This document shows, in pieces, positions 1-64,000 of a stretch of 64,000 nt of DNA. Position numbers and translations under genes: made by a program. The stretch lies in contig CAYZYT010000009.1 in assembly GCA_964482725.1 (NCBI GenBank), positions 19,832 to 83,831 of the forward strand, in the 5' to 3' direction. The notes below the pieces were generated by a model, which was not told the DNA's origin, did not search any database, and saw only the letters and a list, made by a program, of their open reading frames with translations. Source of the stretch: an uncultured bacterium (GTDB taxonomy: Bacteria > Omnitrophota > Omnitrophia > Omnitrophales > Aquincolibacteriaceae). Each line of letters opens with the position of its first letter. Position 1 is the first letter of the stretch.

Positions 1-44
1 AACTCATCGAGACGGCCGCTCCCGCACTTTCTGAAAAATATCAG

Positions 45-3000
45 TTGAGCCCCGATCAAGTTGCCAAAAGTGTTGTGCAAACCGTAAGCTCGAGCTCCGT
101 ATTTTCCGGCACCCTGACAGCCGATCAGCAAAAAGAAAATCCTTCGACGGTCCGTTTCACTCCGGCAGCGAGTTCTGAAATATCAACATCTCAAAATTCC
201 GCCATCATGAAAGCGGCTGCGACCATGGGGCGCGCGGAAGCCCTCCAGCTTGATCCCAGGACAGACGCGGGGCTCGGACAATCCGCCACGGACATCGACT
301 TCAGCGCCAGGGCTCCTGCAGTGCTTCGTGCTGAGATCCGCCCAAAGGCGGATTCATTCCAGACGCCCATCACGGTTCAAGTGGCGCCTTATCGTCAGAT
401 CAAAATGTGGGGCGAGGGGAAGCGGTTGAATATAGCCATTCCGGGCATTACGGTTGTCCCGCTCGATCTTCAGGAAAGTTCTGGCATGGATAAGGTGATT
501 GCCGTACGCCTGAGCGTTTTTGTGAAAGTTCCCGCGGCATCGAGCGAGGATGTTTTTAAAGCCTACAGGGGGGACGTTTCTTTGGCCGCGAAAAAAATCC
601 CGGCATTGGGAAAAAATAAAAGTATTGTTTTTATTCCCAAAACCCCCAAGTCCGCGGAAGTAAAGGATTACGAAAATTGGCAGAGGGTTGTGATCAGCGA
701 TAACCCTGTGAAGGTCGCCATCGATCTTGGAAAGGCGATAGAGATTTTTGTGAAGGCCCGTTCCGAGCAGCGGCGGCCGACCAAGTTTGAGCCCGTGGAT
801 CCTGACACCGTCAAAAAGATGATGGATTTTATGGCATTGATCCAGCGGCCCTTTGATTCCGGGATCCACTTCGGACTTTTCCTGGGCGTTGGGGAAATGC
901 TGGCGGGCGAGCCGGCTTCTATATTAGCGGCGATCCGGCGCGGGAATTCAGGGGAGGCTCAAATTCGTGTGAGATCGCTGATGGAACGACTGAACAAACG
1001 TGTCGTGGCGATGCCCCTCTACTTCAAGAACCTTCGGGCACTTGCTGAAAAACTGGCCGGGATGGAATTGATCGATCCAGAATATCTCGAGACTTTGCAA
1101 TCATCGCTTCGGAAGAAAGAAGAAAAAGCCAGGTCAGAAGAGAGTTCTCTTAAGTCTCAGCTCGGCAAGTCTCAGTACATCAAGCTTTCTTCGGCCACGG
1201 AGGAACGCTCTGAACTCAGAGAAAGACAGGTTTTTGAAGGGGACTTGACCACGGAGAAAACCGTTCGCGGGCATGCGGTCTTTCTTTCGGAGGATAAACA
1301 CGATTTTCAGTGGGCCATGGCCCCCGGTGGAGAATCTTTGGCTGAAACGGAGTATGAGACCTGGTTCAAGATCGTTCACGATGGGATCAACGAGCTTTTT
1401 CTTCCGCCTATGGCAAGGCATCTGAAAATCTTTATTCAAAAAAAGAGGGAAGAGGCAATAAAAAGCAAAAAGACATCCAGCGATCCCATGCTGAAGACTT
1501 CCCACCCGATCGCGCTGGTGCTGGGGGCGGTTCAGGACGGGGTTGCCAAGAATGATATCAAACAGCTTGAAAAAGGATCCGTGGAAGAGAGTCTCTTTCT
1601 TAAGTATGTTGAAGATATGGCGCGTATTTTTAAGATCCAGCGGCAGATCGTCCTTCGCTCGGGAGGCTCTGATGAAGCGGAAAAGATCATCAAGCGTCAG
1701 TTCAGTGTTGCCCTTGAGCTTATGGAGGAGAATATCGCACAAAAAGAGGAGGCACTGGACAGTCAGCGACGACGGCTTGCTTTTTTCCCGCATGCCGAGC
1801 AGCAATTGAAAGACAATGAGATGATCCTTCAGGAGGGACGGGAGGGTCCCACGCCGCTTGATGATGAATACAGGGAAGATCTTGAAGAGAAAAATGAAAA
1901 CTGGCGAGAGATCCTCGAGACGAAAGAGGAGGTCGTGAAGGCGGAAGGCCGTCATGATCTTCAGAAGATGGTTTTGAAGGGGCTGGAGAAACGATTAAAA
2001 CAAGGTGTGGAATCCGAACTGTATTTGGGGAAGACGGATGCGGAAGGGAACCCCCTTGCTCTAGGGATGAAAGACGGAGGGAGTTTGCCTTTTGTTATTT
2101 ATAGTTATGCCCTCAAAAATTTCTTGAGTAAGATTAAAAAATTTGATCTGGAGACAATCGAGGGGGCTCATGGGGCCCAGTCGAATCAGGATAGTGGTAC
2201 GGTTTTTCGTGATATTGCGATGGGTTTGACCGAACGACTGGAATTGGAAATGATCGGAGGCGTGGCGCCTCAGGAAAAAAATATTTCGATCATTTCAGAC
2301 GGAACTCAGCGGATTCTTTTTGTGAGGAGGCCGCTTTCAGCCAATGAGATCCTCCGGGAGGTTTCCCGGTATGGGGCCGACCTGGTCGGGATCGTGGCGA
2401 CTCAGAGCAGCGCCAGTGCCCACTGGGTCATTGTTGTCCGGGGAAGAAATTCCGCGCCTCCGATTTTGTTTCTTTCGGAAAAAAAATATAAGGATATGCT
2501 GAACAAGATCCAGCTCGATGAGGATGTGCTTCTTGTGCCGAGTGATGAAACGGTAGGGCGAGGCGTTTTGAAAACGAATCCTTCTCCCGAAGATTTGGAT
2601 AAGGCTCTTCGGGCCAAAAAAGAAGAAGACCTCTTGGCCCAGGGGGAGAGAAAAATCGGTCAGTTCCCGTTGGGTATTTCTGTCGGGGTCAATCTTAGCA
2701 CGCACGATATCGGAGATCCTCGGGCGAGCGGAGCCGATAATTCGGGGCTCGTCCGTAAAGACTTTTTGGATGATAAGACAAAAAGAGAGATCGAGGATGT
2801 CGGGCAGTCGATCGGGTCCGGCGACTTTAAGTTTGATGAGTGGCTCACGGTCCTGGAAAAATTAAATTTTTCCGACATGAGCAGCAAGGTCGATATTGAT
2901 TCGCTCATGAATAATTTTGTCGGCGTGCTTACGCCTGAGGCCGTGGGACGGATCCGGACCCTTTTAGGACATTTGCGGACGGTTGACGGAAGAGTCCTCC

Positions 3001-6000
3001 GCGACGATTTTTTTGAAGGCGGCAAGTACGTTCCTTTCCGGACCCTCGATCTTCAGCCCGACAGTAAAAATAAAGATCTCCTGGATGCGCTTAAGCGTCT
3101 TCATCGCCAATACCCGAAGGCCGGGCTCATCCAGCTTTCACCGGAAGAGCTCAAAAAGGATCCTCTGAGAAACGGGGTCACGGGATTTGATTTTTATCAA
3201 CATTCGAATTTGGGGAAGTTTTTTCTGATCTGGCAGGTTACGGCCCTTCTTATCGAATATGCCCAACATTTGGATTCGACGGATCAAAAAGATCCGGCGA
3301 AGCTGGCTATTCTTTTCCCCATGGTGGCTTCTCCCGAACAGTTGAAGTTCATTCAGCAGGAAATTCTTCCTGTTGCCCGAAAGCTGGCGGTTTTGAACTT
3401 TGAACGAACAGACGAATGGGATACGCAGTCTTTCCTCGCGGTGCAGGCGAAGGTCCAGAAGGCTTCCGACCGGGTTTCCTACGGAATGATGGTGGAAGTG
3501 ATGGATATCCTGAAAAATGAGTCTTTGATGGATTCCATGGTCCAAAACCCATTTGTGGAATTCTATGATATCGGGACTAACGACCTCGAAAAGGAGCTGT
3601 GGGAGAGTATTGTCAAGGCCCCCGTTGATCGAGATGTCGAAGAAGCTCAAAGGCTTTTCGGAAGATTGATGCCTGATCTGGTCATGGGGCTCGACCGTTT
3701 TGCGAGGAAATTGGCCGATTACAATATGGAAGCCGGTCGGGATCCTGCCCGGAAGCAGAAACGAATGTGCGTTTGCGGGCAGATGGGGGGGAACCAGAAA
3801 TTTCTGGCCTTGGTCGAGCGTTGGCGTCGTTTAAAAGTTCCGGTTTCTGTCAGCGTGGGTCCCGAAGACGTTAGCCATGTGCGTCACGCATTGCTGCGTT
3901 ATTCGCGCGTATCGCAATCCTCCTTGGATGAGGTGTTTGAGGTTCCAAACTATATCGATCGCCGGGCGGGAAAGTTGGCAAAGTCCCAAATGTTGATCTC
4001 AAAAAAATTCCTCAAGGTGGCTGAGGCCTGGCAGGAACGCTATGCCCGAATGGGCTACTATCATGGCTTTTACAGGGATTCCCTAGATCCCGTGACGGGG
4101 ATCGGTAGTTTTCGGGACATTCTGGTCATGCGGGATATTTACAAGCTCTTCGGAGGGAAACAGCCCGATCTTAAAGGAGCTGGAGTTGCTGAAGAGGAGG
4201 ATATGACGCGGGAGGAATTTGAAAAGCTTCTGAATTACGAGAAGGGGAAGAGCGGTCTTTTTGACGAGCAGGTTTGCGCGGCCTTACTGAGTGCTTATGA
4301 TTTTCTGAAAGGAGTGAGACAGGTCTACCGGGAAATGCAAGTGAAAGATCCTCAGAAATTTAAAGAGCCGTTCAATCTTCATACCGGAAATCTGAATGAC
4401 TTTCTCGAAGCTTATGAAGGAAAATTTGGCAAGCAGGAATGGTTGGCGAGGACTGATGCCCAACAGCGGCAGGACCAATTCTTTCGTCATTATTACGTCA
4501 TGGCGAATCATGTTTATACGTCACTGACGGGCATGGTCCACGAAGGCTACGAGGATCTTTTTGGGGCCGATTATGAAGATATCGGGCTTGTAACCGTCAT
4601 TCAGACGGAGAGGGATAGCCAACACAAAGAGGAGGCGATTCCCCTGAGGGTCCAACTTCGGAGCGGGATGTTCTTTAAGCGTGAGGTGGGGCACATTTAC
4701 CGGAAAGTCAAAGAGCTCTATATCCCTGAAGCTTATGAGAGGATGGCGTTCGAGCGCTTTTCGAGAAACCCCGCTCTGATGCTTGAGGTCTTTAGCCGGG
4801 CCGTGGTCGATGGGGACGAAGAGGTTCGTATCAGTTACGATCTCCAGAAGATCATGCGTCGGGCCATTCGGAATGCGGGTCCTGTCTCGTCCGGCGCGGA
4901 CGAGATGCTCTTTAAAAATCTGATCAAGGGCTTTTTTGCTCTCGATCATGACATCTCCTATCCGATTTGGCGCATGCACCGCTTCGGCTTTTTCTCGAAA
5001 TTTCTTCCTGATTATGATGCGATGCCCAATTTTTTCCCCGGCGACGGCCGCCGGAGCTCGGTGCATATCCAGACACTGAACGCCATGGAATTTCTGGAAA
5101 AGCTTTTCAATACGAAGGATTTCGCGTTCTTGCGGGCCGGGTTGGTGCTCCAGCAGTTGAAAGTGGATCCTCAAGATCTCACCACGCTCCGTCTGAGTCT
5201 TCTGATGCTCGGGATCGTTCGGGCCAAGTTACGCCTGAAGCCGGGGAATGTTCCGGCGCCGGCCGACATAAAAAAGATCGTCGCGGAGGCGCTTGCGGCC
5301 TTCGGGATATCCGGTCAGTCGGAGCAGGCTGAGCTTATTGCCTGGTTGATCGAGGGGGAACGGACGTTGAACCGCAATGATCTCTCCGCCCCTGAAAAGA
5401 TCCGAAAAGCGCTTGAAACGATCTTCTTGGAGGAAGGGAAAAACATTACCAGCAAAAAGTGGGACATGCTTTATCTCCTTACTTTTGTGATGAGAGCCGG
5501 CCGGGCGGAGCACGAAAAACTCGTTATGTTGAAACGCGAAGGGCCGGACTCCTCTTTGGCGAATTGCGACAAGCTTTATCTCGCCGGGAAGGTGCTGACC
5601 AAGATCTCGATCCCGCCGCAGGAGTTCGAGCAGCTTGTGGAAAAAACGCAGCGTTTGGAGCGGGATGGATTGCAGGAATTGAATCAGCCGGTCCTGATGC
5701 GGTTACTGACCGGTGAAAAAGCCGATCCGGAAGAGGAAATATCAAAGGCGTGGGCGGATTTTTCACGGAGGGAAGCCGATATTTTGGCCTATTATGAGCA
5801 AAACGAGATTCTCCCTTCCAAATACCGGGAAGCCCTCCATGCCGAAATAGACGCGATGGCGCATCAAAGGACTGTTTTCAAAACGATGTTCCTCAAGTAT
5901 GAAAAAATGGTCTCGCGCTATTACTGGAAAGGGCTCGATCCGGAAACGTTAACGCAGCAGCTTATTTGCTGCATTTCCCTGGAGGTTCTCCAGAGGCATG

Positions 6001-9000
6001 CGGATCACCGGCCGATCCTTCTTTTCAATGCGTTGCCGCAGCATTATTCGAATGCTTTTGAAATTGTATTTGGACGGGTGTCCGAAGATCCGGCGCTGCT
6101 AGCCATTTATTCCCGCATTCTCTACCAAAATGATTTTTCGATAGAAACCGTGAACATTCAAAGAGAAAAAGGCGAGGAAGGGAAGTTCATCGTTCGGTTC
6201 ATGGGGAGCTTTCCGCGTGGGAAACAGGACCTCAAGCCGGTGATGACCGCGATGCGAAAAGATCTGGCGGATATCCTTGATGCCCCGGGAGAAGCGAAAG
6301 AGAACCGGCCGGGTTGGTTCGAGGAACGGGTGCGTCGTCTTTATCGGTTGTTGGGGCCGTATTCGGAATTGGCTCTGTTCGCGGCGAATCAAAGGAATAA
6401 CCCGCTCTTTTTCAGAAATACGTTCAATCGCCATGGCGATCTGGCGGTTCAACGGAGCGGTGGGACGACCCCGACTACGGAAGTTGATTTTTTTGAAGGC
6501 GGAGGGAGAGGGAATTCTTCTTACAATACTCTCACGATCAGCACGGAAGATCGCCGGGGGCTCACCGCGCTTGTGACGAACTATCTATCCTTGATCCGGG
6601 GATTGAATATCTCCGATTTTTCTTTCGAAGATACCCTGGGGAAAAAGACCAAGATGATCGTTCGCCTGAATCATCCCCGAAAAGAAACATGGCAAGAGGC
6701 GCTCTTTTTCCGGATCGTCGGGATCTTTTTCTTTTGGAAGGCCCCTTGGAAAAAATCCAAAGATCGGCTTTCTGAAAAAGAAAAGACGCAGATCAAAGAA
6801 GAGTTGACGAACATGTTGGACGCTTTTGAAGCCGTTATTCATCGCGGACATTTCTTGAATACCTATGCCTTGAAGATCAATGCTTCGGGAACGGTCAATC
6901 CTGCGGATGTTGCGGAGAAATCTTCGGAGGCTTCATCGGAACCTGCTCCCATCGAGGTCGAAGAATCGACCGCGGAAGTGATGCCGAAAGGAGCCGTGAC
7001 GAAAGCCGTTGATTTGCCGGAAATCCCTACCGTCGGAGTGGACGATCCGTCGGCCCGCGAGTATACGATTCAGGGGAGTCTCGGTCTTCACGCGATGCCC
7101 TCGCAGTTGCTGGCTAAATTCGCAATCAATCAGTCTTTTCTTGACGAGGTGATTTTTGAGCAGAAGGGTATTCCAACGGACATGAAGTCCGTCCTCAGCC
7201 TTTTGGAGTTGGGTCAGCTATGGGGAGAGCCTGTTGTGATCAGGATCAAAGCCAAGCCGGAGGCGACGCCGGAGCAGCTCCAGGCGTTTTGGACCTGGAT
7301 TGAGGAGCTTCGGGATCCCGGAGATCCGAAAAATCTTCTCTTCTTTGCCCCGATCAAGCGGTCGGAGGTACGAGTTGAGGAAAAACAGTTTAGTGTCGGC
7401 AATCGCCTCGGTATCCATGTGCGCCCCGCGGGTGTTATCGTGACTCTGGCCGAGGCATACGCAGGCTCGCTCAAGATCAAGATCACTAAGAAGAAAGTCA
7501 CCGTCAATGCAGCAAGCATGATGGGGTTATTGACACTCGATGCCGGAAAGGGTGCCAAGGTTACCATTACCGTGGAAGGTCCCCAGGAGCAGGCTAAGGA
7601 ATTCTGGGACAAGCTCGCGTTGCTTGAGGAAGGGGGTGAGTCCCTTTTCCGTTCGGAGATCCGCGGCAAGGGAAAGATCCTGTTTGTGGATGACGATCCC
7701 GGCATTCAAATGACGGTCGCAGATTCCTTGGCTTTTGTGGGGGGCTACGAGGTGGAAAAGGCTTTCAGCGCCGACGAGGCCCTCGAAATATTGAAGAAAG
7801 GCGATTTTGTCCCCGATCTTATTATTTCGGATTTTTCTATGCCGGGGAAGACGGGCGGCGATCTTGTAAAGGCAATCCGTCTAAGCGCAAACGGGATCGC
7901 GAGAATCCCGGTGCTTATGTTCACGGCGGCCGCGGCACAAATGGATATAGAGAATCTTTATCGTGAGGGCCAGATCACCGGGACGGTGTCAAAAACAAGC
8001 GAGCCGGACAAATTCCACGCCCAGGTCGAGTGGATCCTTCAGAATGAGCAGAGTGTCCGGGAGATCCTGGCTCTTGCGGGGGAAGATGTTGCTGCCAAAG
8101 TTGCCCTGGATCAGGAGATCCTCCAATTTATGCTCCATCCAAACCAGAGCCCTCGCGTTCTAGCGAAACTCCTGGAATTAGGGATCCGTGAAGACGTTCC
8201 CCGATGGCAAGAAGTGCTTGGGGAAGTTCAAATACGCCTCCATCGCGACATCGCAAAAACGCAGGTCGCGCGGGGCCGCTCAGAAATACGGAATTTTACG
8301 GACGTGTTCAACTCTATTCTGATCGTGGATGATCGTTTGGCGAATCGTTATGCCAATGTCCAGATATTGAAAGCCCGAGGATTTAAAGGCGTGATCCATC
8401 AGGCTGCCAGTGCCGCCGAGGCCCGGGACATTATGAAGCAGCAGAAAGTCGACGTTTTGATCCTGGACAGGAAAATGCCTGGCATGCTGGGAACGGAATT
8501 TGCCCGGGAGATCCTTCGGCCGTCAGAAAAACTTGGAGTGAGCGTCGTTCTTTTTACCGCTCAAAAGAAAGAAGCGGAACAGGAATTATCGGGGATCGGT
8601 GATCGGGTTGTGATCGTAGAAAAAGAAGGGGATGATCCCGTGGGCAAGATAGTCAGCGCGCTGAATCAATTAGCCAACCGGTCCGAAACGCGGGAGATCA
8701 CTAATCGTCAGAGGATCGCGCATCTGATGTCCTATCTGGTCAATAACATGACGATGCCCTTAGTGATGGCCACAGATCGTGATGCGGTCAGCATGGAGAG
8801 CCTCAAGTCTTCGATCGGTGAGCTTGTCCTGCTATTCCGCATATTGGATGTGAAAGATATGGAGTCTCGTGGGGAAGAGCTTTTTATCCCCGCCGGGGAC
8901 GACAATGAGAACATTATTGTCCATAAAAAGACCATTGGTCTTGGCGGCAAAACGCCAGGTCAGATTTTTAAGGGAGAATCCTTGGAACAATTAGCGGCGG

Positions 9001-12000
9001 AGGTCCGGTTTGATTGGATCCTGGAAGATTTCAAGCCGGAGATCCTTGAGCTTCGTGGATGGAGGGACGCTCTTGCCATAAAGGCTGCGGCGGACCTGAG
9101 CGCTACGGAACGCAGGAACATCGCCCGTATGGCAGAGAAGATCCTTGAGAAAAGTCAGAAGACCGTAGCGCGATTGAGCCAAACCGTCACCCAAGTGAAA
9201 AAGATCCTTGTGGTCGATGATGATGTCGCGAATCGTGCTCTTTTAGAGAATCTTTTAAGGCGCCAGGGGTATACGGTCGTTGTGGCGACCAACGGAGCCG
9301 AGGCGATCAAGAAGCTTGAAGACGAACACGACATTGATTTTCTGATCACGGATTTTCACATGCCCGAGAAAACAGGCGGGGATATTCTCCAGGCGATGGC
9401 CGAGGGGAAACTTTCCAGAAAAATACCTTCAGCCCTCATGAGCGGCGGTTTGAGCGATAGCACGGTGGACCTAAAACTGTTCTGGGCGGAAGGCGTTTAT
9501 GTGGAGTTTCTTCAGAAACCCAACTTGATCAAGCCTCTCTTTGAGATCCTGAAGCGATTTGATGGCCCTGGTGCGGCGGGAGTTGGCCCGGCGAAAGCAG
9601 CCGGCTCCGAAGCTTCCTTTTCAGCGGAAGCCGTTTTAAGGATCAAGAAGATGCTGGAACTTGAAAATCGCGCCGGTGATGTGCTGGAGATGTATCAAAA
9701 AGATGTCGTTGAAGGCCGATTGCCCCGGGCGGCTTCGCTCAAACAGTTGCTAGCCTCGTTCAGGGACGGAGCGGAGAAAGAGTCTAATCTTTACAAGAGC
9801 GCAAGTTGGGTTTTAGGAGAAATAGGGGCCCGTTCCGAAATGCGGGAATCTTCCAACCGTCAAAAGATTATTAATTTGCTGCGTCATTCTCTGAGCGGGA
9901 GGATCCAAATTTTTGAAAGTGCCGAAGATGCCTCGTTCGTTTCGAAGGAAATTTTGAGAGAGACTGTGAGAGAGACCCTCGTAGTCTTTAGAGTTTTTGA
10001 TCTGGAGCTGTTTAAAGCCCGGGGAGGCCAGCTTTTTATCCCGAAAGATGACCCCAATGTATTTGCTTATCAGATCCCTTCCGCGCAGACCCGTGATGAT
10101 GGAAAAGGCGGGAGAGAGCCGGTGAAGGTCTATCAAACGTCTGTTTTTGGAGCGATGGAGAAAGGAAAAACGTTCAGTTTTTTAAATTCCGAGGATCAAG
10201 CGGCTCTGTATCAACTTTCGGAGGAAGTCGGTTTTGAGAAGATCCGTGCTGATTTTAATCCGCAAGTTGTAAAGTTGGAGGAATTCAAAAAAGAGCTTTC
10301 AACGACGGCGGATATAGCCCCTGAATTAAGATCAAGGATCAAGCTTCTTGGCAAAGAGCTCTTGGAAAAGATCGATGAACTTTCCGCGCCTTTGGCTGCG
10401 GAGCCGAGGACGATCACCGCGGTGCCGAAAAATAAGGCAAACTTGCATATTCTTGTGGTGGATGACGAAGACGGCATGCGAACGACGACGGCAAAGTTAT
10501 TGCGAAACAAGGGATATGTGGTCAGTACGGCAGTGAATGGCAAAGACGCCTTGGATAAGCTTCGAGCGGGAGGCATTGAGGGTGTGGTCTCGGATATCAC
10601 CATGCCTGAGATGGACGGGATAGCCTTGACGAATGCGATCATTGATGAGGGAATAAACGTCTTTATTTTTCTTGTAAGCGGTTATAGCTCTACGGACTTG
10701 GGTTTAGAAGGGTTCGCGAAAAAGGGGAAGAAAGTAGGGTTTTTCCAAAAACCCTATTCGCTCTCGGATTTAGACAAAGCAATCAAGGAACATGTCCGCT
10801 CGGAAGTGCGGGGAACGGAGAAAATTCAGAAGGATATTGCGGATCTGAACGGGAAGATCGTTGCCGAGATGGAAAGGATGAGTCTCCGGGTCCTGGGGAC
10901 AAAAGAGATGAAAAGGACTTCGGAAGGTCGTTCGCTTTATAGAACTTTTGATCATATGACGAGGAAAACCTCACGCGATCGTTATGTCAGCCTGGCCGAT
11001 CTGGAGTTTACTCAGCGGGACTTGGCCCTGTTTGTGCAGAATCATGCTCGTCAGGTTGCCTCTGAAAAGGCCGCGCTGGATGTTTTGGGCCGCCACCTGG
11101 ATAATCTCATCACGCAAAGAAAAAAGATCGAAGATCTCTACAAAGAACTTGGCGCGACGCGTTATGCCCCGGTTTCCACGGAGGCTGATAAACAGGCGGC
11201 GCTTGATTATATTCAGACGGCGGGGACTGTTTGGCAGATTGATCTACAGCGTTTGATCGAAAGTGTCCCCGAACAACAGACCCATTTACGGCCCTTATTG
11301 GAGTCTTTCACAGCGCCGCTCAAAACATGGATTTTGAAACCGGGATACGTTTCTCTCGAGAAGGAGCAGAGCCCGGAATATCTCGTTGGGATTTTGAATC
11401 GATTGCACAAGTATGAACGAACCGCATCGGGGGACCTTGCGGAGCATCACGAAGCTGGCACGAGGGATCTGATCACTGCGCCGCGTCGCCTTGAGATGTT
11501 CCAACTGGCCGAAGGGCTGAGCTATCTGATTGCGGCTTCGAAAAATCTGAAATGGGCTCAATCGGAATTCCCATTCGCTCGCGCGGAAGTGCGCGTGGCC
11601 GGAACTGCCGAATATAAAGAATCCGTACGGAATACCTTGCCCGTCGTTGTCGATTTACCTGTGGGGCTGGAAGTTGTTGCGGCGGCCGAGCAGCTGGGGG
11701 TCTATTCCGATCGAGGCATCGCCGCGGAACTTGAAGGGGGCATTTCCGAGGATAATATTAAGCAAGCCCGTCTTTGGATCGCGGTGAAAGTGCTCAAGGC
11801 CATGGGAGCCAGTGACGGACAGATCATGAATGAACGGCTGCGGTCATTCATGGACAAGGTGATGGCGTCGCTTCCGGGTCATATCAAAGCCGTGGCAGGC
11901 TTAGAGGCCGCGAAGGGACCGCAGTTCCACGTCTACCTGGAAGGTCTTAGTGAACAGGATTGGTCCGAGTTTGTCCGGAATTTCCCTGTGGTTTTGGGGA

Positions 12001-12437
12001 TGTTAGTCACTTTGCGCGGCAACCTCTCGATCAATGTGAAGGGTGGGGTCGAAGATGTGCGTCTGATCCAGAAAAAGTTTGATGATCTTATGACCCAAGA
12101 GGGGATCACGCTGGCGGCTGGGCAGCTGCGTATTGTCCCGGCGACAAGCCGCAACCATTTCGAATCTTTTAAAGGCTCCGAAAAAGCCGATGCCTTTATG
12201 GCCCGCCGGGAAGATCACCTGCGTGCGCGGCCCCGGAACGTCAGCAGTTTTTGGATCACCCAGGACCAGGACCGGATGGAGACGCTGGCCGCGGGGATCG
12301 CGACGGCTTTACTTCAGGTCGCTTCGGATAAGCCTATGGACCGGAACACTCTTTACAGCCCTTCCATGTTCCGGGACCTTTTAACGAACGTGATGAATGC
12401 CATCCAAGGGTATCTCCAGATCCAGACAGCGGCCTGA
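45..12437 (+). CDS. Giant multidomain PTS-like phosphorelay protein (EI-like PEP-utilizing module + 2x HPr + 4x CheY-like receiver); possibly 5'-truncated by window edge (no in-frame stop upstream of pos 45, first codon TTG)
   Basis: ORF track 4130 aa. PEP-utilizing signature motifs ILFPMVASPEQL, FYDIGTNDLEKE, CVCGQMGGNQ (cf. EI IMFPMI/FSIGTNDL/CGE-AGD). Two HPr-like GLHAMPS / GIHVRPAG motifs. Four D-D...D...K receiver domains (FVDDDP..IISDFSMPG etc.). Confidence 0.8.
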   Translation: MSPDQVAKSVVQTVSSSSVFSGTLTADQQKENPSTVRFTPAASSEISTSQNSAIMKAAATMGRAEALQLDPRTDAGLGQSATDIDFSARAPAVLRAEIRPKADSFQTPITVQVAPYRQIKMWGEGKRLNIAIPGITVVPLDLQESSGMDKVIAVRLSVFVKVPAASSEDVFKAYRGDVSLAAKKIPALGKNKSIVFIPKTPKSAEVKDYENWQRVVISDNPVKVAIDLGKAIEIFVKARSEQRRPTKFEPVDPDTVKKMMDFMALIQRPFDSGIHFGLFLGVGEMLAGEPASILAAIRRGNSGEAQIRVRSLMERLNKRVVAMPLYFKNLRALAEKLAGMELIDPEYLETLQSSLRKKEEKARSEESSLKSQLGKSQYIKLSSATEERSELRERQVFEGDLTTEKTVRGHAVFLSEDKHDFQWAMAPGGESLAETEYETWFKIVHDGINELFLPPMARHLKIFIQKKREEAIKSKKTSSDPMLKTSHPIALVLGAVQDGVAKNDIKQLEKGSVEESLFLKYVEDMARIFKIQRQIVLRSGGSDEAEKIIKRQFSVALELMEENIAQKEEALDSQRRRLAFFPHAEQQLKDNEMILQEGREGPTPLDDEYREDLEEKNENWREILETKEEVVKAEGRHDLQKMVLKGLEKRLKQGVESELYLGKTDAEGNPLALGMKDGGSLPFVIYSYALKNFLSKIKKFDLETIEGAHGAQSNQDSGTVFRDIAMGLTERLELEMIGGVAPQEKNISIISDGTQRILFVRRPLSANEILREVSRYGADLVGIVATQSSASAHWVIVVRGRNSAPPILFLSEKKYKDMLNKIQLDEDVLLVPSDETVGRGVLKTNPSPEDLDKALRAKKEEDLLAQGERKIGQFPLGISVGVNLSTHDIGDPRASGADNSGLVRKDFLDDKTKREIEDVGQSIGSGDFKFDEWLTVLEKLNFSDMSSKVDIDSLMNNFVGVLTPEAVGRIRTLLGHLRTVDGRVLRDDFFEGGKYVPFRTLDLQPDSKNKDLLDALKRLHRQYPKAGLIQLSPEELKKDPLRNGVTGFDFYQHSNLGKFFLIWQVTALLIEYAQHLDSTDQKDPAKLAILFPMVASPEQLKFIQQEILPVARKLAVLNFERTDEWDTQSFLAVQAKVQKASDRVSYGMMVEVMDILKNESLMDSMVQNPFVEFYDIGTNDLEKELWESIVKAPVDRDVEEAQRLFGRLMPDLVMGLDRFARKLADYNMEAGRDPARKQKRMCVCGQMGGNQKFLALVERWRRLKVPVSVSVGPEDVSHVRHALLRYSRVSQSSLDEVFEVPNYIDRRAGKLAKSQMLISKKFLKVAEAWQERYARMGYYHGFYRDSLDPVTGIGSFRDILVMRDIYKLFGGKQPDLKGAGVAEEEDMTREEFEKLLNYEKGKSGLFDEQVCAALLSAYDFLKGVRQVYREMQVKDPQKFKEPFNLHTGNLNDFLEAYEGKFGKQEWLARTDAQQRQDQFFRHYYVMANHVYTSLTGMVHEGYEDLFGADYEDIGLVTVIQTERDSQHKEEAIPLRVQLRSGMFFKREVGHIYRKVKELYIPEAYERMAFERFSRNPALMLEVFSRAVVDGDEEVRISYDLQKIMRRAIRNAGPVSSGADEMLFKNLIKGFFALDHDISYPIWRMHRFGFFSKFLPDYDAMPNFFPGDGRRSSVHIQTLNAMEFLEKLFNTKDFAFLRAGLVLQQLKVDPQDLTTLRLSLLMLGIVRAKLRLKPGNVPAPADIKKIVAEALAAFGISGQSEQAELIAWLIEGERTLNRNDLSAPEKIRKALETIFLEEGKNITSKKWDMLYLLTFVMRAGRAEHEKLVMLKREGPDSSLANCDKLYLAGKVLTKISIPPQEFEQLVEKTQRLERDGLQELNQPVLMRLLTGEKADPEEEISKAWADFSRREADILAYYEQNEILPSKYREALHAEIDAMAHQRTVFKTMFLKYEKMVSRYYWKGLDPETLTQQLICCISLEVLQRHADHRPILLFNALPQHYSNAFEIVFGRVSEDPALLAIYSRILYQNDFSIETVNIQREKGEEGKFIVRFMGSFPRGKQDLKPVMTAMRKDLADILDAPGEAKENRPGWFEERVRRLYRLLGPYSELALFAANQRNNPLFFRNTFNRHGDLAVQRSGGTTPTTEVDFFEGGGRGNSSYNTLTISTEDRRGLTALVTNYLSLIRGLNISDFSFEDTLGKKTKMIVRLNHPRKETWQEALFFRIVGIFFFWKAPWKKSKDRLSEKEKTQIKEELTNMLDAFEAVIHRGHFLNTYALKINASGTVNPADVAEKSSEASSEPAPIEVEESTAEVMPKGAVTKAVDLPEIPTVGVDDPSAREYTIQGSLGLHAMPSQLLAKFAINQSFLDEVIFEQKGIPTDMKSVLSLLELGQLWGEPVVIRIKAKPEATPEQLQAFWTWIEELRDPGDPKNLLFFAPIKRSEVRVEEKQFSVGNRLGIHVRPAGVIVTLAEAYAGSLKIKITKKKVTVNAASMMGLLTLDAGKGAKVTITVEGPQEQAKEFWDKLALLEEGGESLFRSEIRGKGKILFVDDDPGIQMTVADSLAFVGGYEVEKAFSADEALEILKKGDFVPDLIISDFSMPGKTGGDLVKAIRLSANGIARIPVLMFTAAAAQMDIENLYREGQITGTVSKTSEPDKFHAQVEWILQNEQSVREILALAGEDVAAKVALDQEILQFMLHPNQSPRVLAKLLELGIREDVPRWQEVLGEVQIRLHRDIAKTQVARGRSEIRNFTDVFNSILIVDDRLANRYANVQILKARGFKGVIHQAASAAEARDIMKQQKVDVLILDRKMPGMLGTEFAREILRPSEKLGVSVVLFTAQKKEAEQELSGIGDRVVIVEKEGDDPVGKIVSALNQLANRSETREITNRQRIAHLMSYLVNNMTMPLVMATDRDAVSMESLKSSIGELVLLFRILDVKDMESRGEELFIPAGDDNENIIVHKKTIGLGGKTPGQIFKGESLEQLAAEVRFDWILEDFKPEILELRGWRDALAIKAAADLSATERRNIARMAEKILEKSQKTVARLSQTVTQVKKILVVDDDVANRALLENLLRRQGYTVVVATNGAEAIKKLEDEHDIDFLITDFHMPEKTGGDILQAMAEGKLSRKIPSALMSGGLSDSTVDLKLFWAEGVYVEFLQKPNLIKPLFEILKRFDGPGAAGVGPAKAAGSEASFSAEAVLRIKKMLELENRAGDVLEMYQKDVVEGRLPRAASLKQLLASFRDGAEKESNLYKSASWVLGEIGARSEMRESSNRQKIINLLRHSLSGRIQIFESAEDASFVSKEILRETVRETLVVFRVFDLELFKARGGQLFIPKDDPNVFAYQIPSAQTRDDGKGGREPVKVYQTSVFGAMEKGKTFSFLNSEDQAALYQLSEEVGFEKIRADFNPQVVKLEEFKKELSTTADIAPELRSRIKLLGKELLEKIDELSAPLAAEPRTITAVPKNKANLHILVVDDEDGMRTTTAKLLRNKGYVVSTAVNGKDALDKLRAGGIEGVVSDITMPEMDGIALTNAIIDEGINVFIFLVSGYSSTDLGLEGFAKKGKKVGFFQKPYSLSDLDKAIKEHVRSEVRGTEKIQKDIADLNGKIVAEMERMSLRVLGTKEMKRTSEGRSLYRTFDHMTRKTSRDRYVSLADLEFTQRDLALFVQNHARQVASEKAALDVLGRHLDNLITQRKKIEDLYKELGATRYAPVSTEADKQAALDYIQTAGTVWQIDLQRLIESVPEQQTHLRPLLESFTAPLKTWILKPGYVSLEKEQSPEYLVGILNRLHKYERTASGDLAEHHEAGTRDLITAPRRLEMFQLAEGLSYLIAASKNLKWAQSEFPFARAEVRVAGTAEYKESVRNTLPVVVDLPVGLEVVAAAEQLGVYSDRGIAAELEGGISEDNIKQARLWIAVKVLKAMGASDGQIMNERLRSFMDKVMASLPGHIKAVAGLEAAKGPQFHVYLEGLSEQDWSEFVRNFPVVLGMLVTLRGNLSINVKGGVEDVRLIQKKFDDLMTQEGITLAAGQLRIVPATSRNHFESFKGSEKADAFMARREDHLRARPRNVSSFWITQDQDRMETLAAGIATALLQVASDKPMDRNTLYSPSMFRDLLTNVMNAIQGYLQIQTAA
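2330..3900 (+). other. Domain: PEP-utilizing enzyme (Enzyme I / PPDK-like) phosphohistidine region + PEP-binding TIM barrel
   Basis: SSASAHWVIVVRG (candidate phospho-His loop). ILFPMVASPEQLKFIQQEI, YDIGTNDLEKELW, RMCVCGQMGGNQKFL match conserved EI/PPDK C-terminal motifs. Confidence 0.6.
7077..7320 (+). other. Domain: HPr-like phosphocarrier #1
   Basis: EYTIQGSLGLHAMPSQLLAKFA... resembles the HPr N-terminal His15 loop and fold length. Confidence 0.55.
7380..7630 (+). other. Domain: HPr-like phosphocarrier #2
   Basis: FSVGNRLGIHVRPAGVIVTLAEAY...VTVNAASMMGLLTLDAGKGAKVTITVEG; canonical G-hH-aRPA motif and serine-region LL/G pattern. Confidence 0.65.
7672..8030 (+). other. Domain: CheY-like receiver REC1
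   Basis: KILFVDDDPGIQ...PDLIISDFSMPGKTGGDLVKAI...VLMFTA. Confidence 0.7.
8320..8600 (+). other. Domain: CheY-like receiver REC2
   Basis: ILIVDDRLANRYANVQILKARG...VDVLILDRKMPGMLGTEFAREI...VVLFTA. Confidence 0.65.
9195..9545 (+). other. Domain: CheY-like receiver REC3
   Basis: KILVVDDDVANRALLENLLRRQGYTVVVATNGAEAI...DFLITDFHMPEKTGGDILQAM. Confidence 0.7.
10440..10800 (+). other. Domain: CheY-like receiver REC4
   Basis: HILVVDDEDGMRTTTAKLLRNKGYVVSTAVNGKDALDKL...GVVSDITMPEMDGIALTNAI. Confidence 0.7.
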
Positions 12438-12444
12438 TCTGCTT

Positions 12445-12462
12445 AATCCGCTTGGATTTTTT
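12445..12462 (+). terminator. Rho-independent terminator after giant gene 1
   Basis: AATCC-GCTT-GGATT hairpin followed by TTTTTT, 8 nt after stop at 12437. Confidence 0.6.
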
Positions 12463-12473
12463 ACGAAAAACAG

Positions 12474-12479
12474 TATAAT
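12474..12479 (+). promoter_or_regulatory. Candidate -10 box (TATAAT) driving structured leader + tRNA-Glu
   Basis: Perfect TATAAT immediately downstream of terminator and about 170 nt upstream of tRNA-Glu. Confidence 0.3.
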
Positions 12480-12648
12480 CCTGCACTCGTGTCGGAGATG
12501 AACGTCAAGTTCATCCCGAACACGCACTGGCACAGTGGGTGCCAGTGCTAGCTGACATTCGCGTCCCCATCGCACTTGCGCCCAATGCGCAAGTACAGCT
12601 CTTCAGCGGTTGGACACCGCTGTAAGAGGGGGGACAAAAAGAAAATAC

Positions 12649-12726
12649 GTCCCCATCGTCTAGGTCGGCCTAGGACACCAGGTTTTCATCCTGGTAACAG
12701 GGGTTCAAATCCCCTTGGGGACGCCA
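12649..12726 (+). tRNA. tRNA-Glu (anticodon UUC), CCA encoded
   Basis: GTCCCCATCGTCTAGG...CCAGG-TTTTCAT-CCTGG...GGGGTTCAAATCCCCTTGGGGACGCCA; near-identical in framework to bacterial tRNA-Glu; anticodon loop TTTTCAT. Confidence 0.9.
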
Positions 12727-12860
12727 AATTGCCCGGGTCACAGATGTGATCCGGGCAATTTGCATTTAGGGTGGGGATTTGAAGCCGACCCGAGCGCCAC
12801 GGGTTCAAGCGAGGGCGGCCGGCTTTGGAGGAGCGCGCTGACAAGCGCGCGGGGGAAAAG

Positions 12861-12880
12861 AAATCCCCTTGGGGACGCCA
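12861..12880 (+). repeat. 20-nt direct duplicate of tRNA-Glu 3' end (AAATCCCCTTGGGGACGCCA), att-site-like
   Basis: Exact repeat of 12707..12726, located 135 nt downstream. Each copy is followed by a strong hairpin. Confidence 0.7.
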
Positions 12881-12922
12881 AATCCCGCAGACAGCTTTTG
12901 CTGTCTGCGGGATTTTTGTTTT
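12880..12922 (+). terminator. Hairpin + T-run terminator after duplicated tRNA 3' end
   Basis: AAATCCCGCAGACAGC-TTTT-GCTGTCTGCGGGATTT followed by TTGTTTTG. Confidence 0.55.
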
Positions 12923-13118
12923 GGGGGCGTCATCGGTGATGAGCAGATCTGTCTGCGTGATGAAAAGACCGCTGTTGCGATATGCAAAATGCTTTTAGAA
13001 TGGTGCCAGGTCCGATTCTTAATAGCAGTTCGAACTTTCGGAGTCAAAGATGGATTTTTTTGCGTAGGCCGTTCACGGACCTGGAGATCTACGAGAAAAC
13101 CGGGCATTGGGAGATAAA

Positions 13119-13541
13119 ATGAAGAAGCTTTATCTGTTAAGGCATGCGGATGCGGCGCCGGCGGAGCCGGGACAAAAGGATTCCGCGAGGCCTCTGACCG
13201 CTCACGGCAGAAAGCAGGCCGCCGAGGCCGCCTCCGAAGCCAAGTCAAAAGGGTTTTCCTTTGACGTGATCCTGACATCGCCGTATGTCAGGGCGCGCGA
13301 GACTGCGCGGATCTTTGCCAGTCTCTATGAGATGTGCGGCAAAGTGATCGAGGAGCCGCGCCTCGCGTGCGGTTGTTCGGTCGGGGAGATCCGAAAGATC
13401 CTCTTACGATATCACGCGTGCGGGAGTATCCTGTGTGTCGGGCACGAGCCGGATCTCGGCGTGATCTCCGCGGCTTTACTCGGGCTGGATCATGCGCGGC
13501 CCTTCAAAAAGGCAGAATGCCGGGAGTTCGAACTCGCGTGA
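13119..13541 (+). CDS. sixA: Phosphohistidine phosphatase SixA (histidine phosphatase superfamily)
   Basis: LYLLRHADA (RHG catalytic motif), ~140 aa, LCVGHEPDLG; start taken at MKKLYLL with GGAGA RBS (ORF track start 13107). Confidence 0.75.
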   Translation: MKKLYLLRHADAAPAEPGQKDSARPLTAHGRKQAAEAASEAKSKGFSFDVILTSPYVRARETARIFASLYEMCGKVIEEPRLACGCSVGEIRKILLRYHACGSILCVGHEPDLGVISAALLGLDHARPFKKAECREFELA

Positions 13542-13852
13542 TGGCACTTCAAACGAACGCAAAAAAACTGAAGATTGCGCTACTCCTGGCAGCGCTCTTG
13601 ATGTGCTTCGCGGTTTTTCCCTCGCTTCCCCGAGCTTTTTATATTCTGCTCAAGTGGGTCGTTTGCGCGTCAGCGGTCTACGGGGTTTTGTGCTTCAAAG
13701 ATGAGCCGCGGATGAACCGTCACGTTTGGCCGCTGGTGGGCCTGGCCCTGTTGTTCAACCCTTTTGTCCCATTTTCTTTGACGCCGCTCGTCTGGCTGAT
13801 CCTTGATCTCGGGACGGCAGTCTATTTTTTGACCCTGTCCAAGAAATTCTGA
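13541..13852 (+). CDS. Small integral membrane protein (3 predicted TM helices), start overlaps sixA stop (TGATG)
   Basis: MALQTNAKKLKIALLLAALLMCFAVF...LVWLILDLGTAVYFLTL. The 5' part of track ORF 13334..13852 overlaps sixA in another frame. Confidence 0.5.
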   Translation: MALQTNAKKLKIALLLAALLMCFAVFPSLPRAFYILLKWVVCASAVYGVLCFKDEPRMNRHVWPLVGLALLFNPFVPFSLTPLVWLILDLGTAVYFLTLSKKF

Positions 13853-13899
13853 AGTCGACCGCGTGCCCGGCAAGCGCGCACAGCAAAGAAGGTTCTGAA

Positions 13900-14511
13900 A
13901 TGAGCGTCGGAAGGGAAAATTACAAACACGGCCAAATGAAATGCAAGAGGACTCATGAAAAGGGGGTTCTCCAAGGCCCGGTCACGTCGTATTACGAGAA
14001 CGGACAAGTGAGCGACGAGGCCGTTTACAAGGACGGGAAGATCGAGGGCACGGTGAAGCATTATCACCCGAACGGGAAGCTCAAGACCGAGAAAGTCCTC
14101 AAGGCCGGGCGCCTGGCGGGTCCGGTCAAGACGTATTATGAGAACGGGCAGCTTCAAAAAGAGGAAGGTTGGCGGGGCTGTCATCTGGAAGGGCCGTCCA
14201 GGATGTACTACGAGAACGGACAATTATCCTCTGAAAGTTTTTTCAGGAACGGAACGCGGGGGGGGCCGGTGAAATGGTATTACGCGAGCGGGCAACTCCA
14301 GGAAGAGAAATTTTACAGGAACGGGAGGCAGCACGGCCTGGCTAGGAAATACAGCAAAACCGGACAATTGCAGCGGGAAGAAGTTTGGGAGGATGGAGTT
14401 CGGGAGAATCAATTTAGGGAATATGACGGTCAGGCGATGGTCCTTCGCGAAAAAGAGGCAAAGACAACGGCCCGACCCGGACGGGACGGGAATAGGCTCG
14501 AGACTCGGTGA
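13900..14511 (+). CDS. MORN-variant repeat protein (YwqK-family-like)
   Basis: Repeated G-x-Y-YENGQL-x-EG / YKDGK-x-G units; AAGAAGG RBS. Confidence 0.7.
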   Translation: MSVGRENYKHGQMKCKRTHEKGVLQGPVTSYYENGQVSDEAVYKDGKIEGTVKHYHPNGKLKTEKVLKAGRLAGPVKTYYENGQLQKEEGWRGCHLEGPSRMYYENGQLSSESFFRNGTRGGPVKWYYASGQLQEEKFYRNGRQHGLARKYSKTGQLQREEVWEDGVRENQFREYDGQAMVLREKEAKTTARPGRDGNRLETR

Positions 14512-14562
14512 AGGAGTTGCGGTGAATAGTTATGCACGAAATCCATTTTTTGAAAGGCACGG

Positions 14563-15291
14563 ATGATCCCCCAGATCTTGATCGACAAGGCTGAAACACC
14601 CGACGGCGGAAAAGAACTGCGACTCTACCAGCACGATAAGGATTTCTCGATCAGCGTGGGCAATGTGCAGCTGATGAGCAGCCGGACGCATGATTCTGAA
14701 GAAGCGCTGGCCAGGCTTGCTCTGGAAAGAATTGAAAAAGATGGATACGCGCGCGTGCTGGTCGGGGGGCTCGGGATGGGGTTCACGCTCCGGGCGGCGC
14801 TGGACATCCTTCCGGCCACAGCCCGGGTGGATGTTGCGGAACTGGTGCCTGCGGTGGTGAAGTGGAACCGGGGACCTCTTGCCGCGCTGGCGGGATGTCC
14901 CCTGGATGACAAGCGGGTGGTCGTTCGTGAGGTGAATGCGGCCAGAATGATCCGGGACGGGCGGGGGGCTTATGACGCGATCTTGCTCGATGTGGATAAC
15001 GGGCCCGCGGGACTTTCCAGAACAGGCAACCACTGGTTCTATGGTCTTTCGGGCCTTCAGGCATCGCTGGCGGCCCTCCGGACGAAAGGTGTGCTTGCTC
15101 TCTGGTCGGCCGGTCCGGATATGGAATTCATGCGCCGTATGGAAAAGGTTGGATTTGAAGTGGAGGCGATCCGCGTTCGGGCTCGTGCCGGGCGGAAGGG
15201 CGCGCACCACCTCATTTGGATCGCGACAAAAGCCATTCCGGCCGCGGTCGGAAGGGTTGCAGGCTTTAAATATGATTCTTCCAAGAGATAA
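14563..15291 (+). CDS. Spermidine-synthase-like (PABS fold) methyltransferase-family protein
   Basis: VLVGGLGMGFTLRAAL (cf. GGGDGG-REV), ~240 aa. Confidence 0.5.
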   Translation: MIPQILIDKAETPDGGKELRLYQHDKDFSISVGNVQLMSSRTHDSEEALARLALERIEKDGYARVLVGGLGMGFTLRAALDILPATARVDVAELVPAVVKWNRGPLAALAGCPLDDKRVVVREVNAARMIRDGRGAYDAILLDVDNGPAGLSRTGNHWFYGLSGLQASLAALRTKGVLALWSAGPDMEFMRRMEKVGFEVEAIRVRARAGRKGAHHLIWIATKAIPAAVGRVAGFKYDSSKR

Positions 15292-16105
15292 ACCGGGCGA
15301 TGTCGTGTTGTATTACGAAATCCATGGCGAAGGAACGCCTCTTTTACTCATCGCCGGGCTTGGGTCGGATTGCCTGAGTTGGGGCGGTGTTGTCGCAAAA
15401 CTTGCGGCGCATTTTAAGGTCATCGTTTTCGATAATCGTGGGGTGGGGCGGAGTGAGGCTCCGGAGAAGAGTTATGCCGTCGGCGAGATGACAAGCGATG
15501 CCATCCGTTTGCTCGATCATTTAAAAATAAAAAAGGCGCATATTCTGGGTCATTCCATGGGCGGTTTTATCGCGCAGGAGATGGCGATCCATCACCCGGA
15601 ACGCGTCGAACGGCTTGTCCTGGCCAGCACCGCTGCCGTGTCTTCCGAGAGGAACAACACGCTTTTTCTGGAATTTTATAAGGAGCTCCGGACAGGCGCC
15701 GATCCGGAAACATGGATCCTGAAATGGGTTCGCTGGTTGTTTTCACCGGAACGTCTCAGCTGCAAGACATTCATCGATGCGTTTGTGAAGAACCGGCTGA
15801 AGGATCCTTTCCCGCAACAAGCGCGCGGTCTCAAGGGACAGATCGATGCGATCGCGTTGTTTGATTCGCGCGAAAAACTCGGTAGGGTAAAAGCTGAAAC
15901 GCTTGTCCTCCATGGTAGGGAAGACATTCTAATCCTTCCCGGGGAAGCGGAAGCGCTTGCCAAAGGGATTTCAGGCAGTGCTTTTCAATATATAAAGGGT
16001 GCGGCCCACTGTTTGCACATAGAAAATCGTCATGTATTTGTAAGGGCCGTCGTCGAATTTTTGGAACGGAACCAGGTGCCTTGGCACTCACAAAAGGAGA
16101 AATGA
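15272..16105 (+). CDS. Alpha/beta hydrolase
   Basis: GHSMGG nucleophile elbow, HGxEDxxxP, C-terminal His; start at MILPRDKP overlapping upstream gene by 20 nt. Confidence 0.75.
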   Translation: MILPRDKPGDVVLYYEIHGEGTPLLLIAGLGSDCLSWGGVVAKLAAHFKVIVFDNRGVGRSEAPEKSYAVGEMTSDAIRLLDHLKIKKAHILGHSMGGFIAQEMAIHHPERVERLVLASTAAVSSERNNTLFLEFYKELRTGADPETWILKWVRWLFSPERLSCKTFIDAFVKNRLKDPFPQQARGLKGQIDAIALFDSREKLGRVKAETLVLHGREDILILPGEAEALAKGISGSAFQYIKGAAHCLHIENRHVFVRAVVEFLERNQVPWHSQKEK

Positions 16106-16106
16106 C

Positions 16107-16340
16107 ATGCGTAAGTTCTTGATCGTTTTTTTTATTTCCGTGCTTATGTTAGGAGGCCCTGCGATTACCGCTTTTGCGGCCGATTGCGCGAAGGATACTC
16201 TCGTCGACCATTTTGGGGATTGGTTCGGCAATCTGGGTAAATCCGAAAGTTCGAAAAAAAAGCACATTGCTATACGTAAAGCCAATCGTCTTGCGGCGTG
16301 TGCCGAAATGAAAGCGAAGAGCGCTGGCAAGGCTGTTTAA
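16107..16340 (+). CDS. Small secreted protein (signal peptide), unknown function
   Basis: MRKFLIVFFISVLMLGGPAITAFAADC...; starts 1 nt after upstream stop. Confidence 0.45.
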   Translation: MRKFLIVFFISVLMLGGPAITAFAADCAKDTLVDHFGDWFGNLGKSESSKKKHIAIRKANRLAACAEMKAKSAGKAV

Positions 16341-16514
16341 GAGGCCCCGTAGTAGCCCTGAGACCGATTGCCATAAGCAATCGGCATCTCTTCAGGCGAT
16401 AATTTGGTGGTCATTGCACCGATATTGGATATAATAACGCGAATTTTTCCCATAGCGTTCCGTTGAATCCGGATTGGGACGGGACGCCCATTTTCAGTGC
16501 AAGGAGATGATCCA

Positions 16515-16898
16515 ATGAAATTCCGAATGATCCCCGTGTTCCTTTTAGCTCTGATGCTTATTCCCTTTCTAGGTTGCGCGAAGAAGGCGGATCCTAAGAG
16601 GTCGGTCGAGAAGATCCGAAAAGAAGTCGTCGCGATGCCCCTTGCGCAGCTTGAGGCCCAAGCGTCTGATTATGCGGCGGCGATCCGTGCGCAAAAGGCC
16701 GAGATCGAGAGTATCCAGCAGAAGATACAGAGAATGCCCATCGATAAGATTTTCAGTAATAAATCCATGACGCGCCGTATTGCCGAGATCGGTCGCACCG
16801 CCGAGGCGCTTTTTGAGCGGTACCGGATCTATGCGCAAGCTTTTCAGGAAAAAGGCGGAAGTCTGGCTAAGATCCAGATCGAACCAGCTCAAGCCTAA
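16515..16898 (+). CDS. Lipoprotein, unknown function
   Basis: [21 protein letters not shown] lipobox; coiled-coil rest. Confidence 0.55.
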
Positions 16899-16914
16899 AA
16901 CAGGAGGATCCCCC

Positions 16915-17358
16915 ATGAAAATAGCGAATGAATTCAAACAATTCATCATGCGCGGCAATGTGATCGATATGGCGGTCGGCGTGATCATCGGCGCGGCGTT
17001 CGGGAAGATCGTTGCTTCGATGGTCAGTGATATCATCATGCCCCCGATCGGGCTTCTGCTCGGGAAAGTGGATTTCAGCAGTCTCTTCATCAATATGTCC
17101 GGAAAGGTCTATGGCTCGCTTGCGGAAGCGCAGGCCGCCGGGGCCCCGACCCTGAATTACGGGCTCTTCCTTAATAACGTGATCAATTTTCTGATCGTTG
17201 CGTTTGTGATCTTCATCATGATCAGGCAGATCAACAAGCTTCAGAAACCGGCCAAGCCCGGCTCGTCGGCTGCGCCGACGACCCGAGAGTGCCCTTTCTG
17301 CTGCTCTACGATCGCGCTCAAAGCGGTCCGTTGTCCGAATTGCACGTCCCAGTTCTGA
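16915..17358 (+). CDS. mscL: Large-conductance mechanosensitive channel MscL with C-terminal CxxC...CxxC zinc-ribbon extension
   Basis: [44 protein letters not shown] nearly identical to E. coli MscL TM1; AGGAGG RBS; C-term [18 protein letters not shown]. Confidence 0.85.
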
Positions 17359-17566
17359 TTGAACAAATTGTCCGGCAAGGGTTATGAAGCCCGTATGGGT
17401 GAGGGTGACGGCAACGTAAAAGCAAAAAGACGCAAGACGTAACCGTAAAACGAAACGGGCATCGTAACCGAAAGTTGTGGGCGCTCCGGGATCAAGGGAT
17501 GTGCGTTTTTTTCTGCAAAAAGATGTATTCCTTACGCTTTGAAACTTCAATGGGTGCCGAAACATT

Positions 17567-18685
17567 ATGAAGATCCTGCATATGACGACCCACCTCAATA
17601 CCGGGGGTATTACCACGTATATCCGGACTTTGGCGGGAGAACAGGTCAAGGCTGGGCATGATGTGTTCATCTGGGGCGCCCGCGGGATATGTTCGGAGGA
17701 TCTGAGAACCCAGGGAATCACGGTCTTAGACGATGTCCTGCGTTTTAAAAGCGAGCTTTCTCCGAGGCTTTGGCTCGCGTTGCCCAAACTGATCCATGTC
17801 CTGAAGACCCACTCCATCGATATCGTTCACACGCATACTCGCGTGACCCAGGTGCTCATGGCCGGAGCGACCTTTTTTATTAAAATCCCCTTTGTCTCGA
17901 CGGCGCATATGTTCTACAAACGTCGTTTGGGCCGCCGTCTTTTTCCATGTTGGGGGAAAGCGATCATTGCTATCTCCAAAGTCATGGAAGCAGGGTTGCG
18001 GACGATCTTTAAGGGGGAAAAAATGCCTCCCGTCACCGTGGTGGAGAACGGGATCGATGTGGAGAAGTTGCGCGCGCAGTTTGACGCGGTCGATCGTGAC
18101 AAGGTCCGGGAAAGTTATGGGTATCGGAAAGAGGATCTTGTGATTTTGTCTCTTTCCCGATTGATCCCCGCTAAGGGAGTTCACTTTCTGATCGAGGCTT
18201 TCGCGGTGGCGCATCAAGAGGCCCCGGAATTAAAATTGCTCATCGCGGGCGACGGAGATCCGGATTACACCCAAGGACTGCGGGCTCGCGTTACGGCATT
18301 GCGCCTTGAAGAGGCCGTGCTTTTTGCCGGGAATGAACTCGAGATCGGAAAACCATTGCGTGCCGGGGATTTTTTTGCGGCGCCGTATCTTTGGCCGGAG
18401 GCTTTCGGACTGTCCGTGTTGGAGGCTATGGCGGTCGGATTGCCCGTGGCGGGATCGATCTCCGGGGCGATCGTGGATCTTTTAGGCCATGGGGAATATG
18501 GCCTGCTCTTCGAAAGCGGGAATATCGCTGACCTTGCCTCCTGCCTTCTTCGCTACGGGAAGGACGCGTCGTTACGTTCCCAAATGGGGGCAGCGGCTTG
18601 CAAGGCTGCCAGGGAATACACCTCCGTTAAGATGTGCGAACGTATCCAGAAGGTCTATGAAAATGTTCTCCGGGAAAAAATATGA
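17567..18685 (+). CDS. Glycosyltransferase family 4 (GT-B)
   Basis: MKILHMTTHLNTGGITTY..., E-x7-E region EAMAVGLPV, ~370 aa. Confidence 0.75.
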   Translation: MKILHMTTHLNTGGITTYIRTLAGEQVKAGHDVFIWGARGICSEDLRTQGITVLDDVLRFKSELSPRLWLALPKLIHVLKTHSIDIVHTHTRVTQVLMAGATFFIKIPFVSTAHMFYKRRLGRRLFPCWGKAIIAISKVMEAGLRTIFKGEKMPPVTVVENGIDVEKLRAQFDAVDRDKVRESYGYRKEDLVILSLSRLIPAKGVHFLIEAFAVAHQEAPELKLLIAGDGDPDYTQGLRARVTALRLEEAVLFAGNELEIGKPLRAGDFFAAPYLWPEAFGLSVLEAMAVGLPVAGSISGAIVDLLGHGEYGLLFESGNIADLASCLLRYGKDASLRSQMGAAACKAAREYTSVKMCERIQKVYENVLREKI

Positions 18686-19374
18686 AGAAATTGATCCCGA
18701 TCCTCGCCTATCACAGCCTCGATCCCGATCGGTTTCAGAATAAGCTTGCGATTAGTGCCGATCTTTTTCGGAAACAGATGGTTTGGCTCAATCAAAATCG
18801 ATGTCAGGGGATAGGGCTTGAGACGTGTGCGAAACGGTCTTGGCGGGAAAATTTTTGGGAGCGTAAAGTCGCGATCACATTCGACGATGGTTATCTGGAT
18901 AACTACCAGCGTGCTTTCCCCATTCTCAAAGAATTCGGGTTTTCGGCAGCTTTTTTTGTGACCCCGGAGTCTGTAGGGAAGCAAGGCTTCATGACCTGGG
19001 AGATGCTTCGCGAGATGGCGGCCGTGCCCGGGATCGAGATCGGAAGCCACTCTCTTGAGCACAAGCCGCTTTCCGATATTCCCGAACAAGAAGCCTGGAC
19101 TTCCCTGGTGGCTTCTAAGAAGATCCTGGAAGATAAACTCGGCCGCGAAATAAAGGGGATCTCTTATCCGTGCGGTTCCTTTAATGAAAGGGTTGTTGAA
19201 ATGGCCCGTGGCGCGGGGTATGCCTATGGTTGTGCGGCAAGTCATGTGCATGACCGGAAATTCATTGGAAATCCCTATCTTTTGAGGCGTATCAAGATCT
19301 CCGCTTCCTCGGGCTCCCACCTCGCTTTCAGCCTCCGTCTTTCCGGTTTCTATCACTTCTTCGGAAGACCCTGA
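18682..19374 (+). CDS. Polysaccharide deacetylase (NodB homology)
   Basis: ITFDDGYLDNYQRAFPILKEFGFSAAFFV; ATGA overlap with upstream GT4 gene. Confidence 0.75.
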   Translation: MKKLIPILAYHSLDPDRFQNKLAISADLFRKQMVWLNQNRCQGIGLETCAKRSWRENFWERKVAITFDDGYLDNYQRAFPILKEFGFSAAFFVTPESVGKQGFMTWEMLREMAAVPGIEIGSHSLEHKPLSDIPEQEAWTSLVASKKILEDKLGREIKGISYPCGSFNERVVEMARGAGYAYGCAASHVHDRKFIGNPYLLRRIKISASSGSHLAFSLRLSGFYHFFGRP

Positions 19375-19427
19375 ACTTTCCGGCATGACGCCCAAGTCTT
19401 TATTTTATATTCATCCATGGCGACTTG

Positions 19428-19477
19428 GGCAGTCCCAATACTTATCAATTTCAGCGAAGCAGAAATTGGGGCAGTCC
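19428..19477 (+). repeat. Dispersed copy of 12-bp-stem hairpin family (GGCAGTCCCAAT-N25-ATTGGGGCAGTCC)
   Basis: Same arms and loop start (ACTTATCAAT) as the tandem triple at 44808..45029. Confidence 0.6.
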
Positions 19478-19551
19478 AAACTGCCGTTTTGGAAAAGAAA
19501 TGAAAAGTTTGGACAGCCATGCTCAATCGTCTATTTTTACAAAAGAGGATT

Positions 19552-20634
19552 ATGACGAAACAAAAGCGCAAATCCATCGTGGTCGGGATGTCAGGCGGTG
19601 TGGATTCCTCCATGGCGCTCGTGCTTCTGAAAGAAAAAGGTTGGGACCCCGTCGGTGTTTCGCTCAAATATCCCGTCTGGAAGGATGAGGCGAATTGTTT
19701 GCGGGAGAACGTCTGCTGCAGCACGGAATCCTTTGAGATTGCTGCGAGCGTTTGCAAGAAACTCGATGTTCCTTACCACATTTTCGATGTCTCGCGCGAT
19801 TTCAAAAAAGAGGTTATCGATTATTTTCTGGATCGGTTGCGCGATCATAAGACCCCGAATCCCTGCGTGATGTGCAACCGGCATCTCAAATTCAAGAAGC
19901 TTCTGGAATGGGCCAAACGACACGGCATGGATCATGTGGCGACCGGGCATTATGCCCGGGTTCGCAAGAATCTGAAGACCCGGAAATTCGAACTTCGTGC
20001 GAGCCAAGATGAGAATAAGGATCAGACTTATTCACTCAGTTTTCTTTCGCAGGAGCAACTCCGTCACATCGTGCTTCCGCTTGGGGATTACACCAAATCC
20101 GAGATCTACCGGATGGCCGAGGACCATGGCTTCGAGATCTTCCTCAAGCGTAAACAAAGCCAGGATTTTTGTTTCGTCTCCGGAAATGCGATGGAGCCGT
20201 TCCTTGCCAAGGAGATCGGGAGGAACGAAGGCGAGGTTCGGGATGACTTGGGGCAGGTGATCGGCAAACATCAGGGGCTTCATTTTTACACCGTGGGCCA
20301 GCGCAAAGGGCTCGGTTTTTCCGGCGGGCCTTTTTTTGTGACGGGGTCTGATGTGAGCGGTAATATTCTTAAGGTGACCCGTGATGAGAAAAATCTTCTG
20401 AGTCGCGAATTACTCCTGGCCCCTTGCAATTTTATCGGTGGAATGCCCAAGCGCTCTCTGCGCGTCAAGGCGAAAATCCGGTATCGTCAGGAGGCGGCTG
20501 CCGCTGTGCTGCAGCCTCTTTCCGGGAAAAAAGCGAGGATCGTTTTTGATAAACCCCAGAGAGCTGTGACCCCCGGCCAGTTTGCCGTGCTTTATCAGAG
20601 GAATGTTTGCCTTGGGGCGGGGGAGATCCTCTAA
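19552..20634 (+). CDS. mnmA: tRNA-specific 2-thiouridylase MnmA
   Basis: SIVVGMSGGVDSSMALVLL PP-loop, CxxC...; start at MTKQKRK (ORF track 19519). Confidence 0.85.
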   Translation: MTKQKRKSIVVGMSGGVDSSMALVLLKEKGWDPVGVSLKYPVWKDEANCLRENVCCSTESFEIAASVCKKLDVPYHIFDVSRDFKKEVIDYFLDRLRDHKTPNPCVMCNRHLKFKKLLEWAKRHGMDHVATGHYARVRKNLKTRKFELRASQDENKDQTYSLSFLSQEQLRHIVLPLGDYTKSEIYRMAEDHGFEIFLKRKQSQDFCFVSGNAMEPFLAKEIGRNEGEVRDDLGQVIGKHQGLHFYTVGQRKGLGFSGGPFFVTGSDVSGNILKVTRDEKNLLSRELLLAPCNFIGGMPKRSLRVKAKIRYRQEAAAAVLQPLSGKKARIVFDKPQRAVTPGQFAVLYQRNVCLGAGEIL

Positions 20635-20708
20635 AACAGGATAGCGGAGGGAGGATGGCGAGAAACGGCTTGCTCCATTCGCCCTCCGTTATCCGGTATT
20701 GGCATTCA

Positions 20709-20737
20709 TTGACAAGGCCCAGCAAAACGATAATAAT
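20709..20737 (+). promoter_or_regulatory. Sigma70-like promoter (TTGACA-16-TAATAAT) for bactofilin-HTH gene
   Basis: Consensus -35 and AT-rich -10 about 45 nt upstream of ATG 20785. Confidence 0.4.
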
Positions 20738-20784
20738 GAGCGCGTAATTTTTGATCCCCACACTATCTCCAAAGGAGAGCGACC

Positions 20785-21321
20785 ATGGCCAATAATAAAA
20801 AGAAAGAAGATGTCCAGGAGAAGATTCTCGACGTTGATGCGAGCATGCAGGGGACGATCGCGTTCAAGGACCCCGTCAATTTGAGAATCAATGGAAGCTT
20901 TGAAGGCAAGCTCGACACGCGCGGCAATCTCACGATCGGCGAAAATGCCAAGGTGAGCGCGAATATCCACGGCGATAATATCGTGATCGCCGGAAAAGTT
21001 TCCGGGGACGTTTTTGCGACACGAAGTCTCTCCATCCTTGGGACGGCGACCCTCAAAGGGAATCTTACCACTCCGCGTTTGAGCATCGGAGAAGGCGCGA
21101 TCCTTCAGGGGCTTGTGAATATGCAAGGTGTGAGCGCTCCAGACGGGTCGGATGTTTTTCTGACCTTGAAGGACGTGGCGCAGTATCTGGAGGTGGAGGC
21201 CCGTATTATCGAAGAATGGGCCAACTCCAAGAAGATCCCCGCGCGTCTTGATAATGGTCACTGGATTTTCACCAAGGCCGAGGTCGATCAGTGGATCCAG
21301 CAGGAGCGGGCCCGGGTCTAA
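20785..21321 (+). CDS. Bactofilin domain fused to C-terminal excisionase-type HTH (HTH_17) DNA-binding domain
   Basis: Beta-helical bactofilin repeats (GSFEGKLDTRGNLTIGENAKVSANIHGDNIVIAGKVSGDV) + LTLKDVAQYLEVEARIIEEWANSKKIPARLDNGHWIF. Confidence 0.65.
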   Translation: MANNKKKEDVQEKILDVDASMQGTIAFKDPVNLRINGSFEGKLDTRGNLTIGENAKVSANIHGDNIVIAGKVSGDVFATRSLSILGTATLKGNLTTPRLSIGEGAILQGLVNMQGVSAPDGSDVFLTLKDVAQYLEVEARIIEEWANSKKIPARLDNGHWIFTKAEVDQWIQQERARV

Positions 21322-21400
21322 GCTCTTACGTCTCGATCCCGGAGTTTTTGCCTTCGCATACAAGGAACATTTCTTTTCGCCCTAAGGCGGTGGACCTATC

Positions 21401-21709
21401 ATGAATAACATGCTGACCCTCGACGAAGTGAAGAATTTTCTTGAGGTTGAACAACAAGTGATCGAAAAGTTCATCCAGGATGATGTCCTTCACGCCTATA
21501 AGATCGGCGGGGTGTATATCCGCTTTCGAAAAGAAGAGGTCCTCGGTCTTAAATATGATGTCCTGATTAAGAAAAAAAAGGCCGGGGCTTCCGGTTCCTT
21601 CTGGCAGCAGCTGCTGGATTTTTGGCGCTTTAATAATTTTTACATTATCTGCGTTTTGATCATCTTAGCCTTGGGTTATTGGTTCCTTCGCACCACGGTA
21701 TCCTCTTAA
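21401..21709 (+). CDS. HTH_17 (excisionase-family) DNA-binding domain protein with C-terminal TM helix
   Basis: LTLDEVKNFLEVEQQVIEKFIQDDVLHAYKIGGVYIRF + ...FYIICVLIILALGYWFL. Confidence 0.55.
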   Translation: MNNMLTLDEVKNFLEVEQQVIEKFIQDDVLHAYKIGGVYIRFRKEEVLGLKYDVLIKKKKAGASGSFWQQLLDFWRFNNFYIICVLIILALGYWFLRTTVSS

Positions 21710-21719
21710 GGCGGCGCTT

Positions 21720-22103
21720 TTGAAGATCCTTCAGGGAATCGATCTGGTCAAGGTTGAGCGGATGGAAAAGATGATCGAGCGCTCGTCCGGGAAGGCGTTC
21801 CTGGACCGCGTCTTTAGCGTTGCGGAACAAAGCTACTGCGGTTCGAAGCGCATGAAATGCGAGCATTACGCGGCCCGCTTTGCCGCCAAAGAGGCGGTTC
21901 TGAAGGCTTTGAAGGTTCGACCGAAGAAGAACCAGCGGCTTTCCGGTATCGAAGTCGGGCGCGAAGCGACCGGAAAACCCTTTATTATCCTGAACCCGAA
22001 GAGTCGCAAACAGCTCCGTATCCCGGCGCAAGCGCAGATCGAGCTATCGATCGCGCATGAACATGAATATGCGATCGCGACGGTCGTGATCGTGATCCCT
22101 TAG
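21720..22103 (+). CDS. acpS: Holo-ACP synthase (4'-phosphopantetheinyl transferase) AcpS, TTG start
   Basis: ILQGIDLVKVERMEKMIERSSGKAFLDRVFSVAEQ...FAAKEAVLKAL. Confidence 0.8.
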   Translation: MKILQGIDLVKVERMEKMIERSSGKAFLDRVFSVAEQSYCGSKRMKCEHYAARFAAKEAVLKALKVRPKKNQRLSGIEVGREATGKPFIILNPKSRKQLRIPAQAQIELSIAHEHEYAIATVVIVIP

Positions 22104-22116
22104 GCGAAAGAAAAAA

Positions 22117-22890
22117 ATGAAACAGAAAACACTCATCATCAATGCGGATGATTGCAACCTGACTTCCCAGGTCACCGAAGCTATTCTGAAGGCTCACGAG
22201 AACGGGATCGTGACCAGTACGACCTTTTTGATCAACCTGCCGGCGGGAACCGACGTGGTCCGGGAGCTTTTGGCCCGGAAAAAACTCGGGATCGGACTTC
22301 ACTTGAATGTGACGCTCGGGAAACCGGTGGCCAAGCCGGAACTTGTGAGATCGCTTCTTCAGAAGGACGGACGCTTCAAGAAAAAAGATCAATATTCTGC
22401 AAAAAAGCTTCCGCCTGTTTCCGAGATCACGGAAGAATTCAAAGCCCAGCTCCAGAAATTCGTCAAGACCTTCAAACGATTGCCGACCCATGTGGATGTT
22501 CATCATCACATGCACGATTTCCGGCCTTTTCTGGAAGCGCTTGCGACGGTCGCCGGGAAGCATGATCTTCCCATTCGCTGGACGCGGCTTTTGACCGAAC
22601 CGGAGATCAGGACTGCGCATAAGGATATCAAGACCACCGACCATTTTTATGGGAACATCGACCCGCATACGTTCTGGACGGAGGAAGTGTTGAGGCATTT
22701 GCTTTTCACGCTTCCGGAGGGGACCAGCGAGATCATGTGCCATCCGGGGTGGGTGGACGATGAGCTTTGCGCCATCAGTTCGCTGACGATCCCTCGTGAG
22801 AGAGAATACCAGCTTTTCAGTTTGAAGGAACTACGCCGGTATGTGGACCATCTCGGGATCAAATTGACGCATTTTGGGGCGCTGAAGTAA
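22117..22890 (+). CDS. YdjC/ChbG-family carbohydrate deacetylase
   Basis: LIINADDCNLTSQVTEAILKAHENGIVTSTTFLINLP ... HVDVHHHMH. Confidence 0.75.
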   Translation: MKQKTLIINADDCNLTSQVTEAILKAHENGIVTSTTFLINLPAGTDVVRELLARKKLGIGLHLNVTLGKPVAKPELVRSLLQKDGRFKKKDQYSAKKLPPVSEITEEFKAQLQKFVKTFKRLPTHVDVHHHMHDFRPFLEALATVAGKHDLPIRWTRLLTEPEIRTAHKDIKTTDHFYGNIDPHTFWTEEVLRHLLFTLPEGTSEIMCHPGWVDDELCAISSLTIPREREYQLFSLKELRRYVDHLGIKLTHFGALK

Positions 22891-22900
22891 AAGACAAATT

Positions 22901-22974
22901 GTCATTCTGAGGAGCGGAGTGACGAAGAATCTGTTGTGAGATCCTTCTCCCGCTACGGCGGGATCAGGATGATG
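22901..22974 (+). repeat. Nested palindromic element (GTCATTCTGAG family), intergenic copy between convergent genes
   Basis: GTCATTCTGAG..CGAAGAATCT-GTTGTG-AGATCCTTC..TCAGGATGATG. Confidence 0.7.
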
Positions 22975-22982
22975 CTATCGCA

Positions 22983-23174
22983 TCACTTGACGATCGTGCC
23001 GTCAAGCGTCTCGAAGATGATGGTGACGAGATTGTGGCACTTGGGACATTTGATCTGTTTGAAGGCCTGGATATTGTCGTGTTTGGGTCGGTACATGATC
23101 GAGAGGATTTTGGTAACGAAGGTGGCTTCACTGCCGGACCATTGACATGCGGGACAGTTATAAGCTGATTTCAT
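22983..23174 (-). CDS. Small zinc-ribbon protein (CPACQW...CPKCH)
   Basis: GAGGT RBS 5 nt upstream of internal Met22 of track ORF 22983..23237; two CxxC pairs. Confidence 0.45.
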   Translation of the reverse strand: MKSAYNCPACQWSGSEATFVTKILSIMYRPKHDNIQAFKQIKCPKCHNLVTIIFETLDGTIVK

Positions 23175-23389
23175 CGGTACCTCGTGTTGGTGTTTGATAA
23201 CCTTCGTTGTGTACGTGTTACAGTACGTAAAAATCATCGGCTTGGGCGCTTAAAAACTTTACCCCGCCGTCGCAAAAAGCCCATTTGTCTTGGCGGGGTT
23301 TCGCCGAAGCTGGAGATGCCACGGTCATAAGGCCGTGAAGCTCAAAATGTGTTTGTCTAAGCAGTTCCTCAAAGGATCCGGAGGGTGTC

Positions 23390-23731
23390 GTGAGAGTTCG
23401 AATGACCGGTCTTATGCTCGTAGGGATGTTTTGCCTCGTCTTGAGTCCTGCCTGTCTTGCGCAGGAGCAAGGGTATTTTGCTCAAATGGGGCAGGCCCTT
23501 AGCCGAGGTGTCAAGAATATCGTCAGTTTTCCCTTGGAGATTCCCGCGACGATCGCTAAACATGACAGGGAAGATGACGGGAACACCCGCGTTTTCCGGG
23601 ATGCTGCTGGCTTTGTGGATGGAACCTTTCGAGCTGTGACAAGGCTGGGCTGCGGTATTTGGGACGTTCTTTTTTCCGTGGTGCCCGGGCAGCAAGATGA
23701 GCTTCCGTTAACACCCAAGACTTTGTTTTAA
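23390..23731 (+). CDS. Small secreted protein, unknown function
   Basis: Signal peptide MRVRMTGLMLVGMFCLVLSPACLA; precedes paralog cluster. Confidence 0.5.
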   Translation: MRVRMTGLMLVGMFCLVLSPACLAQEQGYFAQMGQALSRGVKNIVSFPLEIPATIAKHDREDDGNTRVFRDAAGFVDGTFRAVTRLGCGIWDVLFSVVPGQQDELPLTPKTLF

Positions 23732-23783
23732 TTTGAAGATTTATCAGATTTTCTTAAAATCCGTTTGTGCCCGGGAGGGAAAG

Positions 23784-24716
23784 ATGTCGAGGATTGCTTT
23801 TTTATGTGCTTTGACGATTTTAACCGGTGCTTTAGCAACGGTTGCCCATGCCGGCAAAGTGGAACTGACGACCTACTATCCCGCGCCGATGGGAGAGTAT
23901 CAAACTTTAAACACAACAGAAAGTGCTTACTTTGCCACCACCTCCGGGAGTGTCGGCATCGGGACGACCACTCCGAATTATGCCGGCTACGGCGGGCGGG
24001 GTCTGACCATCAATTCGCTCGGCCGTGCTTCTTATATCGAACTTTTCAGGAACGAGAACGTGGGGACGGACTCCATGGTCGGCGCGTGGCGGGCCGGGAC
24101 GGATGTGAACTCCGCTATCGCCGGGATCGATTTTTTGACCGGGCACGATGATAAGGCCAAAGGTGCGATTTCATTTAAGGTCTACAAATCGGGAAGTCTT
24201 AGTGACGCAGTGAACGAAGTCATGCGCATTACGGATGATGGAAGCGTCGCTATCAATAATACCCTGACACTGGCTCCGGTCACCGGTGCTGCGAGCGCCC
24301 AATCCGGTGGAACGGCGGGTTCTCTTCGCTACAGCTCAGACGCCGGAGGGGCGGGCATCGGCGGGGTTCTTTATAAGGACGGTTCGGGGTGGCAAAAACT
24401 TTCAAAGCCAGCCCTCGGGAACTGGCTCAACAGTTTTGTGAAAAATACGGTATATCGAGCCAGTGGCGACGGTTTTGTGCTAGCGTCGGTCTATTTTGAC
24501 GGTGGATCTTATGGCCTTCCGGCTGATACTCCTGCATTTCAAGCGTATACGGATTCTAACAGTTCTCCCACGACCATGGTTGTGGGGACAGGTTATGGCG
24601 GCAGGATCGATCTTTTCTCTATGACATTTCCCGTAAAAAAAGGGGATTATTGGAAAGTCGTCTTTTTGGGGAATAGTGTTACTCAACCTACGATATGGTG
24701 GATCCCTCTGGAGTAG
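23784..24716 (+). CDS. Secreted protein, GKVELTTYYPAP-N-terminus family member 1 (tail-fibre-like Gly/Thr-rich body)
   Basis: MSRIAFLCALTILTGALATVAHA|GKVELTTYYPAPMGEYQTL; VGIGTTTPN motif. Confidence 0.65.
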   Translation: MSRIAFLCALTILTGALATVAHAGKVELTTYYPAPMGEYQTLNTTESAYFATTSGSVGIGTTTPNYAGYGGRGLTINSLGRASYIELFRNENVGTDSMVGAWRAGTDVNSAIAGIDFLTGHDDKAKGAISFKVYKSGSLSDAVNEVMRITDDGSVAINNTLTLAPVTGAASAQSGGTAGSLRYSSDAGGAGIGGVLYKDGSGWQKLSKPALGNWLNSFVKNTVYRASGDGFVLASVYFDGGSYGLPADTPAFQAYTDSNSSPTTMVVGTGYGGRIDLFSMTFPVKKGDYWKVVFLGNSVTQPTIWWIPLE

Positions 24717-24895
24717 TTCTTTGCCAGGTTCTGCCGTTGGGCGGAGGGTATGTTCAATGTTTCGGCTCGAGTTTTTTTATCAGGCGTTCTGGAAAAAGAA
24801 AAGCAGGACTATGGCATCCCCTATGCCAGCAGGGAATGTAAACGAAGTTTCGATGGAACAGAATGCTATCCGCATGAGCGGGGAGGAGGCGTGGA

Positions 24896-25393
24896 ATGCT
24901 TAGGAATATTTTTTGGGGCAGCTTGATTGCTTTCGTCTTAACGATGGCGCCTTCCATTTACGCCGGCAAAGTGGAGTTGACCACCTACTATCCCGCGCCG
25001 ATGGGGGAATATCAGGATCTGAAGGCGACGAACAGTGTCGAGGTGGGAACGCCCGCTGTTCCCGGAACCTTCAAATTGGTCGACGGTCATCAGACCAATA
25101 AGTATGTTTTAACTTCGGACGCAAATGGTGTGGGCACTTGGCAGGCCAATAGCGCTTCCCCCGCGGGTTGGACATGCGGCGTGGTGTCGGCGACCCAACA
25201 CATGACCGCGGCTTATTCCAATTTTACAGTATGGTGTCCTGTTCCAAGAAAGCCTATTTCCGGCGGGATGAGGGGGTGGACTGAATCCCAGATCCTTATG
25301 CCGGTCCAATCGGGAAATCAGTTTGGCTATACGGCGACCAATGGTTCTGCTGTTCCGACTGATATTTCAGTCAACGTTCTTTGCTGCGAATAA
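24896..25393 (+). CDS. Secreted protein, GKVELTTYYPAP-N-terminus family member 2
   Basis: ...APSIYA|GKVELTTYYPAPMGEYQDL; divergent C-terminus. Confidence 0.65.
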   Translation: MLRNIFWGSLIAFVLTMAPSIYAGKVELTTYYPAPMGEYQDLKATNSVEVGTPAVPGTFKLVDGHQTNKYVLTSDANGVGTWQANSASPAGWTCGVVSATQHMTAAYSNFTVWCPVPRKPISGGMRGWTESQILMPVQSGNQFGYTATNGSAVPTDISVNVLCCE

Positions 25394-25480
25394 AGGCCGG
25401 AAGAGACACTGATAAAAGGCCGCATTTTCATGCGCCCGCTTGAGACCGTAAGTTTGGGCGATCGCGGCCACATCCATGCC

Positions 25481-26278
25481 ATGAATCTGAAGCGAACGAG
25501 CCTTCTTTGTTTTTTTCTCCTGAGCGGCATTTTCTCGCCGCCTGTTTTTTCAGCCCCGATGATTTCTCCTCCCGCGAAGGCGTTTTCTTCTCGCCCCTCG
25601 AGTGATCTACCTTATTTAACGCTCGTCTTTATGCCCTTGCATTATGCGAAACCGTCCGCGTTTCGACAGGATGTCGATACCCTTTTCGCTGAGTTAAAAA
25701 AAGAGCCCCCTTTCAATAAGTTTGACAGACTCAGGATCTATTTGCTGGAAGAGTCCTCTTCGGACGAGGAATTTTTCCGGAAGACAGACGCCTTTCCTTT
25801 TCTGGAACCCAAAAGAGATTTCTTGGATCAGCTGAGTCTGATGCTCGGGGGTCCTTATAAATTGATCGTTCTGGATCAGAAGGGAAGTGCCACGGGCGCG
25901 CAGTTGTCGGATTTATCACACGTGTCGGTGATCATCCTTGGCCGGAAGGTTTCTTCGGGGGATTCCGGATTTTCATGTGCTTTTCTGCATGAAATTGGGC
26001 ATAGCCTTGGCTTGCGTGAGGAAGGGGCTTTTAGCAGCGAACCGGTCGTTCCGGGTCCGCCCAATTGCGCTATCGACCGAGCGACGGCTGAAAAATGGTG
26101 GGGCGACATGGTGCCTCAGGACAAACGCGTCGGCTATTTTGAATTTGAGGCCGGAGGGAAAAAATTTATCAAACCGACGCGTTATTCCGTGATGTCGAAC
26201 TCTGCTCGGTTTGGATCCTACGGACCGGTGAACGAGCGGTATTTGCGGACGATCCTGGATGGCCCTAAGCAGAGTTAA
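25481..26278 (+). CDS. Secreted zinc metallopeptidase (HEIGHSLGL)
   Basis: Signal peptide MNLKRTSLLCFFLLSGIFSPPVFSA; AFLHEIGHSLGLRE HExxH motif. Confidence 0.55.
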   Translation: MNLKRTSLLCFFLLSGIFSPPVFSAPMISPPAKAFSSRPSSDLPYLTLVFMPLHYAKPSAFRQDVDTLFAELKKEPPFNKFDRLRIYLLEESSSDEEFFRKTDAFPFLEPKRDFLDQLSLMLGGPYKLIVLDQKGSATGAQLSDLSHVSVIILGRKVSSGDSGFSCAFLHEIGHSLGLREEGAFSSEPVVPGPPNCAIDRATAEKWWGDMVPQDKRVGYFEFEAGGKKFIKPTRYSVMSNSARFGSYGPVNERYLRTILDGPKQS

Positions 26279-26424
26279 TTCCGTGTCTTGCGGTTGTTTC
26301 TCTCGCGGTTATTTATTTAGTAAAGGGCTTCACGCTTTCCTTGTAAAACCCTCTCATCTTAAGTAGAATACCGCCTCTTGCGACTTCGGAAGACAGACGG
26401 TTTTTTGAATGAAATGATTTTTTT

Positions 26425-26500
<76 letters not shown>

Positions 26501-26522
26501 ATTCTCAATGAATGGGTGCCAC

Positions 26523-26570
26523 GCCGTCAGGACTTCCTTGAGTCCTGACGGCGACGGCATCATTTTTTTG
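26523..26570 (+). terminator. Hairpin + T7 terminator between tRNA-Ala and tRNA-Leu
   Basis: GCCGTCAGGACT-TCCTTG-AGTCCTGACGGC ... CATTTTTTTG. Confidence 0.6.
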
Positions 26571-26581
26571 TTCTGTGCCGT

Positions 26582-26665
26582 GCGGGGATGGCGGAACTGG
26601 CAGACGCACTGGACTCAAAATCCAGCGGTAGCAATACCATGAGAGTTCGACTCTCTCTCTCCGCA
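26582..26665 (+). tRNA. tRNA-Leu (anticodon CAA), long variable arm, CCA not encoded
   Basis: GCGGGGATGGCGGAACTGGCAGACGCA-CTGGA-CTCAAAA-TCCAG-CGGTAGCAATACCAT-GAGAGTTCGACTCTCTC-TCTCCGCA; aligns with E. coli tRNA-Leu(CAA). Confidence 0.85.
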
Positions 26666-26769
26666 GTATTTCATATTTCGTCCAGCGCATATCGTATTTC
26701 GTATATCGAAAAAAATCGCGCGTAGATTTTTACGACATGCGAGGCACGAATAACGACATACGGTCTCCT

Positions 26770-29535
26770 ATGGCCAGTGGTTTTAAAGCATATCCTTTCG
26801 ACGAGATCGAAAAAAAATGGCAGACCTACTGGTCTGATCATCAAACCTTCCGTGCCCCTGACCCCGGAGAATCCGGCGGCGACAAGCCCAATTCTCCATC
26901 AGAAAATTCAAAGGTTAATTGGGCTAGCCCTGGCAACCTTCAATCAAAAGAAGATAGTCCCAATGCTATTCAATTTCCAAGCAGTGGAAATTGGGGCAAT
27001 CCTGACCACCATCATGGGAAAGAAAATAAAAGTCAGGATAGATGCCAGGGCAAGAAAAAATATTATGTCCTCGATATGTTCCCGTATCCTTCCGGCTCCG
27101 GCCTTCACGTCGGACATTTAGAAGGGTATACCGCCACCGACATTGTCAGCCGCTACAAACGGATGCGCGGGTTCAATGTCCTGCACCCGATGGGCTGGGA
27201 CGCGTTCGGACTTCCGGCCGAGCAATATGCCATCGAGACGGGCACGCATCCCCGCGAGACTACCCAAAAGAATATCGAGACCTTCAAGCGCCAGATCCAG
27301 CAGGTGGGTTTCAGTTATGATTGGGAACGCGAGATCGACACCACCGATCCTCTCTATTACCGCTGGACCCAATGGATCTTTATGAAACTTTTTGAAAGAG
27401 GGCTGGCCTACGAATCCGAGAAGCCGGTGTGGTGGTGCGACGGATGCAAGGCCGTCCTCGCGAACGAAGAAGTCGATGCTAACGGGACTTGTGAACGCAA
27501 AGGCCACAAGGACGTTTACCGCCGCCCGCTTCGCCAATGGATGCTCAAGATCACGGCCTACGCCGACCGTCTTTTAAAAGATCTGGACCTTCTGGATTGG
27601 TCGGAGCCCATCAAGGAAATGCAGCGCAACTGGATCGGGAAATCAACCGGGGCGGAGGTGACTTTCCCGATTGATTGGGAAAGTCATCCTGAGCGACCGG
27701 AGGGAGTCGAAGGATCTGCTCAAGCAAAGATTCTTCGCTGCGCTCAGAATGACGATCGATCCATCCGTGTTTTTACGACGCGGCCGGATACGCTTTTTGG
27801 CGCGACGTATATGGTTTTAGCTCCGGAGCACGCGATGGTGTCGAAGATCACGACGTCAGAGCAGAAGAAGGCCGTGGAAGCTTATGTGGCCACCGCGACG
27901 CACAAATCCGATCTGGATCGCACGGATCTTGCCAAAGAAAAAACCGGCGTTTTTACCGGGGCTTATGCGATCAACCCCGTGAATGATAAGAAGATCCCGG
28001 TGTGGATCGCGGATTATGTGCTGATGGGCTACGGGACGGGAGCCATCATGGCGGTACCCGCACACGATGAGCGGGATTTTGAGTTTTCGAAAAAGTTCAG
28101 ATTGCCGATTATTCCCGTCATTCTGAGGCCGAAGGCCGAAGAATCTAAAAACGTAGATCCTTCGCACCCTCGGGGTGCTCAGGATGACGGTGAAAGTGCC
28201 TTTGTCGGCGATGGGGTCAATATCAACTCTACGACGCCGGACGGTTCATTTTCGATTAACGGCCTTCCGACCCCGGAAGCGAAACAAAAGATCACGAAGT
28301 GGCTCGAAGAAAGGAAGATCGGCAAAGAAGCGGTCCAGTACAAGCTCCGGGATTGGCTCTTTAGCCGGCAACGATATTGGGGTGAGCCGATCCCAGTCGT
28401 GCACTGCGCGAAGTGCGGCCCCGTACTTATTCCTGAAAGCGAATTGCCGCTCATGCTTCCCGAGATGAAAGATTACACGCCGACCGGCAACGCGGAGCCG
28501 CCGCTTGCCAAGGCCGTCGACTGGCTGAAATGTAAATGCACCCAGTGCGGCGGTCCGGCCATGCGCGAAACGAACACCATGCCGCAGTGGGCGGGTTCGT
28601 GCTGGTATTATCTTCGCTATCTGGATCCGAAGAATACCAAAGCTCCGGTCGATCCGGAAAAAGAAAAATACTGGATGAATGTGGATCTCTATGTCGGTGG
28701 CGCGGAACACGCGGTGCTTCATTTACTCTATGCAAGGTTCTGGCATAAGGTGCTTTATGACATCGGGGTCGTTTCCACGCTGGAACCCTTCCAAAAACTT
28801 ACGAATCAGGGGATGATCCTCGGCGAAGACAGTCAGAAGATGTCCAAGTCGCGCGGCAATGTGGTGAATCCCGATGAGATGATCTCCCAATACGGCGCTG
28901 ATAGTCTTCGACTTTACGAAATGTTCATGGGGCCGCTGGAGATGACAAAGCCCTGGGCGAATTCCGGAGTGGAAGGGGTCTACCGGTTCCTCGGGAAAGT
29001 GTGGCGTCTCTTTATCGATAAGGATGACAAACTTCACCCTGTCATGGTTCAACGTGCGCCGAACGCTGCGGAGCTCAAGGCACTTCACAAGGCGATCAAA
29101 AAAGTAACGGAAGATCTGGAAGCGCTGCGATTTAATACGGCGATCTCGGCCCTGATGATCTTTATGAACGAAATAGCGGCCCATCAAGATCACTCGAAGG
29201 AAGTGATGGAGCAATTCCTTCTTCTTTTAGCGCCTCTTGCGCCTCACGTGGCGGAGGAATTATGGCAGCGCCTGGGTCATGCCAAGACGCTTGCTTATGA
29301 AAAATGGCCCGACTACGATAACCGATATCTTATCGAGGATCATGCGGAGATGGCGATCCTTGTGGGCGGTAAAGTACGCGCAAAAATGGTCGTTTCTCAT
29401 AATCAGAGCGAAGAGGTGATCCGACAAATGTGTTTGGAGCATCCCCGTGTGAAAGAACTGCTCGTGGGGAAGGTCGTCAAGAAGGTCATCATCGTTCCGG
29501 GTCGCACGGTCAACCTTGTGGTGGCGGATGCCTAG
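26770..29535 (+). CDS. leuS: Leucyl-tRNA synthetase carrying three in-frame insertions
   Basis: [27 protein letters not shown] (HIGH), KMSKS, editing and anticodon domains; start at [17 protein letters not shown] (ORF track 26737). Confidence 0.9.
26866..27057 (+). other. Low-GC in-frame insertion (~64 aa) in leuS between N-terminus and HIGH motif
   Basis: [65 protein letters not shown] absent from canonical LeuS; internal inverted AATTGGG / CCCAATT repeats. Confidence 0.5.
27683..27754 (+). repeat. Nested palindromic element (GTCATTCTGAG family), inverted orientation, in-frame inside leuS
   Basis: GTCATCCTGAGCG..CGAAGGATCT-loop-AGATTCTTCG..CGCTCAGAATGAC; encodes [28 protein letters not shown]. 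Confidence 0.7.
28116..28189 (+). repeat. Nested palindromic element (GTCATTCTGAG family), in-frame inside leuS
   Basis: CGTCATTCTGAGGCCGAAGGCCGAAGAATCTAAAAACGTAGATCCTTCGCACCCTCGGGGTGCTCAGGATGACG; encodes [25 protein letters not shown]. Confidence 0.8.
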
Positions 29536-29548
29536 CACAGCGGCAAGT

Positions 29549-29573
29549 TTGAAATGGGATGCGCCCATTTCAA
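29549..29573 (+). terminator. Perfect 10-bp palindrome after leuS (TTGAAATGGG-ATGCG-CCCATTTCAA) with T-rich tail
   Basis: 14 nt after leuS stop. Confidence 0.45.
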
Positions 29574-29611
29574 TCTGTTTTATGTGCTGTACCGTTAACC
29601 CGAAGGAATAA

Positions 29612-31666
29612 ATGAAAAACGGCACTAAAGTCGAGATCAAGAATCAAAAGATCTTTGTCGGGAAAAAAGAAGTGCCGCTCATTTCCGGCGAAGTCCACTA
29701 CTGGCGCCTCAATCCTCATGCCTGGCGCGAAGCCCTCAAACGTGTCAAAGAGATGGGGCTTGAGATCGTCTCCACGTATGTTCCCTGGGATTTTCACGAA
29801 TACAAGCGCGGCCATTTTGATTTTACCGGAAAAACCGATCAGGCGCGCAACCTTAAGGCATTCCTCGATCTGACCCGCAAGGAAGGTTTCTGGCTCATCC
29901 TTCGTCCGGGTCCTTATATCTACAGCGAATGGCCGCGTGACGGCGTTCCCGATTATGCCTACAAGTATCACCGCCTGCATCCCAAGTTCCTCGGCTATGC
30001 CAAGGAATATTTAAAACAAGTCAGTAAGATCTTCAGGCCTTATCTTGCCTCGCGCAAGAACGGTCACATCCTGATGCTTCAGGCGGATAATGAGATCGAT
30101 CCCTGGCCGGATGTCTTCGGACAGCAATACGGTCTTTCCAAGAAGCCGGGACTTTTCCAGGATTTTATGCGCGATCTTTACAAGGATGATCTCCCGGCGC
30201 TGAACGAATCCTGGGGCACGCATTACGCGTCTTTCCGGGAAGCGTCGCCTTTTATCGCGACCATGCTGCCGGGCGAAAAAGGGCTTCCGCTTAAAGGGGA
30301 TAAAGAACTCAAACGGCATCTTGATTATTTCAAGTTCAAGTATGCGTATTCCCAGGAGGTCGCGAAGGGCAGCGTCCAAATGTATCGCGATCTGGGGGTC
30401 GATATCCCGATCTACCTGAACACCTATCCTTTCTTTTACGCGCACGATTGGGCCGCTTTTCAGGAAGTCTCGGATGCGGTGGGGCTGGACCTTTATCCCG
30501 CCAATGAGCTCAAAGAGGACGAGTATGAGCATCGCAAATTTTGCGACAAGATCCGTTATCTTTCGAGCGTTTCGAAACTTCCGTTCATCGCGGAATTCCA
30601 GTCAGGAATATGGCACGGCCGTCATTATGAAACCAGCGTGCTGACGCCCAATCACTACCGGATGATCTGTTTTTCCGCGTTCCTTGCCGGGGTTAAGGGG
30701 TGGAATTGGTACATGCTGGTGAATCGCGACAACTGGTACATGTCGCCGATCAACGAGTGGGGACGAGTGCGCGGGGAGCTGTATGATGTGTTCAAACAGA
30801 TCGTTTCCGTTTTTAAACAGCTCCGGCCGACCTCGCTTAAGAAAATGACCGAGATTGGCGTCACCTTCAATCCTCTCCAGTACGCGGCCCGGACGCTCAC
30901 GCACAACAGCCCCATTCTCGTCGCGCTTTATCAGGGGGATGTGGACTATGACATGTGCGATCCCCGGCGTAAGCTTCCCGGAAAAAAGGTGTTCTTTTAT
31001 TCCGGAAATCAGTGGCTCGGGAAAGCCGCGCATCAGAATCTTCGGAGGTATGTGGAAGAAGGCGGCACTTTGGTGGCCTTCCGTTCTTTCCCCCGCAAGG
31101 ACGATGATTTCATGCCGTACCAAGGGGTGGGCTTTGAAGAACCGGAGCGCACTCTTTTTGAGTTCAAACGGCAATTCAAAATAACTCTTGGTAAGGGTGC
31201 CGCGCCGATCGACGTCCATAGCTCCGTTTATGTTTTTAAGGCTGCGGGATGCGAAAAGATCCAGGCGGATCTTGGGACCTATGGAAAACAAACGGTCGGT
31301 TACATCAAAAAGATCGGCAAGGGAAAGATCATTCATCTGGGGATGGAGCCGGTCCCGGAGCTCGTGCTGGGAGTTTTGAACTATCTCAAAGCACCTCTGA
31401 TGAGCTATTCAGTCACGAGGGACGTCAAGACCGCGCTTTTTAACCGGGGCCGACGTTATTTTCTGGTGGTGGTCAATAACGGCAATGAAGATAAGAGCGC
31501 CACGATCTGTTTGCCGGCGCTGGATGGGATTCGTGGGAAGATGACCGCTCGTGACCTGTTGAGCGGAGAAAAAAAAGTTTATTTGAAAGAGAGCCGCCAT
31601 CCGTTCAATGTGCACGTTGCGCGCAAAGATGGCCGTGTTCTCGAGTTTACGTTCTCGCGTAGCTAA
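29612..31666 (+). CDS. Glycoside hydrolase family 35 beta-galactosidase-like
   Basis: ISGEVHYWRLNPHAWREALKRVKEMGLEIVSTYVPWDFHEY...GFWLILRPGPYIYSEWPRDGVP typical GH35 N-terminal TIM barrel. Confidence 0.75.
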   Translation: MKNGTKVEIKNQKIFVGKKEVPLISGEVHYWRLNPHAWREALKRVKEMGLEIVSTYVPWDFHEYKRGHFDFTGKTDQARNLKAFLDLTRKEGFWLILRPGPYIYSEWPRDGVPDYAYKYHRLHPKFLGYAKEYLKQVSKIFRPYLASRKNGHILMLQADNEIDPWPDVFGQQYGLSKKPGLFQDFMRDLYKDDLPALNESWGTHYASFREASPFIATMLPGEKGLPLKGDKELKRHLDYFKFKYAYSQEVAKGSVQMYRDLGVDIPIYLNTYPFFYAHDWAAFQEVSDAVGLDLYPANELKEDEYEHRKFCDKIRYLSSVSKLPFIAEFQSGIWHGRHYETSVLTPNHYRMICFSAFLAGVKGWNWYMLVNRDNWYMSPINEWGRVRGELYDVFKQIVSVFKQLRPTSLKKMTEIGVTFNPLQYAARTLTHNSPILVALYQGDVDYDMCDPRRKLPGKKVFFYSGNQWLGKAAHQNLRRYVEEGGTLVAFRSFPRKDDDFMPYQGVGFEEPERTLFEFKRQFKITLGKGAAPIDVHSSVYVFKAAGCEKIQADLGTYGKQTVGYIKKIGKGKIIHLGMEPVPELVLGVLNYLKAPLMSYSVTRDVKTALFNRGRRYFLVVVNNGNEDKSATICLPALDGIRGKMTARDLLSGEKKVYLKESRHPFNVHVARKDGRVLEFTFSRS

Positions 31667-31699
31667 CATCGGATCTGGAACATAGAAGGAAGGGGAAGC

Positions 31700-32440
31700 A
31701 TGTTTGGGAAGCTCAGTTTATACCTAGCGTTTCTGGCCTTTGTTTTTTCGGCGAATGCTTTTGCCGGGAAGGTGGAACTGACGACCTATTATCCCGCGCC
31801 ATATGGAGAGTATAAAGAATTAACAACAACGGAAAATGCGGCCTTTGCCTCGACATCGGGAAATGTCTCGGTGGGATCCACAACGAATCATGCGGTTCTG
31901 GCTATAGATAATACTCTGACGCTTGCTCCGGTCGCAGGCGTTGCGAGTGCCCAATCGGGTGGGACGGCGGGTTCTCTGCGCTACAGTTCAGACGCTGGAG
32001 GGTCGGGTGTGGGAGGGCTGCTTTATAAAAATGGCTCTGATTGGCAGCGCTTGGGGGGCGCCGTTTCTGATGTTGTGACTGCTTCTCAAGGTTCGCCTGT
32101 GACGTGCGATCAACCCGGGGGGGCTTCGGCAATAGCCTGTGATATTGTTTCCGTGTCTTTGGCTCCCGGAAAGTGGATTGTTACTTCCTCGCATAGTCAG
32201 TATGGCATCGACCATGGCGGAGCTTGTGCTCAATCTAAGTGGGCTATTAAAGCCAACGGAGGTTTCCTTGTAAACCCGACACTTGTTGTTTCCTGCGGCG
32301 TTGCGGAGTTTAGGCCGGGAGCCACTACTCTCTACACGAATGCTACAAGTAGCAACCAAACAGTTTCACTGGTTGCCGTGGTGGATCCTGGAACGGGCGG
32401 CGTAGCTTCAAATGCGACGCTCATCGCATCTAAGATATAA
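31700..32440 (+). CDS. Secreted protein, GKVELTTYYPAP-N-terminus family member 3
   Basis: ...SANAFA|GKVELTTYYPAPYGEYKEL; middle segment LTLAPVAGVASAQSGGTAGSLRYSSDAGG shared with member 1. Confidence 0.65.
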   Translation: MFGKLSLYLAFLAFVFSANAFAGKVELTTYYPAPYGEYKELTTTENAAFASTSGNVSVGSTTNHAVLAIDNTLTLAPVAGVASAQSGGTAGSLRYSSDAGGSGVGGLLYKNGSDWQRLGGAVSDVVTASQGSPVTCDQPGGASAIACDIVSVSLAPGKWIVTSSHSQYGIDHGGACAQSKWAIKANGGFLVNPTLVVSCGVAEFRPGATTLYTNATSSNQTVSLVAVVDPGTGGVASNATLIASKI

Positions 32441-32510
32441 GCTGTTCCCAGCAGCTAAAATAGGATCGTTCTTTTTTGCAGAGAGTTAAAGTGATGATGC
32501 TCTGAGAGGA

Positions 32511-33326
32511 GTGACTTTGTACGAAACCTTTTTTGGATTGAATGAGTCGCCGTTTAACGTTACGCCCGACCCGAGGTTTGTCTATCTGAGCAAGCACCAC
32601 CAGGCGGCGCTCTCGGCAATGCGCTATGGTGTGGACCGGCGCTCGGGCTTCATCCAGATCACCGGCGAGATCGGGGCGGGGAAGACGACGCTTTCGCGTA
32701 TGTTTCTCCAGCAGTTGGGCGAGAATGTCCACACCTCGCTTGTCTTCAATCCGAAACTTTCAGAGCTGGAGCTTTTGCAAGGGATCGTTGAGGACTTCGG
32801 ACTCAAGCCCAAGGCGAAACGGCGTAAGGATTATTTTGATTGTCTGAACCGCTTTCTCCTGGAAGAAAGTACGAAGGGATTCAATGCGGTCGTGATCATT
32901 GACGAAGCGCAGCTTCTGCCCCCGCGGGCGTTGGAACAGGTCCGTCTTTTGTCGAACCTTGAGACCACGACGCAGAAGCTTTTGCAGATCATTTTGATGG
33001 GGCAGCCGGAGCTGAAGGACCTTCTCAAGCGTCCGGACCTCAAGCAACTCCGGCAGCGCATCACCGTGCGTTGTCACTTGCCGGAACTCAGTTCGGAAGA
33101 AGTGGGGTATTACATCGCGCATCGCTTGAGCGTGGCCGGCGCGCGCGAGAATTTTTTTACGGCAGAAGCCATGCAACGCATTTATGAACTTTCCTCGGGG
33201 ATCCCGAGAGTTATTAACGTGCTGGCGGACCGGGCTTTGCTTGCCGCCTATGCCAAAAGTACTTTCGTGATCGATCCGGTGCTCGTGGAATGCGCCGAAG
33301 CCGATCTCCAAGGAGTGAGCGTATGA
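32511..33326 (+). CDS. ExeA/GspA/MshM-like AAA ATPase
   Basis: LYETFFGLNESPFNVTPDPRFVYLSKHHQAALSAMRYGV...GEIGAGKTTL Walker A, hhhhDEAQ Walker B. Confidence 0.8.
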   Translation: MTLYETFFGLNESPFNVTPDPRFVYLSKHHQAALSAMRYGVDRRSGFIQITGEIGAGKTTLSRMFLQQLGENVHTSLVFNPKLSELELLQGIVEDFGLKPKAKRRKDYFDCLNRFLLEESTKGFNAVVIIDEAQLLPPRALEQVRLLSNLETTTQKLLQIILMGQPELKDLLKRPDLKQLRQRITVRCHLPELSSEEVGYYIAHRLSVAGARENFFTAEAMQRIYELSSGIPRVINVLADRALLAAYAKSTFVIDPVLVECAEADLQGVSV

Positions 33327-33802
33327 GCCTGATCCAACAAGCTTTGGATAAAACAAACAAAGTGCAAGAAACGAGGACTGTGAATCCGTCTCCTAAGGCG
33401 TATGACCGTGACCCGATGGGTGTGGCTCTGGAGCAGGAGCTCACTCAAGTCCAGCGATCTTATGCCGCGAGGCGGAGGCTGTACTGGAAAGTTTCCTTGG
33501 GAATTCTTGCAATCTGCTTTCTGGCCGGACTTTCTTACCTGGGGCTCCGGAGTACTCCGGCGAGGGGGAAAGTTTCATCCAGCGTGGCTACGGTCACGTC
33601 GCATGCGCCGCTTCGGATCTTTTCCGGGACGCTCTACCGCCTTACGGGCATTACGAGTATAAACGGTAAGTCGATGGCTGTGATCAATGAAGATATTGTT
33701 AGCGTGGGAGATTCTCTTTCAGGTAAAGCTATTGTCAAGGCGATCGGTCCCGGAGAAGTTCGTTTGGATGTCCAGGGAAGAGAGATCAAGCTCACGCTTT
33801 AA
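33323..33802 (+). CDS. Single-pass membrane partner of ExeA-like ATPase (GspB-like position), ATGA overlap
   Basis: MSLIQQAL... one TM (VSLGILAICFLAGLSYLGL) + periplasmic C-terminal domain. Confidence 0.5.
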   Translation: MSLIQQALDKTNKVQETRTVNPSPKAYDRDPMGVALEQELTQVQRSYAARRRLYWKVSLGILAICFLAGLSYLGLRSTPARGKVSSSVATVTSHAPLRIFSGTLYRLTGITSINGKSMAVINEDIVSVGDSLSGKAIVKAIGPGEVRLDVQGREIKLTL

Positions 33803-34037
33803 GAATATCTTCTCCTCATGGCGCCGCTTTCCAAATACCAAAACACCCTCCTGCTTGTTCTCCTCTTAATCCTCGCCTTGTTTATTGCCTTCCGGTATGG
33901 GGCGCAGTAATTAGTAAAGCCGTATGTAGTATGTCGTGAGTCTCGACGTACGACATACAATATGCGACATACGATTTTGATGATCCCGTCTCACAATAAT
34001 TTACATTAATCATATAAATAATGTATAATGCCCATAT

Positions 34038-36437
34038 ATGAAGCTTCCCTTTCTATGGCTCGCTCTTGGATTTTCAATCGGGATCATTGTGGAGAAGTAT
34101 TGGAAGGTCCCAGTCCTCTGGCTTGTTTACGGACTTTTTACGGGAATCGTTCTTTTGTGGTTTCTTCGAGGGCACCGTGCTTTTCTGCCTTTTCTCATCC
34201 TTTGCTTGGGATGTGCGGGAATTCTTTGGGCAGGCCTCGATGCTTTTGTCCCAGCGAATGCGGTTCAGAACTTTACAGGCCCTGAGCGCGTGATCCTCAG
34301 GGGAGTTGTGGATTCTCTCCCGGAGTTGAAGACGCGCGGGAAAAAGAAAACGGTCTCCTTGGTGCTTGCGGCACGATCGATCACCCGAGAGGAGAGCGGT
34401 TTACCTCAGAAACAAGGCGAGGCCCGCCTCTCAATAAATCCTTCTGATAGTGGGCGAGGTTCGCCTCCGGCGAACCGCCCGTTTTTGAAGGGCGGCCGCA
34501 GGAAATTCCATAGGGTGAGCGGCCAGGTGCAGGTTTTTTTGCTCCAAGCACCGAGCCTTCCGCAAGTGGGGGATGAGCTTCGACTTTTCGGAGAGTTGAG
34601 TGCGCCGAGGCAGGTCCTGAATCCCGGGGAATTCGATTACGGAAGTTTTTTAGCTCAAAAAAACATCGCTGCTCTTTTTCAGACGATCGGACCTAAGAGC
34701 GTTCGTGTCGTTCGCGAGGGTTCGAGATTTTCTCCGGCCCGGATCATCGCGGAAACCCGGCGAAGTCTGGCCGCGTTGATCGACAAGCTTTATGTTGCTT
34801 CCGAAGCCGCGATCCTGAAAGCCCTGGTGCTTGGGTTGAGGAGCGATGTGGCGCCGGAGGTTCGGGACCAGTTCATGAAGACCGGGACGATCCACTTGCT
34901 TGCGATCAGCGGACTGAATATCACGATGATCGCAGGGACTTTTTATTTGATGTTCCTCTTTTCGGGACTGGGGTATCGAAAGACATCGTTTTTGACGATC
35001 CTGATCGTGGCCCTTTACGTCGGGCTTGCGGGGGCCGGGATCCCGGTCCAGCGCGCGGGGTATGGGTCCGTGTTGGTGCTTGCCGGAGTTCTTATCGGCC
35101 GGCCCGCGAACCTTTTGAACGCACTCTGCTTTGCTTTTTTTGTGATCCTTCTCTGGAATCCGAAGAGCCTTTGGAATATCGGATTTCAGCTTTCCTTTCT
35201 TTCGGTTTTCTCGCTCATGCTGGTCCTGCCGCTTTTATCGCGTTTTAGTGCCTGGACCTTGTCTTTGGGTTCAAGCCTTGCGGTTCTTTTCGGGACTTTT
35301 CCGGTCGTTCTTTATCATTTTAATATTTTCTCTCCGGTTAGCATTCTTGCGAATCTCGCCGCTATCCCGATTTTTGATGCGGCCCTTTTCAGTACTCTTT
35401 TCGCACTGATCCTGAGTGGGGTCCCGTTCGTGAACATCCTTTTAATCAAGGTGTCTTCTTGGATACTTGCGATCGGACTTGTCTGGGTGAAATATCTCTC
35501 CACGTGGCGCTGGGGTTACTGGTTTTTGGAACGGCCGTCTCTAGGCCGGCTTATAGCCTATTACCTCAGCGTGGCGATGATCTTGATCTTTTATAAAAAA
35601 GTTTTCCGAGGAAAGCGTTTTCTGATGACGGGTTGGGTCTGTTGCTGGATCGTGCTCGCCGTCTCTTTTTTTATCGGTCCCGGGGGGAAAGGATTCGAGC
35701 TCACGATGCTTGCCAGTGGCAGGAACCAGATTGTGCACGCGCGTTTCACGAGTGGGGTTCACTGGCTTCTGAACGCCGGAAGAAGTTTTCCCTCCGACCA
35801 GGGCGAGTGGCTGATCGCGCCTTTTCTGAGGAATCGTGGGATTCAGCGACTGGAGGGGATTCTGCTTGCGGATCTCTCCAAAAAAAATACGGGGGGGCTC
35901 GCAGCGGTCATGCGGGATTTTCCGGTCCGACATCTTCTTTATCCTGCAGAAGCTCCGTACGGGCCGGAGGAGTTTTATAAAAGCCTCCGAAAACTGGGCC
36001 GTAAGGCGAAGACATTCCAGCGGGGGGATGCGGTGTTGATGGCGGGGGAAAAAATAACCATGCTCGCCCGGTCACCCAAAGGCGGTGCGTTTCTGATCGA
36101 GTCAGGCCCTTGGCATATTCTTCTCATCTCACGATGGGATAGCGAGATCTTTACGCAGCTTCTCAGCATTGATGAGCCAGAAATCCATGCGGCTTTTTTA
36201 CCGGCGCCAGGGCCGGCGGGGATTCCGGGCGAGTTTCAAGATTGGCTCGATGGAGCCCGGCCCCGGCTTATTGTTGTTCCGGACCCGTCGCAGGAAACGG
36301 CTCCGTATCTGGCCTCCCGCGGCATTCCGTATCTTGATCTGAAAAGTACCGGCGCATTAGGTTTCAGAAAGAACGGTTCTCGGCTTGAGTTGGTGTCGTT
36401 CTCGCGAGGGCCGTTGGGCGTTTTCTCGTATCCTTAA
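34038..36437 (+). CDS. comEC: ComEC/Rec2-family DNA internalization channel protein
   Basis: DQFMKTGTIHLLAISGLNITMIAG competence domain motif, many TM helices, ~800 aa. Confidence 0.75.
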   Translation: MKLPFLWLALGFSIGIIVEKYWKVPVLWLVYGLFTGIVLLWFLRGHRAFLPFLILCLGCAGILWAGLDAFVPANAVQNFTGPERVILRGVVDSLPELKTRGKKKTVSLVLAARSITREESGLPQKQGEARLSINPSDSGRGSPPANRPFLKGGRRKFHRVSGQVQVFLLQAPSLPQVGDELRLFGELSAPRQVLNPGEFDYGSFLAQKNIAALFQTIGPKSVRVVREGSRFSPARIIAETRRSLAALIDKLYVASEAAILKALVLGLRSDVAPEVRDQFMKTGTIHLLAISGLNITMIAGTFYLMFLFSGLGYRKTSFLTILIVALYVGLAGAGIPVQRAGYGSVLVLAGVLIGRPANLLNALCFAFFVILLWNPKSLWNIGFQLSFLSVFSLMLVLPLLSRFSAWTLSLGSSLAVLFGTFPVVLYHFNIFSPVSILANLAAIPIFDAALFSTLFALILSGVPFVNILLIKVSSWILAIGLVWVKYLSTWRWGYWFLERPSLGRLIAYYLSVAMILIFYKKVFRGKRFLMTGWVCCWIVLAVSFFIGPGGKGFELTMLASGRNQIVHARFTSGVHWLLNAGRSFPSDQGEWLIAPFLRNRGIQRLEGILLADLSKKNTGGLAAVMRDFPVRHLLYPAEAPYGPEEFYKSLRKLGRKAKTFQRGDAVLMAGEKITMLARSPKGGAFLIESGPWHILLISRWDSEIFTQLLSIDEPEIHAAFLPAPGPAGIPGEFQDWLDGARPRLIVVPDPSQETAPYLASRGIPYLDLKSTGALGFRKNGSRLELVSFSRGPLGVFSYP

Positions 36438-36458
36438 GCCGTTTTTGGGTCATTGCTA

Positions 36459-36488
36459 TTGACAATTTTTTAGGGCCTATGATATAGT
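36459..36488 (+). promoter_or_regulatory. Sigma70-like promoter TTGACA-18-TATAGT
   Basis: Located in 95-nt gap upstream of 36532 CDS. Confidence 0.45.
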
Positions 36489-36531
36489 AACGCCTCGCGA
36501 ATTTTCCTAACCTGAAGATTGTAAACGACTT

Positions 36532-39500
36532 ATGAAGATTTCGAAGGTTTTGGCCTTCATTTTTATATTGCTCCTCCCGCACACTTTTGCCTCTGCGGAT
36601 TGGGTTTGGTCTCCTGAACAGGGGAAATTCATCAATACCGAATCCGAGACTCAAAGTGGTGCCGATGACATCTTCGATAATGCCCTCGATCTTTACAAAG
36701 AAAAGAAGCTCGATAAAGCGACCGAGCAATTCAAGATAGTTCTCAAGCAGTACCCCAAATCCCGCGTGGCTCCTGAATCTCAATACCGGATCGGTACGAT
36801 TTTTGAAGAAACCGGTGATTATGTCGAGGCCCACAAGGCCTATCAGGATTTGATCAAATCCTATCCCCAGAGCGAGCGTTTTGAAGAGGTGATCGAGCGC
36901 GAGTATCAGATCGGGACCATGTTCCTTTCCGGAAAAAAAGGGAAGCTTTTGGGGCTCGATATCCGGCCGTCTTTGCCCTTGGCCATCGAAGTGTTCCAGA
37001 AGATCGTGACGGCGGCGCCTTATGGGGCCTTCGGGGATAAAGCCCAGTTCAGTCTCGGGGTGGCTTATCAAAAGTCCGGGCAGCTTGATAATTCCGTGGA
37101 GGCTTTCCAGGCCTTGATCGATCAGTACCCTCAAAGTAAATTGATCCAGCAGGCCCGTTTGCAGATGGCGGAAGTTTCGTATGCGAAAACCGGAGGTCAG
37201 TCGCGCGATCAGAGCGCGCTTGATGAAGCGGCCCGCCAGGCGCAGGGCTATCTCAAACGATATCCGGGCTCTGAAGAATCTCAGCAAGCCGAAAAGATCA
37301 GCCGGGAAGTGGATGAGCTGAATGCTGAGAAGAACTATCGGATCGGTCTTTATTACGAAAAGGACAATTACCTCGCAAGCGCGCTCATCTATTACTTTGA
37401 TACCGCAAAGCGCTATCCGAATACAAATTGGGGACGGAAGGCGGCGGAAAAACTTCATTCGTTGCAAGAGCCCGTGAAATATCTGAATTCCAAGGCTGAG
37501 GAGTTGAAGAAAGAATTAGCGGCCCTGGAGTCAAAATATCAGGCGTTGGGGGCGGGTCAGAAAGCCGAGCGAAAGCAGCTTGAAAAAGAGATCGCTCAAA
37601 TGAAAAAACGCATTAAGGCGATCGATAAAAACAAGACCGAGAGCTTGGGGCGTCGCAAACAGGACCTGAAGCGTCGCGAACGTGAATTGAATGAAAAGTT
37701 CAAGGAACTCGAACGCAAGAAGAAGCGTTTTAAGAATAATACGTCCCCGGACTTTCAAAAAGCCATTGATCGTTGGCAGGCGTCTCTTGAGGCGGAGCGG
37801 GATGCTTTGGCCGAGGAGAAGGGCCGCCTTGAATCCTGGCGTTCTGAGTTGGGTGTTCCGGATGAAAAGTTCTATGAGAATTTGATCCCCGGCAACCTGA
37901 TCCCGGATAATCTGATCCCGTTCATGGGCAAGTCCGAAACTCCGCTTCAAAAGATCCAGCAGCTGGATGAAAAGGAGCTTTACAAGCTTTCCCGGAAGAA
38001 AAAGGAGCTGCTCGAGAAAAAGGAAAAACTCTACAAACGGTACAGTGAGCTGCAGTCTTTGTTGATACCGGAGCGTTCGGAAAGCGGTTTGAAGCGGAAG
38101 CGTTTGCGCGGTGTTGCAGCCAAGGATCCGAGTAAGCCCATCGACCCGAAACTCTTAGCCCGGGAAAAAGACATCGAGGCTTTGGAGGCTAAGTTGGACG
38201 CGAAAATGGTGCTCTATGAAAAATATTTTGGTAAATCCGCCGAGCAGGAGCTTGAAGCCATGATCGAGAGTCGATCCGCTCCGAAGGCGGCTTTTAATCC
38301 GTTCACGGTCGAGACCGGCGATCTTCCCCAAAAAAGCATCGAAGAATTACTCGAACTGAAAATGCATCTTAGCGAGCAGGTGAAGGCTCAGGAGGACATT
38401 GTTGGAACGCTGACCACCGCTTTTGATAAGGACCTGGCTTTGAAGGAGCAGCAAGCCCTGATGAAGTCCCTTGAAGATGACAAGAAAGTGGATGTGCGTA
38501 AACTCCGCAAGAATATTAAAGGCGTGGAAAAAGAACTCCGTAAATGTTATCAGGATATTCAAGATCGTCAGAAGAATAAGAAGAAGCTTCTTGAGGAACT
38601 GGATGAAACGCTGAATGGGCAAGAGGGCAAGGGGAAGGTTCTGAAAACCCTCGCTAAGCCGATCACAGGCCCCGCCTATCTTGCTAAGGCATTTATTTTC
38701 GGGCTTCCGAACGAAGATGTTACTTTGACGGATGCTGCGAAGAAACCGGGTTCTGACGCAAAGGCCAAAAAACTTCAGGAGGGGATTGAGCTGGAAAGTC
38801 TTATGATCCAGGCGCAGGCGCAGGAGATCAACAAGCTTGAAAAAGATCTTGAGATCCTGAACGCGAAGGCCTCCCTCGCCGGGGGCATGAAATTCAGGAG
38901 TTCCTTCGTCAAGGTCCCGTATGCTTTTATCGAAGAAGCGGTTCAAAGCGCGCAACGAGTGGTCCCCCGAAAGAGTCGAAAGGATGTGCTTCTGAATCGC
39001 TTGGACAACCAGACCCGAGAGTTGGAGCGCTTTAAAGCTGAATTGGAGGCGACGGAGGCTATGATTAAGGAAAAGACTCCCCCCCCGCCTCCGCCCGTCG
39101 ATGTTGCGGTGTCAGGAACGGATGCAGAGAAAAAAGAAAAAACCGAACCTGCCCCGGATGAGAGACAGCTACGGGACGATGCGATGAGTCTGCGGGAGCA
39201 ACTCGAGATCGCCTACAGTATCTATGCACAGGAACAAGGCGTCGCGCTCGGGGACGAGGGGAAGAAGGAAAGTCCTAAAGATGCCGAAGGCGCCCGGAGA
39301 TACAAAGAATACAAGGAAGCGGGGGTTGAACTCTCCGGAGTGATCGATCAAGAACTCGCGATCGAACAGCAGGAGAGAGAGATCCTTGAAAAACGGATCC
39401 TGGAGGCTGACAAAGTGATACCGACCGTGACTTCCAAAGCGATGCAGCAGGATCTCGAGACCGAAAAGGATCGCATCGGGCAGCGTCTTTCGGACTTGGC

Positions 39501-39552
39501 CACGCGGCATGATTTTCTTTCCAAGGAAAAAGAACGTTTCAGCGCTAAGTGA
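36532..39552 (+). CDS. BamD/YfiO-like TPR lipoprotein N-domain fused to ~750-aa K/E-rich coiled coil
   Basis: Signal peptide; YPKSRVAPESQYRIGTIFEETGDYVEAHKAYQDLIKSYPQSERFEEVIEREYQIG; long heptad-rich tail; tandem NLIPGNLIPDNLIP. Confidence 0.6.
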   Translation: MKISKVLAFIFILLLPHTFASADWVWSPEQGKFINTESETQSGADDIFDNALDLYKEKKLDKATEQFKIVLKQYPKSRVAPESQYRIGTIFEETGDYVEAHKAYQDLIKSYPQSERFEEVIEREYQIGTMFLSGKKGKLLGLDIRPSLPLAIEVFQKIVTAAPYGAFGDKAQFSLGVAYQKSGQLDNSVEAFQALIDQYPQSKLIQQARLQMAEVSYAKTGGQSRDQSALDEAARQAQGYLKRYPGSEESQQAEKISREVDELNAEKNYRIGLYYEKDNYLASALIYYFDTAKRYPNTNWGRKAAEKLHSLQEPVKYLNSKAEELKKELAALESKYQALGAGQKAERKQLEKEIAQMKKRIKAIDKNKTESLGRRKQDLKRRERELNEKFKELERKKKRFKNNTSPDFQKAIDRWQASLEAERDALAEEKGRLESWRSELGVPDEKFYENLIPGNLIPDNLIPFMGKSETPLQKIQQLDEKELYKLSRKKKELLEKKEKLYKRYSELQSLLIPERSESGLKRKRLRGVAAKDPSKPIDPKLLAREKDIEALEAKLDAKMVLYEKYFGKSAEQELEAMIESRSAPKAAFNPFTVETGDLPQKSIEELLELKMHLSEQVKAQEDIVGTLTTAFDKDLALKEQQALMKSLEDDKKVDVRKLRKNIKGVEKELRKCYQDIQDRQKNKKKLLEELDETLNGQEGKGKVLKTLAKPITGPAYLAKAFIFGLPNEDVTLTDAAKKPGSDAKAKKLQEGIELESLMIQAQAQEINKLEKDLEILNAKASLAGGMKFRSSFVKVPYAFIEEAVQSAQRVVPRKSRKDVLLNRLDNQTRELERFKAELEATEAMIKEKTPPPPPPVDVAVSGTDAEKKEKTEPAPDERQLRDDAMSLREQLEIAYSIYAQEQGVALGDEGKKESPKDAEGARRYKEYKEAGVELSGVIDQELAIEQQEREILEKRILEADKVIPTVTSKAMQQDLETEKDRIGQRLSDLATRHDFLSKEKERFSAK

Positions 39553-39565
39553 CGAACGAGGACTT

Positions 39566-40093
39566 ATGATGAAAAATCTGCGAGGGTGGGGGATAGTTTT
39601 TTTGGTGACAGCGGTGATCTTGAGCGGTTGTGGCTATACTCGAAAGACCGTGCTTCCGCGCAACATCAAAACGATTTATATCGAAACAGTAAAAAACAAA
39701 CTGGATGCCGAGAAACTCTATGCCTATCAGCCCGGACTCGAAATGGACATCACCAACGCGGTGATCCAGAGGATCCACCAGGATGGCACTTTAAAAATTG
39801 TGGAACAGAAGAAGGCCGACGCGTTCCTGAAAACGGAGCTGGTGTCCCTGGATCAGGAGGGGCTCCGGTTCACTTCTTTGGAAGGCGTGGCGCAATACCG
39901 TCTTTTTATCGTCGTCCGGATGAAGCTTGTGGACGCGAAGACGGGAGATATCATCTGGGAAGAGCCGAATTTCTCGGGAGATACCGAGTACTATGTGACC
40001 ACCGTGACGTCGATCGGCGAGCAGAAAGCGGCCGTGGATGCCGTCCATCGCCTCGCGTATAACATTGTGGATCGCATTACCGAAGACTGGTAA
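39566..40093 (+). CDS. lptE: LPS-assembly lipoprotein LptE
   Basis: Lipobox VILSGCGY; size and position immediately upstream of holA as in leuS-lptE-holA of proteobacteria. Confidence 0.6.
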   Translation: MMKNLRGWGIVFLVTAVILSGCGYTRKTVLPRNIKTIYIETVKNKLDAEKLYAYQPGLEMDITNAVIQRIHQDGTLKIVEQKKADAFLKTELVSLDQEGLRFTSLEGVAQYRLFIVVRMKLVDAKTGDIIWEEPNFSGDTEYYVTTVTSIGEQKAAVDAVHRLAYNIVDRITEDW

Positions 40094-40103
40094 GGTCTTT
40101 TCC

Positions 40104-41057
40104 TTGCCGCCCCTTGTGAATACCGACGTGTTCCTCATTGCCGGGGATCCTTTTCTCCGAACCCAAAAAGCCAAGACTCTTGTCGCCGGGATCGAAAAAA
40201 AATCCGGCGGTCCTCTTGCGCATCAGACCTTCAACCTGGACGAAACACCTTTTGAATCCGTTCTTGCTGCGGCCAGGACCTTGCCGTTCTTTGCATCGGG
40301 CCAGGTGATCTCGGCTCTAGGCGCCGGGGCTTTAAAGGATTCGGATCTTGCCGTGCTGGCCGCTTATCTTGGAAATCCCGCGCCCGGAACCACGCTGATC
40401 CTGGAATCGGATGATCTTAAAGGTGCTGCCGAGCTTCAAAAACTCATTAAAGCCAAGGGGCAGTTGATCCTTCTGGCAAAAGAAGAGGCTCGCGGGGCCG
40501 GCGCGACGTTCATTCAGCAAAAACTCGTGCAATATCACAAGACGATGGCCTCCGGGGCCAAGGCTCGGATCCTCGCCATGTGCGGGGATGCGGTGATGTT
40601 CCTGGACACCATCCTTGAGCGACTCGTGCAATTCGCAGGGGATCAGCCAGAGATCGATGAGGACATGGTCAACCGGTTCGAAGAGAACTGGACGGAGATG
40701 GATGTTTTTAAACTTACGAACGCTTTGGTGGACCGTGATCCGGCGCGGGCACTAAAAGTTTTTCGCGACTTGATGGAGTTCTATGAAGCGGATCTTTTTT
40801 CTGTGGTCGGGATCCTGCATTGGCAGCTTCGGCAATTGTGGCAGGCCGCCATGCTTTTAGCCTCGGGAGTTTCCGAGCGAGAGATCAGTTCCAAGCTCCG
40901 GATGTCTCCGAGTCGAGTGAGTGCGTTAAGGCGATTTTCTGTCGAGCGATTAGAATCAGCCGTAGAGGCCCTCTATCAGATCGACCGGAAGTCCAAGAGT
41001 GGGCAAGTCGACGGCGTTGCGGGATTGGAAGCTTGGCTTTTAGAATATACAGCTTAG
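40104..41057 (+). CDS. holA: DNA polymerase III delta subunit HolA (start uncertain; TTG with AAGG RBS chosen; track ORF starts 40038)
   Basis: DVFLIAGDPFLRTQKAKTL ... delta-subunit fold length ~320 aa. Confidence 0.6.
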   Translation: MPPLVNTDVFLIAGDPFLRTQKAKTLVAGIEKKSGGPLAHQTFNLDETPFESVLAAARTLPFFASGQVISALGAGALKDSDLAVLAAYLGNPAPGTTLILESDDLKGAAELQKLIKAKGQLILLAKEEARGAGATFIQQKLVQYHKTMASGAKARILAMCGDAVMFLDTILERLVQFAGDQPEIDEDMVNRFEENWTEMDVFKLTNALVDRDPARALKVFRDLMEFYEADLFSVVGILHWQLRQLWQAAMLLASGVSEREISSKLRMSPSRVSALRRFSVERLESAVEALYQIDRKSKSGQVDGVAGLEAWLLEYTA

Positions 41058-41117
41058 GTTGCAACACAAAAGGGGACAGGCATCAATGGCTTGCCTGTCC
41101 CCAAAAGTGTTTTGAGA

Positions 41118-41381
41118 CTATTTTTTCTTGAGTTTTGCGAGGAAAAGCGCGATGCGGGATTTTCTCCGGTCTGCGCGGCCGTGCGGGATCACCCCTTTGG
41201 TGACCGCATGATCATAACGGGCAATCAACGTTGCGGCGACGCCCTGGGCCTTTTCGGGCTCTGCGGCGAGTTGGGCCAGTTTTTTGCTGAGAGATTTCAG
41301 CTCAGAAAGAACCGCCATGTTTTTTGCGCGTTTTTTAGCATCACTTCGAATACGTTTTGCAGCGGAACGAATATTGGGCAT
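41118..41381 (-). CDS. rpsT: 30S ribosomal protein S20
   Basis: MPNIRSAAKRIRSDAKKRAKNMAVLSELKS...GVIPHGRADRRKSRI; 87 aa. Confidence 0.85.
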   Translation of the reverse strand: MPNIRSAAKRIRSDAKKRAKNMAVLSELKSLSKKLAQLAAEPEKAQGVAATLIARYDHAVTKGVIPHGRADRRKSRIALFLAKLKKK

Positions 41382-41484
41382 TTCGATGACTCCTTTAGGT
41401 GAAAAAAGTGGCGACAATGTAACACGGGGCTCCTGTTCTGTCAATCCGCATCCCCAAGGACAGAAAAGCGGAAAACATCATCTC

Positions 41485-43071
41485 ATGAAAGCTGCCGCGG
41501 TGGTGGCGGTGATGACCCTGATCGGGCGCATTTTGGGGCTTATTCGCGATATTGTGAGCGCTAAAAGCTTCGGGACGAATTGGCACTACGACGCCTTCCT
41601 CTATGCGTTCATGCTTCCCAACCTTTTTCGCCGCATCGTCGGCGAAGGCGGGCTTACAAGCGCTTTTATTCCGGTTTATAACGAGATCGGAGAAAAACAG
41701 GGGCGTGCGGAAGCGTTCCGCTTCGCGAATATCACGATCAGTTTTCTAAGCCTTGCTCTTTTTGCCTTCATTCTGGGGGTGGAAGGAGTTTTGAATATTC
41801 TCTTAAAGATCGGTTTTCAGTCCCAGACGGTGATGTTGACCCTGGAACTGTCGCGCATTCTCTTTCCTTATCTCTGGTTCCTGTCCCTTTACGCTCTCGG
41901 GATGGGGATCTTGAACAGCCACCGTCACTTTCTTGCGCCCGCCATGGGTCCCGCGATCCTCGATCTTGTGTGGATCGGCGCGGTGCTCTGGGTGCCCTCC
42001 TGGGTGGGACATGATTATCTGGCGAAAATAAGCTGGCTTTCCTATGTGATCCTTTTGGGCGGGTTCCTGCATGTGGCGGTGGAGCTTCCGCCGCTTCGCA
42101 AGCTCGGTTTCAAATTCCACTGGGTCTGGAATACCGGTTATGAAGGTCTTAAGAAGACCTGGAAACTTTTGCTCCCGGTGGTGCTGAGTTTTGCGGTCGT
42201 TCAGATCAATATTACCGTGGATATGACGCTCGGGCTGGCGATTGGACCGGGTGCGAATTCAAGTCTTTGGTATGGGAACCGGCTCATGCAGTTCCCGCTC
42301 GGTGTGTTTGCGCTCGCGATGGGGACCGCTCTTTTGCCGATGCTCGCGCAGCAGATCGCGCGGGGCGAGAAAGAGGCGTCTCGGAAAACACTTTCGTTTG
42401 CGCTCAGGAGTATTTTCTTTATCATCATTCCTTCCTCGGTCGGGTTGATTGTGCTTCGGGAACCGATCATCCGGATGCTTTTTGAGCGGGGCGAATTTGA
42501 TGCCGTTTCGACCGCGCGCAGTTCTGCCGTTTTGCTGGGGTACACGATCGGACTTTTTGCTTTTGCGGGACAAAAGATCATGAATAGCGGTTACTACGCG
42601 GCGCATGATTCAAAAACGCCGATGATGACGTCTGTGATTTCACTCCTCTCGAATATTGTTTTTAGCGTGATTTTGATGATTCCGTTCAAGGAAGCGGGGC
42701 TTGCGCTGGGGACCTCGATCTCCGGTATTCTCCAATTGGGGCAGTTGGTTTATTTCTATCCTAAAAAAGTGGGGGAGTTCCCGTTCCGCGAGGTCGGAGC
42801 TTCTTTCCTGCGCATCCTGCTGGCATCCCTTGTGATGGGCGTGATAGGTCACTATGGTTTAAAGCTTTTTCAGTTTTGGCTTCCGGGGCAAAGCACGAAG
42901 ATGCAACTGCTTCAGGTGTTTGGCAGCATCACCCTTGCCACGGTGGCTTATCTGGGACTGTGCCTCGCGTGCCATGTTCCTGAAGCGAAGGAAGCCTGGG
43001 CCTGGTTCCGGAGAAAGAAAAAGCCCGCGGCCGATCCTCTGGAAGTGGAAAAGTTGATCGATGGTGCGTAA
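41485..43071 (+). CDS. murJ: Lipid II flippase MurJ (MviN)
   Basis: MKAAAVVAVMTLIGRILGLIRDIVSAKSFGTNWHYDAFLYAFMLPNLFRRIVGEGGLTSAFIPVY. Confidence 0.85.
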   Translation: MKAAAVVAVMTLIGRILGLIRDIVSAKSFGTNWHYDAFLYAFMLPNLFRRIVGEGGLTSAFIPVYNEIGEKQGRAEAFRFANITISFLSLALFAFILGVEGVLNILLKIGFQSQTVMLTLELSRILFPYLWFLSLYALGMGILNSHRHFLAPAMGPAILDLVWIGAVLWVPSWVGHDYLAKISWLSYVILLGGFLHVAVELPPLRKLGFKFHWVWNTGYEGLKKTWKLLLPVVLSFAVVQINITVDMTLGLAIGPGANSSLWYGNRLMQFPLGVFALAMGTALLPMLAQQIARGEKEASRKTLSFALRSIFFIIIPSSVGLIVLREPIIRMLFERGEFDAVSTARSSAVLLGYTIGLFAFAGQKIMNSGYYAAHDSKTPMMTSVISLLSNIVFSVILMIPFKEAGLALGTSISGILQLGQLVYFYPKKVGEFPFREVGASFLRILLASLVMGVIGHYGLKLFQFWLPGQSTKMQLLQVFGSITLATVAYLGLCLACHVPEAKEAWAWFRRKKKPAADPLEVEKLIDGA

Positions 43072-44584
43072 AAAAAAGGATGGAGGATGGAGGATGGAGG
43101 ATGGCGTCGAGCGGAAAGCCAAAACGCCCTCCGCCCTCCGCCCTCCGTCCCCCGAACCGCTGAAATTGCTTCGTCCTTTCGTGGAAAGAATGCCGCTCAC
43201 TTCCGGCATCTACCTCATGAAAGACGCCCGGGGAACGATCCTCTACATCGGCAAGGCGAAATCTCTCCGGAAAAGAGTGCGGTCATATTTTAAGATTCCT
43301 GCCCCGATCCCCAAGATCACGATCCTGATGGGAAAAGTGAGGGCGATCGACCACATCGATACCCCGACGGAAGTTGATGCGCTGCTTCTTGAAGCTCATC
43401 TGATCCGCAAGCACCAGCCCCGCTACAATCAGGATCTGAAAGATGATAAGAGCTTTCCGCTTTTTAAGATCACACGCGAGAAATTCCCGAAGCTTTCGGT
43501 CACGCGACAAAAAGGGGACGGCAAGGCGGATTATTACGGTCCCTATACGGACGCGAAACTTTTGCGACAGGCCTTGAATTTGATACAGGCGCTTTTTCCG
43601 ATCAGAAAATGCCAAGCGTTGCCTAAAACGGCATGCCTCTATCATCATATTGGACAGTGCCTTGCCCCGTGTATCAAGCCGGAAGTGAAACCGGAATACG
43701 ACCGCCTGATCCATGAGGTGAAGCGTTTCCTGGGAGGTGGCAAAAAAAGTTTTGTGCAGTATCTCAATGACAGAATGGAGCGGGCGAGCCAGGCGTTGCA
43801 ATTTGAGGACGCGCAATTTTTTAAGGAACAGATCGACGCGCTTTCCAAGCTCCGGAAAAAGCGTTTTCTTCCCAAAAATCCGGGGCAAGGGATTTCTCTT
43901 TCGGCGACGATCGAGCTCAAGCAACGACTCAAGCTGGAGAGGATCCCTGAACGTATCGTTTGTTTCGATGTCTCGAATGTGCAGGGCGATCAGGCGGTTG
44001 CTTCCAAGGTGAGTTTTTACCGGGAGCTGCCCGACAAGTTCGGGTACCGCCGCTACAAGATCCGGGGAGTTTCCGGGATCAACGACTATGCCATGATCGC
44101 CGAAGCTTTGACGCGTATGCTTTGCGGTATCAAGGAAGGCCGGGAAGAATTTATACCGGATCTTATTATGATCGATGGCGGGAGAGGGCATCTCAATACT
44201 GCGGCCAGGGTCCTCGCCCGGGAGGGGATGACCTCGATCGATATTGTTTCCATCGCCAAACAGTTCGAGTGGATCCATTCTCCGAAGTTCCTGGGGCCGC
44301 TTGTCCTGGCCTCGGATTCACCCGCGCTTTATCTCCTAAAAAAAGTGCGGGATGAGGCCCACCGGTTCGCCATCACCTATCACAGGAAGCTCAAGTCAAA
44401 GGCCCTGCAGCGATCGGCCCTAGATGATATCCCGGGGATTGGCGGGAAGCTTAAACGTATCTTGCTCGGTCATTTTAATTCCGTCGAGGAGATCCGGAGC
44501 GCCAGCATGGAAAAGCTTCGTGCCGCTCCGGGTATTGATCCGAAAACGGCTAAGGCGGTTCATACCTACTTTTCACCTCGTTAG
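43061..44584 (+). CDS. uvrC: Excinuclease ABC subunit C (UvrC), short form; start overlaps murJ stop; 5' end contains heptamer repeats
   Basis: GIY-YIG: SGIYLMKDARGTILYIGKAKSLRKRVRSYF; Cys cluster CQALPKTACLYHHIGQCLAPC; C-terminal HhH. Confidence 0.8.
   Translation: MVRKKKDGGWRMEDGVERKAKTPSALRPPSPEPLKLLRPFVERMPLTSGIYLMKDARGTILYIGKAKSLRKRVRSYFKIPAPIPKITILMGKVRAIDHIDTPTEVDALLLEAHLIRKHQPRYNQDLKDDKSFPLFKITREKFPKLSVTRQKGDGKADYYGPYTDAKLLRQALNLIQALFPIRKCQALPKTACLYHHIGQCLAPCIKPEVKPEYDRLIHEVKRFLGGGKKSFVQYLNDRMERASQALQFEDAQFFKEQIDALSKLRKKRFLPKNPGQGISLSATIELKQRLKLERIPERIVCFDVSNVQGDQAVASKVSFYRELPDKFGYRRYKIRGVSGINDYAMIAEALTRMLCGIKEGREEFIPDLIMIDGGRGHLNTAARVLAREGMTSIDIVSIAKQFEWIHSPKFLGPLVLASDSPALYLLKKVRDEAHRFAITYHRKLKSKALQRSALDDIPGIGGKLKRILLGHFNSVEEIRSASMEKLRAAPGIDPKTAKAVHTYFSPR
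43077..43152 (+). repeat. Heptamer-tandem element: (GGATGGA)x3.5 - spacer - (GCCCTCC)x3
   Basis: Seen directly; in-frame at uvrC 5' end (encodes KDGGWRMEDG...PSALRPPSPEP). Confidence 0.7.
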
Positions 44585-44807
44585 TCTCTTGTTTTAAGTT
44601 GTCTGTCGAGAATAAATCGCTGCATTGGCGCTATGCGCTGCTATGAATCGATAGTTGCATTTTAGGCGATTTATAACATTTTAAGCCGCCTCAAGGTCCG
44701 ATTTCCTGCCGAAATAAAATCGTTAAATTTCACAAAAAAAGAGGCTGTGCCCTTGCGGATGTCCGATTATGTGTTATCTTTTCATAAGACTTTAGAAATC
44801 AAAGAAT

Positions 44808-45029
44808 GGCCGTTCCAATACTCATCAATCCCAGCTTCCGAAAAGATGAAATTGGGGCGGCCATAACGACCATTGTTGTAAAAAAATAGCACGTTAAGGC
44901 CGTCCCAATACCATGCAATCGAAGCGTAGCTGAGATTGGGGCGGTCTTGACTACCGTTCAGTAAAATAAATCTGAAGTCAAGGCCGTCCCGATACATATC
45001 GATTTCACGGAGTTGAAATCGGGGCGGTC
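44808..45029 (+). repeat. Tandem array of three ~50-nt hairpin units (GGCCGTyCCrAT-N24-31-ATyGGGGCGGyC) with ~35-nt palindromic spacers
   Basis: 12-bp stems perfect only when G.U pairs allowed (plus-strand RNA); copy 3 carries compensatory CCCGAT/ATCGGG. Confidence 0.7.
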
Positions 45030-45074
45030 GTAATTACCATTAGTTAAAAGAAATAAAAATTACGGCCGAGGCAA

Positions 45075-48000
45075 ATGATCCAAAAAACATCTGCACACAA
45101 GACGCTCATTCCACGCTTTTTCCTCAAGGCGATCAGTCTGTTTACGGTAGTCGTTTTCCTCGGAACTTCCTTTCCGTCCCAGACTCTAGCGCAGATGCCT
45201 TCTACTTCCAATGTTACGGGAGGGATTGACGCCAGTCTTCTTGCCTCGGCCTCCGCCACAAGCGGAAAAGTGCAGGAGATCGTCATCCCTTCCGAACTTG
45301 GAACGATAAGCGAAGCTTATCGCGGGGAACGGGGAACGATGAACGTGGAACGTGGGGCCGAAAACGTTAGCCGTTCCCCGTTAGCCGTTCCCCGGCACGG
45401 CCGTATGGTCGTGCTGATCCAAGACGCTCACGCGGTTCCCGATGCCCAGAGGTCCGTTGAAAAACTGATCGAACATCTCCAGAAAGAATACGGCGTCACG
45501 ACCGTAGCGGTGGAAGGCGCGGAAGGGAAGCTGGACCCCACGCTTTTCCGCCTGTTTCCTGATGCGGAAAAAAGAAAAAGCATTTTTGAAGATTATCTTG
45601 CGAGCGGAGAACTTTCCGGCGCGGCGGCGGCAAGCGTGCTTTCGCCTTACACGGCGGACTATGTCGGGATGGAAGACTGGACGCTTTATCAGGACGGGGT
45701 AGCGGCGTTTCTGGCCGGCCTTGGAAAGCAGGTCGATCTCAAATCTCACATCTCAACTCTCAAATCGGAGCTGCAAAGGCTTAAAACAAAATACTATTCA
45801 GAGGAGGCGCTGGCATTTGATGCCAAACTGGGCGCATGGAATGAAAAACAGAATAATTTGACGGAGCTTTTGAGCTATCTTGCTAAGTTCGTCGAGGTCA
45901 ACGCGCAACGCACAACGCTCAACGTATTATTTGAGGCGTTGGCGCAAGAGAGGAAGGCTGCCCCGAAGCTTGAATCGGAAGTAAAACAGCTTGCCAAGTA
46001 TGTCCACGAGACTGCGCCGAGTGCGAAACTGAACGGACTGGTCCAGGATTACCGGACCGGGCGCTTATCCCTCGCGGCTTTTGCGTATGAGCTTACCGAA
46101 CTCATCTCTGGCAACAAGTCCGTCATTCTGAGCCCGAAGGGCGAAGAATCTCAAAAAAGAGATCCTTCGGTTTTGCCTCAGGATGACGTGAAGATTGTTG
46201 TTTCGGCTGAACTCCGATCGATCATCCAAAACCACGAAAAACTCGTTCAGATGAAAGGGCCTGCATTTATCAAAGAGCTGGAGGCTTTCGTGGAAGACGT
46301 CCGGGCAAAACTTCATACGACACCGGAAGCGAAGGCGGTTGCCGTGCTGGCCAAGCAGTTGCAGCTGCTGGAGAAGCTCTCAACGTTTGAATTGTCGCGG
46401 AGCGAATGGGAAGAACTACGAGCGGGGAACGGGGAACGGGGAACGTGGAACGGGGATGAAAGTATCGATATCTCCCAAAAAAGGATCCTCGATCTTTATC
46501 ACGCACCGCTTGTGGCCGATTTTCTTTCTTTTTATGAAATAGCAATTAAACGCGAAGCCGTTTTTAAGGAGAAGCTTTTTGACCTGTTAGGCGTTAACGT
46601 TTCCCGTTTCCCGTTACCCGCTCCCTACGCCACAAATTCTGTCGCATTTGTGGCGGGCGGCTTCCATACAGGCGGCCTCGCGGCGAAACTCAAGGAACAG
46701 GATATTCCCTATGTCGTCATCTCGCCGGCGATGAAAGAAGTGCCGCAGGACAATCGCTACTTTGAACATATGCAGGGCAAGGTGTCGTGGCGTTCTTACT
46801 TTAAACCGCATAGCGGACGGATTGATCTATTTGATGCCTTTAACCGTGCTACGACAGAAAAACTTTTAGGGGGTAGGGGACAGGGGATAGGCGATAGAAA
46901 ACTAAACCCTAAACCCTATACGCTATACGCTAAGGAATGGCGCGATTCGATCATCCGCAATCTTGCCGCCTCCGGCCGTGTTGCGGAACATGCAAAATAC
47001 ACACATTTCATTGACGAGCAAGCCGCCGGAAATTCCGAAGAGTTTCAGGGGCTCAAACAAACCTGGACCGCGAAACTTGAGCGATTCATCGAAAAACTGC
47101 AGTTCCTTGGTAAGAACAATCAGATCAACGAAGCGAATGTGGCGAAGTTGCTTTCTCAGCCAGCCAACCAGACGCCTTATGCGGTTCCCCTGGTTCCGGG
47201 TGCGACCATTCCCGAAAGCTTTTCAGGAGGTGAACGTGCAACCCACAGGGGCTGGACAGAAAGCGTTCTGACGGACAACGCGCAGCGAGAAATACGAAAA
47301 CCTGAAGCGTTGACCCCTGACCGTAAAACGTTGCCTGCGGCCCAAGGCCGACGTTCCGAGGTGAGAATCTCAGGGGCGAGTCGAGCTGGGGAGAATCTCG
47401 CCCATGATGTGCGTCCGCAAGTTTCGATTGTCATTGAAACGACGCTCAGGGATGAGGTTTTTTTGAACCAACTCGAGAAATATTTTTCCTCGGAGAAGAG
47501 TTCGGAGATCAACAAACAAGTGATCATCGCCGTCGACGGGCGCAGTCAAGCGCTTCAACGCGAACGTTTTGAAAAGCTCAAACGACTGATCAGAGGATTT
47601 GATCCCGAGAAATCAGTTTCCCATGTCCAGTTCGTGCTCGTTCCCGGAACGGGGGCCGTGGGACAGGGGATCCGGAACGGGATTGCCGTTTCGACCGGGG
47701 ACGTCGTTGTTTTGGCAGATGATCGCGCGCCGCTAGACGACGAGATCTATCTTGCTTTGGCGTCACCCGTTCTTCAGAAAAAATCAGAGGCAGTCTATGA
47801 TGCGTCCGGTCTTTACTCGGCGATCAAAACGCGGACGATGAAAGAAGTGCGGTGGAGCAAACGCGGGCCTTTCAGAGACGCAGAGATCAAAGCCAAATTT
47901 GAGCGTCTTGCTTATAAAGCTCAAGTATCTTCCGTTTTATCGTCCGAAGAGCAGGCGCGTATTTCTGCTCGCCCAGGTGTCTCAATTTTCGAGCGCGTTC

Positions 48001-51000
48001 GTGGTGTGCTGGTCCAGGCCTTTTACTCTTTTATCCCCCCTCGGAGTTTCTACTACGGCCAATACGAATTTGAGAAGTCCATGGAAGCCATGGCGAGATT
48101 GCCGCGTCTTGCTGAAGGCGAGAAACGAAAAGTGAGCGTTGTTATTTCTTCGCGGAGCGGAAAACGTTTTTTTTCACCCAACGAGGAAGACGAAGGTCAG
48201 GATGCCTTGCGGGTTAAAGTAGAACAATTGCAGACACTCTTTGCGCTGAATGCTTCCTATGAATGGGAGCTTGTGATCGTTGATGATGCGAGCCCGGGCG
48301 GAAAAACGGGTGAGCGGATCGCTCAAAAAGCCAAGGAACTTTTTCCGGAGTTTTTCCGGTCCGGTAAGATCCGCATTATTTTTTCGAAGGATAAAAAAAG
48401 CCAGAAAGGCGGCGGCATCCTTTTTGGAATGAAGGATGCTCTGAGTCGCAGCGCGGATTATCTGGTTTATACCGATGTCGACCTTTCGGCGGATCTAAGG
48501 CTCATCGGGTCGCTTTTGGAGCCGATCGTTTCCACCGGCGTCGGGATCACGATCGGTTCTCGCGGGCATCCGCGTACCCGGATCATCGGTAAGGGTTCTT
48601 TCCGGAATATCTCAAGCGTCATTTATAATTCTCTGGCGCGTTTTATCCTTCCTATCGGAAAGATCCGAGATACGCAGGCCGGTTTCAAGGCTTTTAGCCG
48701 CGAGACAGCATTGGCGATCGTTCCCGAAGCAAAAGATGTCGGGTTTTCATTCGACACGGATCTTTTGCTCTTGGCGATGGAAAAAGGTTACAAGGTCGAA
48801 GAAATACCCGTTTATTGGAAAGACAGTCAAGTCGGCACTTCCGTGTCCGTCTATTTGTGGGCGCTTCACATGACGACGGGTCTTCTCGAGCAGCGCATTC
48901 GCATGTCCGAACGTGTCTTGGCGCGCCCCGGCATCCAGCCTCGTGCAGTGTTATCGATTCTGGTGTCCCGTGCTGCCATCATGGCGATCCGTGGTATCCA
49001 GAGCTTTATTCGAGCTTACCGACGCGTGAAATCTCTTATACCGGATCGGCCGTCTTTTAAGGCCGTGCCTGTCCCCGGGGCATTCGAGCTCCATGAAGCG
49101 GTGCTCGACAAGCGAACGACTCAGGAATTCTCAGAGAAGGCTCGTGTGATCGTAAGCCAGGCGGGCAAGAATCTTGCCGGTTTCCGAGAACGGATTGCGA
49201 GCATGGACGTGAAAACAAAAACAGAACAAGGACTCGGGAATCGCACCCCTGTGACCGAGGCCGACGAGGCTTTGCAACGATTTATCGTCTCAGAAATTCA
49301 GAGGGTTTTCCCGGGACATTTTGTTATCGCGGAGGAAAAAATCGAGGATGAGATCCTCCGTAAAAATAGGGAAAACGAAAACTCGGACTATGTCTGGATC
49401 CTTGATCCGATCGACGGGACCAAAGAATTCCTCAATCCCGGAAGTGATTATTATGGGATTTCCCTGGCACTCTACTACAAAGGGTTGCCGGTGCTTGCCG
49501 TCGTTCACTCCCCGCATTTTGGGATGATCGAGACCTCCTCAGAGCGTAGCGGCGTTTATCTGAACGGAGAGCCGGTGCGTGTCCGCCAAGAATCTTCGAT
49601 ACGGGACCGTCATGTGGTGATTGACGATGCTCCGCAGAAAATACTCGGTTCCATTCTTGCCGTGGGGAAGGGATGGAAATCCGTTTCTCACAACACCCGT
49701 TCCGTGGTGTTGAATCTGGTGGGGATGGCCGCTTCAGGCCAAGACGCGATGGCGCCGGATCTTTTTTGGAAAGGCGGTGATCGCGGGCCTTTGCTTTGGG
49801 ATATTGCCGCGGCAAGTTATCTTCTCAAAAAAGCGGGGGGGATTGCGTTCAGCGTTGAACAAGGGAGGGTCGTTGAAGTCGAACAAGCGATCCGTGAGAC
49901 GATCCTTGATCCGGCCCAACGAGGCAGGCATTTTTCTGTTTTGGCGGGCACGCCGGAGGCCGTCCTCGCAGCGGCGAATGCTTTGCAGAGGAACCTTGGC
50001 GGAGGTATGTCCCAGAGCACGAAATCTCAGGATCTTGTCGTCGAACGGGTGACCGCGGATCAAAAAATCAGCGCGGTGCACTTCCACTACGATTTTGAAA
50101 TACCCGGAAACCAGATCGCTTTTCCGATCGGTCATGCGGTAAAACCGCAGGCCCCGGTGCTCCTGCAATTCAAGGAAGGATCTTTTGTTTTTAAAAAAGT
50201 CAGCGATTCTCGTTCGCGCGCCCAATACGTGGTGTCTTATCAGAAGGCATTAAAGCAAAGCGGCCTTCTTTCGGTGCCTGGGCTTATCCCGCTCAAGGGA
50301 CGGGCGGGGCAAGCTGCGGATGATTTCCTGGTCGAGCTTTCGGACGGTTATTACGCGCTCGAGGAAGCGCTTCTCCAGGGCTTGGAGATCTCCTATGCGA
50401 AAGCCAATCTAAAACAATTTGAGGATCTTGGCGCGTTGATCGCGGTATTCCATAATACTTCCGAGGGTTTTGAGCTGGAGGGGAAGAAGAGTGAAAATCC
50501 TCTCATCGCGATCGTTGATCGGCAGAAGGATTTTGAAACGTTGGGGATCGCGCTCCGAATTAAAGAACTCATGAAGGGGACGGCGCATCTTGCCCGGGGT
50601 GAGAAACTCTTCCTTAAGAACTATCCGATGCTCATCTCCCAACTCGAGATTCTGCGAGCCCATCTTCCGGGCTCCCGATACGACGCACTTCCGAAGGCGT
50701 TCGTGCCAGCGGATTTGAGCCTCCACAATATGCGGTTTTCCGGGGATGGGAGTTCCGCGCTTTCAGTCTACGATTTTGGCAAGCTGCGCTATCAACCGCG
50801 TCTTGAGGACCTGAAAAATCCAGCCATGTCCCTCGGGCCTGAGAAGGGAAGGACTTATAATCTGGATGTTTTAAATGCGATTGTTCGGGGATACCAGTCG
50901 GCGGCGCGCGAGCCTCTCACGGCAGAGGAGCTTGAGGCCTTGCCGGAATTTATCCGCGGAACTTTTCTCTGGCAATATGCGGGATGGTTTTTTCTTGAGA

Positions 51001-54000
51001 TGGCCAAGCTGAATACCGACGATGCGGTCTACGATCAAGCCGTGGATCTTTTTCAGTATTTCGGTCGGGTTGCGCATGATTTTCCGGCGGGTCCTCCGTC
51101 TCCTTCTTCAGCCGAAGGCCGCCGTTCCGAGTTGCGGAAGGGCGAGGATGTTCTTCTCCCGGAAGTTTCGGCGGAAGGGAAGTCTGAAATTGAAAAATAT
51201 CTTTCCGGAAAAACGCTCATTCATTCTGTTTTTGAAGGGGGCGGGGCGAAAGGGGTGGCCTATGTCGGCGCTTTGGAAGAGCTGGAATCGCAAAACATGT
51301 GGTTTAAGGAAGTGGCCGGCACCTCGGCCGGGGCGATCACGGCGGCTTTGATCGCGGCCGGGTATACGTATCCCGAGATCAAAAAGATCGTTTTTGAATC
51401 CGACTTCAACCAGTTCAAGGACTTGCGGTGGGGGATCGTTCCGCCTTGGCTCAATCTCATGGTCTTTGGGGGCTTGTACCGCGGCCTCGCGTTTGAAAAA
51501 TGGATCGCCGAAAAACTGAAGGACAAGCTCGGCTTTGAGCCGGTGTTCAAGGACCTTCCCATTCCGCTTTCGGTCGTCTCGAGCGATATTTCCAACAAAG
51601 ACATGCTGATCCTCGATAAAGATACGGCGCCCGACCTCAAGGTCGCGGAAGCCGTGCGTATGTCGATGGGCATTCCGTTTTTCTTTGAAGTTTACCGCTG
51701 GCTTGGGGCTTATAAGCGCTTTCCGCTTGCGGTGCGTCGCATGGTCGACGGGGGGCTCCTAAGCAATTTCCCGCTTTTTATTTATGACGAGGCGGGAAGC
51801 AAGGGGGAACCGGTCGTCGGTTTCATGCTTCAGGAAATTCCGCACAAGAAAGAAGCCTCAAAAGGCTGGATTAGCAAGCTGCTGGCTCTCCTGAAATATC
51901 TTCCGGCGTTTCACATAGCCTCGGCTGTGATCGAAACGGCGCTCCAGGGTCAGGACAACCGTCATATTGAAGATGATGTGTGGGCCAAGATCGTCAATAT
52001 TCCGGTCGATGTTGGGACTTTGGATTTCGATCTGACGCTTGCGCAAAAAGAAGAATTGGCGGCACGCGGCAAGGAAGCCACCCGGAAGATCCTCGGACTT
52101 GCGCTTCGCGGTGAAAAAGGGAAAGATTCTGAAGTTTCGGTTGCTTCAATTCGATCCGAAGTAAGGGGAAAGAGTGCTCCGGATGCGATCACCGGCCGTC
52201 GGATCCCTGTTTCCAAGCAGCTGCTCCTTCCGGATTGGGCGCGGGGTTTTATTGATGCCCGTCAGGGAAATCAATACAGAACGCCAGACGAGCGCATGGC
52301 CGTGGCCGTGGAGTTGTCACGGCTGAATGTCGAGAACCATACCGGGGGACCTTTCGGGGCCGCGATCTTTGAGCGCGAAAGCGGGCGTCTCTTTGCCATC
52401 GGCGTCAACCGCGTGGTGCCTCAAAACAACTCGATGGCTCATGCCGAAATGATGGCATTCGTGATGGCACAGGCCCGCCTGAGAAAATTCACTCTCGACA
52501 GGCCGGGGCCGGGACTTGAACTCGTCACCAGCGCACAACCTTGCGCCATGTGTTTCGGAGCGACGCCGTGGTCGGGGGTCAAGAGCGTTGTGATTGGCGC
52601 GCGTGGGGAAGATGTGGAAAGCATCACGGGTTTTGATGAAGGTCCAATCCATCCGGAGTGGCAGAAGGAACTTGAAAGCCGCGGGATCTCGGTTCAACGC
52701 GATGTATTGCGTGATGAAGCGATCGCGGAACTGCGCAGCTATGTCGAACAGAACGGCGTGGTCTATAACGGCCGCTTATCGGCGGCTGAATCAGTGGATG
52801 ATAAACAGGAAGTGAAGTCTGATGCCTCTGTCCGATCGGCATTGGAACCCAATCCCACAGGGACTTCACAAAACGCCGTGTTCCAAACGCTTCGGCAGGA
52901 ACATGCGGACGGTAGGGATTCTCAAGAATCCCACAGACCGTACTTGGCGGAAGGACCGACAAGTAATGGTTCTGTCCGATCCGAAATCCGGAAAATGTGG
53001 GTCAAGGTCGCCGTGGCAGTCGCGGCGGGTGGACTGCTCGTAAGCGGGGCTTTTTTGCTCGACTCTTTTTTGAAGACCTTTCTGACGATCCTTTTTGTCG
53101 TGAATCCGATCGGTTCGGCCGTCACATTTGTTTCGATGACCGGGGAAATGAAGGATGCGGGGAAGCGGGAAAGCCTTTCCAAAAAGTCGCTTATTGCCGC
53201 CACAGCGGTTGGGGCGTTATTCCTTTTTTCCGGCAACCTCCTTTTTGATTTTATGGGGATCACGCTCGGAACCTTTATGATCGCCGGCGGGGCGCTTCTT
53301 TTCACGATTTCCCTCACTTCTTTGACAGCTTCGACGAGCGACAAAAGGGTCGATCCAAACGAGATGGGAGTCGTTCCTCTGGGTATCCCGCTTATCGTCG
53401 GTCCTGCGACGCTTACGACTTTAATGATCCTCCGGGGCCAATACGGCTGGCCGGTCGTGATCGCCGCTTTCCTTGCGAACATGTTCCTGACGGCCATGCT
53501 TTTCCGTTATTCCGGGAAAGTAATCGCTGTGCTCGGGAAGGAAGGCGCCAAGGTCATCGGCAAGATCTTTAATCTGCTTCTTGCGGCGCTCGGCGTCACC
53601 TTGATCGTGAAGGGCCTTTTGACGGTTTTTCCTGGCCTTCATTCCGATACCGTGCGCCCTTTAAGTCTTCCGAAGGACAAGCCGGTCATTGAATCCTCAT
53701 CGCAACCAGGGGCGAATATCCGTTTTGAGCATGCCCGCTTCGATCTGCTGGCAAAGCAGTCTGGATCCGTTCCGCCATCTCGTTCGGAGGTTAGAGAAAA
53801 TACTTCCGCTGACTTTCAGGAGCTGTCCATTCACAAAGGGAAGCAGGTCTCGGAGATTTTGCGTGCGATGGGCCGGCTCGATCATACCAAGGTCTGGGGA
53901 GTGACAAGCCGCGGCGTTCTGCAGATCAGCTGGGGGGACTGGATCGAGCATGAAATGAACAATGCCATGCAGCTTCTTCTTTCCGGCATGGATCTTTATC

Positions 54001-57000
54001 TTCTGGGATGGGGAAAGGACAATCTAGTCACAGCCCGGGAAGGCTGGGACAAAGCGGAAGATTTTTTGATGATCCACAAGGCGTGGCGGGAGGCGGTTCG
54101 AAATAATTTTTCGGAAGTGATTCCGAAGGTTCATTCCCCCGTGGCCGGAAGCTCCCGGGAGCTGGCTTTGGATCGAATCGAGCAGCCCTACTATTTTATG
54201 CGCACGGTTTTTATCGACAGTCCGGACGCCGAAAATAACCGGGAACTCTACATCAGATTTGTGGATCGCCTGGAAAATGTCTTGATGTGGTTTGGAGGAC
54301 AGGTTGCCCAGGAAGTAGACAAGTACGAAAAGGCGAATGGCCCGCTTTCTCCTAAGGGAGCCGAATTATTTTCCGATTCCAGGAAGGGCCGTTCCGAAGT
54401 GCGGGATGATAAGCCGTTAGCTTCAAAAACAGTCAGGCTTCAGATTCCTAAGGGCATATTCAAAAGTATGGCGCAGCAGCCGGCAGGCGAACCTTCCAGA
54501 CCGGATACCGCGGTTGCTGGACCCGGTCCGGAACAGGCAGAAAAATCCCTCAAGAAAAGGGCTGTAAAGTCCACGCCGCTTATCGAGAGTCTCCGCGGGT
54601 ATTACTCAGCGAGAGAGAAAATGCTCAAGGCGATCAAGCAGGGAGACAGCCTGGTTTATGAAGAAAACCTCTTCGCCATGGCGAAATTTTCCCGGGAGAC
54701 GGTAAGCCTGGACAAAAAGAAATCCGCGATCGAGGATGCCGTCGAAGAACTCAGGACGTCGGGGGAAGAATCTTTTAAAACCGAGCTGATCGGCGACGGC
54801 CTGGAGATCACGCGCGTCCTTTCCGATGAATTTTCTTCCGTCGAAAAAGAACAACTGAGTCAGGCTTACGGTGAGTTTCTGCAGGCGCTCGGCTACGATG
54901 CCGTGAATCGTGAGACGCTTGTCCGCGAACTGATGCTGATCACGTATCCGCTGACGTTGATGGACCTCATGCCGAAGAGTATCAAGGATTTCCAGACGAA
55001 GCCGCGCGCCCTCATGGATGTTTTTCAGGCATTTGAGTCCGTCGCCTTCGCCGAAGGGCGCGGGGCTCTCGGGGCTTTGATCGGCGGCGACGTTCTGGAC
55101 CATGACCTTGGCATCCATTTGATCAAGCAGGACGACGAAGTCCTGCTCCGATCTGTCGCGCTGCATGAAGTGACCCATTATCTCGCCCGGAAGAATCTCC
55201 TACCTTTCGATGTTTCAAGCGAGATCATCACGCAGGCTGTGACGATGGTCATTCTCTTTCACGGTATGCCCTACAAAAAAGCCGTGACCGCTTTCGAAGG
55301 CTTCGGCAGTCTCTCAAAGGAGATCGTGGAGCAGGCTAAGGAGGATGTCCGGAAGAAAAGACGCCTCATGGAGCCTGAAGAACTGATGGACTGGGTCCAC
55401 AAAATGATCGTGCTTCATAAGCCGGAGCTCTTGCACGCGCCTCAGGACGCTTTCCGGGACATGCAGGAAAGATTCGCCGGCATGTATTTGGGGGCGTACG
55501 GCTTTTTTGTGACCGAGAATAAATCAGAAAGCGATTCGCTCCGGTACGTGATCCATTACGGTTCGAAAAATTTGCCGAAGGTGAATCACGCGGACTATTC
55601 AAGGAAGCTGTCTTCCAGGGATTGGGAATACATCCATAAAGTGCTGGCTCGCCTCCAGGCGATCGCCGAGGTCATTTTGCAGGAGGACGGGATCAAGTTT
55701 ACCGCGCGTCTCAAGAAAGATATGCGGAATATGGCGGGGGTGCGGTGGTACTACAATCAGGAAGAACACACCTTCTATTATGTGCCCTGGGATATTCTGG
55801 AATACGGGGAAGAAGGCTCGGAGGGGATGCTTCTCACGGAGCTTTTCCGGCAGATGTATTCCCGCATGGAATTTATTGAGGGCGACTACGACACTCCGGA
55901 GTTCCGTCTCCTTTACGGTCTCCTGGATACCCACCGGGTGGTCGGGGAAGGGATCAAGGAATTCTCGGGCCGCGAAGAGGCTGTTAAGAAATTCTTCGAA
56001 AAAAAGATCAGGATCCTCAACCTCGAAACGGAAAAAGAGCGGATGGCGCAAAACCCGCTTTTTGTCCAGTTCTCGGAAGGTGTCTTCTATTATCTCGCGA
56101 CTGATTTTGCTGAATCCTCCGCGAAGAACGATCCCCGCATTACGAACGCAAAGGTCCTTTATGCCCTAACGGAATCTTATCCCGCTATTTTGCAGGCCAC
56201 CGCTCTGAAGGATGAGAAATTCTATCAATGGATCCGCGACGAGATCTGGCCGCATGTGAAGCCGCTGATCGATGAGGATCTCAAAAAACTGTTCGATGAA
56301 ATGATGGAAGATGAAATGCTTCGCCAGCTTCTCGAAGAGCAGATGAAAGAAGGCGGTGAAATGCCGGATATGCCGGGGATGCCGGGCATGCCCGGGATGG
56401 GACAGGGCAGGGGCGAGGGAAATACCCAGGCCGGAGATCTTGATCCCGAGATGAAGGCTAAGCTCCAGAAGATGCTGAAAGAAAAACTTGCCTCGATGAC
56501 CCCCGCCGAACGGGAAGCTTTCCTCAAGAAGGTCAAAGAAGCTTATCAAAAACAGCTCCGCAAACAGACCGATCAAATGTCGGATGTGACGGGACAGACG
56601 CCGAGCTCAATGCAACCCGGCGTCGGCCAGCCGTCGCCTGAGCAGGTCAAGGCCGGTCTTTCCCAGGTCGCGAACGCGCTTCGCGGTCTGGCGGATCAGG
56701 TGGAAGGTATCAAGGGCAATGCCGGAGAGATCAGCTCTTCTGCCGGCCAGGCGTCCCAGGGCGCTGCCGGTGTTTCAGAACAGGCGGATACTTTGAGCGC
56801 GAAGCCCGAGGAAATGTCGAAGGGAGCTATGCAGCCCATGGATCAATCTTTGGGCGGTTTGATGGACAAGATCAAGGCCCTGCGGGAAAAAACTTTCGAG
56901 TTCAACCGCAAGGCCCGTGAGATCGACGATCAGGCCAATGCTTTCGGAAACATCGGGGATGCGGTCCAGGATCAAATGAAACAGCTCCTGGACCATGCCG

Positions 57001-60000
57001 ATGACCTTGCTTCTCTCTCTGCGGATGTTCATCAAACGTCGGCCGAGGCGGACCAGGAAGGCCGTGAGGCCGGTGAAATTGCCGGAGAATTGAAAGCCAG
57101 GCTTGAAGGAGAGAACCCGAGGATCGACGGCCTCAAGGGCCGGGCGCAGCAGATCCAGGCTAAAATGGAAAAGATCGATAAGTCCCTCGAGGACATGGTG
57201 AAGGAACTGCAGGAAGCCCGGCGCCATGCGGACGGTCTTCAAAGCAGTGTCAATCAGGTGGCCCGTCGCGTGGAATCTCCGATGCCGCAGATTTCGGCGG
57301 AGGGTGGGTCGACCGCGGGATCAACAGGTTCCGGGGATCCCGGTGCTCATGGCGCGGCGCCGAGCGATAATCGCGAGAGAGCCATGAATGCCAGGGCCGG
57401 CAGCAGGAGCTCCACGGGGATCGAACGGCATCATTCCGTGGATAGCGCGATCGCGGAGCAGATGAAGCGGTTGCTAGCAGAGCCCGAATATCAGGTCGAT
57501 CCGGAAACCATGCGTCTTCCTGCGAAAACCGTCATTCCTCGGATCACGAACAGTCAGTCGGCGGTCTACCAGGCGATCCGCAAGCCCTCGATCCAGTTCG
57601 AGGCGACGCTGCGGAGCAATATTTTGAATGTACTTCACGAACTTGAAACGAGCCTGCTCCTTGCGAACCAGCGGAAGGGACGCATCAACCCGCGGGCCCT
57701 GACCCGGGTGAACACCGGCGATCAGCGGATCTTCCAGCTCAAAAAAATCCCTGACATCAAAAAAATGAGGCTCACGCTTCTGATCGACGTGAGCGGCAGC
57801 ATGTACTCGGACGGCGGCAATCTGGATCTTGATGCTTTCAATCCAGGAGCGCTTGTCGGGAGTAACAGGATCAACAGCGCCATCCGGACCGCGGTTATGT
57901 TTATGGAAGCCTTCGGCAACGATGAGGATATCGAACTTGAGATCATTCTTGTGGCAGACAATGCCCGGATTGAAAAGCCCTTTGACCAGCCGGTGACCCC
58001 TGAGTTTGCTTATCAAGTCGTTTCCAGGATCCTGCATCACAACCTGGGAGGCGGAAATGCCGATCTGAAAGGGCTTAAGCTCGCGGTCGAAAGCCAGGAC
58101 CTTCGGGAAAAAGAAGCCGGCGTTCAACCCAAGATCATTGTGATAGTTGCGGACGGAGGCATCAACTATACGGATAAAGAGGGGATTGAAAAAACCCTCA
58201 CGACTCGCAAAGACATTGCCTGGCTGCCCACGGGAATCGGTCCCGCGTCCGCGGACGTCAAAAATGCCTATGCCCCTTACGGAGAGGTCGTCGATAGCGT
58301 CAATCAGCTCCCTGAAAAGATCGGAGAAAGATTACAGACACAGATCGAGGCGATCGTGGCGGGCGTCACAGGACGCAGTGAGTTGCGGGATCCGCAGCGT
58401 TTCGAGAACTTCAGCGCGTCCATGGTCGAAGCTTCGCGCAATCTTATGAAAGACGGATTTGACTACGTCACGGAGGACGGGAAAACCTACCTCGTTGTTT
58501 CGCCGGAGACGGACGGAAGCCAAAAATATCCTGATTTCAAGGTGCCGGTGCGGGATGGCGTGAGCAATCTGCGCAAGGAGTCCTTTTATGCGTCGCCTAC
58601 CAATATCCGCGATATCACGAAGATCATTTTGAGAGCGCATGATCAGTCGCTTGACCGCACCGCGCTCAACGTCCAGGGAGACGCCGGATCGGGTAAAAAT
58701 AAGAAGATCTATCACGCGGCCCGTCTCATCGGACAGAATGTCCGCTTCATGGCGCTCCATGATGACATCCACGAAGATGACCTTGTGGAGCGGCGGGGGG
58801 TGAACGAACGCTCCGACGGGAAAACCGACTGGATCCCTTCGGCAATTGTTGAAGCCATGTTGAAAGGGGAATGGGTGATCCTCGACGAATACAACAAAGC
58901 GAAGCCGGAAGTGCTCGCCCGCCTCAATCAGATCATTCAGTCCCGCACCGTGACTTTGCATGACGGAACCAAGGTCAAGGCCAAAGAAGGCTTTGCCATC
59001 ATCCTGACCAGTAATCCTCCGAGCGGTTCGGGCGACGCTGCGGTTTATTCGGTCGCGGCGACCTCCGGCGAGATGCTCGACCGTATTCGTACGATCAATA
59101 TTGAATATTTACCGGCGCAGGAAGAACAAGCGCTTCTGTTTTGGACGCTCATGAAAGAGCGCAAGCTTTCGAACACCGACAAGATCAGCCGGGAAGAGCG
59201 GGAATTGATCCTTCAGCTGGTTTCGGCCGCAAATATCAACCGTACCATTTATAACGGGCAGAATGAGTCGGGCCAGAAAGGCACCGGGCGCGGCAGGAAC
59301 ATCGCGCGGCCGCTGTCGACCCGTTCTCTGGTCAATATCCTCAAGCATATCGCGGAGTTTCCCGGTGAGATCCACCGTATGAAATCGGTGATCAAGCGTT
59401 TTTACTCCTACGAGTGGGAAAAACAGGATCAGATCCTGCGCGTCGAAGAGATCTTCAACCACTTCGCCAGTTTAAATCGGGATATGCCGCTCCTGTTTAA
59501 CGAGGAAGATCTCAAAGGACCTGTTTACGGGACGAATGCCCGGGGGAAGCGCGTTCTAAAGTTTAAAGGCCTCGAAGTGCCGGTGAGCGACGATGCTCCG
59601 CAAAGTCTTGAGGAGATACCGCTTGAAGACCGCGTGATGTGGACGCCCACCAATCTCCGGTATCTCTATGATTGCCTCATGGATTTCAAAAAAGGAAGGC
59701 ACATGCTTTTCATCGGCGAGGCCGGAACGGGGAAAGACGTGATCGCGGAATACGTTTCGTGGCTCCTTTACGGTCCGAAAGTCGAGACCTTCGGCGTGAC
59801 GCGCAATGCCATGGTGGAGGATCTGATCGCTTACCTCGGGCTCGGGGAAGGCGAAAGGATGGACAAAGGCGGCATGGTGATCGCGGCCGGGAAGAACGAA
59901 ACGGGGCTTGTGCCGGCGTATGTGATCCGCGCGATGAAAGCAGGCCGTCCGGTCATTCTGGACGAGATCAACAAAGGGAAACCGGAAGTTTTTGCGGTCA

Positions 60001-63000
60001 TGAACAACATTCTCGAAGAAGGCTGGATCGATCTGGCCAACGGGCAGAGGATCTATTCAGAACCCGGATTTTTGATCATTGCGACCATGAACCCCGACAG
60101 CAAACGGACGTATATCGGCAACTATCGCCTGTCGGGAGAATTCATTGACCGGTTTTCCGCTCATAAATTCGATTATCTGAACCGGGAGGAGGAGATCCGT
60201 ATCCTCCGGGATTTTAACCAATACATCCGCAAGTCATCGCCCGATGCTTACAAGAATTTCAGATCTTTGAGAACGGAATTCATTGGGGCGCTCGTAGCCA
60301 TGACAAGCGTTCTAAGGCAGAAATACCAGTCTCAGGAAATCCCGCATCCTGTTTCGATGCGGTCGCTTAAAAAACTGATCGTGACCTTATCCCGGACGCC
60401 GCGGGAGTATTTTGACGCATTTCCCGCCTTGCTTCGCGAGACCTATGTGTTTGAAGACCCCGTTCATAATGAGGCCGTTCTTGCCGCCGCGGTCCAGGCC
60501 GGGTTGCTGCAGCGGCAGCGCGATCTGTACGTTCCCGCGATGGAAGAGATCATCGCCGTGGATATCGCAACAGGCGATGCGGCTCTGGACAACCTCCTTG
60601 TGGATTTGCGTGATAACGGGATCGATGCCCCGAATGTGATACGGATCTTGTCAGCGCTGGACCGGTTCTTGCACGTGCAGATGAAAGATCTGAATGAGAA
60701 TCAAATCCTCGAATTTAAAACCGTTTTTCAGGCGCTGTACGATTTCCGCGTAGCTCGCAAAGGAGTTGCCTGCGTTCAACTGGCCGGGCAAATTCAAAAG
60801 CGCCTGGCCGGCACCCAGACATTCGAGGGCTATGTCCCGGAACTTACAGGCGAGATCCCGATGACCGGTCACTGGGATTTTTCGTCTTCCGTTCATCCCG
60901 AGATCGCCATGTATGCCCAGACGGTCACGGGCATCCTGACCGAAAAGCGGGCGCGATCGAAAGAGCCTTTCTTTTTTACCCGTATTAACGGCCGCAATTT
61001 TCTCGTGGTCCCCGAAGGCACGAAATTCAGCGATATCGAAGAGGTGCTGCGCGTGGAAGGTGTGGAGATGTACGGGGAGCAAGTGCTCGGAAGTCCCGAA
61101 GCGGGTATCCGTCTTCAAAGCGCCTATCAGCTGATGAAGTATCTTCGTGGTTTGAATGTCGGCAAAGAGGCGGTTTTGCCAGACGTCGATCCCAAGGGAA
61201 TCCTCCGCATCGGGGAAACTGAATGGAAGACCATCGCCGAACTCGGCTTGACCCCGGCCTGGGCGCGGAATATGGCGGTCTTTCTTTCCACCGAGCCGAT
61301 CGATGCCATTCTGAAGGAATCTGCATTCCGAGCGGCCGGCCGGGAGCTTATGGCTGCGAATTTTGACGAGCAAAACCGCAAGATCCTCACGACGGTATTG
61401 AAGCTTCAGAACATTAAACCGTTTGATGCCGCGAAGCTGAAGGAACCTCTCATCAAGGGTAAGGCGGATTCCTCGGAGCTTCTGGAAGCCATCAGTTTGA
61501 TGGGGGAATTCAACGACGGCTACCTCGCTGAACTCAAGAGTCTGATCTGGGCTGACGGCGCACCCCTTGTTTATTGGGCGGAGGATGTCCGGGAAGATAT
61601 CGGCCTTGTGACCGAGGTGATCAATGGACGGCAGTTCTCCTACCTTGTGCTGTCTGCCGGATTAAAGGCCAAGATGGACGATTTTGTTTCGGGCATGCTG
61701 AAGCGGAAGGAAAGGACCGCTATCACGGGTTTTCTTTACCTGCTTCTGGTCGATCTCATGACTGACGATGCTTCCCGCGGCGATGCGGATCACGCGTCGG
61801 AGTTTACGGTTGAGGGCAAGATCAAAGGATTTTTTAACCGCGCCTTGGCCTATTACCGTCTGAAGTCAAAGGCCCCCGCGGAATTTGAGGACTGGTTAAA
61901 GATCTACGGCCGCCCGGATTATCAGGCATGGTCTGAGTTTGTCCAAAAATTCACGGAAGAAACCTATATGAGCGATGAGGCGATCAGCGAAGCGGTCCGG
62001 GCTCTTTTCCCGGAGCATACCGACCAGGCGAATCTCGTGGCGGCGCTCGGAAGCCTGCTCCGGGGCTATGGCACATCTGTGTTCAGCGAGTTGAGCCAGG
62101 TCCGCACCCAGCTTGCCTGGACCCGCAACCAGCTTGAAACGGGGCGTTTAACCCGTCCGGGGCCTGAGATCAAACTGCCCGAGGAGTCGGGTCTTGAGCT
62201 GGAATTTTTGAAAATGGTGAACAAGCGCAACACCAATTTTGAGGCCCCTCATGTGATCTCTTACCGGGTCGGAGAAGACGTTTACGCCGCGTCGATCTCC
62301 CGGTCCGGGCAGGGCGGACTGTTCCAGTTCATGCGCCAGGGGAACGGTGCTTACAAAGTCACAGAGATGAATAATGATCACGAGATGATGACTTTCCTGC
62401 GCGGCATTTTTAAACGGGATAAAACAGGATTTCTTGGATCTTATACTCTCGCGGGGAAAACCCGTTTTCTCACGAAGGATCACACCGTTCCGCGTGAATA
62501 TGAGATCGATGAAACCGGCAAGATCCGTGAACTTGAAACGCGGGAGTCTTTGCTGCTTCAGGCCCTCCTTAAAAACCATCCGCCCAAAGAAGAAGAGAGT
62601 AAAAAAGGGGGTGTTTGGGAGAAAAGTATTAAGTGGCTGCGCTCCGTCGGAAAAAATAATCAGCCGATCAATCTTTTCTTGGCCTATCCGCTCGGGGAAT
62701 CGCTACGGTTGGTGAGCTTGGGACAGGACGGGAAGGCCTTCGAATATGAGTATAACGCGAAGGGAGCCTTCCGCGAGCTGGATGCCTCGGAGCCGGGGTT
62801 TGCCGACGTGCTGCGGACCGAACATGGCCGGCAGGTGAACGGTTTGGCGGATGTCTTTAGTTTTATGCTTGGAGACGAGGTGCGTTTTCAAGTGACGGGG
62901 TTTATGGGAAGCAATGTCCAACAGTATCGTCTGGATAAGGATTGGAACCTGGCGCCAGTCGCTGCGGACAAAAATGCTTTGACGGGTCTCATCGTCAACG

Positions 63001-64000
63001 GAGGCGGGAGAGGGCAAAGCTATCGGGCTTATCCGATCGTTCTGGGAGACCGGACCATTCATTTTTTAACGGCGGGACTTGGGACGAAAGTAGTCCTGCT
63101 CCAGCCCCATGTTGAAGATGTGGGCGGCGTTCAGGTCATGGAGCGCCGAGCGAAGGCGCTTGAAGCCCGCAAAGACGAACTTGAATCGGAGATCGGCGCC
63201 CTGGGATTTCTCGTCCAGCGTTCGGAAGTGCGGACAGAACTGCTGTCGGCGGTAGCGGCTGCGGCCCAGCCGTGGGTACCGGTCCTGAAAAGTTTTATTG
63301 CCAGCTCATCGCGGCCGGTAGAAATGGCGATTTTATTCTCTCCGGTGGGGATCGTATTTCTGGGGCTGGCTCGGGGCTATTGGCTGAGCGGCCGGGGGAA
63401 GGTCTCATGGATGTCGCAGAGCGGGGAACAGGCGGCAGCGATCATCCGGGGGATGCTCTGGGGAGCGCTTTTTGCTTCGGCGGCGCCTGTCGCAATGATC
63501 TTTAGAGGCTGGGAGCAAAGTCGGTCCGGAGTGCTTCCTGAAGGTAATATCCTGGGGTGGCTGCCGGATTATTTCATCGTGCTCTGCGCGATTCAGCTCT
63601 ATACGACGGCAGCTTCGCTTTGGGCCTCTCCTCGAAAAATCAATCATAAGCTTCGTCTGTTTATTGCGGGCGTGGTCCCTGTGGTTTATACCGCAGCCGA
63701 ATTCCTTGTGCCTCTGAGCGGGGCGACCGGCATTGGAGCGACCTTCAGTTGGTACGATGTCGGAGCGATCTGGCTTGCGATGGGGACGAGCCTGTTTTTC
63801 AATGCTCAGGAAAAAACAGCGGAAAATCCTAACGCCGTCACTCAACCTGTTCTGCCCTTGCTCGGCGAGAGCAACGCAGGTCAAATCACCCGTTCAGAAA
63901 CTCGGAAAAACATTGCGCAGGCCGAGATGCGGGATAAGGTGATCCGGCACGGTTTTTTTGGGCTGGCGGTGATCGCGGGTACGGCGGCTGTTTTTACCGT
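45075..64000 (+). CDS. Giant multi-enzyme protein, >6300 aa, 3'-truncated by window end (2xGT2, IMPase-like, kinase-like, patatin, CMP/dCMP-deaminase-like, MarC membrane, coiled coil, vWA, 2xAAA+, C-terminal TM)
   Basis: Frame 0 open from stop TAA at 45054 to window end. All track ORFs in 45-64 kb are in other frames. Frame relation verified against track ORFs at 46339, 55780, 63272. N-terminal signal/TM MIQKTSAHKTLIPRFFLKAISLFTVVVFLG. Confidence 0.8.
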   Translation, partial: MIQKTSAHKTLIPRFFLKAISLFTVVVFLGTSFPSQTLAQMPSTSNVTGGIDASLLASASATSGKVQEIVIPSELGTISEAYRGERGTMNVERGAENVSRSPLAVPRHGRMVVLIQDAHAVPDAQRSVEKLIEHLQKEYGVTTVAVEGAEGKLDPTLFRLFPDAEKRKSIFEDYLASGELSGAAAASVLSPYTADYVGMEDWTLYQDGVAAFLAGLGKQVDLKSHISTLKSELQRLKTKYYSEEALAFDAKLGAWNEKQNNLTELLSYLAKFVEVNAQRTTLNVLFEALAQERKAAPKLESEVKQLAKYVHETAPSAKLNGLVQDYRTGRLSLAAFAYELTELISGNKSVILSPKGEESQKRDPSVLPQDDVKIVVSAELRSIIQNHEKLVQMKGPAFIKELEAFVEDVRAKLHTTPEAKAVAVLAKQLQLLEKLSTFELSRSEWEELRAGNGERGTWNGDESIDISQKRILDLYHAPLVADFLSFYEIAIKREAVFKEKLFDLLGVNVSRFPLPAPYATNSVAFVAGGFHTGGLAAKLKEQDIPYVVISPAMKEVPQDNRYFEHMQGKVSWRSYFKPHSGRIDLFDAFNRATTEKLLGGRGQGIGDRKLNPKPYTLYAKEWRDSIIRNLAASGRVAEHAKYTHFIDEQAAGNSEEFQGLKQTWTAKLERFIEKLQFLGKNNQINEANVAKLLSQPANQTPYAVPLVPGATIPESFSGGERATHRGWTESVLTDNAQREIRKPEALTPDRKTLPAAQGRRSEVRISGASRAGENLAHDVRPQVSIVIETTLRDEVFLNQLEKYFSSEKSSEINKQVIIAVDGRSQALQRERFEKLKRLIRGFDPEKSVSHVQFVLVPGTGAVGQGIRNGIAVSTGDVVVLADDRAPLDDEIYLALASPVLQKKSEAVYDASGLYSAIKTRTMKEVRWSKRGPFRDAEIKAKFERLAYKAQVSSVLSSEEQARISARPGVSIFERVRGVLVQAFYSFIPPRSFYYGQYEFEKSMEAMARLPRLAEGEKRKVSVVISSRSGKRFFSPNEEDEGQDALRVKVEQLQTLFALNASYEWELVIVDDASPGGKTGERIAQKAKELFPEFFRSGKIRIIFSKDKKSQKGGGILFGMKDALSRSADYLVYTDVDLSADLRLIGSLLEPIVSTGVGITIGSRGHPRTRIIGKGSFRNISSVIYNSLARFILPIGKIRDTQAGFKAFSRETALAIVPEAKDVGFSFDTDLLLLAMEKGYKVEEIPVYWKDSQVGTSVSVYLWALHMTTGLLEQRIRMSERVLARPGIQPRAVLSILVSRAAIMAIRGIQSFIRAYRRVKSLIPDRPSFKAVPVPGAFELHEAVLDKRTTQEFSEKARVIVSQAGKNLAGFRERIASMDVKTKTEQGLGNRTPVTEADEALQRFIVSEIQRVFPGHFVIAEEKIEDEILRKNRENENSDYVWILDPIDGTKEFLNPGSDYYGISLALYYKGLPVLAVVHSPHFGMIETSSERSGVYLNGEPVRVRQESSIRDRHVVIDDAPQKILGSILAVGKGWKSVSHNTRSVVLNLVGMAASGQDAMAPDLFWKGGDRGPLLWDIAAASYLLKKAGGIAFSVEQGRVVEVEQAIRETILDPAQRGRHFSVLAGTPEAVLAAANALQRNLGGGMSQSTKSQDLVVERVTADQKISAVHFHYDFEIPGNQIAFPIGHAVKPQAPVLLQFKEGSFVFKKVSDSRSRAQYVVSYQKALKQSGLLSVPGLIPLKGRAGQAADDFLVELSDGYYALEEALLQGLEISYAKANLKQFEDLGALIAVFHNTSEGFELEGKKSENPLIAIVDRQKDFETLGIALRIKELMKGTAHLARGEKLFLKNYPMLISQLEILRAHLPGSRYDALPKAFVPADLSLHNMRFSGDGSSALSVYDFGKLRYQPRLEDLKNPAMSLGPEKGRTYNLDVLNAIVRGYQSAAREPLTAEELEALPEFIRGTFLWQYAGWFFLEMAKLNTDDAVYDQAVDLFQYFGRVAHDFPAGPPSPSSAEGRRSELRKGEDVLLPEVSAEGKSEIEKYLSGKTLIHSVFEGGGAKGVAYVGALEELESQNMWFKEVAGTSAGAITAALIAAGYTYPEIKKIVFESDFNQFKDLRWGIVPPWLNLMVFGGLYRGLAFEKWIAEKLKDKLGFEPVFKDLPIPLSVVSSDISNKDMLILDKDTAPDLKVAEAVRMSMGIPFFFEVYRWLGAYKRFPLAVRRMVDGGLLSNFPLFIYDEAGSKGEPVVGFMLQEIPHKKEASKGWISKLLALLKYLPAFHIASAVIETALQGQDNRHIEDDVWAKIVNIPVDVGTLDFDLTLAQKEELAARGKEATRKILGLALRGEKGKDSEVSVASIRSEVRGKSAPDAITGRRIPVSKQLLLPDWARGFIDARQGNQYRTPDERMAVAVELSRLNVENHTGGPFGAAIFERESGRLFAIGVNRVVPQNNSMAHAEMMAFVMAQARLRKFTLDRPGPGLELVTSAQPCAMCFGATPWSGVKSVVIGARGEDVESITGFDEGPIHPEWQKELESRGISVQRDVLRDEAIAELRSYVEQNGVVYNGRLSAAESVDDKQEVKSDASVRSALEPNPTGTSQNAVFQTLRQEHADGRDSQESHRPYLAEGPTSNGSVRSEIRKMWVKVAVAVAAGGLLVSGAFLLDSFLKTFLTILFVVNPIGSAVTFVSMTGEMKDAGKRESLSKKSLIAATAVGALFLFSGNLLFDFMGITLGTFMIAGGALLFTISLTSLTASTSDKRVDPNEMGVVPLGIPLIVGPATLTTLMILRGQYGWPVVIAAFLANMFLTAMLFRYSGKVIAVLGKEGAKVIGKIFNLLLAALGVTLIVKGLLTVFPGLHSDTVRPLSLPKDKPVIESSSQPGANIRFEHARFDLLAKQSGSVPPSRSEVRENTSADFQELSIHKGKQVSEILRAMGRLDHTKVWGVTSRGVLQISWGDWIEHEMNNAMQLLLSGMDLYLLGWGKDNLVTAREGWDKAEDFLMIHKAWREAVRNNFSEVIPKVHSPVAGSSRELALDRIEQPYYFMRTVFIDSPDAENNRELYIRFVDRLENVLMWFGGQVAQEVDKYEKANGPLSPKGAELFSDSRKGRSEVRDDKPLASKTVRLQIPKGIFKSMAQQPAGEPSRPDTAVAGPGPEQAEKSLKKRAVKSTPLIESLRGYYSAREKMLKAIKQGDSLVYEENLFAMAKFSRETVSLDKKKSAIEDAVEELRTSGEESFKTELIGDGLEITRVLSDEFSSVEKEQLSQAYGEFLQALGYDAVNRETLVRELMLITYPLTLMDLMPKSIKDFQTKPRALMDVFQAFESVAFAEGRGALGALIGGDVLDHDLGIHLIKQDDEVLLRSVALHEVTHYLARKNLLPFDVSSEIITQAVTMVILFHGMPYKKAVTAFEGFGSLSKEIVEQAKEDVRKKRRLMEPEELMDWVHKMIVLHKPELLHAPQDAFRDMQERFAGMYLGAYGFFVTENKSESDSLRYVIHYGSKNLPKVNHADYSRKLSSRDWEYIHKVLARLQAIAEVILQEDGIKFTARLKKDMRNMAGVRWYYNQEEHTFYYVPWDILEYGEEGSEGMLLTELFRQMYSRMEFIEGDYDTPEFRLLYGLLDTHRVVGEGIKEFSGREEAVKKFFEKKIRILNLETEKERMAQNPLFVQFSEGVFYYLATDFAESSAKNDPRITNAKVLYALTESYPAILQATALKDEKFYQWIRDEIWPHVKPLIDEDLKKLFDEMMEDEMLRQLLEEQMKEGGEMPDMPGMPGMPGMGQGRGEGNTQAGDLDPEMKAKLQKMLKEKLASMTPAEREAFLKKVKEAYQKQLRKQTDQMSDVTGQTPSSMQPGVGQPSPEQVKAGLSQVANALRGLADQVEGIKGNAGEISSSAGQASQGAAGVSEQADTLSAKPEEMSKGAMQPMDQSLGGLMDKIKALREKTFEFNRKAREIDDQANAFGNIGDAVQDQMKQLLDHADDLASLSADVHQTSAEADQEGREAGEIAGELKARLEGENPRIDGLKGRAQQIQAKMEKIDKSLEDMVKELQEARRHADGLQSSVNQVARRVESPMPQISAEGGSTAGSTGSGDPGAHGAAPSDNRERAMNARAGSRSSTGIERHHSVDSAIAEQMKRLLAEPEYQVDPETMRLPAKTVIPRITNSQSAVYQAIRKPSIQFEATLRSNILNVLHELETSLLLANQRKGRINPRALTRVNTGDQRIFQLKKIPDIKKMRLTLLIDVSGSMYSDGGNLDLDAFNPGALVGSNRINSAIRTAVMFMEAFGNDEDIELEIILVADNARIEKPFDQPVTPEFAYQVVSRILHHNLGGGNADLKGLKLAVESQDLREKEAGVQPKIIVIVADGGINYTDKEGIEKTLTTRKDIAWLPTGIGPASADVKNAYAPYGEVVDSVNQLPEKIGERLQTQIEAIVAGVTGRSELRDPQRFENFSASMVEASRNLMKDGFDYVTEDGKTYLVVSPETDGSQKYPDFKVPVRDGVSNLRKESFYASPTNIRDITKIILRAHDQSLDRTALNVQGDAGSGKNKKIYHAARLIGQNVRFMALHDDIHEDDLVERRGVNERSDGKTDWIPSAIVEAMLKGEWVILDEYNKAKPEVLARLNQIIQSRTVTLHDGTKVKAKEGFAIILTSNPPSGSGDAAVYSVAATSGEMLDRIRTINIEYLPAQEEQALLFWTLMKERKLSNTDKISREERELILQLVSAANINRTIYNGQNESGQKGTGRGRNIARPLSTRSLVNILKHIAEFPGEIHRMKSVIKRFYSYEWEKQDQILRVEEIFNHFASLNRDMPLLFNEEDLKGPVYGTNARGKRVLKFKGLEVPVSDDAPQSLEEIPLEDRVMWTPTNLRYLYDCLMDFKKGRHMLFIGEAGTGKDVIAEYVSWLLYGPKVETFGVTRNAMVEDLIAYLGLGEGERMDKGGMVIAAGKNETGLVPAYVIRAMKAGRPVILDEINKGKPEVFAVMNNILEEGWIDLANGQRIYSEPGFLIIATMNPDSKRTYIGNYRLSGEFIDRFSAHKFDYLNREEEIRILRDFNQYIRKSSPDAYKNFRSLRTEFIGALVAMTSVLRQKYQSQEIPHPVSMRSLKKLIVTLSRTPREYFDAFPALLRETYVFEDPVHNEAVLAAAVQAGLLQRQRDLYVPAMEEIIAVDIATGDAALDNLLVDLRDNGIDAPNVIRILSALDRFLHVQMKDLNENQILEFKTVFQALYDFRVARKGVACVQLAGQIQKRLAGTQTFEGYVPELTGEIPMTGHWDFSSSVHPEIAMYAQTVTGILTEKRARSKEPFFFTRINGRNFLVVPEGTKFSDIEEVLRVEGVEMYGEQVLGSPEAGIRLQSAYQLMKYLRGLNVGKEAVLPDVDPKGILRIGETEWKTIAELGLTPAWARNMAVFLSTEPIDAILKESAFRAAGRELMAANFDEQNRKILTTVLKLQNIKPFDAAKLKEPLIKGKADSSELLEAISLMGEFNDGYLAELKSLIWADGAPLVYWAEDVREDIGLVTEVINGRQFSYLVLSAGLKAKMDDFVSGMLKRKERTAITGFLYLLLVDLMTDDASRGDADHASEFTVEGKIKGFFNRALAYYRLKSKAPAEFEDWLKIYGRPDYQAWSEFVQKFTEETYMSDEAISEAVRALFPEHTDQANLVAALGSLLRGYGTSVFSELSQVRTQLAWTRNQLETGRLTRPGPEIKLPEESGLELEFLKMVNKRNTNFEAPHVISYRVGEDVYAASISRSGQGGLFQFMRQGNGAYKVTEMNNDHEMMTFLRGIFKRDKTGFLGSYTLAGKTRFLTKDHTVPREYEIDETGKIRELETRESLLLQALLKNHPPKEEESKKGGVWEKSIKWLRSVGKNNQPINLFLAYPLGESLRLVSLGQDGKAFEYEYNAKGAFRELDASEPGFADVLRTEHGRQVNGLADVFSFMLGDEVRFQVTGFMGSNVQQYRLDKDWNLAPVAADKNALTGLIVNGGGRGQSYRAYPIVLGDRTIHFLTAGLGTKVVLLQPHVEDVGGVQVMERRAKALEARKDELESEIGALGFLVQRSEVRTELLSAVAAAAQPWVPVLKSFIASSSRPVEMAILFSPVGIVFLGLARGYWLSGRGKVSWMSQSGEQAAAIIRGMLWGALFASAAPVAMIFRGWEQSRSGVLPEGNILGWLPDYFIVLCAIQLYTTAASLWASPRKINHKLRLFIAGVVPVVYTAAEFLVPLSGATGIGATFSWYDVGAIWLAMGTSLFFNAQEKTAENPNAVTQPVLPLLGESNAGQITRSETRKNIAQAEMRDKVIRHGFFGLAVIAGTAAVFT
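45322..45395 (+). repeat. Heptamer-tandem element H1: (GGGGAAC)x2..-(CGTTCCCCGTTAGC)x2, in-frame
   Basis: Encodes GERGTMNVERGAENVSRSPLAVPR. Confidence 0.6.
46121..46188 (+). repeat. Nested palindromic element (GTCATTCTGAG family), in-frame inside giant gene 2
   Basis: CGTCATTCTGAGCCCGAAGGGCGAAGAATCTCAAAAAAGAGATCCTTCGGTTTTGCCTCAGGATGACG; encodes VILSPKGEESQKRDPSVLPQDDV. Confidence 0.8.
46424..46622 (+). repeat. Heptamer-tandem element H2: (GGGGAAC)x3 ... ~140 nt ... (CGTTTCC)x2 CGTTACC, in-frame
   Basis: Encodes AGNGERGTWNGDE ... VNVSRFPLPAP; parallels H1. Confidence 0.6.
46866..46935 (+). repeat. Heptamer-tandem element H3: TAGGGGG TAGGGGA CAGGGGA TAGGCGA TAG - AAAACT - AAACCCT AAACCCT ATACGCT ATACGCT
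   Basis: Arms are imperfect inverse complements of CTAnnCC heptamers; in-frame (GGRGQGIGDRKLNPKPYTLYA). Confidence 0.6.
47420..47760 (+). other. Domain: GT2-like glycosyltransferase (partial/divergent)
   Basis: VSIVIETTLRDEVFLNQ...VVVLADDRAPLDD. Confidence 0.4.
48130..48900 (+). other. Domain: GT2 glycosyltransferase (DPM1-like)
   Basis: VSVVISSRSGKRF...WELVIVDDASPGGKTGERI...LVYTDVDLSADL...DTQAGFKAFSRE. Confidence 0.65.
49250..49900 (+). other. Domain: inositol monophosphatase family
   Basis: VIAEEKIED...YVWILDPIDGTKEFLNPGSDYYGISLAL ... WDIAAASYLLKKAGG. Confidence 0.65.
50050..51050 (+). other. Domain: APH/choline-kinase-like phosphotransferase fold (tentative)
   Basis: FVPADLSLHNMRFSGDGSSALSVYDFGKLRY resembles HGDLxxxN...IDF catalytic/DFG-like loops. 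Confidence 0.3.
51225..52050 (+). other. Domain: patatin-like phospholipase
   Basis: VFEGGGAKGVAYVGALEEL (GGGxKG), GTSAGAITAALIA (GxSxG), MVDGGLLSNFP (DGG). Confidence 0.75.
52330..52640 (+). other. Domain: CMP/dCMP-type zinc deaminase
   Basis: MAHAEMMAFVMA...(24)...SAQPCAMCFGA (HAE...PCxxC). Confidence 0.65.
53000..53640 (+). other. Domain: MarC/UPF0056-like integral membrane region (6 TM)
   Basis: FLKTFLTILFVVNPIGSAVTFVSMT ... MGVVPLGIPLIVGPATLTTLMIL. Confidence 0.5.
57770..58330 (+). other. Domain: von Willebrand factor A (MIDAS DxSxS)
   Basis: LTLLIDVSGSMYSDGG ... KIIVIVADGGINYTD. Confidence 0.6.
58650..59110 (+). other. Domain: AAA+ ATPase (AAA_5/MoxR/midasin-like) #1
   Basis: GDAGSGKNKKIYHAARLIG (Walker A) ... 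EWVILDEYNKAKPEVLARLNQIIQSRTV (Walker B) ... IILTSNP. Confidence 0.6.
59700..60200 (+). other. Domain: AAA+ ATPase (AAA_5/MoxR/midasin-like) #2
   Basis: MLFIGEAGTGKDVIAEYV ... PVILDEINKGKPEVFAVMNNILEEGWIDLANGQRIYSEPGFLIIATMNP. Confidence 0.7.
63270..64000 (+). other. Domain: C-terminal multi-TM region of giant gene 2 (continues beyond window)
   Basis: MAILFSPVGIVFLGLARGYWL..., LFASAAPVAMIF, YFIVLCAIQLYTTAASLW, FIAGVVPVVYTAAEFLVPL. Confidence 0.5.

Follow-up and report, generated by a model that had tools for sequence, protein, structure and literature searches.

Nucleotides 3-12437 of the window, which is the whole 64-kb stretch of Omnitrophota DNA analysed here, form a single stop-free frame of 4,144 codons on the + strand, with the stop codon at 12435-12437. 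The 5' end of the frame is open at the window edge, and the TTG start listed at nt 45 is an artefact of this edge. The giant ORF described in an earlier note on this DNA is real, and so is the 5' truncation suspected there: the frame encodes most of P0004, a genuine Omnitrophota protein of 4,781 aa. The first 637 codons of P0004 precede the window, and its C-terminal 4,144 residues agree with the window translation at 100% identity. No mismatch occurs in the 12,480 nt that the window shares with L003, an independent Logan assembly; there the true start is located 1,911 nt upstream of nt 3, or maybe 5 codons further. The following features were assigned (nucleotide positions in the window, residues of its translation).

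3..12437, + strand: C-terminal 4,144 codons and stop of P0004 (frame, full-length protein, independent contig)
27..2378, + strand: uncharacterised, mostly helical region from the head domain to the Enzyme I-like module, aa 9-792 (no Pfam match)
759..773, + strand: first copy of the RSE-phi-R motif, R-S-E-hydrophobic-R (motif count)
2379..3890, + strand: Enzyme I-like module, aa 793-1296 (Pfam PF02896, invariant columns, PDB profile matches, hhalign)
4020..7022, + strand: GlnD/GlnE-like regulatory region, aa 1340-2340
6015-6278, + strand: ACT-like unit 1
6480-6731, + strand: ACT-like unit 2
7050..7322, + strand: HPr-like domain 1, aa ~2350-2440 (Pfam PTS-HPr, family alignment)
7380..7595, + strand: HPr-like domain 2, aa 2460-2531 (Pfam, alignment to HPr structures)
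7662..8042, + strand: receiver 1, D2610 (Pfam Response_reg, CheY alignment)
8298..8672, + strand: receiver 2, D2822 (Pfam Response_reg, CheY alignment)
8682..9188, + strand: X domain, copy 1 (internal repeat; no Pfam match)
9186..9572, + strand: receiver 3, D3117 (Pfam Response_reg, CheY alignment)
9834..10436, + strand: X domain, copy 2 (internal repeat)
10431..10808, + strand: receiver 4, D3531 (Pfam Response_reg, CheY alignment)
10812..11579, + strand: uncharacterised stretch that links receiver 4 to the C-terminal domain (no Pfam match)
11580..12434, + strand: family-wide conserved C-terminal domain, aa 3860-4144

The domain inventory of the earlier note, an Enzyme I (EI)-like phosphohistidine and barrel module, two HPr-like domains and four receivers in one ORF, is correct, and the catalytic and phospho-acceptor residues of these domains are intact. 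The Pfam set expected for the translation was recovered for PF02896, PF00381 (twice) and PF00072 (four times), but not for PF00391, which gave no match even at E≤10. At the same threshold, Pfam returned nothing credible for aa 1-700, aa 1340-2340, the inter-receiver linkers, the last 544 aa and the head domain.

The EI-like module is composed of a probable phosphohistidine 'swivel' domain, which carries His807 (nt 2421-2423) within the SSASAHW motif, and a following PEP-binding barrel. PEP-utilizers_C (PF02896) matches the translation with 36.1-43.7 bits at a cut-off of 22.8, and is found in seven of ten family members with a best E-value of 3e-21. Aligning the family with E. coli EI by hhalign gave one colinear block of 352 columns (EI residues 175-536, probability 97.6%, E 4e-12), which spans the His189 domain as well as the barrel and superimposes the invariant His807 on EI His189. 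With 2hwg and the E. coli EI sequence as references, the equivalents of H189, R296, R332, K340, E431, N454/D455 and C502 are invariant in the four- and eight-member alignments (A2 and A7), and the position of R358 is taken by Lys or Arg, shifted by one. Profile matches in the PDB were obtained for PpsA and EI. The best PDB sequence match is PEP synthase and not EI, so that any assignment to a subfamily is tentative. Nothing aligns by hhalign to EI residues 1-174 with the HPr-binding N-terminal subdomain, and the preceding region of P0004 is without a Pfam match.

The succession of a probable swivel domain and a barrel, the colinearity with residues 175-536 of E. coli EI and the retained catalytic set are shared with PtsI and EI-Ntr (PtsP), and the fusion to a putative metabolite-sensing module additionally resembles EI-Ntr. 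However, identity over the aligned block is about 22%, neither the N-terminal HPr-binding helical subdomain (EI ~25-145) nor the GAF domain is detectable in P0004, and an insertion of about 80 aa separates the strands bearing R296 and R332. Moreover, the module is set in a 4.8-kaa chain, and its sensor would be C-terminal and GlnD-like, whereas that of EI-Ntr is an N-terminal GAF domain.

Both HPr-like domains retain the active-site histidine. PTS-HPr (PF00381) matches two stretches with 89.9-99 bits, and the histidines named in the earlier note could be located in both (GLHAMP and GIHVRPAG). In the first domain the His15 equivalent is H2363 (nt 7089-7091), and position 17 is Met instead of Arg. 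In the second domain H2472 (nt 7416-7418) corresponds to His15, the equivalents of Arg17 and Ser46 are also kept, and HPr structures of Enterococcus and Bacillus are matched with an E-value of 1e-9. Across the family, His15 is retained in 17 of 20 HPr domains. The four receivers (Response_reg, 223 bits over four stretches) all possess the phospho-acceptor Asp residues that were to be checked, and alignment with CheY reveals the equivalents of D12, D13, D57 and K109 in every one of them; position 87 is T or S in receivers 1, 2 and 4 and ambiguous in receiver 3. Two uncharacterised X domains of about 170 aa, which are also found in P0003, P0005 and P0018, always directly follow an RSE.R motif and precede a receiver. 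X domains were considered as HPt/DHp-like histidine carriers and rejected, since they contain no invariant His.

The stretch between the EI-like module and HPr1, listed as uncharacterised sequence of about 2 kb in the earlier note, can be modelled as a GlnD/GlnE-like unit. In the AF2 model (pTM 0.74) it consists of an NTase-like α/β part, an HD-like helical part and two ACT-like units, and an ACT match by Pfam was obtained in one family member. The region of the window protein itself has no Pfam match at E≤10 and no sequence or profile match in the PDB, and a Foldseek search of its model against the PDB gave nothing significant. In an alignment of 13 members, no D, E or H of the NTase- and HD-like parts is invariant or nearly so; in contrast to GlnD (the PII uridylyltransferase/uridylyl-removing enzyme) and GlnE, both the G[GS]...DxD nucleotidyltransferase motif and the H/D metal ligands of HD domains are absent. 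Since conserved catalytic residues are missing, the modelled unit is probably a sensor.

Upstream of the window, P0004 opens with a signal-like N-terminus, followed by a head of about 600 aa that carries the motifs QDAH...EGA.G...GGFH (together aa 1-640 of the full-length protein). The head is conserved in 8-13 family members and recurs in a second giant ORF of the window (E 7e-26). A search with the first 700 aa as single-sequence query against genome contigs yielded no relative; a head-domain profile later succeeded, detecting 241 stretches in GTDB species genomes, all in Omnitrophota-type records. The head is common to ORFs with unrelated cargo, occurs in multiple copies per genome and has no sequence or profile match in the PDB. 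Its QDAH...E...GGFH pattern might resemble that of the Tiki/TraB/ChaN superfamily, but no such relationship is claimed. The only hydrophobic segment of P0004 is the signal-peptide-like N-terminus with an AxA site; every family member begins with a basic, Gly/Ala-rich and hydrophobic segment with AxA, as do the second giant ORF and standalone Omnitrophota patatins. Judged by sequence, signal-like N-terminus and shared head point to a class of head-plus-cargo polyproteins that may be proteolytically processed.

The helical region that follows the head contains the motifs RAEIR (aa 109), RSEQR (aa 253) and RSELR (aa 402); in the last of these, RSE occupies an invariant position in eight family members (R1039/S1040/E1041 in A7). 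At the other end of the protein, the region 10812..11579 is weakly conserved in few family members. The C-terminal domain starts at RAEVR, adopts a three-layer α/β fold and closes with a conserved ...AIQGY..I..AA; in the PDB it has only a marginal match (E 0.009) to Listeria 4r1h (Lmo0741), a small protein of unstated function.

About 30 representative giant homologues with 20-70% identity were assembled from NCBI, JGI, ENA and Logan. By sequence, this family is restricted to Omnitrophota, and the architecture of P0004 is its conserved core and not a one-off. The common order is a signal-like N-terminus, the ~600-aa head, a variable region, the EI-like module, the GlnD-like unit, one or more HPr domains, the receivers and the C-terminal α/β domain. 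PEP-utilizers_C and Response_reg occur together in seven of ten members by Pfam, and the receivers follow the HPr domains in most. The number of receivers ranges from none detected to four, Pfam detects HPr in only four of ten members, and orthologues that are 70% identical in the core differ in their downstream cargo. The earlier note had considered the architecture undescribed. This holds for the literature searched, where nothing relevant was found on the family or EI/HPr-receiver fusions, nor on the motif strings, Omnitrophota polyproteins or an Omnitrophota PTS; however, the relatives are already present in public databases under the automatic names 'PTS EI component', 'HPr family phosphocarrier protein' and 'response regulator'.

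The constancy of this order also bears on the reality of the protein. Because an Omnitrophota-only family of about 30 members keeps the module order, P0004 is not a chimera, and a chimeric assembly is ruled out by this together with the identity to L003. The conserved catalytic residues speak against a decayed pseudogene that is open by chance, and the full-length protein exists in both NCBI and Logan. GC content and skew are uniform. Two points could suggest an artefact: the window starts within the gene, as does the P0001 contig, and the self-hit was missing from a word-index protein search. With aa 1-2340 as query, this search returned only three homologues; the identical full-length protein was not among them but was recovered by an exhaustive profile search. 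An artefactual origin is effectively refuted.

A short motif, RSE-phi-R, recurs between the modules. Copies start at nt 759, 1206, 7359, 7650, 8277, 8679, 9831 and 10797; two variants of the form RAE.R begin at nt 327 and 11580. All of them are located in inter-domain linkers. Eight copies in the window protein compare with 0.09 expected and 187 copies in the family with 3.7 expected, whereas the near-variants RTE.R, RSD.R and KSE.K stay at background level. Merely six of the 187 lie deep inside domains, where 79 would be expected, and homology blocks between family members break at the motif. Over 80 Omnitrophota loci, its density is 0.04 per kaa in ORFs below 500 aa and 0.54-0.88 per kaa in long ORFs. 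A DNA-level repeat was rejected as its origin, since the motif codons vary synonymously between copies. Some lineages lack the motif although they have equally long ORFs and the same head domain; it is also missing from one family member of 6,580 aa and from standalone patatin homologues. In the second giant ORF of the window, RSE-phi-R stands between concatenated, unrelated enzymes, with inter-motif units of 343 aa (patatin), 275 aa (deaminase) and 268 aa (MarC, an integral membrane protein); in the window protein, HPr2 and receiver 2 form units of 97 and 134 aa. As unrelated enzymes are joined in this second ORF, co-linearity is weaker evidence of functional coupling than the earlier note assumed.

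The best explanation of these data, to which we give an even chance, is a genuine protein of an Omnitrophota-specific family in which phosphoryl groups pass from PEP via His807 to HPr, with gating by the GlnD-like unit and the receivers as read-out or control. The EI-like module would autophosphorylate His807 from PEP, as the fully conserved catalytic set of EI suggests. From there the phosphoryl group could be transferred to the His15-type histidines of the tethered HPr domains; the retained His and Arg residues and the co-occurrence of EI and HPr in the family are consistent with this step. Judged by its fold, the degenerate GlnD-like module may gate the flux in response to a metabolite bound by its ACT domains. 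The four receivers would constitute a read-out or control layer, obtaining phosphate either from the HPr or EI histidines, which would be unprecedented, or conventionally from an adjacent PAS kinase. With RSE-phi-R delimiters joining the modules, two forms of action are conceivable: the modules may work while tethered to one another, or the chain may be cut, giving an EI-GlnD-like-HPr1 product besides HPr2, the receivers and the C-terminal domain. This explanation is weakened by the undetectable EI residues 1-174, the PF00391 domain missed by Pfam and the lack of Arg17 in HPr1, as well as by the variable receiver number and the sparse detection of HPr in the family; an N-terminus that drives export would count against it too.

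A PEP-to-Asp phosphorelay, as put forward in the earlier note, is an inference. Pfam finds no HisKA, HATPase_c or HPt domain in the protein, and a divergent PAS-HisKA-HATPase kinase gene, located about 0.5 kb upstream in L003 and thus outside the window, could serve the receivers. For these two reasons a direct PEP -> His -> Asp relay is plausible but unproven. We know of no precedent for transfer from HPr to a receiver Asp, and all receiver donors known to us are of the HisKA/HPt type or small-molecule phosphodonors. It is quite possible, if short of probable, that the receivers are substrates of ordinary histidine kinases in a conventional two-component wiring, the upstream PAS kinase being the first candidate, with no His(HPr)-to-Asp step; they would then regulate an EI/HPr module, or merely be co-expressed with it, and the phosphoryl flow of this module would terminate at His targets. 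A PAS kinase together with an AraC-type response regulator upstream of the homologue in L001 and the varying receiver copy number agree with such an arrangement, but kinase synteny was found at these two loci only, and the position of receivers behind HPr in most members, along with their co-occurrence with PEP-utilizers_C, speaks for a closer connection. No EII family was found in the protein, and EIIA, EIIB and EIIC are missing among the 20 neighbouring ORFs of the 64-kb window. A PTSIIB_sorb match in the protein (E 0.094) is spurious.

The linker motif and the N-terminus raise two further possibilities. If the chain were translated once and cut at RSE-phi-R, the putative products would be an EI/GlnD-like/HPr1 protein of about 2,050 aa, a 97-aa HPr, single-domain or X-domain receivers of 134-384 aa and the C-terminal domain, which might act as separate proteins of an ordinary PTS-like and response-regulator type. 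The chemistry of the best explanation would be compatible with this reading, which denies the 'single polypeptide' of the earlier note, a term that may not fit the mature form. The excess of the exact motif over chance and over its near-variants, its avoidance of domains, the natural protein size of the units between copies, the rise of its density with ORF length, the homology blocks ending at it and its absence from standalone patatins all argue for cleavage, and the cleavage points of Omnitrophota giant proteins are described as unknown (bioRxiv 10.1101/2023.11.21.568195). Nevertheless, no protease domain was identified in P0004, the family or the 64-kb window, some head-bearing lineages with long ORFs and the 6,580-aa member dispense with the motif, and the conserved linker might serve for docking or modification or mark recombination junctions instead; such a precursor appears rather doubtful. 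Still less likely is a broader reading, in which RSE-phi-R would be a processing or delimiter signal of Omnitrophota giants and the 'giant phosphorelay' a fused operon encoding a new PEP-driven pathway with transfer from HPr-His to receiver-Asp; here a generic signal plus head would lead exchangeable cargo modules, cut or otherwise individuated at the motif, which we likewise regard as unlikely. The N-terminus, if it mediates export, would place the protein where PEP is absent. Signal-like segment and head might then route the chain or its modules out of the cell, e.g. into prey or host cells, where EI, HPr and receiver modules would consume PEP or disturb host signalling like multi-effector toxins. 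The AxA segment common to all family members, the second giant ORF and the patatins, the multi-copy head with its unrelated cargo, and the literature, which describes Omnitrophota as predatory or host-dependent and their giant proteins as mostly signal- or TM-bearing, are in line with an effector role; yet integral membrane MarC is ill-suited to a soluble secreted toxin, the EI-GlnD-like-HPr core shows the conservation of a housekeeping regulator and no secretion genes are adjacent within the window, which makes this role quite improbable.

PTS multiphosphoryl transfer proteins such as FruB(HI) of Rhodobacter capsulatus, E. coli PtsA/FryA and DhaM resemble P0004 in the covalent linkage of EI-type and HPr-type domains and in intramolecular transfer from PEP to His to His. 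In contrast to them, P0004 is devoid of EIIA, EIIB and EIIC, adds four receivers, the GlnD-like module, the head and the C-terminal domain, and is about five times larger. Several intact receivers per signalling polypeptide are a feature of hybrid histidine kinases and His-Asp phosphorelays (ArcB, RcsC-RcsD, CheA-CheY), but in P0004 the sole His carriers are of the EI and HPr type. MARTX-type multi-effector toxins and viral polyproteins likewise combine conserved ends with exchangeable modules in between and short delimiters; however, a cysteine-protease or other processing domain is not identified in P0004, the delimiter sequence is unrelated and processing is putative. The giant 'multi-enzyme' proteins of Omnitrophota (bioRxiv 10.1101/2023.11.21.568195; 10.64898/2026.06.07.730766) come from the same phylum and share the signal- or TM-bearing N-terminus, an unannotated N-terminal region and the tiling of many unrelated Pfam domains; receiver domains are listed among their frequent modules. 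With 4.8 kaa, P0004 is smaller than the size classes covered by these preprints. Neither PF02896 nor PF00381 appears in 10.64898/2026.06.07.730766, 'HPr' is absent from 10.1101/2023.11.21.568195, and the delimiter motif is mentioned in neither.

If the EI-like module indeed feeds HPr histidines that communicate with the receivers, two-component-type signalling would be linked directly to the availability of PEP. The presence of a putative GlnD-like metabolite sensor beside such a relay would recall the nitrogen PTS. To our knowledge, the link between PEP and such signalling has so far been only indirect, e.g. by cross-talk of PTS and chemotaxis. RSE-phi-R and the shared head, in turn, bear on the question raised in the Omnitrophota literature whether a giant ORF represents one chain or many cut proteins: together they offer a practical rule for splitting giant proteins for annotation and structure prediction, and a testable handle on this question.

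The target ORF consists of one stop-free frame of 4,144 codons (window nt 3–12434, plus strand), which is followed by a stop codon at 12435–12437, and no in-frame stop is found upstream within the window. The frame is already open at the window edge, and nt 45, given in the earlier note as the start of the ORF, is merely the first start-like codon past this edge. The suspicion of a 5' truncation voiced in the same note was correct: an exhaustive profile search retrieved the complete protein (P0004, 4,781 aa), the last 4,144 residues of which are identical to the window translation, and in L003, an independent Logan contig of the gene (run SRR12261223), the start codon is located 1,911 nt upstream of window nt 3, which leaves 637 codons missing. 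An in-frame ATG five codons further upstream would yield MTPANMKSMTLRG..., matching homologues. L003 and the window share 12,480 nt with 0 mismatches, which, in combination with the identical P0004, speaks against a chimeric assembly. The ORF is real and not an artefact; neither GC content nor GC skew shifts along it.

In Pfam, the translation matches Response_reg four times (223 bits), PTS-HPr twice (89.9 bits) and PEP-utilizers_C once (36 bits in the whole protein and 43.7 bits in the excised segment, with a cut-off of 22.8). The motifs SSASAHW, GLHAMP and GIHVRPAG are found at aa 802, 2361 and 2470 of the window translation, respectively, confirming the domain inventory that had been read from the sequence as an EI-like module, two HPr domains and four receivers in one ORF.

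Within the EI-like module, the His of SSASAH, the Arg of GLxR and the motifs RTxD...D.K, FP, M.E, NDL and CG are invariant in a four-member alignment (25–73% identity) and also in an eight-member full-length alignment. Searched against the PDB, a profile of the module matches PEP synthase at E 1e-6 and several structures of Enzyme I at E 2e-5, and these alignments place the invariant residues on EI H189, R296, the E431-region, N454/D455 and C502. Judged from the sequence, the catalytic set of EI is thus conserved. Comparison of the family alignment with E. coli EI by hhalign, using an EI sequence consistent with the parts shown in the PDB alignments, gave a single colinear match of 352 columns to EI 175–536 (probability 97.6%, E 4e-12). 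In this comparison no counterpart of EI 1–174, the HPr-binding subdomain, was matched in the target, and PF00391 gave no Pfam match in the protein. The module is therefore termed EI-like, a member of the PEP-utilising superfamily and not a PtsI orthologue.

HPr2 matches HPr structures from Gram-positive bacteria (E 1e-9) and retains His15, Arg17 and Ser46, while HPr1 possesses the His and carries a Met at the position of Arg17; among the HPr-like domains of the family, His15 is found in 17 of 20 and Arg17 in 10 of 20. Alignment with CheY shows that D12, D13, D57 and K109 are retained in all four receivers, which look competent for phosphorylation. A repeat unit of 170–200 aa, the X domain, precedes both receiver 3 and receiver 4:

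aa 2894–3062, nt 8682–9188, plus strand: X domain copy 1, before receiver 3
aa 3278–3478, nt 9834–10436, plus strand: X domain copy 2, before receiver 4

This unit is found in only four family proteins, always starts directly after an R-S-E-x-R motif and is always followed by a receiver. Its conserved motifs are NRQ+I..LL, FR[IV]FD, ARGG.LFIP and YQT. The lack of an invariant histidine makes a role of the X domain as HPt-like carrier unlikely.

An AlphaFold2 model of aa 1340–2340, calculated with 13 family sequences (pLDDT 73, pTM 0.74), displays a part of helices and β-sheet, a long all-helical part and two β-α-β-β-α-β units; one family member gives a Pfam match to ACT. In the model, the order of folds is that of GlnD. 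However, the 13-member alignment contains no invariant Asp, Glu or His at the expected catalytic positions of the NTase and HD domains, and a Foldseek search of the model against the PDB returned nothing significant. With moderate confidence, the mid region can be regarded as a catalytically degenerate GlnD/GlnE-like regulatory module. It corresponds to what the earlier note described as about 2 kb of uncharacterised sequence between the modules.

A profile of the stretch linking the EI-like module to the first HPr matched only 33 cluster representatives among 1.84 billion proteins searched, mostly of 2–7.8 kaa with a few short fragments. Wherever the source names an organism, it is Candidatus Omnitrophota; the target protein belongs to a conserved, phylum-restricted family. 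In local searches with the target modules, about 20 of the 33 share the order head, variable stretch, EI-His, EI-barrel, midA, midB, HPr, receivers and C-terminal domain, with none to three HPr domains and none to four receivers detected per member. Pfam analysis of ten members below 5 kaa identified PEP-utilizers_C in seven, Response_reg in seven and PTS-HPr in four. The automatic database names are 'putative PEP-binding protein', 'HPr family phosphocarrier protein', 'response regulator' and 'PTS system EI component'. Full-text literature searches found no description of such an architecture. HPr goes unmentioned in both preprints on Omnitrophota giant proteins (bioRxiv 10.1101/2023.11.21.568195; 10.64898/2026.06.07.730766), and the 2026 preprint (10.64898/2026.06.07.730766), the only one checked for PF02896 and PF00381, contains neither. 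The architecture combines known parts in a new way, as a PTS-like multiphosphoryl protein of the Omnitrophota giant-protein class, and the literature searched does not describe it.

The EI-like module would likely undergo PEP-dependent autophosphorylation on His807 and then transfer the phosphoryl group to the HPr-type histidines, and the GlnD-like/ACT module could plausibly provide metabolite gating. The receivers might in turn be phosphorylated from the HPr/EI histidines, a phosphotransfer for which we know of no precedent. A possible conventional donor is encoded by a kinase gene adjoining the target gene outside the window:

L003 8030–9484, minus strand: PAS-HisKA-HATPase kinase, divergent, about 0.5 kb upstream of the start of the giant gene

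A PAS kinase is also present at the locus of the distant homologue P0003 (L001 347–3121), where it is found upstream together with an AraC-type response regulator and an ABC-F gene. The receivers are at least as likely to be phosphorylated by the neighbouring PAS kinase as through a direct relay. The proposal of a PEP-dependent His-Asp phosphorelay is partly supported: the domain content is borne out, and the EI catalytic set, the histidines of the HPr domains and the acceptor pockets of the receivers are conserved, with the direct relay to the receivers as a possible last step.

The window encodes neither a PTS EII nor an HPr kinase, nor any other PTS gene. A tRNA-Glu (12649–12726) lies directly downstream of the target gene, and unrelated genes follow (DUF6804, MORN repeats, hydrolase, glycosyltransferase, deacetylase, MnmA, YdjC, LeuRS, GH35-family glycosidase, ComEC, HolA, MurJ); upstream, beyond the window, L003 carries tsf, pyrH, frr, Fic, an alcohol dehydrogenase and an ABC-F protein. 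At the loci of the homologues P0003 and P0001 the giant gene is followed by an island of serine recombinase, DUF2924 and integrase (L001 22378–25639 and L002 11342–14743), in L002 also with restriction-modification genes. In the window the target gene is followed instead by a 157-aa minus-strand ORF without Pfam match and then by the DUF6804 and MORN-repeat genes. The region downstream of the giant gene looks like an integration hot spot. The P0001 contig (L002, from nt 11) begins inside the 5' part of the giant gene, just past the head domain; P0001 is therefore likewise 5'-truncated, and this contig start may stem from difficulties in assembling the multi-copy head domain.

P0004 begins with a signal-peptide-like sequence, MKSMTLRG-ISLFVAIAFSMTTLI-SNPSAALAA, the sole strongly hydrophobic stretch outside its globular domains. 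This N-terminus is puzzling in a protein that needs cytoplasmic PEP: it either anchors the chain, is removed together with the head, or indicates export. Behind it follows a head domain of about 600 aa with strong conservation (P0004 aa 1–640, its tail reaching window nt 3–26) with the motifs QDAH.NPE, GLEGA.GE, LRDFLKERSRRK, GGFHT.GI and DLSAYFKVKNPF. No match to it was found in Pfam or the PDB; a resemblance to the Tiki/TraB/ChaN superfamily is conceivable. A profile scan with one genome per species yielded 241 stretches, often several per genome, and every kept record was Omnitrophota-type. The domain heads ORFs with varied cargo (loci L004–L083).

The modules are separated by a pentapeptide, R-S-E-Φ-R, termed delimiter here. 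The target ORF contains eight R-S-E-x-R and two R-A-E-x-R copies, while 2,000 shuffling trials gave a mean of 0.09 and a maximum of 2 for R-S-E-x-R:

nt 759, 1206, 7359, 7650, 8277, 8679, 9831 and 10797, plus strand: R-S-E-x-R copies

Their codons vary synonymously, indicating that selection acts on the peptide. Copies are situated 4–6 residues ahead of the first strand of HPr2 and REC1 and directly past the final helix of REC2 and of REC4, and others mark the start of each X domain and of the C-terminal domain. The intervening pieces are of natural size (e.g. HPr2 97 aa, REC2 134 aa). The 33 family proteins contain 187 copies versus 3.7 expected from composition, with L, M, V, A or I at position 4, and near-variants are rare (RTE.R 3, RSD.R 0, KSE.K 3). 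As counted with six domain models covering 42% of the residues, just 6 of the 187 fall deeper than 10 aa into a domain versus 79 expected. BLAST homology blocks among family members begin or finish at the delimiter; the 70%-identical core of target and P0001, for instance, stops at RSEVR 2453, beyond which the modules differ. Across the 80 kept head-domain loci (L004–L083), density per 1,000 aa declines from 0.88 in head-ORFs to 0.54 in other open frames of 1,000 aa or more, 0.14 in frames of 500–1,000 aa and 0.04, near compositional expectation, in those below 500 aa; some lineages among these loci lack the delimiter. No description of it was found in the literature searched, and a 2023 preprint on Omnitrophota giant proteins explicitly states that cleavage points are unknown (bioRxiv 10.1101/2023.11.21.568195). 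The delimiter is a candidate processing or delimiter signal of long Omnitrophota ORFs, and proteolytic processing at this site is possible.

The window contains a further frame of this kind:

45057–63998, plus strand: second giant ORF, a stop-free frame of at least 6,314 codons running off the 3' window end, probable ATG at 45075

It starts with a signal-like segment and head domain as in the target (window 45075–46900, phmmer E 7e-26), and its cargo comprises GT2, inositol monophosphatase, APH, patatin, cytidine deaminase, MarC (integral membrane), VWA and AAA_5, with nine RSE.R motifs between the modules (nt 47352–63891). Three ordinary-sized standalone Omnitrophota patatins (P0054, P0055, P0057) are related to one module of this cargo. 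They contain no delimiter, nor is any found in the 54,287 aa of the remaining patatin-unit matches (P0059–P0125), whose sources, where named, are mostly other phyla. In common with the giant proteins, the three have an N-terminal [KR][GA]-I-[SA]-hydrophobic segment and a ...SA/AA C-terminus, a possible pointer to a sorting signal shared at either end; in sequence, the N-terminus, of basic-Gly/Ala-hydrophobic type, bears a loose likeness to class III (prepilin-type) signals.

As head and delimiter are shared across unrelated cargo, the target protein is one instance of a head-plus-cargo class, in which the conserved delimiter individuates the modules. The delimiter motif and the generic head domain constitute the most interesting by-product of this analysis.

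Follow-up and report, generated by a model that had tools for sequence, protein, structure and literature searches.

An RSExR pentapeptide separates the modules of giant Omnitrophota proteins and is a candidate polyprotein cleavage site

Giant genes with products of 10–150 kaa are a hallmark of the Omnitrophota, and the question of whether these products are cut or function as a single chain has been raised in print (bioRxiv 10.1101/2023.11.21.568195). West-Roberts et al. reported C39 or S8 peptidase domains at the N-terminus of other giants of the phylum and suspected cleavage, stating that cleavage-point information was absent (bioRxiv 10.1101/2023.11.21.568195). The giants described here resemble those of West-Roberts et al. 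2023 and Nielsen & Lui 2026 (the 'multi-enzyme metabolic cluster' class) in belonging to the same phylum, in being multi-enzyme ORFs that contain transmembrane (TM) segments, in carrying PEP-utilising, REC, HAD, methyltransferase and AAA_5 domains, and in that N-terminal peptidase-like processing has been proposed. The N-terminal peptidases in those two studies are of the C39 or S8 type and cleavage points are given as not known; neither study mentions the RSExR motif, the Tiki-like N-terminal module or the conserved C-terminal tail that we report, and in the literature that we searched there was no prior description of such a junction motif.

Viral polyproteins (those of picornavirus 3C, potyvirus NIa/TEV and flavivirus NS3) are like the giants in that one long ORF encodes unrelated proteins, a short (~5–7 aa), strict and lineage-specific site with unconserved flanks stands at each junction, and a protease-like domain lies within the chain. 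The giants differ in that they are cellular and chromosomally encoded, at a locus whose syntenic position is conserved, in that integral membrane transporters and signalling domains are among their modules, and in that their candidate protease has a Tiki/EreA-type rather than a chymotrypsin-like fold; moreover, cleavage is here predicted from sequence. MARTX toxins (Vibrio RtxA) are multi-thousand-residue proteins in which a string of effectors, reshuffled between strains, is freed by an in-chain protease that cuts the linkers (PMC6315884). The giants likewise have a modular region that varies between relatives, but many of their modules are of a housekeeping type (HPr, REC, MarC). MARTX cleavage sites are loosely defined (after Leu), with no strict pentapeptide. 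Neither giant of the locus studied here has RTX/HemolysinCabind repeats detectable with Pfam, or an InsP6-activated cysteine protease domain (Peptidase C80) detectable with Pfam or NCBIfam. The MARTX effector RRSP shares the Tiki-superfamily fold with the N-terminal module of the giants (m0), but in MARTX that domain is cargo and not the processing enzyme (PMC6254334).

Short peptides that mark the boundary between a conserved part and exchangeable cassettes are also found in CdiA (VENN), in Rhs proteins (PxxxxDPxGL) and in cyanobactin precursors (the recognition sequences). The Rhs and cyanobactin motifs are also proteolytic sites. CdiA and Rhs have a single junction per protein and the cyanobactin sequences flank core peptides of 6–8 residues, whereas the units that 6–20 junctions separate here are proteins of full size. 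Pfam scans of the giants found no domains of the RHS, CdiA or PatA/G type, nor the FHA or RHS repeats that in CdiA and Rhs proteins precede a single C-terminal toxin.

The window that we analysed is a stretch of 64,000 nucleotides from an uncultured member of the Omnitrophota, and contains two giant genes on the + strand whose products are both chains of ordinary protein-sized modules split by an Arg-Ser-Glu-hydrophobic-Arg tag. Giant gene 1 (3..12437) is cut by the left edge of the window, which holds its 3' 4144 codons. Its full product is P0042 (4781 aa, 100% identical); missing from the window are the first 637 aa, with the TM anchor and the greater part of the Tiki-like m0 domain, which are encoded further upstream. 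(Note that the full-length protein, along with 20 giants, came from an exhaustive HMMER search, after a word-indexed search for homologues of the leading 1000 aa of giant protein 1 had given no match.) With its PEP-utilising, HPr and REC domains, giant protein 1 forms a phosphotransfer chain, and its C-terminus reads ...NAIQGYLQIQTAA, a tail that is conserved among the giants, as are the N-terminal anchors. Giant gene 2 (45075..63998) starts with an ATG at 45075, comprises more than 6308 codons and runs past the right end of the window. An Rfam scan of the window found three tRNAs only.

A six-frame regular-expression search of the window for RSE[VILM]R identified 14 exact sites, six in giant gene 1 and eight in giant gene 2, to which five close variants can be added (RSETR twice, and RSEQR, RAEIR and RAEVR once each); all 19 are in frame within the giant genes. 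The composition of the two giant proteins predicts 0.024 + 0.033 sites (about 0.06), 2000 shuffles gave a mean of 0.05 and a maximum of 2, and RSEVR is by far the commonest repeated pentapeptide in both proteins. There is no RSE[VILM]R in the 32 kb of ordinary genes between the giant genes, and the sole other match in the window, off-frame at 48661, is consistent with chance. Because the relaxed pattern [RK][ST][ED][VILMA][RK] gave no additional matches, the motif is not a loose charge pattern. The first-pass annotation of this DNA had counted about 14 copies and had put their chance occurrence below 0.1. Both figures hold, with the corrections that the site at 7359 had been overlooked and that the one at 63891 is the inexact RSETR.

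The sites, all on the + strand, follow the domain structure of the two proteins closely. In giant protein 1 the first junction after m0 (aa 746 of P0042) is the variant RAEIR (327..341), and after a second variant, RSEQR (759..773), comes RSELR (1206..1220), which opens a 2051-aa module with PEP-utilizers_C and an HPr domain. RSEVR at 7359..7373 is followed after 2 residues by an HPr domain, the His15 numbering of which agrees with that of E. coli HPr. RSEIR at 7650..7664 is 18 aa past the end of the HPr envelope and 3–4 aa ahead of a REC start (GKGKILFVDDD), and a second REC domain lies 8 aa downstream of RSEIR at 8277..8291 and upstream of the variant RSETR (8679..8693). Further along are RSEMR (9831..9845), RSEVR (10797..10811), which is 1–3 aa past the end of the fourth REC domain, and the variant RAEVR (11580..11594). 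In giant protein 2, m0 (45075..47351; an N-terminal TM anchor at aa 11–29 plus a Tiki/EreA/ChaN-superfamily fold) ends at RSEVR (47352..47366), after which comes a 1257-aa module with GT2, inositol-monophosphatase-family and APH-kinase domains. The patatin envelope begins 30 aa after RSELR (51123..51137), which sits in a linker of pLDDT <50, and 9 aa past the confident patatin fold RSEVR (52152..52166) leads into a cytidine-deaminase module. RSEIR (52977..52991) stands 3 aa ahead of an extra TM helix that itself precedes the MarC/NAAT 6-TM module, and RSEVR (53781..53795) is downstream of the latter. A coiled-coil and vWA module of 1328 aa is then preceded by RSEVR (54390..54404) and followed by RSELR with Ser encoded by AGT (58374..58388), beyond which lies an AAA_5/MoxR-like ATPase module of 1615 aa. 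Finally, RSEVR (63219..63233) is ahead of a TM-containing module and the variant RSETR (63891..63905) is ahead of a further TM segment at the window edge. The positions first assigned to these sites relative to the REC, patatin, deaminase, MarC, vWA and TM segments match the Pfam and NCBIfam coordinates.

None of the window's sites falls inside a domain envelope detected with Pfam or NCBIfam. HPr and REC modules start 2–4 residues past the motif with native-like N-termini, and in the AlphaFold model of the patatin module the fold occupies residues 44–362 with high pLDDT while the flanking sites (28–32 and 371–375) are at pLDDT <50. The 63 residues directly before the first motif of giant protein 2 (697–759) are predicted to be disordered. 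Whole HPr, REC, patatin, deaminase and MarC units make up modules, and with a median length of 283 aa the modules are about as long as ordinary bacterial proteins. Moreover, modules align over their full length from one motif to the next, and genomes differ in how they are ordered, both order and content varying between relatives whose patatin modules are 70–88% identical; 52% of inter-genome homology-block starts are within 5 aa of a motif, versus 2.7% at random. The location of the sites outside domains and in low-confidence linkers, together with the block starts at the motif, strongly supports the first-pass view of a conserved element at module boundaries. The recombination junction proposed alongside it stands in a weak sense only, namely that shuffled modules have the motif as their exact boundary.

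Among 34 related giants from Omnitrophota MAGs and metagenomes (142,314 aa) there are 267 motif sites versus 4.2 expected, and assemblies made independently in many studies show this architecture and motif again. Giant ORFs totalling 73,302 aa contain 143 sites versus 2 in 63,230 aa of neighbouring ordinary ORFs (both in ORFs truncated by contig ends), a comparison of density outside the giants that favours the finding within this limited neighbouring sequence. Of the window's own genome, the protein database yielded no LeuRS, and YdjC on a 3.9-kb Logan contig only. In 122 instances R1, E3 and R5 are invariant, position 2 is Ala in ~13% (16/122), giving the relaxed form R-[SA]-E-x-R, and the flanks show no conservation within ±15 residues. 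Sharply defined over 5 residues and set between unconserved flanks, the motif follows the pattern of protease or SLiM recognition sites and not that of a structural linker. Other motifs recur in P0062 (GAR[LM]A, 14 times), P0058 ([GA]AR[ML][SA], 7 times) and P0047 (RAE[KRL]R, 8 times), and lineage-specific alternatives of this kind are as expected under protease-substrate co-evolution. In the distant m0-bearing giants L037–L050 (2.6–3.5 kaa) motif discovery found no recurrent junction motif.

We lean towards the reading that the motif is peptide-level punctuation between independent modules of the giant multi-enzyme proteins of one Omnitrophota clade, and most likely an endopeptidase cleavage site. 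Among the mechanisms proposed, a candidate polyprotein cleavage site is the one that the sequences support best; that the motif is cut, the position of the cut and the protease responsible are what we infer, whereas the analysis shows the motif, its exclusivity to the giants, its position at junctions, the selection on its peptide, the shuffling of modules, the lineage-specific alternative motifs and the fold of m0 with its conserved residues. A site-specific endopeptidase would recognise and cut RSExR, and each giant ORF would be a bacterial polyprotein, in which as many enzymes, transporters and signalling proteins as an operon would encode are made as one chain and then cut. Once released, modules would be independent of one another, and their insertion, loss and reordering would be tolerated if the sites were kept, which would explain both the differing module order in close relatives and the homology blocks that begin at the motif. 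We found no split-gene variants at the junctions. A strict, countable junction motif provides exact candidate cut sites, and makes whether and where giants are cut directly testable; it also allows giants to be divided in silico into modules whose structure and function can be predicted, and offers an explanation for rapid module turnover. If cleavage occurs, bacteria would be expressing proteins of a housekeeping type as polyproteins, much as viruses do, and there would be a new protease, specific for its substrate through a recognition site of 5 residues, that might serve as a tool.

We entertained the idea that the giants remain intact and that RSExR is a docking motif in the linker, bound by a chaperone, a translocation or insertion factor, a scaffold or m0, such that modules would be handed singly to a secretion or assembly machine or the chain kept in register. 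The sharp pentapeptide, unconserved flanks, disordered linkers, restriction to giants and lineage-specific variants also fit docking, the conserved N-terminal anchors and C-terminal tail (...NAIQGYLQIQTAA) suggest that the chain is handled as one unit, and the literature treats many Omnitrophota giants as intact and membrane-anchored. However, unrelated, complete and freely permuted modules (HPr, REC, MarC, deaminase, patatin) would be tolerated more easily if separated, and some linkers leave only 2–4 residues to the next fold and thus little space for a partner. Furthermore, the topology of an uncleaved chain, as predicted from crude hydropathy, would distribute ATP- or nucleotide-dependent modules, which typically belong in the cytoplasm, over both sides of the membrane, and we regard docking without cleavage as rather unlikely. 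A function in which the Ser (or Arg) of R-S-E-x-R is phosphorylated or otherwise modified, regulating each module, seems to us highly improbable. An Arg at −1 and a Glu at +1 of the Ser do resemble some kinase consensus contexts, and giant protein 2 carries an APH-type kinase domain, as giant protein 1 does a phosphotransfer chain. The tolerance of Ala at position 2 in 16 of the 122 sites nevertheless rules out Ser as an obligatory acceptor, the alternative motif GAR[LM]A contains no Ser, and kinase modules are not constant among the giants. That the pattern is an artefact or due to chance (a gene fusion by assembly error, a non-standard code, low complexity or a DNA repeat family) is barely conceivable: the general rarity of ORFs this long is all that would favour it, and it is contradicted by the recurrence of architecture and motif across assemblies, by the shuffle expectation of 0.05 against 14 and by the counts in relatives. 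A hidden stop or alternative genetic code in particular was rejected because no motif codon is fixed and the ordinary neighbouring genes of the window use standard stops.

The codons bear on whether the motif could act in DNA instead. Ser is encoded by TCN or AGT and Arg by CGN or AGR, and 101 of the 118 sites examined have distinct 15-mers. A wobble bias towards CGY-TCC-GAR-NTG-CGG is nonetheless significant (p = 1e-13 for R1, 7e-14 for Ser and 5e-6 for R5), with AGY accounting for 5% of Ser codons at the motif versus 30% in the background; the DNA similarity claimed in the first-pass annotation is thus real at the level of wobble bias, but does not extend to a common 15-mer. A DNA-level shuffling junction, in which these 15 nt serve as microhomology or as a cassette-swap site and the peptide is a by-product, would account for this bias towards a single consensus, for the shortage of AGY and for inter-genome module exchange exactly at the motif. 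We consider it improbable, since the bases that determine the amino acids are invariant while third positions vary, all sites share a single frame and strand of coding sequence, Ser codons of both the TCN and the AGY type occur, and there are no conserved flanking nucleotides and no inverted-repeat architecture around the motif. Descent under strong selection can moreover account for the bias in Ser codons, as two mutations are needed to go from TCN to AGY. To our knowledge, 15 degenerate bases are too few for homologous recombination and are unlike known recombinase sites. The DNA recombination site suggested earlier is therefore not retained, and the invariance of R1, E3 and R5, the unconserved flanks and the varied wobble positions argue that selection acts mainly on the peptide. 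(Note that the significant wobble-base bias is not explained by a purely peptide-level function.) An internal ribosome-binding site or start was also rejected, as only the GAG-GTG versions of the motif are SD-like, GAG is unenriched (47% vs 41%) and no start codon follows. We know of no resemblance between the motif and 2A-like ribosome skipping, intein, SEA or GPS autoproteolysis motifs.

If the motif is cut, the best candidate for the protease would be m0. Every complete motif-bearing giant, including both giants of the window, begins with a membrane anchor and m0, which has a Tiki/erythromycin-esterase/ChaN fold with the core parallel beta-sheet common to the superfamily. Members of the Tiki superfamily include the sequence-specific endopeptidases Tiki and RRSP, as well as esterases and a haem-binding protein. 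In 46 m0 sequences D117-x-H119, E147 and H531 are invariant, forming the D-x-H...E...H arrangement of the putative protease, and the H-to-E spacing of 28 residues is the same in Bcr135 and RRSP (PMC6254334). The first acidic residue of m0 is Asp117, whereas the 2His/2Glu constellation of the superfamily has Glu, and the m0 fold is split by a helical insert of ~330 aa, unlike that of the Tiki/TraB/PrgY/ChaN/erythromycin-esterase superfamily. One of ten m0 sequences matches PF04187, weakly (E = 2e-4), no Pfam model reaches threshold, and a sequence-profile search of the PDB with m0 returned nothing relevant, only coiled-coil noise. Classical protease domains (C39, S8, C80) were absent from Pfam and NCBIfam scans of the window giants and of L002, L003 and L005. 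Note that m0 may have another job: the distant giants L037–L050 keep its invariant residues and have no recurrent motif, so that m0 alone is not predictive of the motif. In addition, when a normal signal anchor is assumed, a crude hydropathy topology puts motif sites on both sides of the membrane, which sits uneasily with a single protease tethered to the membrane, unless the chain is cut before it is inserted.

The possibility that m0 reads the sites is part of a broader proposal, which we offer tentatively and judge to be somewhat doubtful as a whole: that in this Omnitrophota clade operon-like sets of ordinary proteins (enzymes, transporters, phosphorelay components) encoded in giant ORFs are true polyproteins, with freely exchangeable modules and a lineage-specific cleavage code (RSExR, GAR[LM]A, RAE[KR]R) that would be read by an N-terminal, membrane-anchored Tiki-fold protease. 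Such an arrangement, if real, would be a way of organising genes and evolving proteomes that has so far gone unrecognised in cellular life. The two m0 paralogues of this genome are 25% identical, yet their giants have one common motif, which a separate reader acting in trans would explain no less well than m0 would.

The pentapeptide RSE[VILM]R, which the first-pass annotation had reported to recur in the products of both giant genes, occurs there 14 times in exact form, every copy being in the frame of a giant gene: at nt 1206, 7359, 7650, 8277, 9831 and 10797 in giant gene 1, and at nt 47352, 51123, 52152, 52977, 53781, 54390, 58374 and 63219 in giant gene 2. By comparison, 0.06 exact sites are expected from composition, and 2000 shuffles gave a mean of 0.05 and a maximum of 2. 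Thirteen of the positions originally listed are exact; the copy at 7359 had been omitted, and the one at 63891 is a variant, RSETR. Together with the other variants (RSETR at 8679, RSEQR at 759, RAEIR at 327 and RAEVR at 11580) the window holds 19 sites. Loosening the charge pattern added no matches in the window, no motif site falls in the 32 kb of ordinary genes that separates the giants, and the single off-frame match (48661) is at chance level.

The window is otherwise an ordinary piece of bacterial chromosome with one giant gene on each side. Its ordinary genes include those for LeuRS, MnmA, ComEC, HolA, a BamD-like TPR protein and glycosyltransferases, and three tRNA genes (12649-12723, 26425-26497 and 26582-26665) were the only matches in an Rfam scan of the window. 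Giant gene 1 (nt 3-12437) is truncated by the left window edge; an exhaustive HMMER search identified its full product as P0042, a 100% identical protein of 4781 aa whose residue 638 corresponds to window nt 3. Giant gene 2 starts with an ATG at 45075, encodes a signal-anchor-like N-terminus, and runs for 6308 codons up to the right window edge and beyond it.

When species-representative genomes were scanned with the patatin-to-MarC stretch as query, the giant ORFs of the Omnitrophota MAG loci carried 7-10 motif sites each and the ordinary ORFs beside them carried none. (The MAGs carrying relatives are labelled Candidatus Omnitrophota.) With the N-terminal module as query, a metagenome scan returned 38 loci; every locus that matched this module at 28% identity or more and extended far enough downstream had a giant ORF interspersed with the motif, the highest count being 12 sites in 4047 aa. 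More full-length giants, 3.8-7.8 kaa in size and bearing as many as 20 sites, came from an exhaustive protein search. Across 34 giants (142,314 aa) the relaxed motif, R-[SA]-E-x-R, occurs 267 times where 4.2 are expected, and the strict motif 174 times where 0.9 are expected. That the motif is a property of the giants, as the first-pass annotation had implied, is borne out by their neighbors: its density is 1.95/1000 aa in ORFs of 1100 aa or longer and 0.03/1000 aa elsewhere in the loci (63,230 aa). The two copies outside large ORFs are both in ORFs truncated at contig ends, which are probably giant fragments. The consensus of 122 instances is R(100%)-S(87%)/A-E(100%)-[V>L=M>I>A>T>S]-R(100%), with flanks that lack conservation save for a slight bias towards P/A/V/I at -1 and towards a small or polar residue at +1.

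The placement of the motif at domain junctions, also proposed at first reading, holds up. No site in the window falls within a Pfam or NCBIfam envelope. An HPr domain begins 2 residues after an RSEVR (its His15 presumably sits where E. coli HPr has it), an RSEIR is followed by GKGKILFVDDD, a typical response-regulator N-terminus, and another RSEVR begins 1-3 residues past the end of the fourth REC domain. The patatin fold is predicted with confidence over residues 44 to 362 of an AlphaFold model covering giant protein 2 aa 1990-2659, and the motifs at model residues 28-32 and 371-375 bracket it in segments with pLDDT below 50. Similarly, in a model of m0, the first module of these giants, the 63 residues ahead of the first motif are disordered.

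To compare the modules all against all, we cut the giants in silico at the motif. Alignments of homologous modules run from one end to the other (for example, residues 1-378 of a 391-aa module with residues 1-378 of a 388-aa module), and their order varies among relatives: m0, GT2/IMPase/kinase, patatin, deaminase, MarC in the window; m0, MarC, X, patatin in loci L019 and L002; and m0, patatin, ..., X in locus L005. Of 62 homology blocks other than m0, some of them from same-organism duplicate loci, 52% start no more than 5 aa from a motif, compared with 2.7% at random. At orthologous junctions the motif is retained while its flanks have fully diverged, and now and then decayed versions (RAEAR, RAELR or RSESR) are found. 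Motifs are a median of 283 aa apart (range 11-2051).

The pentapeptide itself differs among lineages. The 7836-aa protein P0062 has 14 copies of GAR[LM]A and no RSExR; P0058 and P0057 have 7 and 3 copies, respectively, of [GA]AR[ML][SA], one of those in P0058 being 4 residues from the C-terminus; P0047 has 8 copies of RAE[KRL]R; and P0001, from another Omnitrophota genome (L051, 10001-13783), has AASLG three times at domain junctions. In all of these alternatives the residue at position 2 is small and that at position 4 is hydrophobic.

All complete motif-bearing giants start with a TM helix and then m0 (~700 aa), and the first motif follows at aa 690-790. Both giants of the window have m0; the two copies share just 25% identity and therefore represent two paralogous subfamilies. 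One m0 sequence gave a weak match to Pfam Cofac_haem_bdg ('Tiki superfamily'). D117, H119, E147 and H531 are invariant among 46 m0 sequences at identities down to 22%, and the His-to-Glu spacing of 28 residues is that of Bcr135 (H85/E113) and RRSP (H3902/E3930), in which these residues are part of a 2His/2Glu catalytic motif (PMC6254334). More distant giants (L037-L050, 2.6-3.5 kaa) keep m0 with the identical invariant D-x-H...E...H residues; a recurrent junction motif was sought in them and none was found. At the other end, complete giants have a common C-terminal tail, ...NAIQGYLQIQTAA or ...QASLKILVSA, with final residues that are always [AS]A-COOH (window 12396-12434; also P0042-P0069, L005, L032 and L034). 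This tail could be a sorting, secretion or degradation signal.

Motif copies in the window use both TCN and AGT for Ser, CGN and AGR for Arg, and GAA and GAG for Glu. Among 118 sites drawn from 15 loci, the bases that determine the amino acids are invariant and third positions vary, 101 of the 15-mers are distinct, and neighboring nucleotides are unconserved; thus, selection acts mainly on the peptide. The DNA similarity among copies noted in the first-pass annotation stands only as a significant skew in wobble usage in the window and 14 loci, with the consensus CGY-TCC-GAR-NTG-CGG (R1 chi-square p = 1e-13) and with AGY used for 5% of motif Ser compared with 30% in the background. Descent under strong selection would explain the Ser codon-family preference, but does not cover the CGY and CGG preferences. 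The skew hints at a DNA-level recombination site, a reading that the variable wobble bases and flanks make quite improbable.

We consider it somewhat probable that the motif is a site for site-specific proteolytic processing, in which case the giant chain would be a polyprotein cut at motif copies between modules, and the free permutation of modules would be accounted for. We prefer this reading because the motif is a flank-independent pentamer, exclusive to giants, in exposed linkers that separate complete protein units, and because it shows peptide-level selection, lineage variation and co-occurrence with a hydrolase-like domain whose superfamily has sequence-specific endopeptidases. The motif might instead be a docking motif on an uncleaved chain, which we think unlikely; crude hydropathy suggests that with such a chain the membrane would have sites, as well as ATP-dependent modules, on either side. 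A modification site is very improbable, since Ala is allowed at position 2 and Ser-free variants exist, and that the motif is an artefact seems next to impossible. Within the processing reading, m0 is a tentative candidate for the protease, and a weaker one than processing itself, because distant lineages have m0 but lack the motif, because its two divergent paralogues have one motif in common, and because esterases and a haem-binding protein have the Tiki fold too.

The nearest counterparts in function are viral polyproteins and MARTX toxins, the latter having shuffled effector modules in series that are processed by an in-chain protease (PMC6315884). Pfam scans of the two window giants found neither RTX repeats nor a C80 domain, which rules out their membership of the MARTX family. 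The kinship with CdiA/Rhs junction motifs and with cyanobactin recognition sequences is conceptual only. Multi-enzyme Omnitrophota giants have been published, with N-terminal C39 or S8 peptidase domains suspected of processing them and the cleavage points stated as unknown (bioRxiv 10.1101/2023.11.21.568195). The general kind, a polyprotein or autoprocessed modular protein, is thus already known, but the literature searched makes no mention of the motif, the C-terminal tail or a Tiki-like module at the N-terminus. The motif is of high interest as it makes the published question of whether, and at which points, Omnitrophota giants are cut directly testable.

Several further features were observed. 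Giant protein 1 (1206-10811) combines a PEP-utilising (enzyme I-like) domain with two HPr and four REC domains, an entire PTS-like or phosphorelay pathway within a single ORF. The MarC/NAAT module always has one extra N-terminal TM helix straight after the motif (window 52992-53060; P0035; L019 aa 732-760), with a positively charged flank, which is relevant to insertion of TM modules from a giant chain. Standalone Omnitrophota patatin proteins end in ...TERISA, and their N-termini (RAIAMIVACLFLVND) resemble the N-terminal anchor of the giants (...[KR]AISLFTVIVFLCSD...; window 45075-45170; P0002-P0005; P0034-P0039), a likeness that suggests a common lineage-specific targeting signal. Upstream of giant genes with the m0A type of m0, gene order is conserved (window 34038-45075; L003, L005 and L013-L025): ComEC, a ~1005-aa TPR/BamD-like protein, HolA, a 617-aa protein, a ~505-aa protein (with an HhH-like C-terminus, UvrC-like by eye) and the giant gene. 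This locus is orthologous between relatives, yet its module content is hypervariable. Directly upstream of giant gene 2, and overlapping its start, are three direct repeats of ~84 nt (44844-45078), each with a hairpin (GGCCGTCCCAATAC ... ATTGGGGCGGCC); the ATTGGGGCGGYC hairpin arm recurs a short distance upstream of the giant ORF in L013 (7880) and L017 (1067). The repeats may be a 5'-UTR regulatory element. Lastly, a variable loop of m0 (window 45350-45410; giant protein 2 aa 95-110) contains an odd short repeat insert, GERGTMNVERGAENV, and has YGVRSTEYGVR repeats in L022 and P0038; these have the appearance of tolerated in-frame insertions of simple-sequence DNA.

Follow-up and report, generated by a model that had tools for sequence, protein, structure and literature searches.

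A repeated palindromic element in an Omnitrophota genome

The window, by which we mean the whole stretch of 64,000 nucleotides analysed here, comes from a Candidatus Omnitrophota genome that is the host of all four copies of a palindromic element, 66-72 nt in size, found at this locus (Table 1). One copy is intergenic, two are located in leuS, the gene of the essential leucyl-tRNA synthetase, and the fourth resides near the start of a giant gene. The first-pass annotation had reported the same four copies; all were present at the places it gave, and we only trimmed the core coordinates slightly. A profile inferred from copies of other genomes yielded exactly these four matches in the window and no others (E 9e-11 to 5e-15). 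The 11-mer of the outer arms, GTCATYCTGAG, occurred seven times exactly and once with a single mismatch, as compared to a mean of 1.77 in shuffled windows, none of which reached 8 in 100 shuffles. The left end of the element is CGTC in three of the four copies.

Table 1. Coordinates of the element copies, their host genes and neighbouring features in the window.
Feature	Position	Strand	Description
YdjC gene	22117-22890		stop flanks copy 1 on one side; stop of a convergent small gene on the other
Copy 1	22901-22972	+	72 nt, intergenic; right outer arm degenerate (GATGAT); nhmmer E 8.8e-11
leuS	26737-29535	+	932-codon ORF; annotated product P0001 of 921 aa; hosts copies 2 and 3
Nested insert in leuS	26886-27057		unrelated to the element
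Copy 2	27683-27753	- (inverted)	71 nt, leuS site 1, in frame; encodes 24 residues, net gain 24
Copy 3	28117-28188	+	72 nt, leuS site 2, in frame; encodes 24 residues
Second giant gene	from ~45195, past the window end		hosts copy 4 close to the N-terminus, in a variable linker
Copy 4	46122-46187	+	66 nt, second giant gene, in frame; encodes VILSPKGEESQKRDPSVLPQDD

All three genic copies are located within uninterrupted reading frames, and the encoded peptides match those of the first-pass annotation. The net gain is 24 residues at leuS site 1 and about 15, rather than 25, at site 2, where neighbouring loop residues of the orthologues are missing. Copy 2 is placed where the CP1 editing domain starts, in a loop just ahead of the TTRPDT motif, and copy 3 in another loop of the editing domain, a variable one past the HDxRDxEF motif. 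We judged the tolerance of these sites from alignment gaps against solved LeuS sequences: both correspond to gaps relative to the Thermus LeuS and are indel hot spots among the orthologues. An AlphaFold model of LeuS, based on an alignment of 18 sequences, had a mean pLDDT of 43 and was too poor to show surface exposure.

Architecture of the element

The element consists of two inverted hairpin units arranged head to head and separated by a spacer of 4-25 nt, and every copy found, among the matches listed, is such a pair. Each unit can be written as YGTC-ATYCT-GA, followed by a mini-hairpin closed by G/C (commonly a C-GNA-G triloop) and GA-AGRAT-CT. The stem has 9 positions with an invariant AT...AT start, while positions 6-7 form a tandem G.A/A.G that is not of the Watson-Crick type; one stem position is T...A in the left unit and usually C...G in the right one.

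The first-pass annotation described the variable middle part of a long palindrome as compensatory between the arms. This was rejected, for it fails in the window copies, where the arms are not complementary in this part, and in most of the family: the inner segments are identical between the arms in only 10 of 128 copies among the matches listed. In the window copies each variable segment instead forms a mini-hairpin of its own, which gives a four-way junction; copy 3, with GGCC-GAA-GGCC and CACCC-TCG-GGGTG, is a full example. GNA triloops predominate in both arms, and the right arm is closed by G-C in 87, A-T in 30, C-G in 6 and T-A in 1 of 128 copies among the matches listed. The sequences GCGNAGC and CCGAAGG are exceptionally stable DNA mini-hairpins (PMC13037366).

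What had been taken for tolerance of G.U pairs proved to be two fixed asymmetries between the arms, each of which is Watson-Crick paired within its own arm. With ATTCT...AGAAT in the left arm and, on the other strand, ATCCT...AGGAT in the right arm, the long hairpin contains a single G.T wobble and a single A.C mismatch whichever strand is considered. Of 69 unconstrained copies, 65 had the two asymmetric positions Watson-Crick paired inside the arm, and only 13 had them complementary to the other arm; where they pair, the right unit differs from the left in 52 of 65 copies. For 50 distinct units, 98% of the cells in the unit hairpin were paired and four of the seven pairs changed on both sides, values that were reached in none of 500 shuffles. 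The unit hairpin is the conserved structure; covariation supports the arm hairpins and not the compensatory middle part. Nearest-neighbour DNA energies slightly favour the four-way form (-18.4 kcal/mol, compared with -5.5 and -9.2 kcal/mol for the separate arms), and the arm fold is thus not the predicted ground state.

Occupied and empty sites in relatives

For each of the four copies there are orthologous sites that lack it. Copy 1 is missing from the spacer between the YdjC gene and the convergent gene in two other loci (L001 and L003). Both segments are absent from LeuS orthologues of 819 aa that are 84-90% identical, and copy 4 is missing from the orthologues of the giant protein (P0121-P0126) and from L265. 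The genic copies are therefore insertions, as the first-pass annotation had claimed, and its comparison to the palindromic elements of Rickettsia, in the sense of a small palindromic repeat that enters coding sequence in frame, holds for these sites. Independent assemblies agreed with each other (L001 with L002, and L240 with the window); in the close relative L240, copy 2 is present and copy 3 is identical with the same flanks.

Orthologous sites were repeatedly struck by different family members. LeuS site 1 of L001 and L002 (P0015) contains the same element with 84% identity, with flanks that are 67-77% identical, and in total at least five different occupants were observed at this site. 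The codon of the giant gene that holds copy 4 has three occupants: the window copy, a copy in L197 and L204 that is identical to copy 4 at 65 of 66 positions (98.5%), and a dRS3-like sister unit in a closer relative (L266). Since the flanks of the L197 and L204 copies are only 56-59% identical, random insertion followed by neutral decay does not account for the identity of copy 4 to them. Members of the family were also found in frame in a Saccharibacteria ValRS, at a position homologous to LeuS site 1, and in a Rickettsiales IleRS.

Distribution across bacteria

The element is not specific to the Omnitrophota genome. In scans with matches in at least 120 stretches from genomes and at least 120 from metagenomes, the core of 30-40 nt was present in at least 20 bacterial phyla, including Rickettsiales MAGs. 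Further copies are abundant in other genomes; the window has exactly four. Carriers with complete genomes include OZ251550.1, OY970226.1, Sedimentibacter saalensis DSM 13558 and Lachnospiraceae AC2029. Although the search pattern did not cover the right outer arm, this arm was exact in 105 of 127 genome copies among the matches listed. A search of annotated plasmids and phages at E 1e-3 gave no match, and the weak matches to annotated plasmids at E 10 fell mostly under no annotated feature. A literature search with words of the element DNA and the encoded peptides returned nothing, or unrelated primer matches.

Placement in the other genomes is mostly intergenic. Among the matches listed, 19% of the copies fell within open frames that span 200 codons or more, as compared to 74% of random 70-mers, and the metagenome copies gave 14% against an expectation of 51% from random sequences. 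Genic copies among these matches used only the two open frames, and were oriented as the host ORF in 11 cases and opposite to it in 11. The genic copies in the window, L001, L197, L104 and L019 all kept the frame and avoided the frame that contains stops, and no essential gene was split by a copy among those examined.

Signatures of mobility

We found no target duplication of 2-9 nt above the permutation level at four boundary offsets in 133 copies. The palindrome reaches exactly one base past GTCAT, this base being paired as Y...R in 95 of the 133 copies, and the base preceding GTC was T in 73% and C in 17% of 105 copies, both among the matches listed. No flank preference was seen beyond the single paired Y...R base. 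Copies of one genome have spacer sequences in common and tandem arrays of the element exist; the unit that is copied is the whole element, including the spacer.

To search for a linked gene, ORFs within 3 kb of the copies from the genome scan were clustered at two stringencies, which revealed no recurring family and none resembling Y1 transposases. A Pfam scan of nine ORFs in the window produced no match to a transposase family. The element is inserted without target duplication and no gene travels along with it, and the sequence comparisons show gains at positions where relatives have no copy.

A probable mobile element filtered by reading frame

We consider it probable that the element is a non-autonomous mobile DNA of the REP/REPIN/RPE kind, in which a head-to-head pair of hairpins is moved in trans and copies in genes are filtered for reading frame. 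It would probably move as single-stranded DNA with folded arms, recognised through the hairpin and the YGTC tag by a trans-acting enzyme that may act in the manner of the HUH tyrosine transposases, which cut REPs and the ends of IS200/IS605. Since a search near the copies revealed no mobilising enzyme, the single-stranded and HUH step is drawn by analogy. The energy balance in favour of the four-way form, the identical core in so many phyla and the high identity of copy 4 to its L197 counterpart also speak against this reading. Copies that survive in genes would be those that keep the frame, avoid the frame with stops and land in tolerant surface loops or linkers; judging by the open frames, they would be translated as 22-24 extra residues. 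The repeated use of the same loops in LeuS, in ValRS and in the giant protein would follow from such a survival filter.

A more far-reaching version, to which we assign a rather low probability, is that of a pan-bacterial hairpin element that spreads horizontally, aims at particular sites instead of entering at random, and re-enters the same orthologous positions in a homing-like manner, moved by a conserved host enzyme. The enzyme would act on folded single-stranded DNA and the element would have no transposase of its own. Such a mode of spread would account for a core that is identical in at least 20 phyla and for the absence of a linked gene. It would also explain the three occupants of the giant-gene codon, the five or more of LeuS site 1, and the use of the same structural site in the ValRS of another phylum.

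Slightly less probable, and in our opinion unlikely, is that the element is mainly a selected RNA or DNA signal, such as an mRNA 3' stabiliser, an RNase III site, a protein-binding site or a ribozyme, the coding copies being incidental. The extreme conservation of the core across phyla would be consistent with such a role, as would the position of copy 1 between convergent genes, the good folding of the element as RNA (z-scores of -3.2 to -8.3) and the retention of copy 4 far above its flanks. The left arm also has a loose likeness to the region of stem II in a minimal hammerhead, which we took to be a further point in favour, but the hammerhead candidate was dropped after the Rfam searches gave tRNAs only. 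The Rfam 15 covariance models identified three tRNAs and nothing else in the whole window at the gathering score, and nothing meaningful over copy 3 at E up to 10. A T-run terminator was sought at copy 1 and is absent, the orientation relative to host ORFs is unbiased, with both orientations inside leuS itself, presence and absence vary between close relatives, and the spacers diverge freely in other orthologous pairs, all of which argues against a signal under selection.

A classical MITE, that is, a deletion derivative of an insertion sequence with a DDE transposase, would have the 11-nt arms as terminal inverted repeats and move by cut-and-paste. The outer arms do look like such repeats, and about 70% of the copies among the matches listed end in TG...CA with flanking T/A, as in elements of the IS3/Tn7 type. 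We nevertheless regard this origin as improbable, given the lack of a target-site duplication at the four boundary offsets and of a recurrent neighbouring transposase gene; nor did any long element with these ends come to light. Moreover, the conservation runs through the inner arms, where the covariation indicates hairpins within each arm.

It is very improbable that the genic copies remain untranslated through ribosome bypass or removal from the mRNA, as for the mitochondrial "byp" hairpins of yeasts: the intragenic hairpins are indeed very stable, but every genic copy examined keeps the frame, which a skipped sequence would not need, and none of the copies seen splits an essential gene. That the segments in LeuS and in the giant protein represent ancestral or functionally recruited protein sequence, with the palindrome secondary, is already contradicted and can hardly be correct, for although homologous peptides do occur at the same positions in some orthologues (LeuS site 1 of P0015 and the giant gene of L197), these are element copies, since their boundaries are sharp at the DNA level and the closest orthologues lack them, and the same nucleotide element is found between genes and in unrelated genes of many phyla.

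In-frame entry of small palindromic mobile elements into essential genes is already known behaviour. Here, in-frame hairpin repeats in essential enzymes belong to one family in Omnitrophota, Saccharibacteria and Rickettsiales and are no oddity of Rickettsia. The element points to loops in class I aminoacyl-tRNA synthetases where about 24 additional residues are tolerated, and the family is a good case for separating targeting from selection as the cause of site reuse. It also inflates or disrupts gene calls in metagenome-assembled genomes, from which spurious "hypothetical proteins" arise. We know of no mobilising enzyme reported for the CGTC/ATGAC class since 2013, and the invariant core, the covariation of the arm hairpins and the GNA mini-hairpins make the family a good substrate for finding one.

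Comparison with known repeat families

REPs specific to a family normally differ between lineages, and a core that stays identical over at least 20 phyla is unlike the vertically inherited REP/RAYT systems. In REPINs (Bertels and Rainey; Nunvar et al., PMC2817692), as in the element, an inverted pair of REPs with a short spacer replicates without target duplication and the arms are expected to fold in single-stranded DNA. REPINs, however, have a GTAG or GT[AG]G tag, as opposed to YGTC in the element, flank a single-copy RAYT gene, and are vertical and lineage-specific (PMC2817692), features that were not observed for the element. Palindrome-associated elements derived from IS200/IS605 share the imperfect terminal hairpins and the lack of target duplication, but their insertion takes place 3' to a tetranucleotide or pentanucleotide of fixed sequence, a kind of preference that was not found for the element.

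[quoted passage not shown] The CGTC-tagged REPs were described by Di Nocera, De Gregorio and Rocco in 2013, with dRS3 among them (PMC3733652); their stem begins with complementary A-T and T-A pairs, a CCTC tag is also accepted, and the published class has no known transposase (PMC3733652). Like the element, they are short hairpin units with a short tail and a terminal CGTC, often TGTC, followed by a stem that starts with AT; they occur mainly as head-to-head dimers, often heterodimers, lack an associated transposase gene, and include intragenic copies as well as different copies at the same orthologous site (PMC3733652). A dRS3-like sister unit (TGTCATTCCCGCGAAGGCGGGAATCC) was found alongside the element in the fetched loci. 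The two differ in the stem, which contains a tandem G.A internal loop in the element and 8-9 continuous pairs in the CGTC-tagged REPs, in the loop (a GNA triloop of 3 nt or a longer mini-hairpin versus 4-5 nt) and in the tail (CT versus CCA). They also differ in distribution: the CGTC-tagged REPs were reported from 5 phyla with lineage-specific sequences, whereas the element has one near-identical core in at least 20.

Rickettsia palindromic elements are likewise inserted in frame in housekeeping genes, including aminoacyl-tRNA synthetases and uvrC, carry ATGAC at the ends of the palindrome, and show different element groups at one orthologous locus (PMC3767692). Unlike the element, they have been described as 100-150 bp in size and specific to Rickettsia and Wolbachia (PMC3767692). 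[quoted passage not shown] We regard the family as real and as new in sequence, its kind being known already.

Copies in the window and empty sites in relatives

The first-pass annotation had described four copies of an RPE-like in-frame palindromic repeat, and each of these was found at the place assigned to it, one being intergenic and three residing in genes. The outer-arm word GTCATYCTGAG occurs exactly 7 times, against 1.8 occurrences expected when one mismatch is allowed; in 100 shuffles the observed number was never reached. The like-oriented copies share 39 invariant columns (GTCATTCTGAG, CGAAGAATCT, AGATCCTTC and TCAGGATGA). A profile made solely from copies in other genomes detected all four (E-values between 5e-15 and 9e-11); elsewhere in the 64 kb it found neither another whole copy nor half of one. 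Gene identities are from Pfam; none of the nine window ORFs scanned matched a transposase family.

Positions of element copies, genes and other repeats in the window
Feature	Position	Remarks
Copy 1	22901-22972	intergenic, between convergent genes
Copy 2	27683-27753	inverted; leuS site 1
Copy 3	28117-28188	leuS site 2
Copy 4	46122-46187	second giant gene
YdjC	22117-22890	Pfam
GH35/42 glycosidase	29612-31666	Pfam
ComEC	34038-36437	Pfam
TPR/YfiO protein	36532-39552	Pfam
UvrC	43061-44584	Pfam
Giant gene	start near 45195	glycosyltransferase and inositol-monophosphatase domains, Pfam
leuS editing domain	27640-28300	
Third leuS insert	26886-27057	nested copy at 26956-27041
Related to third insert	19431-19516	
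Related to third insert	44844-45078	
GGGGAACG-type palindrome	45323-45394	second giant gene
Related to GGGGAACG-type palindrome	46408-46455	1.1 kb downstream
Window-specific segments	23214-23345	spacer after convergent small gene
tRNA gene	12649-12723	
Inverted repeat	12725-12762	
Inverted repeat	12880-12915	

As judged from sequence comparison with relatives, all four copies are insertions. The alignment of LeuS orthologues proposed in the first-pass annotation bore this out: close orthologues, typically of 819 aa and 84-90% identical, lack both segments. The window LeuS, for which the matches were Candidatus Omnitrophota proteins, retains the HIGH-type (HVGH) and KMSKS motifs. The claimed gain of 23-25 residues holds at site 1, with a net 24 residues directly ahead of the TTRPDT motif with which the editing domain begins, but not at site 2, a variable loop past HDERDFEF where about 12 loop residues are replaced and the net gain is about 15. 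At the copy 1 locus of two related stretches, L001 and L003, the spacer between the convergent genes is just 20-30 nt and empty, and copy 4 is missing both from the orthologous proteins P0121-P0126 and, at the DNA level, from L265. An assembly artefact was ruled out because L001 agrees with the independent assembly L002, and because L240, 93-94% identical to the window, has copies 2 and 3 in the same flanks. The leuS editing domain of the window resembles the distant orthologues P0015, P0024 and P0049 and not the otherwise closest 819-aa ones, which suggests that it may be mosaic or recombinant.

Other repeats in the window

A third in-frame insert in leuS, of about 171 nt and near the N-terminus, is a different double-hairpin repeat composed of CCCAAT...ATTGGG and, after it, a second inverted repeat, which holds a nested second copy of the same kind. 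It is wholly missing in L240, and L003 has the outer part only. The second giant gene is preceded by three tandem copies of this repeat type. Within that gene, an in-frame palindrome of GGGGAACG-type repeats encodes RGERGTMNVERGAENVSRSPLAVPR, which would bring to three the kinds of coding hairpin repeat in the window. Two window-specific segments, about 100 nt together and absent in L001 and L003, follow the convergent small gene, and the larger contains the hairpin CCCCGCC...GGCGGGG. Two near-perfect inverted repeats just 3' of a tRNA gene, one of 18 nt and the other of 16 nt, may be terminators.

Structure of the element and its proposed mode of movement

A canonical copy reads YGTCATTCTGAG-CGNAG-CGAAGAATCT-spacer-AGATCCTTCG-CTNCG-CTCAGGATGACR. 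Every arm is a hairpin of its own, in which the stem ATTCT:AGAAT leads through a tandem G.A/A.G loop to a mini-hairpin closed by G-C. In 50 distinct right-arm units, this hairpin was 98% paired and 4 of the 7 pairs varied on both sides (22 cells); 0 of 500 shuffles reached these values, and the pairing was lost when the 3' partner was slid. Among the 128 copies listed the closing pair was G-C in 87, A-T in 30 and C-G in 6; in a long hairpin, either of the latter two would give a mispair. The loops are mostly GAA, GCA, GTA and GGA, i.e. GNA triloops inside GCGNAGC or CCGAAGG, known as unusually stable DNA mini-hairpins (PMC13037366).

What had been read as tolerance of G.U pairs is in fact two arm differences, which in copies with an unconstrained right arm are Watson-Crick paired within the arm in 65/69 cases and complementary to the opposite arm in only 13/69. 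Nor is the supposedly compensatory middle tier the conserved feature, since these segments are identical between both arms in only 10 of 128 copies among the matches listed. They are lengthened in the window copies, so that the element is predicted to fold, as RNA and as DNA, into a four-way junction. Covariation backs the arm hairpins and not the middle tier.

A DDE-type MITE is argued against by the absence of any target duplication of 2-9 nt at all boundary definitions tested, by a palindrome that reaches exactly one base past GTCAT, as a complementary Y...R pair, and by the lack of a recurring gene family within 3 kb of the element among the matches listed. No flank preference was seen outside the Y...R base. 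Spacer sequences are common to copies of one genome, indicating that the whole element is the unit copied. By analogy with REP/REPIN and IS200/IS605 ends, the data would fit an element handled as a folded single strand.

Distribution and coding copies

A search for exact matches to the left arm, the inner arm and one half of the right inner arm gave hits in at least 120 stretches of species-representative genomes, including Nitrospirota, Omnitrophota, Planctomycetota, Bacillota, Bacteroidota, Alpha-, Beta- and Gammaproteobacteria (among these Rickettsiales and Coxiellaceae), Patescibacteria, Chloroflexota, Acidobacteriota, Elusimicrobiota, Armatimonadota, Gastranaerophilales, Actinomycetota, Synergistota, Zixibacteria and Bdellovibrionota. 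Matches also came from isolates in culture, Sedimentibacter saalensis DSM 13558 being an example. The right outer arm, though outside the search pattern, nonetheless showed no deviation in 105 of the 127 genome copies among the matches listed. A narrower variant matched at least 120 metagenome stretches and the original pattern 21 viral contigs; one of the latter (L131, IMG/VR, 8546-8980) ends in five full elements in tandem with A-rich linkers of about 12 nt.

The element avoids genes across phyla: among the genome matches listed, 19% of the copies fall within open frames of 200 codons or more, versus 74% of random 70-mers, and among the metagenome matches listed 14% are internal to long frames versus 51% of controls. 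Element lengths are spread evenly modulo 3. Copies run with the host frame in 11 cases and against it in 11, always in one of the two frames that contain no stop. Together, these features make the coding copies look like survivors of a filter. Other class I synthetases also host in-frame copies, namely a Saccharibacteria ValRS, directly ahead of the TTRPET motif, a position structurally equivalent to LeuS site 1, and a Rickettsiales IleRS, near the C-terminus. The latter gene, on L019, has a second coding palindrome at ~290-340, about 20 codons upstream of the element (SPSPLGRGRGEGE, CTCCCCTCGGGAGAGGG).

Reuse of insertion sites

Omnitrophota LeuS orthologues carry several different inserts at both site 1 and site 2, many ending in ...NDK or ...DDK, peptides that an ATGAC terminus would encode. 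The codon position of copy 4 shows three kinds of occupant or state, and L266, more closely related to the window at this spot, has a dRS3-like sister element there. Such dRS3-type units (TGTCATTCCCGCGAAGGCGGGAATCC) share genomes with the element in L266 (~1900-2000), L004 and L119; the head-to-head pair in L266 has ATTCC in one unit and ATCCC in the other, at the same stem position as in the element.

The syntenic but distant stretches L197/L204 (neighbour genes 70-72% and giant gene 65% identical to the window) contain a copy matching copy 4 at 65 of its 66 nt, the spacer and the two variable segments among them, while the 450-nt flanks are only 56-59% identical and the abutting sequence is unrelated. 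The site 1 copies of the window and L001 are 84% identical with a diverged spacer, and spacers also differ in other orthologous pairs of the metagenome set. Possibly the same element recently entered the same site in both lineages; unusual selection on the whole copy 4 element is also a possible explanation. For RPE-4/-6/-7 in Rickettsia, where different groups occur at the same loci, the choice between a hot spot and common origin was left undecided (PMC3767692).

Comparison with known elements

The reading as an in-frame, RPE-like palindromic repeat was essentially right, and tolerance of such residence in essential genes is a behaviour already known. The sequence family, its breadth and its arm-hairpin architecture appear to be undescribed so far. 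Nothing similar was present in Rfam, and no paper describing the sequence was found in the literature. Most weakly matching plasmid records have no annotated feature at the match, and three list a protein-coding gene. Membership of REPIN/RAYT fails on the tag and on the lack of a recurring RAYT-like gene within 3 kb of the genome copies listed. With RPE-4/-6/-7 the element has the terminal ATGAC motif in common, a likeness judged on this motif (PMC3767692). The closest described class is the CGTC-tagged REPs, which include Neisseria dRS3 and Rickettsia RPE-4/-6 and have a CGTC or TGTC tag, a stem starting with AT, and a mostly head-to-head and often heterodimeric arrangement; they lack a transposase, and some of their copies lie inside genes, at sites that recur (PMC3733652). 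The element does not have their 4-5 nt loop or CCA tail, and its stem, which spans 9 positions, has a tandem G.A/A.G loop at positions 6-7 where theirs is continuous over 8-9 bp. It resembles them in its tag, AT start, dimer arrangement and freedom from a linked gene.
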